From positions 46,072,862 to 46,136,861 of the forward strand of contig CM074511.1 in NCBI GenBank assembly GCA_037379345.1: a DNA stretch of 64,000 nucleotides, read 5' to 3'. The notes under the pieces were generated by a model that did no database searches, was not told where the DNA came from, and saw only the letters and a program-made list of their open reading frames with translations. This document shows positions 1 to 64,000 of the stretch, piece after piece. The translations under genes were made by a program, and so were the position numbers. Every line of letters starts with the position of its first letter. The first letter of the stretch is position 1. The DNA is from Perna viridis. Its lineage: Eukaryota.

Positions 1-818
1 TTGTTTTGTTATTATTTTTCTTACAAATTGAATCTTTATGTAAATATTCAGTACATTTTGCTGTACTATTGATATCTATATCAATAATATATCAATATTT
101 TCGGAGAGTAGGCGATCTTGAACTTTCAATTTGGATATATTCTATTTCATATGTAAAGTTATGAAGACAACAATTCTCAAGCTATCTCAAGTTGCGGTAT
201 CTTTTAATGCGTCGATTTGAATATGTGTATATCCAATGTTAGTTGTTATTTTGTTAAATTGTGTATTCTGTATTGATAATATGTGTAATGTGTATCTTTT
301 GATTATAACTATATATTTTATAAAAATATCACGAGCTTGAATTGGTGGTCTTAATAACATCGAGTGTCCGGATTCTATAGTTATTCAGTACTTGCTTTAA
401 CTGATCAATCAGTTTATTTACATGAAAAGTGTAGTTGACAAAACTTTTTCGCCACAAAATAACTATTCTATAAGGGTATAAATAGAATGATTCACACCAC
501 AATTATACAGAATGATTAATTTTGACGCAGGTGTAGTTAACTGATTTACAACTTACGAACGATATTTTCATATTTATAGATTTTTTAATAAGTTTTTTGT
601 TAAATGTTATGAATGTTATGAATTCGTCACATATCAAATTTAAACATCCATCTCCATATTCAAGTTCGATAAATAGAACCAAACAGTCAAATGTCATAGT
701 TTTTTTTTTATTCTGTGCCTACAATGTGTGTTACAATGTATATTGTTTATTTTTCAGTTTCAGTAGAACCAAAGAAAATAAATTGAAACAATATTATTTT
801 CTAGCATGTGTTTTTATA

Positions 819-1286
819 TGATTGATTGATTGATTGATTGATTGTTGGGGATTAACGCCCGAGCAGCAATATTTCAGCTATAGTCAAGCTATGAACATGG
901 AAGGGATGATAAAATGAACATGAAATGATGATGAAATGAAAAATGGGATGGGACACAAGGATACAGGGTCGACAAATTTTGATTGCCACTGGAAATAGGG
1001 AGAGGTGGGTAGGGTCGGGCAATTTAGCCTCCTGTGGCGCAGCCATGTGGTTCCAACTCTGGGAGAATATCACAGAAGGGTTCTTTCACGTACGAGGAAC
1101 GTGGCATCTTTCCCAACACGTTCCTTCACTATGGTTTGCGGTCAGATTTTCCGTATTATGGCCTAACGACACCAGCATGGAACATGCCAGGGTTATTCCA
1201 TTTCACTACCTGGGGCAAACAACCCAGTTGCTCTGTGGGCAGAGCGCTCTAGCCCCCGGATAGGGATCTGAGCACTATTTAGTCGC
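819..1286 (-). mobile_element. SINE-like retroposon, 5'-truncated copy (same family as 45689-46195)
   Basis: Colinear with 45689-46131. (CAAT)n tail on the minus strand after ...ggcgttaatccccaa. Central gtacgtgaaagaaccc...ggctaaattgccc segment resembles the Deu/Nin SINE core domain (from recall). Confidence 0.8.
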
Positions 1287-1382
1287 GGTATGTTATTACC
1301 GGAGAGAATATTCGGTTAAAAGAATGACAAACGCTACATACTTAAAAACACTGATGTTTCCTTCCTTGTATTGCACGTGATA

Positions 1383-1556
1383 GAATCTTTTAGCTCTCTA
1401 TTTCGATAGTTTTGGTTTCTTTGAGTACTTTTTGTGTATATTTTTTAGATCTTCCTTTATACTTGATTCTAATGTTGCTGATGAGAGGTGATTCATTGAA
1501 ACACGTGTACAGCATATTGAAATTTGCAATACGTAAATAATTGGTATTTTTGTATT
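1383..1556 (+). repeat. Hammerhead-bearing dispersed repeat, copy 1 (probable Penelope-like element terminus)
   Basis: Alignable by eye with about 6085-6330 and 23890-24135. Confidence 0.65.
1471..1518 (+). ncRNA. Minimal type I hammerhead ribozyme motif within a dispersed repeat
   Basis: atgttg-CTGATGA-gaggtgattcatt-GAAA-cacgtg-TA-cagcat. Stem I atgttg/cagcat, intact core boxes, palindromic stem III acacgtgt, GUA cleavage triplet (cut after 1509). Stem II has a mismatch. Confidence 0.65.
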
Positions 1557-2369
1557 GAATAAAATTATGGTCCACATTTTAAATGTTGCAAATCTCTTTT
1601 ACTCTGGACTTGCTAGGTTTGTTTGGATAAATGGCAAGGTTCTTTACATTTGTCCTCAGTTTTGGACGTCATGCATATAAATTTTATAACAAACACTACT
1701 TGAGTAAAGACATTGAGTTGAATGTGTGATTGTCGCTGTAGAACACAAAATGGCGTCAATATATTTAGTAGTAGGAGGCAATATCTCCTTTCTGAAGTGT
1801 ATATCTGTGTCAAGTATTGACCATATAAATAGAACATGCAAACATACATGATCAAGTACGTACATACTTGGCTTATATGCAGTTCACCATAATAAATGAT
1901 GAATCATTCATTGGCAAGGAAAGGTCGATCTTAAATTACGTAGAAATGGAAGTGTCATTTTAAAGAAAACATTATCGTCAAAATAATTTCAAGACAAAGA
2001 AAAAGAATTTCATGTAAATGTATTGGTACATGATAATTACGAAGACAATTGTACTTTAAACTGTTAAAAAACTGTTTTCTTTATGATCCTTGATGAAAAT
2101 TTAGAGGGATTGACGATAAGTGAAAGCTCGTTTAAAAAAAATACATCAACATAAATTAATTCAAGCTTATATATACAAAACATCGGAAAGATGTTCAATT
2201 TCTTTTTACTTTCTAACCTATCGACAGTCTGTGAAAGATAACGTCCAGTAGATAAGTCCCATATTTTATGGTCAATTTCGATTATCCTAATTTGATTTGT
2301 CTATTTTGGATAATTTTCCACCGTTTCCACATTATTTACTTTATTTACATCATGATACTTTATTGAATC

Positions 2370-2655
2370 GAATGATATCGCCCAAGTTTGAATTGTTTTT
2401 GATTGGACCCATCTGTGACTCGTGTCGTGGAACTGCGTTACTGATGCTTGACTATTACTGGAATATACTCATTTTCTATATGACGGGTGACGCTGGCGGA
2501 GCAGAACATGCTTACCCCTCAGAGGCACCTGATGTCAAACCCGGTTTTTATTTCAAGTGTTTGAGTTTCTTGTGTAACGTCTGGTTTCTCAGTTTCTCTT
2601 ATCTTCAGTTTTTATATGTAAGCTATTTTACTCGGAATTTTTTAAGAAAGGTCGC
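2370..2655 (+). mobile_element. 3' end fragment of a Penelope-like (Naiad-type) retroelement, family B
   Basis: Similar to 19200-19500 (minus). Contains the cgggtg...agcag...tgcttacccct...gcacctg motif also seen downstream of the RT at 30435-30534. Confidence 0.55.
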
Positions 2656-2809
2656 NNNNNNNNNNNNNNNNNNNNNNNNNNNNNNNNNNNNNNNNNNNNN
2701 NNNNNNNNNNNNNNNNNNNNNNNNNNNNNNNNNNNNNNNNNNNNNNNNNNNNNNNNNNNNNNNNNNNNNNNNNNNNNNNNNNNNNNNNNNNNNNNNNNNN
2801 NNNNNNNNN
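2656..2809. other. Assembly gap (run of N)
   Basis: 154 consecutive N. Confidence 1.
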
Positions 2810-4657
2810 TCATTTTTGTCTTTTTTTCCTTTGCTTCATTGTTTGTTGTTTATTTCGTTATTTATTTTATTTTACCATTCATTTCGCACATAACGAGTTT
2901 ATCTTAGTATATCTACATCCAGTGATAAGTGTTGTTATGTCGTGTCAATGTATATTCAATATCAATAATAAGTAACAAATTACGGACTTCAAGTATATTT
3001 CTTGGTAGGTATTTCAAATAATATGTAATGTCCAGGCTTAGGCATTCAGTAATGATTTTTAAAGGCCATTTTACTAGAGTGATATTCTACTTAATCTGTA
3101 TATTCATCCTATGTGCATACTATATTTTAAATTATATATATATATATATATATCAATTGTTAGAAAAGATTGTTAGGTATAGATAGATCGATTCACTCTA
3201 TAAAATACAATAACTTTGGCGCAATTTTCGGTAACTGATTTACAACTTCTGAATAATATTTACATAAATAGAGATTTTTTATTTACTTAAATGTCATGAA
3301 TTATACGCATATAAAATTGAAATATTCATCTCAAAAATCACTTCGATATATGGTACGAAAGATTTAAAAATTTCATACTTTTTTCTCTCTTCTCTCTAAA
3401 AGTCGTCGATAAATGGAACCAAAGAGTTAAAATTTCATTGTTCTTCTCTCTTCTCTCTCTTAGTCCCGATAAAAAAAGATTAAGCGAGCTTTTTTCAGTT
3501 GTTGAATAAATTTTTGTTTCGGTTTCTGTTTTCATTACTCCATCTCCTTTGCTTTGGCATCGTTCTAACCGTGATTTATGTATCGAATTCCTGACTGAAA
3601 ACGGGTTTCAAAAACTGTTAAGTTTAGTTATGAAGACAAATAAACTTTTATTTGAAAATCATCTTCTTTTTGTTTTCCATTTATTTTGGAATAAATAATC
3701 AATGAATAATTTAATCATGTATAACCCACACATATTAGCATATGTTTGTCATAGAAAATACATGTATCTTAATTAAATCGAGAGGTATTCTTGTGTTGTT
3801 CACAAATAAGGTGTTTCTGTATACAGTGTGTAAGTGTACCATTTAGAAAGTATTTCATATGCTTGACAATGTTTGGGAACTATTTGCTTGAAATATATTG
3901 CAACTTACAAAGCTCCCTATTACTTGGTAATTTAAACAATGACCTTCCTTGTCAAACAACTAACGTTTCATTTCCATAAGGATCTGTTCATTTATACCTT
4001 GCAATGTTTTATTGAATGTAACAGTAAATGTATATTGAGATAGCGACAATTATGTAAAATTAAGAGTTTCACATTTTATAACACGTCTACATTGAATTGA
4101 ATCAATCCAACTTTTTCATCAAATGATACATTTAACATTCATATTTTACACAAAATAAAGGAACAAACATACTATTATTTTTAGCCCTTTCTCCAAGCTC
4201 CCATTGCACCTTGCCTAATTACCAAGTAATTGGAAATTGATCATATTCGGAGTTGTTCATTTCATTACGTTCCTTGACATCAAAATGCAATTATGGTTCT
4301 TATCGTGTATTTTATTCCAATTGGTAAAACAGTTAAAAAGCAAATATATCTACCTTCAAAACAAAACGTAAAGGTAATCTTTCGTTCACAAATTGGTAGG
4401 ATTTTTATATAATATGTAACTGCAACATTGTGAAAGTATATCATGTGATTGATGTTTTGTAACCGTTGTTTGCATCAGAAATGTACAACACACCTTTATA
4501 ATCCGCACCTTATTGAATACAGTATGATTACCAAAGTGACATTTAAAAAAGAGGCGTTAACAAAAAATATAGTACCGAAATATTGAACGGAAGTTTCTTT
4601 GGCGACATTCCAGAGGGTGGGATTTAAAAATGTAAATATTACACACGATAGCCTCTG

Positions 4658-4692
4658 TATATAAAGTCAAGTTGCTGTCATACATTTTCATA
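4658..4692 (+). promoter_or_regulatory. TATA box plus Inr-like element of the small gene at 4739
   Basis: TATATAAAG at 4658-4666; TCA at 4688-4690, about 32 nt downstream; ATG in AAAATGG context at 4739. Confidence 0.6.
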
Positions 4693-4738
4693 ACTAACTT
4701 TTACTTTATCTTCGAACTACAAGATATCTTCTTGTAAA

Positions 4739-5077
4739 ATGGCTAGTTTACCACTAGGGTCTGATATCTACAAAACTGTTTTAAGTGGAATTGAAAATAA
4801 ATGTACTGAAACTATCAAATGGAAAAATGATTCAGATGACAGCGATGACTGTTTTCCAGGTGAAATAAGGACTAAAACCATTCAAAGGACAGGAAAAAGA
4901 AACTCGTATAAACTAAATAGAGACAAACGCAATAAAAATAGAGTTCATTGGATTGATGAATGTGAGAATCTACCTCTTGCTTCGGACAAAAGATTCGAGT
5001 CTGACTCTGTTTCGAAAGTCAATTACAAGCCAATTCTGAAATGTCGTGCCAACTGTGTTATCATTATATCTGAATGA
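4739..5077 (+). CDS. 112-aa intronless protein; putative PP1-interacting small protein (RVHW and KPILK motifs), paralog A
   Basis: Clear protein-level homology to 28043-28348 (LPLGS..TVL, V.WIDEC...PLA..KR, KPILK.R.NC). Upstream TATA box; AATAAA at 5396-5401 followed by a GT-rich tract. Confidence 0.85.
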   Translation: MASLPLGSDIYKTVLSGIENKCTETIKWKNDSDDSDDCFPGEIRTKTIQRTGKRNSYKLNRDKRNKNRVHWIDECENLPLASDKRFESDSVSKVNYKPILKCRANCVIIISE

Positions 5078-5395
5078 AAACTGACAAAACGACCTGAAAA
5101 AGGACAACGCGTCGAGTAAGGAAAAATGCCGTTCGAAAGAGGCAAAGCAGTGGAAAAAATAACTGGCCATGAAAAAGAAAAAGTTTTACAATTCATATGT
5201 TGGGGAATGTTATATCAACTGAAATGTAGAGAATGAAAGACAAAAATACGGTATACATGCATAATGTCAGACTACATTACCTGAAAGATTACGAGGTTTA
5301 TAGCTGCAATTTCATTGACTATACATGGTCTCATGATCATATGTGTTCTAATGTGCAATAGTTTACAGATTGTTTTATACTTATTTATTCTATTC

Positions 5396-5401
5396 AATAA
5401 A
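5396..5401 (+). terminator. Polyadenylation signal for the 4739-5077 gene
   Basis: AATAAA with downstream T/GT-rich element (ttgattctgtttgttg). Confidence 0.55.
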
Positions 5402-6084
5402 AAATGATTATTAATCGACTTGATTCTGTTTGTTGAATTGACTTCCTATTTTATTACTGCTCTATTTGACAATTAAATTTGCGATTATTTTGTAATCATT
5501 TGTCTTCCTTTGTCTTTTTTTATTCTTATTACTTTTGCTTTTTAATTAGGTTTTGTAATATTTAATCATTGAAGTATTTATCACAACTGATAAAACCTGC
5601 TACAGCATTAATTTAATCAGATATACTCTACATTTTGCCGCATAATTCTTTTTCCTTCTTTACGTTCTTTCCCAGTTCACGAAGTTGTAAGATCCGGTTG
5701 CGAGTTTTGCATTTTAGCGTAAAAACTATTTAGAAAAAGTATCCTTCAATTAAGTAAATGGAGTTATGATTATAAAGGCATTCATTTGGATCACTTTGTA
5801 TTGGACATATACACTGTCATGACGAGCAACTGCTAGCTAACAAAGATGAAAACCATTAACGAAAAATGAACACACAAAATACTGCATTCTTCATTCTGTT
5901 GTAACTTGTGGCTTATTTCGTTTCATTTCGTTCTAGCAATGACTGGTTGTTTTGTATTATTGTATCAAAGATCAACGATGGTATTCACCAACCCAGTAAT
6001 TAGACTTGTCTGTCCACGAATCATTTTATATATCATTTACCGAAATTTGCAGTATTACAAATTCTGAAGCTCATAAAACACCGA

Positions 6085-6330
6085 GGCTTCATTGCTTGCA
6101 TTGTACATGGCAGAACCTTTGGATTCTAGATTTGGTTTTCTATTTTGATACCTTTGGATTTGAGAACTTTTTTGTATATAATTTTTGGGGATGTAGATTT
6201 TCCTTTGTATTTGACTGTAATGTTGGTGATGAAAGGTTACTCCTTGAAACACATGAACAGCATATCGAAATTTGTAATATTGTATTACTGGTATTTTTGT
6301 ATTGCCTTGTATTAAAAGGACGTGAAAAGT
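6085..6330 (+). repeat. Hammerhead-bearing dispersed repeat, copy 2 (core degenerate)
   Basis: aatgttggtgatga-aagg-ttact-cctt-gaaacacatgaacagcat at 6219-6263. Perfect stem II, but the core C and the cleavage triplet are mutated. Confidence 0.6.
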
Positions 6331-9300
6331 AACATATCTAGTTTACACAAACTTCATAAAGTCAATGACTGAATCTGGTCTTTCCAGATTTGGTATCACC
6401 TTGAACACATGAGAATCAACACAGGAAAAACCATGATTAGAAAAATGAAACATGAAAATCGTGGAATATATTTAAATAATGAACCTTTCTTCATTTAAGT
6501 ATCAATATTTGTCACATTAAACTCAGATCGTGTCAATAAAAAATTACCATGAATGAAATCCTATTTTAACATCCATTTGCATAATGAGCCATTCACACGA
6601 AGTGATAAATCTTTATTAAATCCCGTAGTAGAGTAAATCAAGCATATGATTTCCGAATATGGTTGTAAATATTACTGAACAGATCAATTTTTCCTTATTT
6701 ACTTATCTTCTTGCATGTCTAGATCTACATAAAAGGCTGTGATCAGCTGCCTTCAAATATGTCTGTCCTTATCTGTGATTCTCATCTCTTTCAACTCTCC
6801 TTTCATCATTCTCATCCAGGTTCCTTTAGGTCTTCCTCTTATCTTTACTGAGGACGCTTAATGAAATATATTTTTTTCTAAATAGTTCACAGTTATTCTG
6901 CTCTTACTGGTCTAAGATATGGCAATTCCAGCACATTTGAGATACGAACCAATTTACCAAAGACACCACAAACTTTTTTGCCACCCGTTTTGCATTTAGA
7001 CGAGGCTCGTAGTACCGTAGTACCGTAAGTGATAGTTTCGTATCTTTGATATAATAAAATAATATTCTATCTGAATTTTAATACTAGTAATCTGTTGTCT
7101 TTTTGGTTATTCGCTGAGGAAAATTATCTCGTTTTTTCAGTCAAAGCTAAAGTAGTTAGCATGCAAAAATATCATGTATATCAAAGCTGGAAAACTATTC
7201 AAATTATAATGCTTTGATGAAAGTAATGTTACTGCTTTCGCCTTTTACTACCTTCTAGTGGCATTAATCTTCATGTTGACGGCTCAATAACGCAATTGAA
7301 TGTCAGTAAAAATATATTTTATTGAGCATCATTTCATGTAATACATTGAAAAGACATCATGATATATATCTAATAGTACATAGTGTTCCAAGGTAAATGT
7401 TCTGATAAAATAAAGTTGAGTTTCCTTTCCAAAACGATCAAAGATGGAGGAAACATAGACATAAGATTAATTTCGGTAAGGGAGTACCTTGTGAAAAGAA
7501 ATTTTTGACATTTTGAAACTCAACTCATATCAATGTATGGCGAACTTCCTTTATTTATTCAGATGGTCTATAGAGTACAAAAATGAGGCAAATTATTATC
7601 TTAACGTGTAAAATTTGTATCTGTATATTTTGTGGACCATCGACCTCTTTTAAATCCTTCTATTACTATCCAACTTTATTAGTTATGACAAGACATTTAA
7701 GGCGTTTGTCCGCTTAGGCTTTAAACCACACGATTAATAACAACTTTTAAAAGAAGTGGGCCGTGTAAGATAAATATTACTTTGTTAAATTGTAATATTA
7801 ATGAACTAATAGTGGCGTTTGCATTTCTTGGTACCATTATCGAATTATGCCTCTTTCAGACATGTATCCTATTCTAATCGAATATTGTTTGGTGGTATCA
7901 ACACATACTTTACTACAATTGATTTTGTACAATATCCTAAGCTGCTTATAGGCAGATATGCAGGATAAAGAACCACTTAAAGCATTTCAGACGCTTGTAC
8001 ATTGATTATACAGACAATTTTGAAGTTCCTGATGATTCGTAGCTCAATTTATAAGTTTTTATAACTTTTCTCAATGTCGAGAACTGGTTAAACAATTTGT
8101 TTGAAACAAATTCAAAATTGATATCGTGTTTTTTATTATAAAAGCAAAATTCTACCTGTCAATTACTTAAAGAAAGGGGAAAATGGAACCCGGATTGAAA
8201 CGGTTATCAAAGGAACACCATCCAGAAATAAAGAAAAGACACTGAAAATACTGATGGAGCAAAGAACATGGAATGACAAAAATAACGCCCACATAGAAAC
8301 AAGTAAATAAGCAACTCGGAATCCACTTAAAACAAAATGTATGGATGTAATTCTGTTATAAATCGGTATCTAGAACAGATAAAGATTTATTGTAAAGTTT
8401 GGCTTGCAATTGTTTCAAGATCTAAGAATCTTATATACTCAAGGATGAGTTTAAGGTTTACTTCAGGATACTATTTTGTATTTTTTTTCTTCATTTTTTC
8501 CAACACAAATAGGAAAGGATGAAGATTAATGAGAGGCTAAAGATTAGAAGATTCCGAGCTTTTAAAGAATATTTAATTGTTACAATCCTTTTTAAATAAT
8601 ATTTAAATTCACGATGGAAATTTTATCTTTTGTAGTTTGTTAGATGCTTTTAGACTGATTAGATTACATTACATTAAAGAGCATACTATAGAGGTATGCT
8701 GTTGCCTGTTTAAGTCAATGAAAGAACATAGTTATTTTGTAGATAATAAGCTTCTAAACAGCATTGAAATAATATCAAACGGCAAAAAGTATTATTCTGC
8801 AAAACAAAAGATGTTCTTTTATTGTTTTATTCATTGTCGGTAAACGAAATTATGTGTGAATATTTAAAGCAATACATTGTACTTTATTTAAACTAGAGCC
8901 TGACAGCTAGCAATTCAAAACATATCCAATGACTTTCCATTTAAACACATTCGTCAGGAAATTTGCGCACGTATATCTCATCAGCAAATGTAAAATTAGC
9001 AGTCCTTGAGTGAATTCATGAGTTGCATGACAATCAGGGAGTTGAGACACATCACAATAATCATTATTTAGGTAATTCTTGACAATCGCCAATATGGCTA
9101 AGACGAAAATAAATTAGACTTCAAATTCGCTATTAACAAAGTGCAACTTTTTGCATTAAAGTTGTACATTTCTGTTTATTTGCATGAACATTTTTGCCTG
9201 TTAGGTTTGATCTCAGTGTGTGTGTGTTTGTTTTGTTTGTTTTGATTTGTTGTATTTGGTTTATGCAAAGAAAAAGGCAGAAAAAAACACTTTTATTATT

Positions 9301-9671
9301 TTTACCCAAAACACCTTTCTCGTTCCTCTAGGAACATCATTAGACTGCAAATGTGATGCATGAAAATTTACTGAACTAAATCTTTGAAGAAACGTAGTTT
9401 TGAACTTTAATTTGTACAAATATACTCATGTCATTTTTATTATTTTTAATATCAAGAATTTCCAATAAGCATGTCAAGGATATAGAGAGTCAATTATTGA
9501 ACCCACAAATGCATGTAGTCATAAATACAAAATGTTTCATTTGATTGTACCCTAACATAATGAACGTGACTAAATACACTAACTACTTTCCTTTAATGCA
9601 AGGACTTAAAATCTTATGGTTAATAATTTCTCGAATTTCATAAACTTATTGACATTTAAATGTCACCGATC

Positions 9672-9674
<3 letters not shown>

Positions 9675-9705
<31 letters not shown>
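9675..9705. repeat. (TC)n microsatellite
   Basis: Direct inspection. Confidence 0.95.
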
Positions 9706-9708
<3 letters not shown>

Positions 9709-11469
9709 AGAAATAAAACAAATACTATCAATATCAAAATAATTAGAGAAATAAACCGTTAAATATTAATTTTCAATACCATTGTTTGACTAACTTGTTT
9801 ATGAGCTTACCTTCATTTCTACACGTAAACAGTTCAAAGCCAACACAGTCTATACTGAAAGGGAAATCATGTGTGTGAACAAGGAAAAGAAAATAATATA
9901 AAATAATATAAGAATAACCAGTAGACATAGATACGAAAAAAAAACAAGCACAAAAAAGAACATTACATGACCAAAATAACAAGTGTAAATTTAATAAAAG
10001 TAAAAAGTAAAAAAGCCAAAATATCATAAACTTTGTGCATAATGTTGCACCAAATACTAAAAGTGATCATAGGTGAGACTCGATACAATCTGTGAGTAGT
10101 ACAAATGTGGAAACAAAAATAATTGGACGAGGAACTGGCCACATTACACAAACAATAAGAAACCGCATGCTGAAATGAACACCATGAGCTCATTTAAAAA
10201 TCAATGGAGATACAGAAATGTAAGCAGTTTCTGCGCTTGTCATATATTCATTGCAGATGATTTTCAATAACAATCGATCAACCAATATACACAAAAAACT
10301 GCCAATCTATAGACTAATTTTAAGATGGTAACAGTTACTGAAAAAATGTATTATCTTTAATGCGATGTTATGCTTAAATTTTAACTTCCTTCATATGTGT
10401 AAATAAATTTTTGTAACAGAAAAACAATGACAATATCTTGCCGGGGTACATAGTGAATTTGAGATTATACAATCTTCTTATTCAATTCTTAAAACATTAC
10501 TACAAATTGAAAAAAAAGTAAAAAAAAAAAAAACAGACAAGCATATTAAATTAACATTGATTTTGAATCGTTCATGCTAACATCCGATCACTAAAGTAAC
10601 ATATAAGCGTTTCGTATGAAACGAAATTAATCATACGTTATCTCTGAGTACATCTTGGTAATGTTGACGCTTTCATATGTTTAAACAGAGTAGTGTTTTG
10701 TGTAATTTGTTTTGTTTTCTGTTTGGGTTTGGTTAACCTTGTTGCTTGTTTATCTTATGTAAAATGTCTTTATTTCTCTGTTATATTTTTTTTAGTAAAC
10801 TCGAGATAACAAATGTTTTGTTAAGTAAAAAAGTACGGCTATTTCAAGCTTTTAGTGTAAATATTATTCGACCAGACCAAAAACCATAAAAGAGCGTTCT
10901 ATAGGTGCCAATGTTTACGTTAAATTACACCTGTAAAAACCGGGGGTGTCACAAAGCAACACCGGCGTTGAAGTCGTAAATATTGATAAAACTGTTTTGT
11001 TTAAATCAAAACTTCCTTTTCCGTGGATTGAGTATTTACTAAAAGAAAGAATATACAGAACAAAAAAATATGTCGTAAACACCAGTGACATGCAATTCAA
11101 GAGCAAATAGTTACAGACAAAAACAACATAAACTGTATTAAGATCAAAATCTTGTATCAAAAGGTTATATAATTTAAACAAACAACGCTGAACAAAATTA
11201 TTCCATAGCAGGAAACCTATATCTTACAAATTTATTCAACTCAATAAACCATTCATTGTTCACTCGTAAGAATGGTGACTAATCTTAAATCTTGTTAATG
11301 ATTAGAAATCATGAGGACACTGCCAAGCAGTACATTTTTGTTTTAAATTGAACTGTAAATTACTTTAATAAATACACGTATTACAGTTTCGAGATAAACA
11401 GTTGATGTTGGATAACTGCTGTCATCATAAATTGAAACTGTATGATGAATTTTTTTAAACACCAAGTTA

Positions 11470-13480
11470 TTTTAGCATAGCCAATGGCCGCAGTTCAAGA
11501 TTATGCATACGCGTAGAAAAATAAAGAAGGAACATGAACTAGAACTTGCAGTATCAGGTTGGGTAAAAAGTATTTTAGCCATTGGAACAATGTCGCATTC
11601 GCAACCACAAACACTGCATAATCGACCTTCAGTATTCAAATACGAAAAAGCTGGAAAAAATTTTCTTCTCCTTTCATGAGGAATATGTTGTTGTCCCAGG
11701 CCTGCGGACAAAACCTGTAACAACATTGGTATTTTATTTTTATTTATTTAAGCGCATACATGCTGAGTAAAGGAACTAGGAATCAAAGAAAATCCAGATA
11801 ATCCTACACACAAACGCAGTACATTCGACAATGATGAAATCCTAGCTAACCACAAACCTTTATGACCTCGTTGAATATTCCTTCAAAAAGCCTAAAGACT
11901 TACTTTATTTCTATTGGATTCTAAGAACTACATCAAAATACATTCATAAAAGGTCAATAAGAATATTGTACTTGTTCAACAAAGACTGCTCAAGATTGTG
12001 TCCGCAGTGGAGGAGGGACATCAAAAATATTGTGAAACTGTTTACTCTCGTTGTAGCACTAACGATTCTCAAAAACTCTACAAAGGTTCCTTAATAATCT
12101 TTAATTTCACTCCTTCGTTGAATTTAATTCAGTTATAACTAAATTAATCTTTTCAACGTAAAATAAATTACCCACGATAAACTGAAAATCCCTCTAAAGG
12201 AAATCAACCACGCATTGAACTTCAAGAATGGCAATATTTTACAAATTTGTTGGTGTTTTTAAAACCTGCGATTCTACAAATGTTATCACTGCAAAGCCAA
12301 ATAACAAAAACTGCTGTATAGAGCAACAGTTGATCAGTATGCTAGAGTTTCTCCTTTACAACATATTTATCGCTTTTGAAAGGACAAATTTTCAACAAAT
12401 TATCGGCACTGATTGAGCTCCTTTTCCAGCCGATATGTTTCTTAATTGAACGCATGTACAGCATATTTTCAATATTTAAATATTAGAATGTTTGCATTCA
12501 TATGAATGGAAGTCTCTTCAAAATGTTGTTAAATACAAGATGGTCAAAGAAGATACTCTATTTTCACATATCGATTTATCGACGATGCTCTATTTATTAA
12601 TAATCCTAACTTTGGAGAATGACTTCTGTTTATTTATCCGTCAGAACTTGAAATATAAGGGACTACTTGAACAGCTCCCTCTCCGTCAATTTAAGACATT
12701 CAACTTAAATTCGACGATAATAATAGTCTCTGTACAAAGGTATATGACAAACGAAATGATTTTGTTTTACAATTATAAATTTACCTTCCATGTGCAGTAA
12801 TATACCAGTTTCCCTTGCACAGTGTGTTTTTTTTTTTTTTTTGAGCTTTAGGTTTTTTTGTGTAACGCTTTTTTTTAATTATCTTCAGTTTTAATATGTA
12901 ATCTATTTTATTTTGTTCGCTACGTTTTGAATGCAGATTCTGTGTTCACCGTTATGCCATGCTTTTTTTTAGGTATTTGAAAGAGTAATCATGGAAACCA
13001 AGGTTATAGCGGTAATCAAAAGAATGTAATCCAGGGACTAAGACCAGACATGGAAAAGAGACATACACAGCAAAGAACATAGATTAACTAAAATCATACA
13101 TACAAAATAACAAAAGCAGATGTGCAACTCGGACTCCTCTAAAAACTGGGAGCATGGACCAGGTGCGCCGGTAGGGTAAGCGTCCTTTGCAAATCTAGAG
13201 ACAACTGCCGAGTTGCTCATAAAAACTCCGGGTAGACGAAAGAGGAAAGGAATTATACAACTGCTGACGCTTCGGTCTTTATTTTCTGCCGATATTTGTT
13301 AAGGTATTCCAGAGCTAATAGCCACTATTCTGACTACTTAATACGCCACGTTGTCTGGGACTTTTGGACAAGGTTTTAAAAAATACAAACCATACGCTTC
13401 ATAAAAAAATTATTTCCGATATCCAGATGTTATAAATAGATAATCTCTACCTGACATAAATACTATGGATTTTTATAGTA
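11470..13480 (+). pseudogene. Old, fragmented Penelope-like (Naiad-type) reverse transcriptase remnant, interrupted by younger inserts
   Basis: Peptide relics across frames: FHEEYVVVP(ADK), MLEFLLYNIF...FQQIIG, RFIDDALFINNPNF, TKVYDKRNDF, LLRYSRA...YSDY...QGF. Many frameshifts and stops. Confidence 0.7.
12979..13252 (-). mobile_element. Young 5'-truncated copy of the Naiad-type family A 3' end
   Basis: Near-identical reverse complement of about 30400-30674. Confidence 0.85.
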
Positions 13481-14165
13481 TCAACAATATATCTTATGTA
13501 CGTTTTACTTGTATTTTCAAATAAACATCATTTTTGCTTAAGGTTTTTGTAATGAGATTAAGTTTCAACATGTTAACTCAATGAACGTCACTAATTCACA
13601 CAGTAACCATCTTAAACATATATATGTACTCTATTTTGATTGAGCATAATTTGGTTTTCTAATGGAAATAATCGAAAAAATGTAAGGTGTATATACGTTC
13701 ATTGTCAAGTTAAATTCTACTAAATTTAGATTTTAGGAAAATGTTATATAGCATAAGTGAATAACAAAATTCCTGAAAAATTTACTCTAAGCAAACCCGT
13801 ATTTAAAATGGCAATATCAAGGTAAAAACGGAAATTTGAAACCCCCGCAGTGGTCGGTCCTTGCTTGGTTAGAGCATTTCCGATAGAAATAGCAGGTTTT
13901 ATAGTGCAATAAACCTTCAGCTTCGATTACAGTTATTTATTTCCTGTATATCACATTATAAACAGTACAAAATATAAAAATAATAAATGTGAAAATCAAT
14001 TGGCTTTGAGTCGGTTAAATTGCGAAAATAACGAAAGCCCTATTAGCATTGGAAAATATTCAGCTTTTTTAAAAAGGGTTATTATTTCACTATGTCTTAT
14101 AGAATGAATTCGTATTTATGTGAACGTCCTAAGTTTACTTTGTGACAAGTTAACGAATAGTTCAG

Positions 14166-17101
14166 TTAATCGAGGCCCTCTAGCCTTTGAGCAGCAGTAC
14201 TGCAAACGGGAATGGTGTTTTTGGCTTCTATAAAACACTCTCTAGCCCGCCCAACGTTTCCATAAAGCTGATAACATACTCCGAGTAAAGTCAAAGAATG
14301 GGAAAGAGACCTTTTTCGAGGGTTTTCATTTGAGACAATAATGTTCAGTGTTGCTAATACTGCAGTTTGATTTTGAGTATCGCCAAGATGGAAGTAACTC
14401 AGAAAACGAAGGCAGTTCAAATAAATAAGTGGTGGTAGCATAAGAAGTGGTCTTATGTTAGCTTCGAGTCTGAATTCATATGGAATAAGTTCCGATTTAT
14501 CATTGAATAATGCATGCCCAACTTCAGTGAGTTTACGTTTTTGAATCAAGGTTAAGTTATGACCACATACTTTGTCTCGAAACATGTTTCTTTCTCCTTC
14601 TGTATAAGACGGGTTCCGTGCACTCAGCATATTTGGTTTTATTACAGATAGTAAATATTCTGTTACTACAAGAACATCTTTGAATTTTTTATGTTTGTAT
14701 AGGTGTGAAGCTAAAAAAAGCCAGCCTGATACGCAATCGGTTTTCGTTCCGTATTGTAACAAAGTCGTGTCTTCTCGGAACTTTCTATATTTGATTATAT
14801 TTCCGACAATTTCACTATCAAGAGTATTAGAGAGTTGCGGCACCTGCTTACAAAAGGCAGCAGCAAAGAAAGTCATCAGATCATGAATATACCCTTGTTT
14901 TTCTTTTTGTATTTTGTTAGTGAGAGATATCAGTGCCTTGTAAGCACATTTTTTATCGTCAAATGGGTAGGAATGCATACATCGAAGAACCAACAAATCT
15001 AAGTCTGCTTCCTGTTGAACATTCGAGTACGGAGTAACTCTCTCCAAACTAGCACTGTGTGAAAACACGTTAATTCCTTCTTTCATGACATTGTTTAGCG
15101 CCCATATTAAAGGCATGTTGTTATCATGTTTAATTTTACCCGAGAACATGTTATTTTGCGGAATAAAGTAATTTGGACATTTACATTCTCGAACCCAACG
15201 TATGATTCGATGCAGACATAATTGGAAACATAAATACAAGTTATTATAGTTCCAAATGTGGTCATCAAACTCTTCTGAAGTCCAGAATAAAGCTGTTTTT
15301 AAAAAATATGAACACAACATATTTTTCAAATGTTCTTGTTTTTCTATTATCTCCTTTAAAGTCAGCTTTAAAAGGCCGTAACACAAAATTTGTGTATGGT
15401 TCAACGTATACATCAATCGCTTTTCGGCAAGAGAAAAGGAAATTCTCCAAAGCCTTAGATTATCGTCATTTATTCTTGGGCCTATTGGTACAAGTAGACA
15501 ACCATCATTAACTACTTCAGAAATAATTTTTTCAGACGGCCAGTTTGAAACTCTTTTTCTGGTTATCCATTCGTTGGCTAAATCTGGCCAATGTTGGCAG
15601 AAAAGGCAAATGGCAAAATCGTACGATTGATATCCGACACAAGGTCCGTGGGCATCCCAACCTGGAATTTCAAATTGCTGCCTGAATTTAGAACTTGAAA
15701 CAGTGCCAGTGCCGTTTTCTAACGAATTCTTTATGTAATCGCTCATTTGCAAAGTTTCTCGGGAAAGTTTAAGTTCTACAAAACCAGGGTTTGTACTTTG
15801 TGCCACAAAGACCAAGTCAGTGAAGTCATCTCTTATAGGCTCTGGCTTAACTAGAACTCTTATAAATTTTAAAACAATCATCTCATCTTCGTCACTACCT
15901 GGAAGAGAAACACCTTCGGTTAGACTTCCAGTAAACATGGAAATGGAATCAATGTCTCCAAAACGGTTAGCGAAATTCTGTACCATGAAAATTTTCTGTC
16001 TCAGCTTAATTTCTTTAAATGTACCAATGACGATAACCGCATTCAAAAGGAATCGTCTGTAAATTTGGCTTCTACGAATATCTGAAAAAAAATATATGTA
16101 TTCATTACTAAATGCCTCTGATGATTAATTAAAGGCTTTTGACCTTTGAAGTGGAAGATTCTCTTAGAGGGACATATGAAGTAGACAGATTTTGAAAACT
16201 ACAAAATACATGAATTAAGCATAATTGACTGTCTGTATGTAAAAATAAGCCGATACTAATAATTTTCGTTAAAGATTGTGCGTTTTTTTTTCCCATGATT
16301 TATGTTGTTTGTGTCACAAATCAGCGATGTGACTGTAGGAATACAAAAATACCAATCATATACATGTTGTGCTTGTCGGTATGCTTTACACATATTTTAA
16401 GGAGCTACCTTTTATCAGAACCACATGCTTAGTTAAACTGTTGCCATACAAATGAAAGCAACAAATAGCAAACACTATTTCGGCTATTGCAAGAACTTTA
16501 ATTATTACCTGTGCATTTAAAGCTTTGATCAATCTTTTGTACTGGAATGATAATATTCTGTATTGCAATGTAGTTTTCATGTCTTCTCTTCAAACATGCC
16601 TTAAATTCATGTTCGAATTGAAAAATTGATCCTCCAAACAAGTCGTTGGTTATAACTGGTTTACCAAGCTTAGTAAACTTGACACAAGGAGAACTTCTGG
16701 TTCGACTGCCCTTGTAAGGAAATTTTTTATAGCATATTTGTTTGTTGTTGGTCTGAATCCACCCTCTTTTCAATTTATTTATCAGATTATCTAAGTCCAT
16801 ACTGCTCTGAAACAGTATAAAAACGTTGTAGATAAACAACAACACAAAACTACAACAATGTCATCAACTTCTATCAATTAAACGTACGTATTATTATTAT
16901 TGCATACTAATTAAAACGGGGAAGTTAAATGGCTCATACAAACACTAAATATGGCTTTGAAATCAAATGACGTCATATAACTTAGATATTATTCTTCCAT
17001 GGTACATAAAATGAATGACATGAGAATCCGACTTGGGAAGTACTAATGAGAGTTGCGAATTGTAAAATGTTAACATAAAGATACTTACAGTCTTCAACCA
17101 T
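14166..17101 (-). CDS. Mab-21/cGAS-like nucleotidyltransferase (cGLR-type) with C-terminal helical TPR-like region; 642 aa; exons complement(17089..17101, 14166..16081)
   Basis: NTase motif GSLTEG-x5-SDEDEM, third acidic residue in YDFA, and Mab-21 motifs WPxxAxEW, WRISFSLAEK, SYFLKTALFW, CPNYFIPQNNMF. Polypyrimidine+CAG acceptor at 16082-16084. An upstream AAAATGGTTGAAGACT|gtaagt micro-exon joins in phase 1 (MVEDY-IRRSQIY). Confidence 0.9.
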
Positions 17102-18839
17102 TTTCGGATTTTCCAATGTAAAAGATTGATCGATTACAACAAATCTATATTTAACGATTGATATATAATACGCTTGAATAATTCTTAGAGGTTTTAAGTA
17201 ATTTTATGCATAAAGCTGGCAATATGTATACAAAAACCATCACTTACGCTTTACCGTTTATGTACTGGATACATATTTTACCTTTGGTTTGAAATTAAAC
17301 AAATAAAACTGCGGCAACCAGTTTAAAAAATCAAATTTTATTTGTTTTTTTATAAAATAAAATGCCGACATAAGACTAGTGCAAATAAATCCAAAACAGA
17401 CTTTTTACAGAGTGGATGAATGGTTGTAATATATATACTCATGTATATTGCATTAATTTGACAAAATTCAAGTGGTCATAATTCAAATTTTCGAATATTA
17501 TGTCATATACCATGACCCTTGATTTTGAATCTAAATTAAATGGCTGTATGGTCAATGATGGTTACTGAAGAATTCCATTCATAAAATCATGTTCATTGTG
17601 TCAACTATGAACGCAGACACGTAAAACTATGTAAATTTATCTAAACACTCTGTTATACAATAAGTAACATATGCCGCGTCGAAAGAGAGTCACGCAATGT
17701 TTACTGTTTAACGACTTGGTGAGTTTTTACATCCTAAAATCCATCTAAACACTAAATTGATTTAGTAACTACAATTTTATAGTTGATCGTAAATTTCTGT
17801 AACATTTTAGATATTATTACTCTAGTCATACCCCGATTTGTTAATTTTCATTACATATTTTTCCTTTTAATTTATTTATTTATTTATTGTTATTTATTTA
17901 TTTATTTTAAAAGATCTAAATTGTACAAAAAATCTACATAAGTAGTATTGAAATGGAATGCCAAATGCAGCACCAAGACGTTTTGCCCGGTGCAATACAT
18001 AAAAAGACGCCTGGGTGTTTTATCAATTTTAAATTTGTAATGCAGCAAATTTCGATAAAAAGTATATGAAATGATACGTGGTCAGATAAGTATAATTACT
18101 GGGTTGATTCATACCTCCCCCCCCCTTCAAAAAAAAAACTCCGTTTTTAATTCTTCCAAAATTTTGACTTAAAGAGTATGAAATATAGAGGTTTTAAAAA
18201 ATCATATATAAGATGTGTATGTCTTCTATACACTTTTGTGAATTAACACTCAAAACATTGGTCATTGGTATCAAATTCTTTGCTTTAATGCTAAAAAAAT
18301 ATGACGACTGTACCTATGAACAATTTATAATGCATAGCTAAATATCAATTATATTTTTCTTATCTAACAGCATATATTCCCTGATAAATTAAATAAAACA
18401 AGAACCGAAGGTATAGAAGAGAAAAAAAGCCATGGCGAATACAATAGCCGAAAAAAAAACAAAAAGCAAAGGTTTCGGGTGTGAAGATGAATGAGCAGTT
18501 TCTGTTACTTGCAAGACACCAGTCGTGCTGATCCTTAAAAGTTTGATAAAAAGGACAGACATTTCTCACTTCAACTTTTGTATCTTGCAGTTTGGAAAAT
18601 GTTTATATGTATATCTACTATTAGTATTTACGATTTTCAGGTTCCTAGAATCATGGTATTAAAAAGAGTAATCAAGATTCTAGATTCTAACAACATAATT
18701 GTAAAAATTCAAGGAATCACTTTTTAAATAATAAAATATGATGATCATTGAATCAAAATGATAATCTTCCCTAGTAAGAGAAGAATGAACTTAAATGTTT
18801 CTTAAAAGATATGAATTAAATTTAATCATGTAAAGGGGG

Positions 18840-19110
18840 CCCTTTTAATAAAAAAGAAGAGACCACAAGTTCAGGGATAACGGCCAGACAAGGAAAAACA
18901 CACACAACAAAGATCATAAATATACGAAATAACACACGAGTAGAAACAAAAATAAATGTTCAACTCAGACTCCATGAAAAACTGGGCGTATGAATTAGGT
19001 GCACCGGTAGAGTATTTCTAGAACAACAACCGAGTAAACTGTCATATCTGGGATACAAAAAAAGGGAAACTATGACATGGCGAACAAATCGGTTTTTATG
19101 GTGCAGATGC
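18840..19110 (-). mobile_element. Diverged Naiad-type family A 3' end fragment
   Basis: Reverse complement resembles 30360-30630 (ggtgcaccggtag, caactcagactcca). Confidence 0.55.
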
Positions 19111-19199
19111 ATACCGAAGAGTCAGCAGTGGGGTGATTCAAATACGTCAAAATCCAAAATCGTGCCCGAAACGTGAAGACATGAAACAAAGGCGATCTA

Positions 19200-19500
19200 C
19201 AAACACAATGTAGCAAACCGAATAAAAGAGGTTACACATAAAAACTGAAGATAAAGGAAAAAAGATGTCACACAAAAAATAAAGCATTGGCAATATAAAC
19301 TCCCACAAAAAAAGCGGGGGTGATATCAGATGCTCCGGAAGTGTGTGCAGGTCCTGTTCCGCCTGCGGCACCCACCATATTGCAAGTGAGTATAATCCGG
19401 TAATTATCTAGCAACAATAATGAAACTGCCCGACACGTGTCAAACACTATTGACATTAGGGCAAAATCAGTCATTTAGGTAAGTATTATGTTGTAAACAT
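19200..19500 (-). mobile_element. Naiad-type family B 3' end fragment
   Basis: Similar to 2370-2630 in reverse orientation. Confidence 0.55.
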
Positions 19501-21502
19501 AGTAGATAATTTGGAAATAGAAGATGATTCAGAAGAGCTTTTTACAAAGTATGAAGAATCCATGTAAGTACTACATATTTGTATAAAGGTGTTCCATTTT
19601 TCTGAAGAGTTACAAAGATGTATATTGCTCCTTAGTCAGGATTTCAGTTAAGCATGGGGAAAGTAGAAGTAACAGTCGAAAAATCGTAAGTCTAGATGTT
19701 AATATTTTTGATAATGATCTATCAATCAGATAATGTTTAGGATCCTCATTGATAGATAACACCATGAATGTAACAACTGGTAAGATGGTAAGACTGTTGA
19801 CCTCTTTTACAGAAGTACGCATAAGAGTTTTTTTTTCTCTCTTTTATTTCATGTATCTAGTATTATTATCAATATTTATCGACACTTGGCAATATAGATA
19901 ATTTGGTCAATCTAATGTCCAGAAAACAATATTTATTGACGATTGGTAATTAAAATTTAGAAATAATGTTTCTGAAATTATAAGTACTGTACTTACTTTA
20001 CAGAGTAACTTTCACTATGTTTTTATATTGATGTGTTTGTGTAATTTGTATCATATGTGTTGATTGTTGATTAAAAAATGTCCTCTTATGATCAAGTAAA
20101 ATATTACTAAGATAAGCTGAAATTTAAAAAACAGCTCCATGTGTTGCTTAAATGCAATTGCAGTTGTCTATCTTTAGTCACATATAATATTTCAGAGCTA
20201 TACGAATGCCTGATGGTGTGGTAAATTGAGATTTACGAAAAAGCATGTGTATTGCTGTAGCTAGATATTGATAGATATATAGGCACAGAAAATACGGCGA
20301 GGGAGGCCCAGGGGGGCAAAGCCTTCCGGAACCTCACCGGTTTTAGGGAAAATCAATCACATTTTCTTGATGAAGAAATATATGTTTTATTTGAGTCGTA
20401 CACCTAAATGACTGACGCATTTCTCCATATATACATGTTTGTGTTGGTTAAGTTTTACGTGAAGGTTACAAAATACTATAATATAAGTGTGCATATGTTG
20501 CGTTATTCCAATTCCATTTTGTTTTCAAATATGTAGTCCTTATCTACAATTCAATATGGAAGAATGGTCATGAAATTTAATGTGTTTTGTAATTATTTTA
20601 CTTTTTTCCTTCTGAATATTATCTTCTTTATGTAAAGTCCAGACGTCGATTTTTATTGGCAGGCATTTTAGTTCATCATTGGTAAATTCCAATGTTTAAA
20701 TTACGGGGACGAAATTTCAATGCGACTGTCGTATAAATTACGGGGACAATTTTGTGTTCGAAGGACCAACAGGAAACTGATATCTACATAGAACATTTGC
20801 CGAAATAGGCGGGACCCTAAGTTGGGGTGTAACCCCCCCCCCTCGACTACCGATTAGCTTCAAGTAGCGAGTACTGCGTCATGTTAGCCTTGAGTACCTA
20901 ATCAATTTTTTTTCTAGTACAGAGTCCATGTACCTAATTTTTTGAGTTTACTCTAAAAATCGGGCTAAGTCTTGAGTTCGATTAATTTAAAAGAAGACTT
21001 TTTTCATTGCCCCTGTTTCGTTAATCGAATAGATACTTGTAAATTGAAAAATTGAGTATTGAAAAAAAAAGTTGGTTGCTATGTATTTTTGTGCAAAGAA
21101 TCAATTTAAATGTATTTAAAAATATAATTCATGTCAATTTGAGGCAGTTTCGAACAGAAATATTTAGACAGGCTTACTTTTATAAAGAATTCCACTTAAG
21201 TGCACGATAGGGGCTTCTTGATCTTGTTCGAGGGTATATGAACTGAATGTTCATTATTGAAGACGCTCGTATAATATCACGATGCAGAACAGGAATAAAA
21301 TCCTGTTCATTGAGTGACAATATGCTGTTTTTAATAAATCATGTGAAGTGTTGTCATACGCACATTCCCTACATATCCTCTCTTTTTATATTACTATATA
21401 CATGTATATTTTAATAATATTAACATAATTTCATTCATTTTTCTATTTACAAAGTTAATTTCAGTTTTTTTGTATCCAATTATTTCGTCATAAATTATTT
21501 AT

Positions 21503-21669
21503 GAGGGGTTGGACATGGGAACAGGAACCCGGGAATTAGGGGAGGTAGGAATGAAAGTTAGGGGTGTAAGCTTGTCGGGTTACTACAATTGGGAGTAAAG
21601 GAGAGAAAACCTGTGAGGGAGGTCTGGAACCCGATAGCAAAATTGAGCAGGAACCCCCTGTCTACCCCT
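21503..21669. mobile_element. Small MITE-like element with imperfect terminal inverted repeats
   Basis: gaggggttggacatgg ... cctgtctacccctc. Confidence 0.4.
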
Positions 21670-22004
21670 CTTGTATACATGGACATTGGTCAACTTTCGA
21701 CATGCAACGATATTTTAAACGTCTGGAACATGCACGCCCAGGGAACATATACATATAGCTCAGACATTTACACTAGTTTTACTGGACGAAAGTCGTATAG
21801 GCTAATACAAAAATGAATTATGTCTGTTTCAGGTTGAACAAATAGGGTAGGTAAAATATTTTATTTTTCAAAATCATATTATAGACTTCAATGTGGCACA
21901 TTTCGTGACTTTTAAAGTTAACGGTGCTTAACCAAAATTATTATATCTATCGAAGTTTCCTCCGGCAAAATTTACCAATAATTAAAAATTGGCGATGGTA
22001 GAAT

Positions 22005-22574
22005 CTAGGTAAAAAAGGAACAAAAATTGGGTAAGTAATTTGGGCTGAGGGACGGTATCATATACTTCACTGAGGCTTCGAAGTTTAGCCACATCAGGGT
22101 ATGGTGGTTGGAACTGCCATGTGTAACGCTACTAGAGCTACTTAAAGTTGATGGCACTTCCGAATGATCTGTGCGAATATCATTAATACTGGCAGTGGTC
22201 GTTGGCCCAGTATCTGCTAGAATATTCGCTGAAGGCTCATACTCAATACTGCCTTTCTCTGATCTTTCATCTCTCCTTTTTTCTTTTTGGTCGAATGACA
22301 AACTTGTCCATTTTGCGAAAATCGCAAATCTACTTTTATAGAAGTTATCGGAACATGGGAATTATAAGTAGAAACAAGAAAACGGGTAAATGACGTTGGA
22401 TTTCCAATTCCATGTTGCTACATGAAGCGCATTTGATAAAGTAATATCAGCCTTTACTGTACTCGTTTTATATACATCCATTAAATATTACAAAAAGAAA
22501 AAAAATACTCAACATTTCGTACAGGCTTGAGTACAGGCTCAAGCCTGTACGAGCCGTGCGTAGCTACGCCCCTG
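22005..22574 (-). mobile_element. Terminus of a deleted hAT-like DNA transposon with a frameshifted N-terminal coding relic
   Basis: Terminus CAGGGGCGTAGCTAC at 22574 (minus) with subterminal gtacaggct repeats. ATG at 22311 gives MDKFVIRPKRK, then a frameshift in an A-run into RRDERSEKG...; the other terminus was not located. Confidence 0.4.
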
Positions 22575-23889
22575 TTCAAAACTTAGGATTGATTAGGAAA
22601 ACAAATCTACAGTATTCTAAAAGCTTTGAAATATTGAGATTAATAATTACATTGATTATCTCATATAATACAATAACATGATTAAGATCTAGATGGTGAG
22701 ATATCATATAGTATAGACTAAAATGTGAATGTCATCAATGTCATACTATTTCTACATAGCAAGAACATGTTATCAATTGATCAATCAAAAAAGTGATAAA
22801 ATTGAAATTTCGGAAAAGGTCGTATAATGATAAGACATACTGGATTAAAGACTAATGACTTGTAAAGTCAGATTCATTACTGAGAACAATTTGAAAATAT
22901 TTCATAGAGGAAATGCTTTACTATTTAGCTTTTATTTTCATCTTTAAGAATGAATTCTCGTTTTAGCATTTGTCGTATGCATATATATAAACACGCATGA
23001 CATGAACATCTTTTAAAACTGAGGATTAAATTTCTGTTTCTGTGGATATATAATGATAAAATTTTGTTGGGAACTCGATGATACTAGTTTTATTAAATAT
23101 AAAGTTAAGACTAAAATTATTTTCAGCATTTTACAAACAGGATATCAATTTCTACAAAAATGTTGGTACTAAAATTTGAACTAGTTAAAGGGGGACTATG
23201 CAAATAAACATTACCATAAAACATAAAGTAAAAGTTACGTAAAGAATGTAACTAGTTTAGAATGTCAGGAATGGGGGCGTGATAAATAGAAATATTGACA
23301 CAAAGTTTGTCTCGTAAATATTAATTGGTTTATTTGTATATTGAGTTGTTATTATTTGACATCTATTGTGTGTAGTAAACCTTTAATATTCAATCAAACC
23401 AGTGAGGTTAGTTTAAGTTATGAAAAAGAATCTTTTATATTTGATAAAATTGATACATAATAGCGATGTTCTAATGCGTCTATGCTGACTTGTTAGTTGA
23501 TTCACACGGTTTTGAAACTATTCATCGACAATCAATGCATGTTTACTTTGTTAACAGAAAAGGAATTAGAGAGCAGGTAAAAATAATACATTAAACAAGT
23601 TTGATGTGTGGATCATTCAGCTTTTAGCGTTGTCTCTCATGAAGAAACCCACTTTCTTTAGCGACAACGGGTTTCATGAAAGGTAACTTACATAAATTTA
23701 GTGGGTATTAAAACCAGAATATATTAACGTATCAAATAAGTAGAAAATGAGAGTAAGCTTTATGAAGAGATCTAAGTTAGAATATACAAATGACTATTAT
23801 CATTTGTAAACTCTGAATAAAACTATGTAGTGTATAATTTATCTATCTAAATTTCTAATTACAACAAACATTTGAAGTTTCAAGAAACT

Positions 23890-24135
23890 TTAAGGTTTCA
23901 ATCCTTGTATTATATATGGTAGAACTTGATGCTGGATTTGGCTTTCTATTTCGGTACTTTAGTATTTTATTTTATTTTATTTGTGGGGGTAAGATCTTTC
24001 TTTATATTTGATTTTAATACTGCTGGTGTGCGGTTACTCCTTCAAACACATGTACTGTATATCTAAATTTGCCATGTTGTATGATCGGTTTTTTGTAATT
24101 TTATATATTCATAAATCCATACCAGGTGTGAAAAC
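23890..24135 (+). repeat. Hammerhead-bearing dispersed repeat, copy 3 (strongly degenerate)
   Basis: aatactgctggtgtgcggttactccttcaaacacatgtactgtatatc at 24016-24063 aligns to copies 1 and 2. Confidence 0.55.
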
Positions 24136-26689
24136 CTATTTTTAAATTTCAGACACTTGATAAAAATATATAACGTAAATGTAACAACTTTGTGTGAGTT
24201 GAATTAAAATTGAAGGCTTTTTATGGTAACAAAGCCAGACTGGGCAAATATTTCTTTGACAAAATTACATTTTATACCTGTTTCGTTCGCAAATTCTGTT
24301 TAAATTACGCAAATACACTTTCATTGTTCAAACTGGCCTATGCTGCGTTCTGGTAAAGAAAAATATCATGTATGTGTATGCTTTAAATTCATTATACAAA
24401 TTTATTTGTTATGAGCATGATCAACTAGGCACAAAATATTATACTTAGCCCTCTGCTATGAATATTGTGTCCATGTAAACACAATGTTCTGTTCGACTTT
24501 TTTACAATTTATACAAAAAATTACAGCTTTCGTGTACTGAATATAATTACTCTCATTTCCTTTCATGCTTTATACGTTTTTTTTCGCTATCGTATAAGGA
24601 AACTTTAAATTCATTGGGTACATACCATATTGGATGATTAGGTTTCTTTAATGGGTATCAAATGTATATCTAGACATTATGACCTTGTGTGAACTTATAA
24701 TTGTTGTTAAAAATTTATTGTTCACAAAAATGAAGGAAGGATTAGAAATAATATTCCACCTTGAACAAACGAGTGCGTGTGTCAAGAACAATCACAGTCA
24801 TCTAGTGCTTTAGGCTTCTAGTGGCATACACCAACGGACTAAAGTATTCTGGCTTTGGACTGGCATTATCTATACCACCGCGTTCCAAAATGTCTCTGTT
24901 CATTTTTCGAGTATTTACGCCATTGTGACTTGTGTCCAAACCTTCCTATAACCCAAATAGTTGGGTTCATTTTGAACGTTTTTTTTTTTTTTTTTTTTTT
25001 CATTCCTTAACAGTTGTGAATACTCCTTCTGAAGACGGATATAATCAAAAACACTCTAAGAAATATGGTTATAATGTGTCCTAATCTTTACTACCATTTT
25101 ACCATAAGATCACTTACCTTACTGTTTTATCAAGTATTTGCGATTGCTTGTTCTGACATTTTATATGAAAAACAAACTGAATACTGAAAATCATATACTT
25201 GAGGTTAAGATTGGGATAATATTTTCAAAAATCCAAATCATTTTTATTACTCTACATCCTCATTTTTTATTTTACAAAAAAAAACTAAGAAAAGGAAATC
25301 AATCTGGGGTTCTATCTGTAGTGTACAAGCTGCAATTTTTTACGCATTATTATAATGCGAACGAAAATTATAATCTGTATTTCCAGTTAGTACAAATTAT
25401 TTTTATGAAATTAGTTAACGTAAATTTTCTTTTGTACAAAATCTGCAAAAAATCACTAATAACTTGTACAAAATTTCATACTCAAGTGTTTGGTTATTGA
25501 TCCGGGTTAACTATCAATTAATCCGTTTTATTAAATTGGACAACCACTTATCATATTGTGTTTTATGTAATATGTTTTCGTGAGTACTGAAGAAACTGTT
25601 TTCAAGGATAATAGTGGATCTATTGATAAGAACAGTATTAATTCAAACATAGTTCAAAAGAAAAAAATTAAGAAAATAAACCGACATAACAGATTGAGTA
25701 CAACACAGACCAATCTATCATACGTGCTCAAATCGAGTCCTCTCCAGAAAATCAAATTCAAGCGAATAAGTTGACAAGAAACACAAACATAAGTTAAATG
25801 AACTTTCTGACGGAAATAACCTTACTGTACGATCGCGGACTCACAGACCCTAGACATATAGTGAATGTAGAAGAGGTCATTGAGTTTGGTTATCGTGTTG
25901 GTACCTCTGTTGTGACATTGGCGGGATTTCTTATAGCAGGAACCAAGTAGTTCATGATGTGAATAGTATTGATCTCAGTGTGACTACATCTCTTAAAGAT
26001 TTCTTGGCGTGAAGCTGTTTGCAAACTTTCAAAAATGGCGAGTGCCAAGGTGGAATACAAGGGCTAAATGCAAAATGTCGTGTTTAATTCTCGTTGATTC
26101 TATTAATAAATTTTCAACACCTTGATTTATGAATCAAAAATTGTGAAATTGTGTGAAAATGTTCTCTTCCATAATGAAATAAGTTTGTGATCATACATTC
26201 ATATTTAGAATTTCTCCAGTTTAAACAATTGCAAGTTGCTGAAAATTAGTTATAAGTGATTTATGGCTAAATTTATACAAATTATGATTTGTATAAAGTG
26301 AAAATACTAATTATAATTTGTACAAAATTTTCATATAAATTGTTATGTGTACTAAAGTACTATAAACAATATGTATACGTACATTACGAACCTTTGATAA
26401 TGTGTATTGGAAAAGGGTTTGATTATGGGAGAGAACTCTAGTATTATCTGTTTTTAGAACAACCTATAAAAATCATATAAATATTGCAAATTTGTGTATG
26501 CTGTGCACATGTTCAAATGAGTAACCTCTCATAAGCTTAGGAAGATCATGATTAAAATATTGACTCTATGCAAGCCGAACTTAAAACCAAGAATATTGAA
26601 ATAGGAAGCGAACCGATGAGTTCTACCAAAGTATTTCAAAGGAGCTCATATATTGTAGTATCAATGAATGAAGCCTAGCTCCATGTTCT

Positions 26690-27440
26690 AGGGGATATCA
26701 AGTGAACCATGATTAGCATGCTTATCAAAGATGACCACAACCCAGGGACAACGGTCAGACTAAGAAAACGGCCATGCGCACCAAAGAACATAAAATAACT
26801 AAATAAAACGCATATAGAAACAAAAGTAAATAAGCGACCCTGACCCTACTAAAACTGGGGGCATGAATAAGATACACAGGTAAGAAAGGCGTAAAGTGAT
26901 CTTTTAGATAGAGAAAAGAAATATATGACACGGTGAACAAACCGGTTCTCATGCTGCAGATAGATATACCATAGAAATACCATATAAGAAATCTGGCATG
27001 GCACAAAAAGTACGCATAGTTAGGGCTAGTTCTGGCATAATATATGATTTGTGATATGAAAACTCCTTAAGCAGGTGCTTTAGGGATGTTGCCACAAATA
27101 AAATAAAAGTTGATGATATGGAACGAGAAGTCATCGCGTTTGTCGTATACTTGTAGTTTGGTCATGAGTTTATTCCCTCCTTCGATCTCTAAGAGTAGGC
27201 CAAGATATAAAACTGACTTCATGGTGCTTATAGTATCCTTTTTATTATCTGAAGCTCTCTGTGGTAGACAATTCGGGATTATTTAACGACATCTATATGG
27301 CGGAAACTTGGATCAAAGGAATTGACTAAACGGTATTCTTTTTGTATAAGCTATGAAGTCAGCCTTATAAAAGTAAATGAATAGGTCAGCGAGAAGCGGG
27401 ACACAATTTGTTCCCATTGGAACACCGACCGCCTGCTACA
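26690..27440 (-). pseudogene. Internally deleted Naiad-type RT remnant with 3' end
   Basis: Minus strand encodes QAVGVPMGTNCVPLLADLF...ADFI and FRHIDVVK-like relics, followed by family-A-like 3' sequence. Confidence 0.7.
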
Positions 27441-27863
27441 ATACACAGGTACACATACATTGACAGACAATCTTATATTTTTTTTATAATAACATCAAAA
27501 GGAAACGATTAAAAATTATTCTAAAGACACGGTTGTTACAGATGAAATGACTAAATTAATTTTGTATTCTTCCGACTGAAAATGAAGGGTCAACAACCAA
27601 TGACACAATTCTATAATTCGTATCTTTAACAATGTCATGTAATTACAGACCAATGACCCGTTCGATTATACTAATGATACAATTTATAATAAAGTTCAGT
27701 CAACTGCTTGTCGCAATAAACGCCTTAGAAATCAATTCATCATAAATCGTATGGATATTGAATTTGATGCCTATTTAAATATTCATATGTTCAATAAATG
27801 TGTAACCCAGGTTGACTGACATGACAATCTGGAGAAAGTCCAATGTCTCTATAAATTTAAATT

Positions 27864-27940
27864 CACGTGGGTTAAAAGGTCCTTTGTAGTAAAAAATGTA
27901 TAAAAAGCGAATTTAAACGCTCTGAAATATTATTTCACTA
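27864..27940 (+). promoter_or_regulatory. E-box (CACGTG, 27864-27869) and TATA box (TATAAAAAG, 27899-27907) of paralog B
   Basis: Motifs seen directly; ATG in AAAATGA context at 28043. Confidence 0.5.
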
Positions 27941-28042
27941 TAGAATATACAATCAACATCTCTCGTGAATCCTCAGGGTTCTTTTTTCAAATTTATTATT
28001 TCTGACTCGTTCAAGCCAAAGGCGCGGTATCACTTAAGGAAA

Positions 28043-28348
28043 ATGACAAGTTTGCCTCTTGGTTCGGTAATATTTCGAACTGTTCTAGCTGAAATAGACA
28101 AAAAGTACTTCAAAAATATGGAAGTTATTGAAGAAGAAATGAATGTAGAAAAGACAAGGTGCATCACAGACATTAAGAAGAGGAAGCATCATAAAAACTC
28201 GAAATATCGACAGCAATCTAAGGTTCAGTGGATTGATGAGTGTGGTGAATCCCCACTGGCTGTAGAAAAAAGACACTGCTTCCGAACTGAATCGAAGCAA
28301 CATTTAAAACCTATTCTCAAATATAGAACGAACTGTCTCTTATCCTGA
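28043..28348 (+). CDS. 101-aa intronless protein; putative PP1-interacting small protein (KVQW and KPILK motifs), paralog B
   Basis: The ATG at 28043 (not the GTG at 27965) aligns with the start of paralog A. Conserved motif blocks despite a divergent middle region; TATA box upstream. Confidence 0.85.
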   Translation: MTSLPLGSVIFRTVLAEIDKKYFKNMEVIEEEMNVEKTRCITDIKKRKHHKNSKYRQQSKVQWIDECGESPLAVEKRHCFRTESKQHLKPILKYRTNCLLS

Positions 28349-29397
28349 TGGAAGACACAACTGAATAATTAATCGGAATAAATTTCAGTCTTGTCAAAGA
28401 AAGGTAGTACCTAGAGGAGTGATACAAGTAGGATGAATTAACGATACTCATTATCAGTGGTGCTACAGTCAATTCGTCGATAACGTCTTCGCTATAGTCA
28501 GGGTTTGGTCCCTAATAATGTCGTCGCAATAGCCGGGAATTTTGTCCACTGCCGCTGCGGTTTATAATGTTGTTTCGTCTTTTTCACCTGATGTTTGAGT
28601 CAATGATATCGTTTATATGGTTTCCTTTTATTTCGCTATGAGGTATTTTATGCACACTTCTTTTTTTATGGATAATGTAATTTTTGACACATAATGGAAC
28701 TGGGTATGTTTATTCTGAAATCTGAGACTGTAAAATGTTTAATTAGTTGTAAATATTTTTGTTTAATGTTGTGAAATTGTCTTTCAGTAAACGAGTAACT
28801 GACAAATATAAACACTTAAAATAACAAACTATTTGTTACTATACAACAAAATCTATGGTGCCTTCCTTTATCTCGGATATTTTTGCAGACATTTATATTG
28901 TTAGTGCAATTTGATAATGGTATGTGCAATATCGTAAACAGTGTAAAGTGAATAAATTATTGCAAAATTATGCTTTTTTCCATTTATGTTGGCCATTTGT
29001 AGTGGTTATTATTTGTCAATCAAAGACTTAAATCTTGAGCTGTCTTTTGGATTCTATATTTTTGAAATACTTGAACAGTATTTCACCCATTTCAGTACAT
29101 AGGATAAAGGATCTCGAGCACCCATACCGCCTGTTATGGCAAAGAATATAATCTTTTTCAGCGAAAGGAGGCATCTCTGGTAACAACTAAGATTTTTCGA
29201 TATCCGGCAACAATAAAATAGATTTGATATTTACAGGTTAACTGTATTTAGTCTAAAATGACATATGGTTGTTTCCATATATTGTAACATTTGTTTTTGA
29301 CAGTGAATAGATATATAAGTATCGTTAGTTGCATGTTAAGACTTTGAAAAGCTTATTTAATGGTGCTCATATGGTATTTCCTACTATTTTTCATATA

Positions 29398-30674
29398 TGG
29401 TTCACCTAGATACAAATATGTAGTTCTTGGTAGAGATTTCTCATACTTTGTAAGAAATAATTCCAAATCATCTTCCAAATACATAGAGGAATATGTTTAC
29501 AAAATGCTGGAATTTTTAATCGACAACATATTTGTCCAGTGTGGTGGACGTGTTTTTCTAGAAAAGCAGAGGACGCTTACCCTACCGGTGCACCTGGTCC
29601 ATGCTCCCAGTTTTTAGTGGAGTCCGAGTTGCTCATTTACTTTTGTTACTTTGTATGTATGATTTTAGTTACTTTATGTTCTTTGTTGTGTATGTCTGTT
29701 CTCCATGTCTGGTCTTTGTTCCTGGATTACATTCTTTTGATTACCGCTATAACCTTGGTTCCCTTGATTACTCTTTCAACAAACGGTCGGCATTCCAATG
29801 GGAACAAATTGTGCTCCTTTACTTGCTGACCTCTTCCTTCACTCTAATGAGGCTGACTTTATTGCTGATCTGATCCAAAATAAAGAATATCGTTTAGCTA
29901 GATCCTTTAATCTCAGTTTTCGCTATATAGATGACGTATTATCTTTAAACAATCCTAATTTCGGGGATTTGATACATCGCATCTACCCCAAGAACTTGAG
30001 ATAAAAGATACTACAGACACTGAAGTCAGCCTCATATCTTGAACTACAATTAGCAATCGATGGTAAAGGAAAACTATTGACCGAACATTACGTCAAACGT
30101 GATGACTTTTCATTCAAAATTGTCAACTTTCCTTTCATCTGTGGCAACATCCCTTCAGCACCTGCGTATGGAGTGTTCATATCACAACTCATACGTTATG
30201 CCAGAGCTTGCCGAAACTACGCAGACTTTTTGTATCGCGCAACAAATCTAACAAATAGGCTTCTGGGACAGGGTTATGTTGCTACAAGATTGAAGTCATC
30301 ACTACAGAAGTTTTATGGTCGTCAACGTGAACTCGTGAATTGTTATGATGTATCCATCAGCACCATGGAAACTGATTTATTCAACGGGTCATAGTTTTTC
30401 TTTCCTCGTTTGTCTACCCCGAACTTGACTTTTTATGAGCAACTCGGCGCGTGTTTCTAGAAAAGCAGAGGACGCTTACCCTACCGGTGCACCTGGTCCA
30501 TGCTCCCAGTTTTTAGTGGAGTCCGAGTTACTCATTTGTTTTTGTTTCTTTGTATGTATGATTTTGGTTACTTTATGTTCTTTGTTGTGTGTGTCTGTTT
30601 TCCATGTCTGGTCTGTCCCTGGATTACATTCTTTTGATTACCGCTATAATCTTGGTTCCCTTGATTACTCTTTC
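29398..30674 (+). mobile_element. 5'-truncated Penelope-like retroelement (Naiad-type RT, no C-terminal endonuclease), family A, frameshifted
   Basis: MLEFLIDNIF..GGRVF|QQTVGIPMGTNCAPLLADLFL, FRYIDDVLSLNN, KRDDFSFKIVNFP, PAYGVFISQLIRYARAC. Stop at 30394, then a 280-nt 3' region ending ...ttactctttc. Confidence 0.85.
29559..29777 (+). mobile_element. 219-bp copy of the element's own 3' end inserted in its RT coding region
   Basis: Near-identical to about 30458-30674; removing it restores GGRVF-QQTVGIPMG in frame. Confidence 0.9.
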
Positions 30675-30905
30675 AATCTCAGACACGACATGAATGACAG
30701 TGTTCAGTCAAATAGTCGACCTAATATTGTTTCCAATGTGTATACCAGTCGTATATACGTATTGCAATTTTCGGTATACTTTACGCGCGTTTCAGTGAGT
30801 AACCTCTCATCTGCAACATTAGATCCAAATACAAAGGAATATATCGAGATCCAAGACTAAATTGCAAAGTTCAAGAAGTACTCAAAGCCAATAAAAGACA
30901 CGCCG

Positions 30906-31014
30906 TTTAGCTAGATTTCCACGATATATATGGTCGAGACTCTGGTAATACAACCTTGACCGTCCGTGCGAGACCGGCAGGGTAGTCAAGGACGTTAAAA
31001 ACCCCCTTAGTTAG
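30906..31014 (+). repeat. Short retroposon 3' fragment (second copy at 60773-60825)
   Basis: Shared ccgtccgtgcgagacc..cagggtagtcaaggacgttaaaaacccccttagtt; ccttgac/gtcaagg hairpin. Confidence 0.55.
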
Positions 31015-31500
31015 TAATACAACCTGAAATGTATCCCGTTTGTAAAATGATATTGGTGGACTGATTGTAGAAGCAAAGAATAAAGATTTACAGTGGGAAA
31101 AGTTTAATAATTTCACTACGAAAATAATGTTATTTTGTTAAAATTTATTTTTTGTTCAGCAAGATCACCATCAACACGTAATATTTTGAAATATGAGCTA
31201 TTTTATAGAGTCTGACAAAATTTTGATTTTCATAACTATACGGGTATTTACCCTACCGGTGCACCTGGCCCATACACCCAGTTCTTAGTGGAGTCCGAGT
31301 TGCTCATTTTAATTAGACTGCCTTGTTTACTCTTTCTGAACAGATATATTTGGTACCCTACTAAGTACTTACCTCCCCTCTTCTTTAAAAAAAGTATTCA
31401 TGGCTGGACTGATTTCATAGGTTCATTTCGTTCGATTAGTTTTGGTTAATTTCGTTCCGTTTCTATTGTTTTCGTTTTACAGTTTACAGATACTTAAATT

Positions 31501-34500
31501 ATGGCGGCGTTCGAGCCACAAACGAAAAAAATAAAACACGAAGGAGAACATTATGAGGACATATTCGAAATATTTCATGAAAACTATGAAGTATTCAATG
31601 ACCTTAAAGGCGTTGTGGATTTTCTAGAAGGGTTGTACTGTGGATATGGAGTGTGCCTAGCGAAAATCCATGTCTGTAACGCAATTTGTACGAAGTCGTT
31701 CAGCAATGCGACTTGCGAAATTCATGCATACACTGGTAAAATATACTCTTGATATTGGGATCTGTCATTTAACGTAATTACACTTGGGAACAACTTTTTG
31801 ATTCTGAGGTGGGGCCTGGCAGTTTTTGGAAATAAATATTTAAGCTCTGAAAAGGCCGACAATTGGTATTCTGGCCCAAATAAGTATTTCATGTTTACTC
31901 AGTCACTACAACTACTGATATTTAGTGTTTTATGATGAAGATGATTTGGGGTTTTTTCGATCTTGACTATCCTTACAGATCTCTCACGACCGCCCCTTAT
32001 GGGGATTCTGTTACTAGTTGGATGTAGTGGAGCCCAGCCTTTGGGATGCCTGACTGAAGAACTCGGTCAGAGTATGGCCTACTAGCGGATGGGCTGCTCT
32101 GTTGACATTTTGGCCTATTCCCAGACCCCACATGGATCCAAGAGCATTTCCCCACTTAACTATTAGGGAGAACATCAACGTGTAGAGTGAACATGTGTTT
32201 TATGTTCATGCATATTATACATGTGTATATAGGAATGTTTTTCATGATGTCATCACTTACATTGTATCTATGATGTGGTTTTGGTTGACAAACAATCCAT
32301 TGAGTGGCATAAGGCATCAACTTTAAATCATCATAACTTTTGCATTTTTTAGATAATTGAAAAATTCTTTTGGTTCCCTACACTGCCAATAAACTCTTTT
32401 TATCCATGGATTTTTTTAATAAATATTCAGTAATTATACTTTATGAGTCTAAAATTTTAAAAATTATTTCATATTTGAAAATGAGGTTTACTGATTTAAA
32501 AATCAGTTCAAATTTATTTTTTCAAGTAAAAGACCTATAGATTCACATACAAAATATGAATCATTTTATCCAAATGAAACATTTTACAGAACCAAAATTA
32601 GATTTAAAATAACAAAGTTATTAAGTTTTGAAAATTCGGATTCTAATCCTGAAATTGTTGTTTATTTAGTTGTGTATTTGCCAACCAACTTGACACTTAA
32701 TGATGTGCAAATTAGTTCATGACATCAATTATGAGATTGGCAAACCCTCCTATTCTGGCCCTAAAAAGTTTCACAACGGCTCAGGATAAAGGTTACTATT
32801 TGACCAACAGGTACATTACAGTGATTGAAAAGTAGTTCTTTTAAAAACTTTTTCAAAATGAATAGTGTTGGCCTAAATGACAAACTAATATGGAGTAGGC
32901 ATTGCTTATATCAGAGAACACTGTGACTGCCTGAGCTTTACCATACTTGTACCATCTGTGCAAGACTCCTAAGAGTAGTCAAGGACATTCAAATGGATAA
33001 GGTACAAAAAAGGGGGGAGCTGATTATAATTTTTTTGCAAGCACAGTATTTTTATTGACAATGCAGCAGCAAGTGAAATCAGTATCTGCCTTGTTAAATA
33101 ATGGGGGAACTATACACATAGAATCATCTTTAAAATTTTTCTTCCAATGGAAGAGTAAAAAAAATGTTTGCAGAATTTTGAACTTTTTTTGTTTTTTGTG
33201 TTTTTATTTCTAAAAAAATATCAGCCCAACCCCAACCCCCCCCCCCCAATCTTAAAAGCACATCACCAGACAAGTACTTCACTATTTTTGTACCCTTAAA
33301 GGCATTTCTTTCAATGTCCTTTTTAGTTTATTGGTCTGATTAGCTTATACAGATACCGAAAATATTACAGTTATTCACAGAAATATTTTACACATATTAT
33401 GTAAACAAAAATTCAGATGCAACTGACAGCATGTGTAAATTCAAAAAAAGACAACAATTGCCTTTCCCATCTTAGAAAAGCTATGCTTTGATTTAGTTAA
33501 TACAATTCGAGTTTTATTTTTTCCAAGGTGGGTTAGGTTCTTGACAACTGCCACAATAGAACAGTGGAGATACATGTACATACATGTACATCCAACTTTT
33601 CAAAAACATATCTAATAATAAAAGGTGAAAAGGTAATCTTCACCTGTAGTCACTTTTTGTTACTTCCAGGACATGACTGTATTTCATTGGTATATTCAGG
33701 GAACTTAAGGGATATTAAGAAAGTACATGTTATAACCATAGAGCTCACACAGCTGTGCAATGCATGCTATTATTACTGGAATATATAGGGGCAACAATTT
33801 TGCTGGACCTGTGTATAATGTTTTTTTTAGGGCTAGCTGCAGTCTGGCCTTTGGTGTATGGGTTTCCTGTCATTCACTGAAGACCAATGAATGGGTGGCC
33901 TTGAGCTGACATTATCATCTCAGTGGGGTTATTGTCTCTTACCACATCCATTCTCCTTATATGAGAGTTACATAACTGTAATGACTGTGTCTAATGGCAT
34001 TTTATATGTACATGTATCTACATATATAAGCAATATACATGTATCATTGTACAATGTATAATAAACAACATGTACATGCTAGTTATAAATCACTAATGTG
34101 CAAGTCATGCGCTGCACTGACTTGTGATATGCATGTATACTGTGTAGTTTGTCACTTTTTGTAAATTATAGGTATTCAAATTTGAAATTTAGTTTAATAT
34201 AGTACATGTGTATTTAATTTCAGGTAACCAAAATATAGAAAACAATTCAAATCCCAAAGGATATGCAATAAGCAATATTTTTGAGTATGGATTCGAAGTA
34301 GTCGAGTCCTTTATTGAAGCAGCTTACAAGATACCTCTTCGTAAAGGTGCCAAGATTGCATTATCCAACTTGCTGACTTTTTGGTTAAAAGATATAAAAA
34401 GTAAGTGAATAGGTAGACCTTACTGTCAGACATGGGTAGAAAATTTTAGTTGATCATACTGATTAAAGAAGCAGGTTTCTTCAAAACTACATGTATACTG

Positions 34501-37500
34501 GCCCACAATGAAAATTACTTGTAGGAAAATCCTGAAGGATTTCAAACAGAACAAACAGGTATATCAAATTTATTTAGCCCAATGTGCAATCTGTATTTGC
34601 TGTTTGACTTGGGCCTCAACATTGGTTTGTTTTTCAAGTACTTGTAAGCAACTTAACTTACCTTTAAAAATACTATTTATTTATTTGCCTGCCACCCCAC
34701 CATAAACAATGTTGTTCTCTTATTATGTCCTTTGAGATGTACTTCTTATACAATAAAATTCATATAAAAACTAGATTACCAAGATGATGTGTCACTTAGA
34801 GACAAAACAAAATTTTGAACTCAAGATCAAATAATTGAAACTTAAACATTTAAATTCTTATTTGTCTTGGACATGACTTTTAAAAAAAAACTACAAGGAT
34901 GTCAAGGAATCCGAAAATTTATTGCATGGCTATTGTACTTTTTGAGTCCCAAATTATGGCTGAAAGAGTATGTCATTCTTACTCCCATCGCATTTTTATC
35001 TATCTCCTTATTCCAACATCGCAAACCAAGTTAGAGGCAGAAAAAAAGTAATCTCAAGTTTTCTCCGTATCATTATGGTATAAAAGCTGTCATCGCGTTG
35101 TATTGGTGTTTGTTAACTTCTGATTCTAGATGAAAGTTCTTACTCGAGTACAGATTTTTATTGCACAAATGCTGTCAGTGTATACATATTTCAATACCAG
35201 TTCCTCAGTCAGTTTCTTAAATTGCTTCTGTCAATTTTTTTTATTTTTTTTTCAGCTCTTTTAACACAACAGCTGAATAAAAATCAAAGCTACTTAAACG
35301 TGACTTATCCCATAATTTCATTAGATACTTTCTGTAGGTAGATTTGTTAGAGAGGCTAAAAATTTTAATGTTTAACTACTGTTGGGAAAGTGATGAAAAG
35401 AAAATGAATTTGAGGTGAGTATAAACTGACTGCATTTATGCAATTGTATGAATTGACATATATCATACTGCTTGTATCTAGTATGTGTAATACAGAGTAT
35501 TTCATCCTCATGATTCTACTCAGGATAAATTGATATAGAAATGTACGTCTGTATTGCACATGTACACCATATATACTGCTTTTAAACAGCTTTTACCTTT
35601 GGTCAGAAGATGAAAGGGGAGGATTTCGATCCAACAAAATTAGTTTAGCCTCACCGCATGTTGTACGTTACGTGCCTGTCCCAAGTCAGGACTCAAGGCC
35701 TTTGGATTGTCTTCTTACCATTTTAATTATTTTATTTGTTTAAGGCCTTGTGCAGACTTCTAGTTTTGAATTTAAATATCTGTCTGGTAATTGAAAGATG
35801 TCTTCTTGACATTTTGCCATAACTTCACTTTTCATATGTTATCATCATTTTATTTTTTTTATAGATGCAGAATTAGCCCTCCGAGTATCTGAAGATATTT
35901 CAGAGGCAGAATGGGCTGTTTGTCTTGCACATCATCTACTTGGAAGGTTGACAGTCAGCCCGACATATTTAATGGACTCTTATCATCCAGGAAAATTGAG
36001 TTCTTTAGAGAAGTGCCTTTGTGGATGTTCAGAGAAAGTACAAGGATGTTATGGCGATACTAGCATGGGTAAAAAAAGTTCTGTTAGAGAAACAAAAATC
36101 GCTGGCCAATTGAAACAAATTTTGGTAGAATGGTGCCCTATCAATATTACGTCCTGCATCTTAAGTCACCAACAAAGATGGCTGCCACAACCAAACTATG
36201 TTTTATGTAAGACCCTATGGTAAATAAAATTTAAAATCTTCTTGTTTTAAACTGACAATCCTGTTTGAACCAAACTTAAGTGGATTCGGCCTTAGATTGT
36301 CTCTACCAAAATTATGCCTAGGATCTTTACAATCCAACCCTTAAAGTAGTCGCAGCCAAATTTAGTCTAACATGGGAAATCTTGAAAAGACCTCTTGTCT
36401 GAAAGTGGGAACCAAATTTTGAAGGAATGGTCCTTTGATGGTCCTCTTTAAAATCTTTGTTCAGTAATATATATTCTGGCAAACACACTAAAGCTCATTA
36501 AGACCAATGCAGAATTGCTGTCAGGTAGAGCAATACAGGCTCCTAGGAGCATCTAGTTTATTATACCTCTGCAAACAAAGTTTTGGGGGGATATATGAAT
36601 CACCAGTCTGTCTGTCTCTCTTTCTGCCCATTCATCTGTCCACATTTCTTGTCAGCACAAGTCCTCCTAAACCACTTTAGGTCTCACTAACCACTTCTAA
36701 CATTTCCATTACTCTACATGTTAAACAAGTAATTTTTAATGTTTCACTGTGAATTTCCAGGACAAATGACACCTTAAAGTTGCATACCATTGCAAAGCTT
36801 GGAAAATAAGGCTTTCAAAATCATTACTCTAATGGTATAATGTCTGTAGATATTCTTCACAAAATGTACTTGAATAAAAAATACTGAAAATCAATATTTT
36901 TATCTTTTCTGCTAACTGACAGCATGGAGGCAAATTACTCACACATGTAAACAATATTCATACACATTTGTAGTAAATTATATATATGATTTTAAAGTAT
37001 ACATTCTCAGCTTTATTTTGACTACTTTTAATCAGAATACACACAATTATGCACTTACAATGTATAGGTCTAGGTTCATTGTGTTTTTGGTGCTACATAG
37101 GGAGGTGGCCATTTGACCCGGAAGTGGTTAGTGAGACCTTAGGGACTTAGATGAAATAGTACTCCAAAGGGACATAATCCAACATCAGGCTTATACATGT
37201 TAAAACTCCTCCTAAACCAATCAAGGTATTTTGATGAAATTTTAAAAAGGAAGGTTTGCATTACATGTAGATGTGCATGAAGGCTTTTAGTTACTGTTAG
37301 AGGACTCCAAAGGGAGATAATCCAACTTCAGGGTTTACCTGTTCAAACCTCTTCAGTGCCACTCCTCCTCAACCACTCAAGAGATTTTGATGAAATTTTA
37401 TAAGAAGGTTTGACATCATATGTAGACGTGCATGAAGGAATATAGTTACTGTCAGAGGTCTCCAAAGGGAGATAAATGAACTTATGGTTTATATAATTAA

Positions 37501-38307
37501 CTTCGTATTTGAAGCAGGAGGGTATTCTCTTGTGATCTTGCTCACAGTATTTCTAGTTTCATCTGGCTTTATGCGAGAGGTACCCAACACCAAAGGGAAA
37601 TAAATTTCAACCAGCTGTACCAATTTTCACAGTTACAGGCTTCTAAAATTAATCAGCCTTTTAGGTTATATTCTCTTTTTTCAGGAGTTCCTATAGGTTG
37701 GCATGGACGTGTTGACATATTATTTCCTGAGGTACCAGTTAAGACATTTACATCAACAGATGATCCAGAGTCCCAAGGAGGTGAAGGAAATCAATCCACT
37801 AGCGAGATGGAGGCATCAGCTGATATCCTATCCTCTAATAGAGAACAAATGAGAGCACAGACTATAGTGTTCTCTTTTTTGCAATTAAAAACCAGACCTG
37901 AACTTGAAAATTTTCTAATTCCAAGTATATCAATTTCCAGAACAAAAGTTGGAATTTGTTTTTATGATTGTAAAAATGACATACTATTAGAAACACCATC
38001 AATGGACTTGTTCATTGGAAGAGAGCTATGTAGACCAACTGTTTTTGTTCTCTGGCTGACATTGAATTTTAAGTATTTTTGTTCTGGTGTTAGTGAAAAG
38101 ATGAAAGAGACTGGTTTTACTGCTGACTTTTTTAAGTTGGTAGGAGGGGAAATTGACAAATACAAACAAGATGTAAAACACCCCTGCCCATTTCCAACAA
38201 ATTCAGATAATATAAAACTGCAAAAGGTTGAAAATTGTAGGAAAAAGCCAAAAGAAAATGTGAATAGAATAAATGATAACCCTGATTTATTTGCCAAAAA
38301 AAGTTGA
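31501..38307 (+). CDS. 4-exon gene, 412 aa, uncharacterised protein with restriction-endonuclease-like (PD-(D/E)xK) C-terminal region; exons 31501..31735, 34224..34400, 35865..36068, 37685..38307
   Basis: GT-AG sites at all three introns, all phase 1, joining to a 1239-nt stop-free CDS. Motifs ISEAEW, GDTSMG-x4-WHGRVDI, QMRAQTIVFSFLQ, IPSISI...FYD...DILL. The fold call is inference. Confidence 0.8.
36100..37560 (+). mobile_element. Two adjacent non-autonomous Helitron/Helentron-like repeats in intron 3
   Basis: Hairpin+CTAGTT 3' ends (gctcctaggagcatctagtt at about 36539-36558; gtgatcttgctcacagtatttctagtt at about 37532-37558), a (GTCT)n tract and an internal ~150-bp tandem unit at 37160-37490. 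Confidence 0.5.
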
Positions 38308-38320
38308 TTTTTTTCTTTGC

Positions 38321-38480
38321 CATGACAAATCAGCAGTATTTAGTATGTAACATGTAATTCATGCTAAGGTGTTCATATACCTGTACTGCCAGTTGACAGC
38401 CATGCCAAATCAGCAGTACATGTATTTAGTATGTAACATGTAATTCATGCTAAGGTGTTCTGTTAGACTGCCAGTTGACA
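38321..38480 (+). repeat. Tandem duplication, 2 x ~80 bp, immediately 3' of the stop codon
   Basis: catg(a/c)caaatcagcagta...ctgccagttgaca repeated. Confidence 0.85.
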
Positions 38481-39065
38481 TGTATCTTTGATATATTTTC
38501 ATTGTTCCACGACTAGGGTCATGTTTTTTGGTAAGGCCAAAAAAATATGTGTGTTCAAGATTTCATCCACAAGAAATATAAGGCAGATTGGTTGGCAACT
38601 TTTTTTGCCTTCCAAGTCTGAAAAATTTGGACCATGCCAGGCTGGATGCCCAGCTGAAATTATAATCACCTAGAAATCAGCCATTTTTACAAGCATAAGT
38701 GCAAAATGCAGTCTGTTTATGACATTTATTATTCATTTAGACCATGTTCTTTTGGAAAAACGAGTAGATATCATGATTTCTTAAATGGCTGAACTTAAGT
38801 GATAAGCATTTTTTTTTATTTTCGGTTATAAACAATTTTTGGGTTGGCACCAAAATATTATGGTTGATCTAAAACCTGAAAGACTCATCCTTTTTATTCA
38901 ACTTAACATTATGTTTAATTTGTCTACCATGTACACTGTATATCATTGGTCCTTCATCTCTTTCTCATGTTTTAGGGAAAGTTTATGTGGACAGATATGC
39001 TTTTTAGCTACTGTCTTCATAGTCCATCAAAAAGTTTTGTTTTTTTGTTTTTGTTTTTTGGTTTT

Positions 39066-39830
39066 TTTTTAGCTCACCTGGCTAATGGCCAAGTGAGCAT
39101 TTACCATCACTTGGCATTCGCCATTCTCTTCTGTCATTGTTGTCGTCCATTACCAATTTTTCAAAAATCTTCTCTGAAACTACTGATCGAAACTATATGT
39201 AACCTTGCACAGATTTTCCTTAGGGTATCTAGCACAAAAGTTGTGTTTAGGTTTATGATCTGTTAAAAAAACATTGCAGCCATATAGCTTAAAATAGAAC
39301 ATAGGGGTCGGACCATATGTTTTGACATGTATCTTTAGAACTGTAACATATAAAAGAAATCTGAGACTTGTAAGGCTCTTTGGCTCAATTAGGTCTATCA
39401 GCTGAAAATTTAGTTAATTGAATTACCAACTTTGGAGTTATTGCCCTTTAAGCTAATTTTGCATATATTTTTTTTAAAGTTTTTGTTTATTTATTTGAAA
39501 GATATAGCAGCTAGCTTAAAAATTATAACTGTTAACAATATTTAAAGAGACAAGATCCATCATTGTTGCAAAGTTCAGAAAAGTCGGCCTTAAGAAAAAA
39601 ATTCTTGGAGTTATGTCCTTTGAAATGATCCTTTTTGATTTTTCTGACTTCTGCTGGTTTTTTTTAAATAATAATGATTATTATAAATTGGAAAAATATA
39701 AAGCATAATCTGTCTTAGGTGCTTTCAATAAAAAAAATGTTGACTTGAATTGGAGTTATTCCCCCTGAAGTTGTCGTTTTTGACAATTTTTCTATTTTTT
39801 TTTTGCCCATTATTTAGAGAAAGAAAATAG
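39066..39830 (+). mobile_element. Helitron/Helentron-like non-autonomous repeat
   Basis: tttttagctcacctggc...ccatcacttggc head and repeated ggagttattgccctt motif; related to 44662-48134. Confidence 0.5.
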
Positions 39831-41003
39831 ATTGATGTTAAATGTTAATGTCCCAGACGATCATTTTTAAAATGGCTGCTATATTACACCCCCCCATTTT
39901 TGCATGGTGAGTGTAAGGATGCATAAATGTCATGAATGATCATATCATTGGGATAGTATGTTAACATTATCTTGCAAACATTTATAATCCAAAACAATAT
40001 CATGCGTCATTTTCTTTTCCTTCCCTATGATATACAGATGTATGTAAATCTGAAAATAATTATGAGGAAAGAATGACATATTTGTTATGATGTCGATTTC
40101 AACAAAATTTCGAAAAATTACCAAATTCATTCATCTGTAAGGGAGACCACTCTACTTTTAGTTTTTTTTAATCACTGTTTTCTGTTGTGCACCAAAATTA
40201 ATTAATGGTTCAGTCATTTTAATAATATAACTGTTTTAGCTCCACCACTGACTGAACATAAACAATCCATTTATGAATTGTTGTCAAGAAATTTAACTAA
40301 GTAGGTGTATTACTGTTTAAAAGCATAATTACCACCATATTTGAAAAAAGTCACTTCTCAATGGCATTTCATTTTTTCCACAAGAAAGTCTAAGGTTTAT
40401 TTGAGGGGCAATTAAAAAAGACTTGTCTTCAATGTTACCATTTATAAAGATAAGTTATTTTTAAGGAATAGTAAAGTAACATCTTGATTCGACATGTTCA
40501 ACTGATAAAGTATGGGCACTGATTCTAAATTGTCTAAATTTGATTTACAGCCACAATGACTTGGTACTTATGAAATGGTATTAGTGGAAGATGTACTTTA
40601 TATTTTGATCTTCAAAATGTTAAGTGTTGCTACTTCAATTAAAAATATATAAGTATACATGTAATTAATTCCGTTCTATGTAATAAATGATGATTTTTAA
40701 GTACAGAATTCTGCAATCTCTGATTTTTAAAATTATTTATTACAGTGGGACTTGTCTAAACTGAATATTACCGGTACTGATACTTAAAAGTTTAACAAAA
40801 GAATTTTTTATGCAGTTTTACAGGAAAAGTTCTAAGAAGAATACTTTTATATACTTAATATGTATAATGTTAAAAGGTGGACATATTTCTGAAAATTGTT
40901 TTAAGTACATTTGATGATTCCTAGAACCTAATATAGTACACTGAAAAAATACGGTACCATTCGTTTCTACTCTCAAAGAATACTACAGATACTACGTAGT
41001 TAA

Positions 41004-54286: not shown

Positions 54287-55220
54287 TTACGAAAGCCCAA
54301 TGAGCTCATTTCGAAGAATTAAAAAAAATCACGTTATAACGCGAAACTTTCGCGTAATAAATGTCTATCATTTAGTTGAAATATACGATATAGTGCGTTT
54401 CCTCGCTGTTATGGTGGTTATGAATAAACTTCTCAGGGGTGGATCCAGGATTTTAGATTAGGGCGCGCACAGTTAAAAAATTTTTAGCTTAAATTTTTGA
54501 AATATTTTTTTCTAGATTGGGTGCAGTGTAAATAGCTTTTGTGGCGAGAAATTATAGTTTCAACCTAAAACCGCCTAAATCTACCCATGACAATCCATGC
54601 TTTGTAAATTTTAAGGGGCATATGCCGACCACGCCCCAGCCTGAATCCGCCCCTGCTTCTCATTGAAAGTAAAAGCATTTTATTTCGATGACCTTGCGAC
54701 CGCTATTTTCTTAAATCTAGTGGGCAGCGAGATCATTTGCATGCCTCTGCAAAATTTAAATATTTTGTTACTAGCGCATATCGGCTTGCGTAAGAAATAC
54801 ATACTTAATATTTTTTAATAATTTCTATTGTTGATGTTGATCTATTTATTTTGTTTGCATATTTTTTTCTTTTTTGGGGGAAAAAGGTAGCTTCCCACTG
54901 ATTTTGCATTTGTAATTAAAGTGAAAGTGTTTTAATCCTAAAATGTATGTCTGTAATCACGTAGATAAAAACATAACTACTGCTTTATATTAAGAACAAA
55001 ACGGTTTTAAATCTCTGCATTTCGACCTCCAACACAAAATGCAGAGGAAAAAGTACTGGATACTCAAAGTGTAAAAATACTGGCAGACACATCATACAAG
55101 TTTCGCGCTATTACGCGTAGTGATCGCCTTATTTCACAACAGTTTCGCGTTATCTCGCGACAGTTAGGTGTTGTAACGCGATTTCTTTTGTCTGCAAAAT
55201 GAGCTCAAAGGGTTTCGTAG
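54287..55220. mobile_element. Old TIR element of about 0.9 kb with long imperfect inverted repeats
   Basis: tacgaaagcccaatgagctcattt...aaatcacgttataac versus the reverse complement of gttgtaacgcgattt...aaatgagctcaaagggtttcgta. Confidence 0.55.
54434..54655 (+). mobile_element. MITE with CAGGGG termini and 5-bp TSD
   Basis: TIR caggggtggatccagg/cctgaatccgcccctg; TSD cttct on both sides. Confidence 0.8.
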
Positions 55221-57634
55221 TAAGTAATAGGGTATGTAAGTCTCGTCACGTGACTCCGTGGTTTCGTAAGAATGGGTCCTAGTCTACCATTCAAATGCAC
55301 GGAGATTCGTCATTAACATAGCATTGAGTTCAATATTAAAAGCGAAGTATCATTTTTTGGGTAAAAATACTGATTGAAAATGACAATTATCAAGTTCTAA
55401 GAGATAAAAATGTTTAGAATAGCATAAAATAAAAGATTTTGCATTGTGAAGCAGCGTTTCAATTTCCCGGAAGTACACACTAAAATGCATATCGGTCTTC
55501 GGATTTCAATACGTTCTACACCAGAAATTCCGGAAGGGAAACTGAAACTTACAAACCCTAGTGTAGGTAAGTAAGTGAATTTTAATTTAAAGAGGGAACT
55601 CAAGAAGTCAGAACCGGCTTAATTTTCACCGATGCCGTGAAAAAGGATGCGGTACGTTTTCTTTTATGTTTCGTTTAGATAGTTAATCAAGATGGCTTTG
55701 TTGAAGTATTTGATCAAACTGTACCTCCAAACAAACAATCGCCTATTTAATGGCATTATGGCGCAATAAATTAATCTGTTAAGCGTCATCTTCTTATAAT
55801 AAAATGTAGAACAATATGATGACGATATCGTTGTCTTACGTGTGACCGACATTTTTACCATTCAAGTGTTTGTTGATCTGTCACGTCAAAATATTGCTTT
55901 TATTTAGTGCACTTTAAAAGGTCATGACACTCTGTTTGCTTCTCTTTGACATGTGATATGCATTACGAAAAGTGCCATTCCGGTGTTAATATATTTCTGT
56001 CATATTATGATACAGTCGTCGTCGTCGTCGTCGTTAATTCAGGCTGCTGAAACACTTCGCTTTCTCATGCTTTTTTTAACTTTTTTATCAGTATTTAATA
56101 TCGTCAATGTTCCAAGTTGTTAATCAGAGCTGCTTAACTACCGTAACGTTTCATTTTTTGTTTGTTTGTTCGTGTGTTAGTATTTGTTGGTTTTCTAGTT
56201 TTGTTTGTTTGTTTTTTTTATATCACAGAAAGCTACTTGCTATAGGCGACTTAATCATTTTACAAGCTTAGTCACTTTTAAAACGTTATTCTCTCTGCAT
56301 TTTCTGGTCGAAATAATTAAACACTATCAACTTGAATACTGATTTTCGGTGTTTTGTTTCATCCGAAGGGCAACTATTTTGAGGCCAACTGGCAGTCACT
56401 TCTACTTTAAAAATTTTATGTAAATAAAAATTAAGGAAACAGTATGTTTAAAAAAGTTTCAAATGGAAGCATTTGATTTCGGGTACAATAGCCACATTCA
56501 TTTTTTATGTCTGATTTTTGTGACACTGATTTATGGTCAAATTTTATCTCATACGCAACATAATTTAAGAGTCAATTTCCCCATTATAGAACGGAGATAA
56601 TTATACATGGTGATTTCAATTTCGATTTGTAATATTATTAGTTTCAAAAGTTAAAAATGATTACCAGCAGACAGAATATTCCCCTTATTTGTATAGTTAT
56701 TAATACAAAGACGTCTCATTGTCAATGGTAAGGATATTTACACAAAGTGTTCCCTTTCGAGGATCAATTCGTTCTGTTTAAAATCTTGACAAAGCATCAA
56801 ACTGTCGGGAATTATAATTTGCTTATCTTTAGGTCATCATGTCAAAATAAAATCGCCTACAGTGAATTGCCTGTGCTACATGTTTCTATTCATATTATTC
56901 AATCAATTACATTTTGTGAAATTTAAAAGTCGTAAATATTTAATTTTATTGAAATTAACCTTCATAAAACCTATGGTTACGAGTTTGACAAGGAAGGTAT
57001 GTCCTTGTTAGTCCATATATTTTTCATATCCTTGTGTATTTCTATCATGAACTTATACGATCTGCCTACCAACTCATTAACCAAACAACAAAGAAACCCA
57101 GTGGAACCGTTCGATAACAATAATTTTGGGTTAAAAGTTGTGAAGTTTATTTGCGCAAGGTACTTCACTTACTTTGTTTAAGATAGAACATAGTTAAAAT
57201 GCTTTTCACAACTGATTGAAGGATGTTTATTACACCCAGGTAAAATTCAGAAGAACGTAAATACACAAAATTTTATGTTACCTTTAATATTGGACCAAGC
57301 AGTCTTGATTTCAGTCAATTTCTCGGTCGATAACAATAAAGACATCAATCTAACGGATAAAAGAGATTGGGTCTGTTGTGACTTTAGTGATAATTTGTCA
57401 GAGTACAAATGACTTGTGAAATCCGCAGCATCCGGGAAACTTCTACAAAACCTGCACTAAGAAGCAATTGATTTCCAGTAAGAGGATTATATTGGTAGCA
57501 CTTTTCTAGTGCAGACTTGTGAGACAAATATTTACAGATATTTTCTACATGATCTGTGATGTCTTTTGTCACGCCTGTACCCTGGAGCGAAATTGATTGT
57601 GAAAGTTTACTTACTTGTTTGTAGTTTATTACGA

Positions 57635-57665
57635 TATATAGTTTGGGAACAGTCAGCTGCTCAGT
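57635..57665 (+). promoter_or_regulatory. TATA-like (TATATA 57635-57640) plus Inr (TCAGT 57661-57665) of the gene at 57728
   Basis: 28-nt TATA-to-Inr spacing. Confidence 0.5.
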
Positions 57666-57727
57666 GGATGAACTTATTATAGAGTGATCGGTGTGAGTTT
57701 ATCATTAGTGTCTGGAAATCATTGACA

Positions 57728-58216
57728 ATGAGAACGGAAAATGTTAAATCGCGCAGGACGCTAAAATCTAAAACACAAAGTATAGAGAGCAGTGTTATGA
57801 AGTTGACTCGGAGTAAAACACTGACGATCCCAGAGGCAAACAACACATCAATTGCTTCGTCTATGGACAATGAAAGATCTCACACACCTTTATCACGAAC
57901 TACCAGTTTACCGTCCTCGTTCAGTAATATAGAAAGAAACCCGTTACCAATAGGTTCTGACGCCTTCCAGGCTGTGTTGAGAGAATTTGTTGATGAAACA
58001 ACAGACTTTCCTGAACCGAAACAAAAAGAAACAAAGGAATATCAACATGAGGAACAACAATATCAACCCCCAAAAAAGACATCAAGTCTCAGACGAACTC
58101 AGTCTGAACGAATTCCAGGACGATCTGTGAGGTTTGGCGGGTTGGAGATAGAAGGAATTCCATCATCGTCTCATGGGCTGGCAATAAGACTATCTTCCAC
58201 CGATTTTAAAATTTGA
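57728..58216 (+). CDS. 162-aa intronless, Ser/Thr-rich, probably disordered protein; putative PP1-interacting protein (RSVRF), divergent family member C
   Basis: First ATG at 57728. Shares LPIGSDAFQAVLREF with the N-terminal motif of A and B; SSLR...RSVRF; TATA/Inr upstream; AATAAA at 58627-58632. Confidence 0.8.
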   Translation: MRTENVKSRRTLKSKTQSIESSVMKLTRSKTLTIPEANNTSIASSMDNERSHTPLSRTTSLPSSFSNIERNPLPIGSDAFQAVLREFVDETTDFPEPKQKETKEYQHEEQQYQPPKKTSSLRRTQSERIPGRSVRFGGLEIEGIPSSSHGLAIRLSSTDFKI

Positions 58217-59989
58217 AAGTTTAATGTATATATTTTCTTATGTTGTTTGTATGAAATTGTATATTTTGTCGAGAGGTTTGAAGGAATTCGAGTGCTAGGT
58301 ATTCGAGAGTCTTTCGTTGTCCATACGCGGATATTAAAGTTGGATTTCTTCTCATGTTTTACCGTAAATGGAGGTGAAGAGTTATCCTTACTAAAGTCAG
58401 TATAGAATTTCAATTTCTATATATGTACAGTAAATGCAATAATATCATTGTCTTTCATCTGTTGTTTGTAGTATGTTTTTATTTGTCTTTATGTGAAATC
58501 ATGGTATCTTCATTGTATAAAAGTTATTGATATTACAATATTTTACGTGTATGTATTTCACGCTGTTTTACATTTTCTTTTAAATGTTCCTTCTATACCA
58601 ATATGGTTCAAGTAATATATTGAACAAATAAACGAAGAATCAAAACATGAACTTTTTTTTAATTACAAGGACTGGAAATAAGGATTTTTTTTCAAATGTA
58701 TAACATAAATATTTTGGCCAACCTGAATGGTCAATTTTATACCACACTGATTTTAATACATTCGATAAATAGTATTGTATTATAATTATATTTCACGACT
58801 AAACAATGCTGGCTTGTTGATATTAAGTGTAAAAACAGACTGCAAGTTTTGTATATTCTTTAGAAGAATCGGCATGCATGTAATTTTGTCTGTATGTACC
58901 ATGAGTTTTCATACATGCGAAACAAAGGAAGTCACTTACAATATAGAGCACCTAAGAAACAACGGAGCATTAGCCTGTGACCTCACATTACAAGAAAAAG
59001 ACCTTTTTGTTCAGAAACTTGTGTCAAACAAATGCAAATGTCATTTTTTAATAGATTTTTAGAAATAGGGGATATCTCTATGTAACTTTGATCGGTATAT
59101 AACTTTTGCAAATTTCTATATGCAAGTTGCAAAAAATAGACTTCTGAACGTATACTTTCACAAAACTAGTATCGTATTTAACATAACCGCAATTAGGCAA
59201 GTTCTTTAATGTTTACTAATACCGGGATACTATGTATTTACATAATACCACTAATTACTTTATATGGTCCACTTTTCTTTTCCTAAACAAAACAATACAA
59301 TCCTTTCATCAATAAAACAATCGTTACAAACAAATATATCTAATTGCTACTATTTGAATCCGATGAGGATGTAATTTCCTTAGTTTATACAAAATGGTGT
59401 AGTGTCGATAACAATTTCTTAACATAAACCACGGCTTATTTGCCTTTCATGGAACAGTAACTACTTGGTCTATTTTTCATTTCTCTAAACAAAGATAATT
59501 ACACTATAGAATGTGTTCATCAATAATAGAAAAGACCGACATATAAATGTCTGTTTAGTTTCTATTCCATCCATTATCATAGCTACTTGTTAGTAGGTCA
59601 TCATGCAATGGACAAGTAAAACGGTGTCCGCCATAGATTCTGTAACTGTAGGTTGAGTGTATGCACGTATACTCTCAGGTTATAAATTAGGATTGTCATC
59701 CTCTGGCCTTAAAACTATCGAAGTCGTTTTCGGAACTGGTGCACTGGGTATTCATGATCGTTCTCTCGTTAACATCTTTTCTTATTTTTGTGGTGGGCGC
59801 ATATGTTCAGACTAAATTTTTCTGTTTCGGGCTTGTCGTTTGAAAAAAATGCTAGATATCCATTTATGTAAGGCTTCAATACCGTGTTGTGTATTCATTT
59901 AAAGCAAGTCTTTTTTTCATCAATGATCTTTTTAATTTGCAACAGGGCTTTGGTGGAGTAAAAATCTGTGATTTCACTCTATTACAAAT

Positions 59990-60242
59990 CAGGGCCGGAT
60001 TCAGGCGGGGCGTGGCGGGCGTGACGGGTAAAATTTGCAAAGCATGGGTTGTCAGGGGAAGTTTAGGCGGTTTTAGGTTGAAACTTTAATTTCTCGCTAA
60101 TTTTATCAATAAAGATGTGTACATTGCACCTACTTTAGAAGAATATTTAAAAAAAAAATAACCTAAATTTTTTTTTTGCCTCTCCGCTCGGCGAAATTTT
60201 ATCAGTGCGCCCCCGTAATCTAAAATCCTGGATCCGCCCTTG
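59990..60242 (-). mobile_element. Second copy of the CAGGGG MITE, inverted relative to 54434-54655
   Basis: TIR cagggccggattcagg/cctggatccgcccttg; flanks caaat/caaac; internal sequence is the reverse complement of copy 1. Confidence 0.8.
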
Positions 60243-63104
60243 CAAACAAGGGTGATATCTTCTACCATGGCTTAATTTTGAGTTCATGGAGTCTCGAACG
60301 ATCTATACACATCTTAAATACTGTGTGCCTTTTTTATTTTGTTAAAAAATTGTTTTTGTACTACTTATTGACTTCGTTATCAACAGCCGAGTTTGTTATG
60401 GTTTTGTGTGATCTTATTCGATTTCGACTCGAATCAAGAAAAACTTTAACTGTTGACACAAGAAAAAAATGTGAATTAACAAACTCTTGATGTATGTCGC
60501 CTAAATTATAAATAGGATTCTTTGATCCAAAGCCAAATCTCCGAATAAAATTTGCGGATATTGACTGAAGGAACTAAAAAGCTAAATCAAATAATTATTA
60601 TTTTCTTGTTCACCTCGTTATTAAATTTATCTGATATGATATGCTTATGGTAATTTTCGTAACAATTTAAAGCTGCCATTAGAGCTGTCGTATACAAGAA
60701 CTAATTATATCATTTACAGCTGTCATTATACAAGCTGCCGTATATAAGAACTCATTATGTCTGATTTTTCATCCGTCCGTGCGAGACCCGACAGGGTAGT
60801 CAAGGACGTTAAAAACCCCCTTAGTTGATTTTTCATATACCTGCACTATACCACTTCCTACAATAACATGGTCATTTTATTTTATATATTTTTTAATTTT
60901 TTTCTGTTATAAACTAAATCAATTTGTAAGCTAGAAGTAAATTAAGTGTCGAATTCAACCATGCTAATTATTATTTTACTGGTTAACGGGACGTAAAATC
61001 TTCATAGAAAGGAGATGTTTACATGTTGTAAAGGTAATCTCTTCCTCATATAATTACCTCACACTTTAATGCTTTATATACGACATATGTGATATATTAT
61101 TCAAATAAAATTTAAAGGTTGCATTCATCTCGTCCCGTAACGTGTAGTAATATTTTATCTCTGAACACTTGATCTTCAAAAGATCAATTGATCAATTGAT
61201 TTTAGATTAAGAAATACAAAGATCAGATAAACTCTAGAATATTGTTTAAATATGTATTTTCACGTTTCTCGCTGCGCAGACAGGTTTGTAAATGATTATA
61301 GTTCTAGACAAATACATCTTGTTTATAGAAATTTACAATCTTTATTTGATTTTATTTAAGTGTTTGACATTCTGTCCTCGATAGAAGTATGTAATTCAAA
61401 CATCAATTTTTAATTAAAAAAAATGGTATGTTGAGGCACATAAACTTTTTATACAATATCTAGCGATATAACAAGCCAAAAATAGGGGAAAGCAAATATT
61501 CATGTTATCTGCTTCGTGGCATTTTGTATGGCTAAATGTCTTGTGAAAAAAGTTTTTCAAAACAGTTTCAATACACTGAGTATATAAATAAATCAAAATG
61601 AAATTTTTAATGTAGATCGTACCTTATATTTTATCTATAAATTTCCTAGATGATGTATGGTAATTCTACTTTGGAATTTCAATTTAAAAGCAAATGTCAG
61701 CGATCATGATTCTGAGATATTTGAGTCGTAATTCTGGCGAATTTCACATGATTTATAGATTATTATTCAGGAAATTTTCACCTTTTCGTTTATAAACTTG
61801 TATATAAAACTTCTTATAAATTAGTTAGAAGATAATGAATGACATTGTTTTAAATTAAAAAAAAGGTCAGCGATTTTTTTCTTGTTATTTAGAATAAAAA
61901 GATTTTAGTTTTGTGGGTTCTTAGCTCCTGGTGTGCTACTGTCATCACTTTGCGTCCATCATCTTTAAATATCTTCTCCCCACCGGGATGAAAAAATGTC
62001 AACCCAAGACCACCCATAGTTTTTCAATGAACGACTGGGAAATCCTTACACCACAGGACAAGTTTCAGCTGGCCACAAAACAACATTATACAAAGGTACA
62101 GCGCAATAGTTCCCCTATACACTCCAGCAACATAAAAGTGAACTGAATGTGGAAACGAAACAGTACATACTGAGACCAGAAATTCCAGATATAGGACAAG
62201 CGCAAAAAATGCGGCAGGGTTAAAATACTTTGGTGTTTTTTTTTTTAAATCTGGCCACTGTGACAAAAATATTACAGTATTATTGCATAAGATTTTCCGT
62301 ATTGGCTTAGTTATTGGTCCGAGGTTAGCTATATTGGACTGAAGCGTATAATAAAATTATACCTTTTTTGATTAACTAGTCCAATACATGTACGTCATAT
62401 TGGCCTAGGTCAATATGGATTTTAACCAGGCCAATATGACGTATTGGACGGCTAAATCCCATATTGGATGGCTGAAACTCTTATTGGCGCACTTTTGTAT
62501 TTTGTATTGTATTGGCAGTTTTGATCATATTTAAGCTAGTATTCGACGGTTAGTCAATAACACACTATAAAACACGCCTAAAATCAGTTCAAAAAGGTCT
62601 AAGTTCCCTCTTAAAGCAGAAATATAAAAACTGATTATTCGTAACACAAATGCATAGACAACGGACTACTAGCAGTTAACTGACATACCAGCTCAAGACC
62701 ATTTTAAACCTACAAGAAGTTCTCATCGTCAATGATATCAATCCAAATACATCCATGCGGGGTTGAGATCTACGGTACTTCATAAGTCATACAAAAAGGT
62801 CACAAACCATGTCACGCCGAAAACTTCTTTTACAGTAAGGACACTCAGTCTCTCCTCGGAATACACCAACAAACACCATATAGACAAATAAATACAAAAA
62901 TACCATACATAAGTGTATAGCTAATTTTGACACGCTGAACATGTATTTCAAGGAGAAACCTCACCTCAGCAGCATTCAAATCAGGTATATAGGAAGATTT
63001 AAATCCAAACATTAATTGTATACAAGAAGTACTCGAAACAAAACTATGGAAATAGAAAGTCAAATCCATCACCGAGAGGTCTACAATTTGCAATACAAGG
63101 TATG

Positions 63105-63527
63105 GAGGAGTAATCAAGTTAACCAAGATTCTAGAATGTAATCCTGGGACAAAGACCAGGCATGGAAAACAGACGAACACAACAAAGAACATAAAGCAGC
63201 TAAAATAGTACATACGAAGTAACAGAAGTAAATGAGCAACTCGGACTCCACCAAAAACTGGCAGCATGGACCAGGTGCACCGGTAGGGTAAGTGTCCTCT
63301 GCTTTTTGCTAGGAACACCCGCTGAGTTGCTTATAAATGGTCAAGTCCGTGGTAGACAAAAGAGGAAAGGAAAACTATGACACGTTGAACAAATCATTTT
63401 TCATGAATACACTGTAACGATCCACGAGTTCATGGTGACGACCATAAAATTTCTGCAGTGATGACTTTAATCTTGTAGCAACATAACCCTGTTCCGGAAG
63501 CCTAATTGTAAGAAGTTTAGGGCGATA
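63105..63527 (-). mobile_element. 5'-truncated Naiad-type family A copy (RT C-terminus plus 3' end)
   Basis: Minus strand encodes IRLPEQGYVATRLKSSLQKFYGRHHELVDRYSV, then the family A 3' region. Confidence 0.85.
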
Positions 63528-64000
63528 CAAAAAGCCGGAGTAAACAGCCTCAGTGTTTTAGGCATTTTGAAATGTGTGATACTGCAAATTCTGATAAATA
63601 TGATTAATAAATTCTGTTAAAATTCGGTGTCAGAGAAGTCTGACTACTGGGTTAGTGAATACTCTCGGGGACTTTCGGTTAACCAGCAGTGACATTGAAT
63701 TAGTGGTCATTAAAGACAAAAATGCCAACTATATATACTACAAATATCCATATCTGGTCGTTGGAGTAGCAACGTCAAGTACTAAATACCCAAGATTTGA
63801 TGTAGTGCAGTACCCCAAAAATGACTTAGTATTTTTCAAAGGAATGCAATTACGGGTAGAATATATATATTTGTGAAAACATGGTTCAAAGAATCGACAG
63901 TAATTTGAAAATAGTTTCCATTACGAATAAATCTTTCAAGAACAGTTGATAAATCCGTCGGATTTTTTTTTTTTTTTTTTGAAAGAACGTGCTTTCCGTA

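What the first reader, a model, noticed from the sequence alone, without database searches (positions are those of the whole stretch)
4739..58216. Dispersed cluster of three small intronless genes encoding an unrecognised family of putative PP1 adaptor proteins
Seen: three co-oriented single-exon ORFs (4739-5077, 28043-28348, 57728-58216). A and B conserve three separate blocks around a divergent basic linker: M[AT]SLPLGSxI[YF][KR]TVL, [RK]V[HQ]WIDECxxxPLAxxKR and KPILKxRxNC. C shares block 1 and has SSLR-x9-RSVRF. Established: [RK]-x(0,1)-V-x-[FW] preceded by basic residues is the PP1 RVxF docking motif. The following D-x-x-G-x-x-L pattern recalls PPP1R3/GM-type extensions, and [GS]ILK is a secondary PP1 site. 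Inference: an old tandem-derived family of roughly 100-160-aa disordered PP1-targeting or inhibitory subunits. KPILK lies C-terminal to RVxW, the reverse of the usual SILK order. Such genes are easily missed by annotation, and I recognise no named family.
Basis: partly seen in the sequence, partly recalled or inferred. Interest (0 to 1): 0.85.

Follow-up and report, generated by a model that had tools for sequence, protein, structure and literature searches.

The report
Bivalve small proteins with PP1-docking motifs
Three small single-exon genes in this mussel window belong to an unnamed, bivalve-wide family of disordered proteins whose few invariant residues match the anchor residues of two known docking motifs for protein phosphatase 1, so they are probably new regulators of that enzyme; binding has not been tested.

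Summary
All three ORFs are real. A (4739-5077) and B (28043-28348) are clear paralogues (38% identity, E 7e-21). C (57728-58216) shares only the N-terminal helix motif with them (hhalign 89.7% over 31 columns).

Gene A is transcribed. In RNA-like runs of four studies a contig at 189-661x covers only about 4542/4690-5488, unspliced. It lies behind a conserved TATA box and ends after AATAAA/ATTAAA signals.

dN/dS is 0.10-0.19. The genomic cluster is larger than reported: an intact copy and a broken copy lie upstream, a C-like ORF lies downstream, and one member lies 4.6 Mb away.

Profile searches found about 70 small "hypothetical" proteins. All named ones are bivalve (Mytilus, Dreissena, Mactra, Potamilus, Sinanodonta), often in tandem. 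None matches any Pfam family, PP1 regulators included, and there is no PDB sequence match.

In 51 aligned members the only invariant residues are V-x-W, I-L-K and one Cys in a hydrophobic C-terminal tail. The motif flanks are basic on the N side and acidic on the C side. The RVxW-to-[SP]ILK order and roughly 30-residue spacing match yeast Rif1.

The parts
4739..5077 (+). Gene A coding sequence (112 aa)
   Evidence: The translation is intact. It lies within a high-depth unspliced RNA contig in four studies. dN/dS is 0.13-0.16 against A' and P0003.
4659..4667 (+). TATA box of gene A (TATATAAAG)
   Evidence: It is invariant between A, A' and the P0003 locus. Contigs in X2 and X7 start 17-31 nt downstream, at 4683 and 4690.
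4683..5491 (+). Transcribed unit of gene A (about 0.8 kb); in two runs the contig extends upstream to 4542
   Evidence: Contig depth is 189-661x here against 0-6x in the flanks, with no splice. AATAAA sits at 5397-5402 and ATTAAA at 5472-5477.
4748..4810 (+). Block 1 of A (LPLGSDIYKTVLSGIENKCTE): the only predicted helix
   Evidence: AF2 predicts a helix at residues 9-24, with pLDDT about 77. This motif is shared with C.
4940..4957 (+). RVHWID: RVxF-type motif of A (residues 68-73)
   Evidence: V69 and W71 are invariant, and D73 and E74 at least 90% conserved, in 51 sequences. The polymorphism at 4940 (A>C) seen in all four RNA runs is synonymous, Arg to Arg.
5027..5074 (+). KPILKCRANCVIIISE: SILK-like motif plus Cys-hydrophobic C-terminal tail of A
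   Evidence: I99, L100, K101 and C106 are invariant. The motif starts 16 residues from the C-terminus in most members.
28043..28348 (+). Gene B coding sequence (101 aa); KVQW at 28220-28231, KPILK at 28307-28321
   Evidence: It is 51% identical to P0022, from another sample. A TATA-like TATAAAAAG lies at 27899-27907. Transcription was not tested.
57728..58216 (+). Gene C coding sequence (162 aa); block 1 at 57944-57979, RSVRF at 58121-58135
   Evidence: Mytilid orthologues are 60-68% identical with long invariant blocks. dN/dS is 0.10 against Mytilus edulis. The M. edulis orthologue is called as a single-exon gene.

Best explanation
A, B and C are real, independently transcribed, single-exon genes. 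They belong to a tandemly expanded, bivalve-restricted family of small (about 95-180 aa), mostly disordered proteins.

The A/B-type members have four elements:
- an N-terminal amphipathic helix (GS-[DE]-x-F-x-x-V-[LM]);
- a basic linker (older lineages add CxxC...CxC);
- an RVxF-type motif, [RK]-V-x-W-x-D-E-x4-P-L;
- about 30 residues later, K-[PS]-I-L-K-x-[KR]-x-x-C-(I/V)4-S-[DE] at the very C-terminus.

The most likely mechanism is docking to the catalytic subunit of protein phosphatase 1. The V and W would sit in the RVxF groove and I-L-K in the SILK pocket, in the same order and spacing as in budding-yeast Rif1. The N-terminal helix would then supply a second partner or a location. The invariant Cys in its hydrophobic tail may contribute to inhibition, by analogy with the Cys motif of Inhibitor-3.

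C is a divergent cluster member. It keeps the helix and a canonical R-S-V-R-F preceded by an RRxS kinase-type site, but lacks the ILK tail.

Shown: the genes, their expression (A only), purifying selection, family breadth and motif invariance. Inferred: PP1 binding and its consequence.
For: **Genes**
- ORFs and paralogy.
- Further copies in the genome.

**Transcription of A**
- In four RNA-like runs from four studies, a contig at 189-661x covers only about 4542/4690-5488, collinear with the genome. The flanks are at 0-6x.
- 14 RNA-like runs from six studies hold at least 20% of the 3-kb stretch.
- TATATAAAG and an Inr-like TTTCATAAC are conserved between paralogues.

**Selection**
- dN/dS is 0.10-0.19.

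**Breadth**
- 34 representative clusters at E<=1e-3 among 1.84 billion proteins, and 42 in the second search.
- Named members come from Mytilus galloprovincialis, Dreissena, Mactra, Potamilus and Sinanodonta, all labelled 'hypothetical'.
- Tandem pairs occur in M. galloprovincialis, and adjacent locus tags in the other species.

**Motifs**
- In the 51-sequence alignment the invariant columns are V69, W71, I99, L100, K101 and C106.
- The x position of RVxW takes only H, Q, R, K or T.
- All 70 members with V-x-W-x-[DE]-[EQ] also have [SP]ILK 28-53 residues downstream.
- The N flank carries a net charge of +3.0 and the C flank -1.9. From memory of Hendrickx et al. 2009, real RVxF sites have basic N flanks and acidic C flanks.

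**Disorder**
- AF2 gives pTM 0.22 with a single helix at residues 9-24.

**Precedents**
- Yeast Rif1 has KSVAF at 114 and SILR at 146, and both are needed for PP1 function (PMC3937515).
- Inhibitor-3 uses KVEW, basic residues and cysteines that engage the active-site metals (PMC10066265).

**Weak leads**
- The nearest named clusters in the protein atlas were PP1c_bdg (0.83) for a family member and GLC7-interacting protein 1 (0.75) for the C orthologue. Both scores are within chance range.
Against:
- RVxF-like strings are common. Only 37 of 70 members fit the strict Meiselbach pattern, 10 of 70 fit the Hendrickx five-position pattern, and about 10 lack R/K within two residues before V.
- The SILK-like motif has Pro rather than Gly/Ser in 51 of 70 members. 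I know of no validated P-I-L-K site.
- The invariant Cys and hydrophobic tail have no established PP1 role.
- Older lineages carry CxxC...CxC, which could point to a small metal-binding module with a different partner.
- Transcription of B and C was not tested here.
- C's link to A and B rests on a motif of about 30 residues plus position in the cluster.
Confidence: 0.55

Rival explanations
1. The family is real and translated, but its conserved motifs serve a partner other than PP1. One option is a small metal-binding or fold-upon-binding module built from CxxC...CxC, V-x-W and the Cys-containing tail. Another is a nuclear or chromatin role suggested by the basic linker. On this reading the RVxF/SILK resemblance is coincidental.
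For: - Pro replaces Gly/Ser before ILK in 51 of 70 members, and about half the members fail the strict RVxF patterns.
- The Cys is invariant and older lineages carry four extra cysteines.
- There is no homology to any PP1-regulator family in Pfam.
- The atlas leads fall within chance range.
Against: - Five of the six invariant columns are exactly the anchor residues of the two PP1 motifs, while the tolerant x position varies.
- The flank charges fit RVxF sites.
- The spacing of about 30 residues matches Rif1. From memory, Inhibitor-2 has a similar spacing.
- The mytilid members lack CxxC...CxC yet keep both motifs.
Confidence: 0.35
2. C is not a true family member. It would be an unrelated mytilid gene that shares one short helix motif with A and B and happens to lie in the same cluster, so the 'three-gene family' would really be two genes plus a neighbour.
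For: - The A-family HMM did not recover C among 1.84 billion proteins at E<=1e-3.
- Pairwise similarity covers only 12 residues.
- C lacks the ILK tail and has F rather than W.
Against: - hhalign gives 89.7% probability, E 1.9e-6, over 31 columns, and the HMM hits are reciprocal within the window.
- C has the same strand, the same single-exon build and the same cluster.
- A further C-like ORF with the same block lies 12 kb downstream.
- C also has a basic-flanked V-x-F downstream of the helix.
Confidence: 0.3
3. The ORFs are not independent genes. They would be exons of larger genes, untranslated ORFs in non-coding RNAs, or chance frames.
For: - Transcription was examined only for A.
- Bacterial-style ORF listing says nothing about eukaryotic gene models.
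- A low-depth spliced antisense transcript starts next to A.
Against: - The RNA contigs over A are collinear with the genome and bounded by a TATA box and poly(A) signals, with near-zero flanks.
- dN/dS is 0.10-0.19.
- The ORF is intact, with start and stop at the same positions, in about 70 homologues from several bivalve orders.
- Orthologues are annotated as single-exon genes.
Confidence: 0.04

Closest known systems
Inhibitor-3 (PPP1R11 / yeast Ypi1)
   Same: It is a small disordered protein with an RVxF motif that uses Trp (KVEW). Basic residues follow, then a cysteine motif next to hydrophobic residues (CCC-IY) that engages the PP1 active-site metals. It also has a SILK-type contact (PMC10066265).
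   Different: - There is no sequence homology: no PF07491 match in any of 51 members.
- The genome has its own Inhibitor-3 gene on another chromosome.
- In Inhibitor-3 the SILK-like site precedes RVxF and the cysteines lie 17 residues after the Trp. Here ILK follows RVxW by about 30 residues and there is a single Cys 5 residues after ILK.
Budding-yeast Rif1 N-terminal PP1-docking region
   Same: The motif order is RVxF then SILK, with about 30 residues between them (KSVAF at 114, SILR at 146). Both motifs are used to recruit PP1/Glc7 (PMC3937515).
   Different: Rif1 is a very large HEAT-repeat protein and the motifs are a small part of it. There is no homology, and Rif1 has no C-terminal Cys-hydrophobic tail.
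Inhibitor-2 (PPP1R2)
   Same: It is a small disordered PP1 regulator. From memory, it has K-G-I-L-K-N-K and a Trp-ending RVxF-type motif followed by D-E (KSQKWDE), about 30 residues apart.
   Different: The motif order is opposite. It has no IDoHA helix equivalent in this family, and no member matches any Pfam family at a meaningful level, IPP-2 included.
PPP1R3 / GM glycogen-targeting subunits
   Same: An RVxF motif followed by an acidic residue at +2.
   Different: This family has no CBM21 domain, and the D-x-x-G-x-x-L extension is not conserved in it.

Membership tests
SLiM-type PP1-interacting proteins (RVxF class) | An [RK]-x(0,1)-[VI]-{P}-[FW] motif in a disordered region | tested here: met
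   V-x-W is invariant in 51 sequences. R or K stands directly or one residue before V in roughly 60 of 70 members. The x position is H, Q, R, K or T only. AF2 shows no fold around the motif.
SLiM-type PP1-interacting proteins (RVxF class) | Stricter consensus patterns (Meiselbach 2006; Hendrickx 2009, both quoted from memory) | tested here: inconclusive
   37 of 70 members match the Meiselbach pattern and 10 of 70 the Hendrickx five-position pattern. All seven C-type sequences (RSVRF) match both.
SLiM-type PP1-interacting proteins (RVxF class) | Basic N-terminal and acidic C-terminal flanks | tested here: met
   Mean net charge is +3.0 over the 10 residues before the motif and -1.9 over the 10 residues after it.
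SLiM-type PP1-interacting proteins (RVxF class) | Physical, motif-dependent binding to PP1c | not testable with these tools
   A natural full-length PP1c ORF was located (L054:65-1048).
SILK motif carriers | [GS]-I-L-[KR] | tested here: inconclusive
   I-L-K is invariant. The preceding residue is Ser in 19 members and Pro in 51 of 70. Inhibitor-3 shows that non-canonical SILK sequences can occupy the pocket.
Inhibitor-3 (PF07491 PPI_Ypi1) | Match to the family profile | tested here: not met
   No match in A, B, C or any of 51 members at E up to 10. A separate gene on G000:C7 matches above the cut-off.
Inhibitor-2 (PF04979), PPP1R3 (CBM21), PP1c_bdg (PF10488), DARPP-32/Inhibitor-1 | Match to the family profile | tested here: not met
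   None of these families appears among the Pfam matches of 51 members or of the three window ORFs.

The most novel reading that the evidence does not exclude
This would be a bivalve-specific class of PP1 inhibitors. They would dock through RVxW followed by [SP]ILK, the Rif1-type order. Their invariant Cys in a hydrophobic C-terminal tail would reach or occlude the catalytic centre, echoing the Cys motif of Inhibitor-3. The N-terminal helix, shared with the C-type genes, would be a new interaction module that sets where or on what the complex acts. The family's tandem expansion would then reflect lineage-specific tuning of PP1 in animals that routinely accumulate phosphatase-inhibiting algal toxins.
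Probability: 0.2. Interest if true: 0.7.

Novelty: new variant of a known kind. Interest (0 to 1): 0.45.

Why it matters
PP1 gets its specificity from hundreds of short-motif partners, and almost all known ones come from yeast and vertebrates. If binding is confirmed, this would add an unannotated, highly expressed family conserved across several bivalve orders, with four notable features:
- two docking motifs in the rarer RVxF-then-SILK order;
- a Pro-containing SILK variant;
- a new invariant Cys-hydrophobic tail;
- a lineage-specific branch of PP1 regulation in an economically important group of animals.

The work also shows that about 70 'hypothetical' small genes in bivalve annotations form one family. 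The claim is modest until binding is shown.

Tried and rejected
**Complex prediction.** There is no result either way.

**Finding a PP1c sequence**
- G000's own PP1c genes are split into short exons.
- The long single-ORF Metallophos hits are, from my reading of their translations, Mre11-like, ApaH-like and purple-acid-phosphatase-like, not PP1.
- Giant-virus PPP phosphatases were too distant, at 59% identity or less.

**Known-family searches**
- Pfam on A, B, C, on 10 members and on 51 members gave nothing meaningful.
- The family profile against PDB sequences gave only chance hits at E 0.29 or higher.
- The protein atlas gave leads at chance-level scores only.
- Literature searches by accession or locus tag gave no papers. 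A search on PP1 plus bivalve terms found nothing on this family.

**Synteny and transcription**
- Within 10 kb of the M. edulis C orthologue there is no A-type ORF.
- Evidence that C is transcribed is inconclusive. An ENA contig covers 57645-58795 but has low coverage and no clear poly(A) tail.

**The circular contig over gene A**
- There are no AG/GT splice sites at the joint.
- No Rfam ribozyme or other RNA family matches within 4300-5700 at E<=1.
- There are no flanking long repeats.
- The joint is absent from the assembled genome.

**Retroposition as the origin of A/A'.** Rejected, because the homology includes 320 bp of promoter and stops at the stop codon.
Full report
**1. The observation**

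The three ORFs are present as described. A is window 4739-5077 (112 aa), B is 28043-28348 (101 aa) and C is 57728-58216 (162 aa), all on the + strand.

A and B align over their whole length at 38% identity, E 7e-21. C shares only the block LP[LI]GSxxFxxVL with A in a pairwise comparison.

Profile-profile comparison of the A-type family with the C-type family gives 89.7% probability (E 1.9e-6) over 31 columns. Each family's HMM picks out the other's ORF among the 1522 open frames of the window and nothing else.

C does contain SSLR-x9-RSVRF. What is conserved after the Trp is x-D-E-x4-P-L.

**2. More members than three**

The window is G000:C1:46072862-46136861. A six-frame search of the 723-Mb genome found the following:
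- An intact fourth copy 9 kb upstream of A (A', C1:46068638-46068973, 66% identical).
- A broken copy on the opposite strand at C1:46057147-46057554 that still reads RVKWIDECEHLPLA.
- A C-like ORF 12 kb downstream of C that keeps only the helix block.
- A distant member 4.6 Mb away that has RKVKW and KPILKHRTNCVIVV but not the helix block.

A and A' are similar from 320 bp upstream of the ATG to the stop codon and hardly beyond it. They therefore arose by DNA duplication that included the promoter, not by retroposition.

A Mab-21/cGAS-like ORF lies between A and B on the other strand.

**3. Are they genes?**

*Transcription of A.*
- Fourteen runs guessed to be RNA, from six studies, hold 20-47% of a 3-kb stretch around A.
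- Contigs of four of these runs, one per study, were laid on window 2300-8200. Each has one contig at 189-661x k-mer depth confined to about 4542/4690-5488. The flanks are at 0-6x.
- The contigs are collinear with the genome, so A is unspliced.
- Two contigs start at 4683 and 4690. That is 17-31 nt after TATATAAAG (4659-4667), at a TTTCATAAC element. Both elements are conserved in A' and in a third locus.
- The contigs end at 5403-5488, after AATAAA (5397) and ATTAAA (5472).
- The one difference seen in all four runs (4940 A>C) is synonymous and lies in the Arg codon of RVHW.

*Selection.* Pairwise dN/dS is:

| Pair | dN/dS |
|---|---|
| A vs A' | 0.16 |
| A vs P0003 | 0.13 |
| A vs B | 0.19 (dS saturated) |
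| C vs its Mytilus edulis orthologue | 0.10 |

*B and C.*
- C has orthologues at 60-68% identity in several mytilid samples, with long invariant stretches. The M. edulis gene is called as a single exon.
- B has a 51%-identical counterpart elsewhere.
- Transcription of B and C could not be examined, because only one read-laying run was available.

**4. The family**

A profile of five members was searched against 1.84 billion representative proteins. It found 34 clusters at E<=1e-3. A wider profile found 42 in the 5.8-billion set.

- All hits are small proteins.
- Every hit that carries a name is a 'hypothetical protein' of a bivalve: Mytilus galloprovincialis, Dreissena polymorpha, Mactra antiquata, Potamilus streckersoni or Sinanodonta woodiana.
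- Adjacent locus tags in Mactra, Potamilus and Sinanodonta, and two members 6.3 kb apart in M. galloprovincialis, show that tandem clustering is the rule.
- Nothing outside bivalves was detected, and no paper mentions these accessions.
- No member matches a Pfam family at a meaningful level, and none of the PP1-regulator families appears.
- The family profile finds nothing in the PDB by sequence.
- The genome has its own Inhibitor-3 gene elsewhere.

**5. Anatomy**

In a 51-sequence alignment only six columns are invariant: V69, W71, I99, L100, K101 and C106, in A numbering. D73, E74 and K97 are at least 90% conserved.

- All 70 sequences with V-x-W-x-[DE]-[EQ] also have [SP]ILK 28-53 residues downstream (median 33.5; 29 in mytilids).
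- In most sequences K-[SP]-I-L-K begins exactly 16 residues from the C-terminus. It is followed by x-[KR]-x-x-C-(I/V/L)4-S-[DE].
- The residue before ILK is Pro in 51 and Ser in 19.
- The ten residues before the V-x-W carry a mean net charge of +3.0, and the ten after it -1.9.
- Non-mytilid members add CxxC...CxC before the motif.
- AlphaFold2 with this alignment gives pTM 0.22. It predicts only one helix, at residues 9-24, which is the block shared with C.

**6. Mechanism**

Five of the six invariant residues are the anchor residues of the two best-known PP1 docking motifs: V and F/W of RVxF, and I, L and K of SILK. The tolerant x position varies among residues that the motif allows. The flanks have the charge pattern I recall for validated RVxF sites (established knowledge, from memory of Hendrickx et al. 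2009).

Budding-yeast Rif1 has KSVAF at 114 and SILR at 146, and both motifs serve PP1 recruitment (PMC3937515). The spacing is about 30 residues, as here. Mouse Rif1 has the opposite order with about 20 residues between the motifs (PMC5437018).

Inhibitor-3 shows three relevant things (PMC10066265):
- A Trp-type RVxF (KVEW) is functional.
- A non-canonical SILK sequence can occupy the SILK pocket.
- Cysteines flanked by basic and hydrophobic residues can inhibit PP1 by touching the active-site metals.

I therefore think the A/B-type proteins dock on PP1c through RVxW and [SP]ILK. The helix would give a second interaction. The invariant Cys tail is a candidate inhibitory element, but that last step is speculation.

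C has a canonical RSVRF ten residues after an RRTQS kinase-type site. It would be a phospho-regulated relative without the ILK tail.

None of this binding has been tested. I located a natural full-length PP1c ORF on a metatranscriptome contig. It is identical to this genome's PP1c exon over 76 residues.

**7. Against the PP1 reading**

- RVxF-like strings are frequent.
- Only about half of the members meet the strict consensus, and roughly ten lack a nearby R/K.
- Pro before ILK is not a validated SILK variant.
- The extra cysteines of older members could mean a different, metal-dependent function.
- The two atlas leads to PP1-binding clusters score within the chance range.

**8. Verdict**

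The genes are real, and the family is unnamed and conserved across several bivalve orders. The PP1-regulator reading is the best available explanation, at about 0.55. The kind of system, short-motif PP1 partners, is well known. The family itself, the Pro-ILK variant and the Cys-hydrophobic tail are new.

Noticed in passing
window 4542-5491: In two of four RNA-like runs (X1 and X5, from different studies) the high-depth contig over gene A is circular. It is 977 nt, that is 947 nt plus a 30-nt overlap, and joins 5488-5491 directly to 4542-4545 with 3 nt of microhomology. The joint has no AG/GT, no ribozyme match and no long flanking repeat, and it is absent from the assembled genome. It could be a circular RNA or a 947-bp tandem-duplication allele with read-through.
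   Followed up: partly
window 3164-3594 and 4354-4576, minus strand: A low-depth (8.6x) spliced contig in run X2 joins these two blocks across a 759-nt GT..AG intron on the minus strand. It starts about 110 nt upstream of gene A's start site, so it looks like a divergent transcript from a shared promoter region.
   Followed up: no
window 14166-16046, minus strand: A 626-aa open frame between A and B carries the Mab-21 nucleotidyltransferase and Mab-21_C domains (cGAS-like receptor type).
   Followed up: no
window 1-64000: An Rfam scan at gathering thresholds found no RNA family anywhere in the window. This includes 1471-1518, where another first-stage note proposed a hammerhead ribozyme.
   Followed up: partly
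L016:1351-1665 (G000:C1:41455113-41455427): This distant family member sits 4.6 Mb from the cluster. It lacks the N-terminal helix block and instead starts with C-x-H...MFLYG-x-C-x-x-C-Q-E. The same variant occurs in other samples (P0025, P0037, P0081).
   Followed up: partly
window 6043-6272: Short pieces (21-30 nt) of high-depth contigs (185-456x) from all four runs touch this stretch and continue into unlike sequence. This is probably a repeat or an exon edge of an abundant transcript encoded elsewhere.
   Followed up: no

Follow-up and report, generated by a model that had tools for sequence, protein, structure and literature searches.

Inhibitor-2 and Inhibitor-3 of PP1 are small and disordered, their RVxF motif being of the K/R-V-x-W variant, and in Inhibitor-2 the SILK motif precedes RVxF. 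Helices with a Ser-Asp cap and hydrophobic residues at i, i+3, i+4 and i+7 are found in the activation domains that bind KIX or TAZ (CREB KID, MLL and p53). The strict RVxF consensus is defined as (K/R)x?(V/I)x(F/W) in PMC3937515, in which yeast Rif1 is described as carrying RVxF and then SILK, at positions 114 and 146. The SILK motif, as defined experimentally, is G/S-I/V-L/V-K, and in the crystal structure of RRP1B with PP1, which has RVxF at 683 and SILK at 724, the active site of PP1 is free (PMC9813921). Substrate choice by PP1 subunits is described as largely unknown in PMC7615683, according to which the disordered subunit PPP1R15B grasps eIF2 with short helices, far from the phosphosite. 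The Inka box consists of RSRQP and small hydrophobic residues (PLV), with helix contacts through F191, L194 and V195 of Inka1 (PMC4674680). We compared these systems with a mussel gene family, three members of which (genes A, B and C) lie in a stretch of 64,000 nucleotides of Perna viridis contig CM074511.1, referred to below as the window.

The shared motif and its gene family

The first-pass annotation had proposed the pattern LP[LI]GSxx[FY]xxVLxx[IF] as a new interaction module. The three copies that it reported were recovered on the + strand with exactly the same positions and translations, each within a short single-exon ORF. Gene A (4739..5077, +; 112 aa) is an uninterrupted frame with a TATA-like box at 4658, 81 bases upstream, and AATAAA at 5396; its motif extends over 4748..4792 (+; residues 4-18). 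Gene B (28043..28348, +; 101 aa), likewise uninterrupted, has a TATA-like box at 27899, 144 bases upstream, and its motif at 28052..28096 (+; residues 4-18). Gene C (57728..58216, +; 162 aa), the product of which is predicted to be disordered, has its motif at 57944..57988 (+; residues 73-87). AATAAA also occurs downstream of B and of C (for C at 58627). The motif is therefore N-terminal in A and B and internal in C, as had been described.

The strict pattern, back-translated, had three matches in the window, versus a mean of 0.00 and a maximum of 0 in 100 dinucleotide shuffles. As this pattern had been derived from the same three copies, independent profile tests were run. With a motif profile built from the 13 A/B-type proteins only, all four C-type proteins tested outscored each of their 200 shuffles, and with a C-only profile six of seven A/B-type proteins tested outscored all of theirs, the score of the seventh (P0044) being reached by 6 of 200 shuffles. 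Profile-profile comparison of C with A/B gave an E value of 1.3e-6 and a probability of 90.7%. None of 11 tests of the region following the motif gave an alignment of C with A/B beyond that of shuffles, so the description of the motif as the only clearly alignable block between them stands. The shared motif is real and conserved.

Conservation was assessed on 21 family proteins, eight of C-type and 13 of A/B-type, all related to one another and so not independent; the fragments P0012, P0013 and P0037 were left out, as was P0036, which is B with a longer start. Homologs with a species name come from Mytilus edulis and M. galloprovincialis. Six relatives of C are 60-63% identical to it (BLASTP), one of them being named Mytilus edulis. 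The motif, the loss of which from orthologs of C had been suggested as an argument against it, is kept in these orthologs and in P0014, a protein of 185 residues (25% identical to C, E 1.1e-9) that retains only three blocks of C: the motif, a basic serine block and the RVxF site. P0014 was one of six hits obtained in an index-free search of 1.84 billion representatives, together with one ortholog, two fragments and two repetitive false hits. The repetitive proteins P0015 and P0016, which lack the motif, were excluded as relatives. A mixed-alignment search returned 21 proteins, all belonging to this motif family, and was incomplete, because P0014 was absent from its output.

In the eight C-type proteins, including the 25%-identical P0014, the motif can be extended to residues 68-90 of C (57929..57997, +), with I68, R70, L73, P74, G76, S77, D78, F80, Q81, V83, L84, E86, D89 and E90 invariant. 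The pattern as first written is too narrow, matching 11 of the 21 family proteins; the wider consensus is roughly L-P-hydrophobic-G-S-D-hydrophobic-[FYW]-x-x-V-L-x-E-I, and the motif has decayed in some paralogs (P0044 and P0046). Conservation was higher for the motif 15-mer than for the rest of the protein (0.83 vs 0.59 for C-type, 0.58 vs 0.38 for A/B-type), the 15-mer ranking 16th of 148 windows in the C-type and 14th of 98 in the A/B-type proteins, below the most conserved windows.

Six motif copies were found in 264 kb around the window with a profile that included five of them, with nothing further under E 1, and they make up a tandem family contained in about 86 kb. The three copies outside the window are a broken A-type copy (L004/L005, - strand) about 15.4 kb before it, whose frame is interrupted by three stops and whose linker contains a microsatellite; an A-like gene, intact, at 4.2 kb on the same side; and a divergent C-like ORF (L007:1330-1689, +) about 6 kb past its end, in which the motif is present and RVxF absent, and which may be either functional or decaying. 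The divergence of A from its upstream paralog (pS 0.60, pN 0.16) is that of a pair judged to be under purifying selection. The adjacent M. galloprovincialis accessions VDI04299 and VDI04300 suggest that the cluster is shared with that species. Other features lie among and beyond these genes. Between A and B there is a 652-codon frame (14169-16124, -) with Mab-21 nucleotidyltransferase and Mab-21_C domains, of the cGAS-like receptor type. A 264-codon open frame (37513-38304, +) has no Pfam match and, by eye, resembles what we take to be a nuclease-like orphan family of bivalves. Two fragments (30005-30391, + and 46779-47477, +) look by eye like retrotransposon reverse-transcriptase remnants and have no significant Pfam match. 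About 16 kb beyond the end of the window, an ArfGAP exon (L009:5805-6317, +; E 2.7e-20) represents the next recognisable conserved gene.

In the genome as a whole (723 Mb), a loose motif pattern gave 26 matches, versus 15 for its control; 25 were translated, the 26th (L042) having an in-frame stop, and the strict motif was found only in the three window copies. A second pattern gave nine matches, versus eight for its control, and the seven outside the cluster scored at most 7.1 bits, versus 43-46 bits within it. Such exact patterns overlook degenerate or intron-split copies. With these two patterns and their controls, no enrichment of the motif outside the one gene family was seen in this genome, and there were no relatives among 258 pattern matches in viral contigs. 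The excess over shuffled controls foreseen by the first-pass annotation thus holds for the window, whereas genome-wide the strict motif is confined to the tandem cluster. The database matches also belong only to this family, and the idea that the motif is an independent module, used again in proteins of other families, is not supported. The sharing of the motif would most simply reflect inheritance inside one local gene family.

For gene C, unspliced contigs from three runs of three studies cover 57021..58645 (+), each run contributing one contig that begins at 57021-57062 and stops at 58545-58645; these contigs have no strand or true ends, and the contig of a fourth, genome-sized run continues. 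They give a weak hint of a single-exon transcript of 1.6 kb, weak because the runs are guessed to be RNA. The putative 700-base leader (57021-57727) contains eight upstream ATGs, and at two of them frames of 44-45 codons begin; C may be under translational control, or an intron may have gone unseen. Residues 119-128 of C form a conserved basic serine block, SSLRRTQSER (58082..58111, +), nine of the ten residues of which are invariant in all eight C-type proteins, and which is likely to be a basophilic-kinase site. At 57890-57913, the orthologs of C have RASSLP, presumably a 14-3-3-type site, and gene C of the window has RTTSLP instead.

Putative PP1-binding motifs and the predicted helix

An RVxF-type motif was found in each of the three proteins. 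In A, RVHW (4940..4951, +) is followed by conserved IDE and PLA residues and, 29 residues past the RVxF valine, by a SILK-like PILK (5030..5041, +). B has KVQW (28220..28231, +), which matches the consensus, and a SILK-like PILK (28310..28321, +). C has RSVRF (58121..58135, +; residues 132-136), and P0014 has KVQW at the aligned place, where C has SVRF. The first-pass annotation had proposed to look for co-occurrence of the motif with RVxF, and this was borne out: the strict consensus is present in 19 of the 21 proteins, including A, B and C, versus 8-31% of shuffles per protein, and its valine lies at a similar distance, 50-66 residues past the motif glycine, in 21/21. The valine and the W/F are kept in all 21 proteins, the basic residue being lost in two. 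All 13 A/B-type proteins share V-x-W-I-D-E, P-x-A and I-L-K without variation, and all have [PS]ILK 29-30 residues past the RVxF valine; strict SILK occurs in three of the 13 and PILK, outside the defined consensus, in the other ten, whereas none of the eight C-type proteins has SILK. The RVxF sites fall in parts predicted, on low-confidence models and shallow alignments, to be disordered and non-globular.

Conservation of RVxF across 25% identity and in three subfamilies makes PP1 binding by the family likely, within the limits set by a motif that is short and common and by 21 proteins that are related. A genome search found no unspliced PP1 gene. The similar spacing between motif and RVxF suggests that C and A/B derive from one motif-linker-RVxF core, to which C would have added an N-terminal extension and A/B a C-terminal one, with a linker that is no longer alignable. 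As only the motif aligns, homology of C and A/B over the whole gene rests on their clustering and this spacing.

Two single-exon genes elsewhere on the same contig, L036:1351-1668 (+) and L068:1498-1794 (-), match the RVxW and PILK region of the family at 34.0 and 19.5 bits, respectively, values reached by none of 200 shuffles, and have no score on the motif. Their RVxW and KPILKHR-x-[NS]C are preceded by a conserved Cys/His head, in which C-x-H is followed by C-x-x-C and which might be a zinc site; neither protein has a Pfam match. L068 has SVKW, without the usual adjacent basic residue. The L007 copy, conversely, scores on the motif only, its RVxF region being missing. A pattern for the PILK block matched five family genes and one chance sequence in the genome, and its control matched none. 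The contrast between L036/L068 and L007 supports a motif separable from the PP1 motifs, as might be expected of a targeting element. It follows that the helix is not required by the PP1 region of every member, and that targeting is a likelier role for it than PP1 binding.

AlphaFold models of A and C, based on alignments of 13 and 9 rows, had no globular fold (pTM 0.18 and 0.15, mean pLDDT 56.9 and 53.6). Their most confident blocks (pLDDT 63-68) were helices at residues 9-25 of A and 78-89 of C; the check by helical prediction thus placed a helix on the motif in both proteins, in low-confidence models. A second helix was modelled at residues 17-28 of C. Because pLDDT was low and the alignments were so small, the disorder and the helix are both weak predictions. 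The hydrophobic residues spaced i, i+3, i+4, i+7 are F80, V83, L84 and F87 in C. The helix had been described as amphipathic, and its moment did exceed that of 95% of shuffles in all eight C-type proteins, but in only five of the 13 A/B-type proteins, B (0.26) not being one of them. Its mean hydrophobicity is about 0.1 and its net charge mostly -1 to -2. On these models, the motif is likely to fold as a short amphipathic helix. WH2, export-signal and LIR readings were dropped by eye, on the spacing of their consensus sequences.

Readings of the predicted motif helix

The explanation that we favour, to which we give about an even chance, is that this is a mussel family of small, disordered PP1 regulators docked on a target protein by the motif helix. 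RVxF, and ILK where present, would bind the back of PP1, leaving the active site free, and the helix, with its Ser-Asp cap and a face of F/Y, V, L and I, would fit into a groove of a substrate or scaffold protein, to which PP1 would be brought by the flexible linker. In C, phosphorylation of the basic serine block beside RVxF might switch PP1 binding off.

The helix might instead pack on PP1 itself as part of an extended binding surface; the proteins would then inhibit or modulate PP1 and not target it. According to PMC9813921, additional pockets of a non-canonical kind are often used by PP1 regulators, and small proteins without a folded domain, with a motif-RVxF spacing held within 50-66 residues in all 21 of them, would suit such an arrangement. 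However, the linker varies by 16 residues where the RVxW-ILK distance is fixed at 29-30, and the two parts occur separately, RVxW and PILK without the motif in two relatives and the motif without RVxF in one copy. We consider this arrangement unlikely, while according it some weight.

A localisation or turnover signal (degron, export signal or membrane anchor), and not a substrate dock, would account for a helix whose start, in most A/B-type proteins, lies two or three residues past the initiator Met. The genes are single-exon genes with TATA-like boxes, a layout typical of short-lived inducible regulators. However, the motif is internal in C and yet invariant, its hydrophobicity (about 0.1) and charge (-1 to -2) fit a membrane helix poorly, and the invariant G, S, D, Q and E suggest a protein partner; a signal of this kind is, in our view, decidedly unlikely.

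A bolder possibility concerns C, the motif of which could be an Inka-box-like pseudosubstrate of a group II PAK (PAK4 type), with PP1 tethered beside the kinase and A/B having kept the helix only. The motif of C was compared with the published Inka box. In a register counted by ourselves from the peptide and numbering in PMC4674680, the C-type proteins have Arg(-2) in 8/8, Pro(0) in 7/8 (replaced by Ser in the distant relative), Leu(+1), Ile/Val(+3) and Gly(+4), followed in a predicted helix by Phe(+8), Val(+11) and Leu(+12) in 8/8, and the genome has a PAK4-type gene. However, none of the eight C-type proteins has the Arg(-4) or Ser(-3) that are invariant in RSRQP, and position +2 is Pro, not Val; Arg(-2) is absent from all 13 A/B-type proteins, the start Met occupying its place in 11. 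No Pfam FAM212 (PF15342) match was obtained for any protein tested or at the locus, the three matches of a FAM212 search of the genome being sub-threshold and none of them at this locus, and the solved Inka chains were unmatched at E values up to 10. Moreover, Inka genes are described as vertebrate in PMC4674680 and PMC9612522. With no profile match and with Arg(-4), Ser(-3) and PLV missing, the family fails INKA/FAM212 membership. Complex prediction, run without controls, of C(58-95) with a stand-in kinase domain of PAK4 type from another animal (87% identical, 252/290, to the mussel exons) gave scores of 0.02, 0.38 and 0.30, with a median under the 0.34 mark, and weighs neither for nor against this reading. 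It is improbable that C is a pseudosubstrate of this sort, and just as improbable that it is an invertebrate Inka-box protein that blocks a PAK4-type kinase by plugging its substrate groove with the motif and delivers PP1 to it through RVxF, the tandem copies having lost the pseudosubstrate and put the helix to new use as an exchangeable head for PP1 targeting. If true, this would mean that PAK4 inhibitors also exist in invertebrates and are linked there to PP1.

That the RVxF-like words are incidental and the motif is the conserved core of an orphan family with no link to PP1 is very improbable: RVxF does arise in 8-31% of shuffles, and family libraries recognise none of these proteins as PP1 binders, but here it occupies the aligned position even in a relative that is 25% identical, and does so in three subfamilies, accompanied by ILK at a fixed distance.

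Comparison with described systems

The family motif is like the activation-domain helices that bind KIX or TAZ in its Ser-Asp cap and its i, i+3, i+4, i+7 pattern. No such helix was among the PDB sequences matched by the motif profile (E up to 10), and the likeness shows the pattern to be generic. With Inhibitor-2 and Inhibitor-3, the family shares small size, disorder and K/R-V-x-W; however, the SILK-like motif of the A/B-type proteins follows RVxF, the reverse of the order in Inhibitor-2, and there is no Pfam match to the Inhibitor-2 or Inhibitor-3 family. In having RVxF and then a SILK-like motif, with a similar spacing (29-30 residues here), the A/B-type proteins are like RRP1B and budding-yeast Rif1, which are, in contrast, large multi-domain proteins; a further difference is that ten of the 13 A/B-type proteins have P, not G/S, as the first SILK residue. 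C resembles INKA1/INKA2 (FAM212) in being disordered, in having R(-2)-x-P(0)-L(+1) and G(+4), and in the helix that comes next, in which +8 is F and +11/+12 are hydrophobic (PMC4674680), whereas the A/B-type proteins lack the pseudosubstrate part; the RVxF of the family is a further difference.

No entry for the family was found in Pfam, among PDB sequences or in the ESM Atlas, in which all matches were under the 0.9 mark. One PDB sequence search returned nothing, another nine chance-level rows (best E 0.39), and another a best E value of 0.093. No literature on the family was found by searching titles and abstract openings for motif strings, accessions and keywords, subscription papers and supplements lying outside this search. 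The motif is real and undescribed, and belongs to a lineage-restricted family of a known kind of protein. The reach of this family is limited, because it has so far been seen only in mussels and one distant relative. It nevertheless offers a natural swap experiment, in which a putative PP1-docking chassis comes with a helix (A and B), with a Cys/His head (L036 and L068) or, in C, with the helix and another tail, and proteins of 100-160 residues are easy to express, opening the way to direct partner fishing.

The family has no match to PF10488, the PP1c-binding domain of PPP1R15/GADD34. The nearest named Atlas cluster for A is nonetheless PF10488 (41% of its members), at 0.81, which, being under the 0.9 mark, is a lead only. 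If the helix acts as proposed, the family would be like PPP1R15A/B (GADD34/CReP), which are disordered and recruit substrate through a module of short helices that is distinct from their PP1 site (PMC7615683), and would differ from them in being much smaller and in carrying a SILK-like motif.
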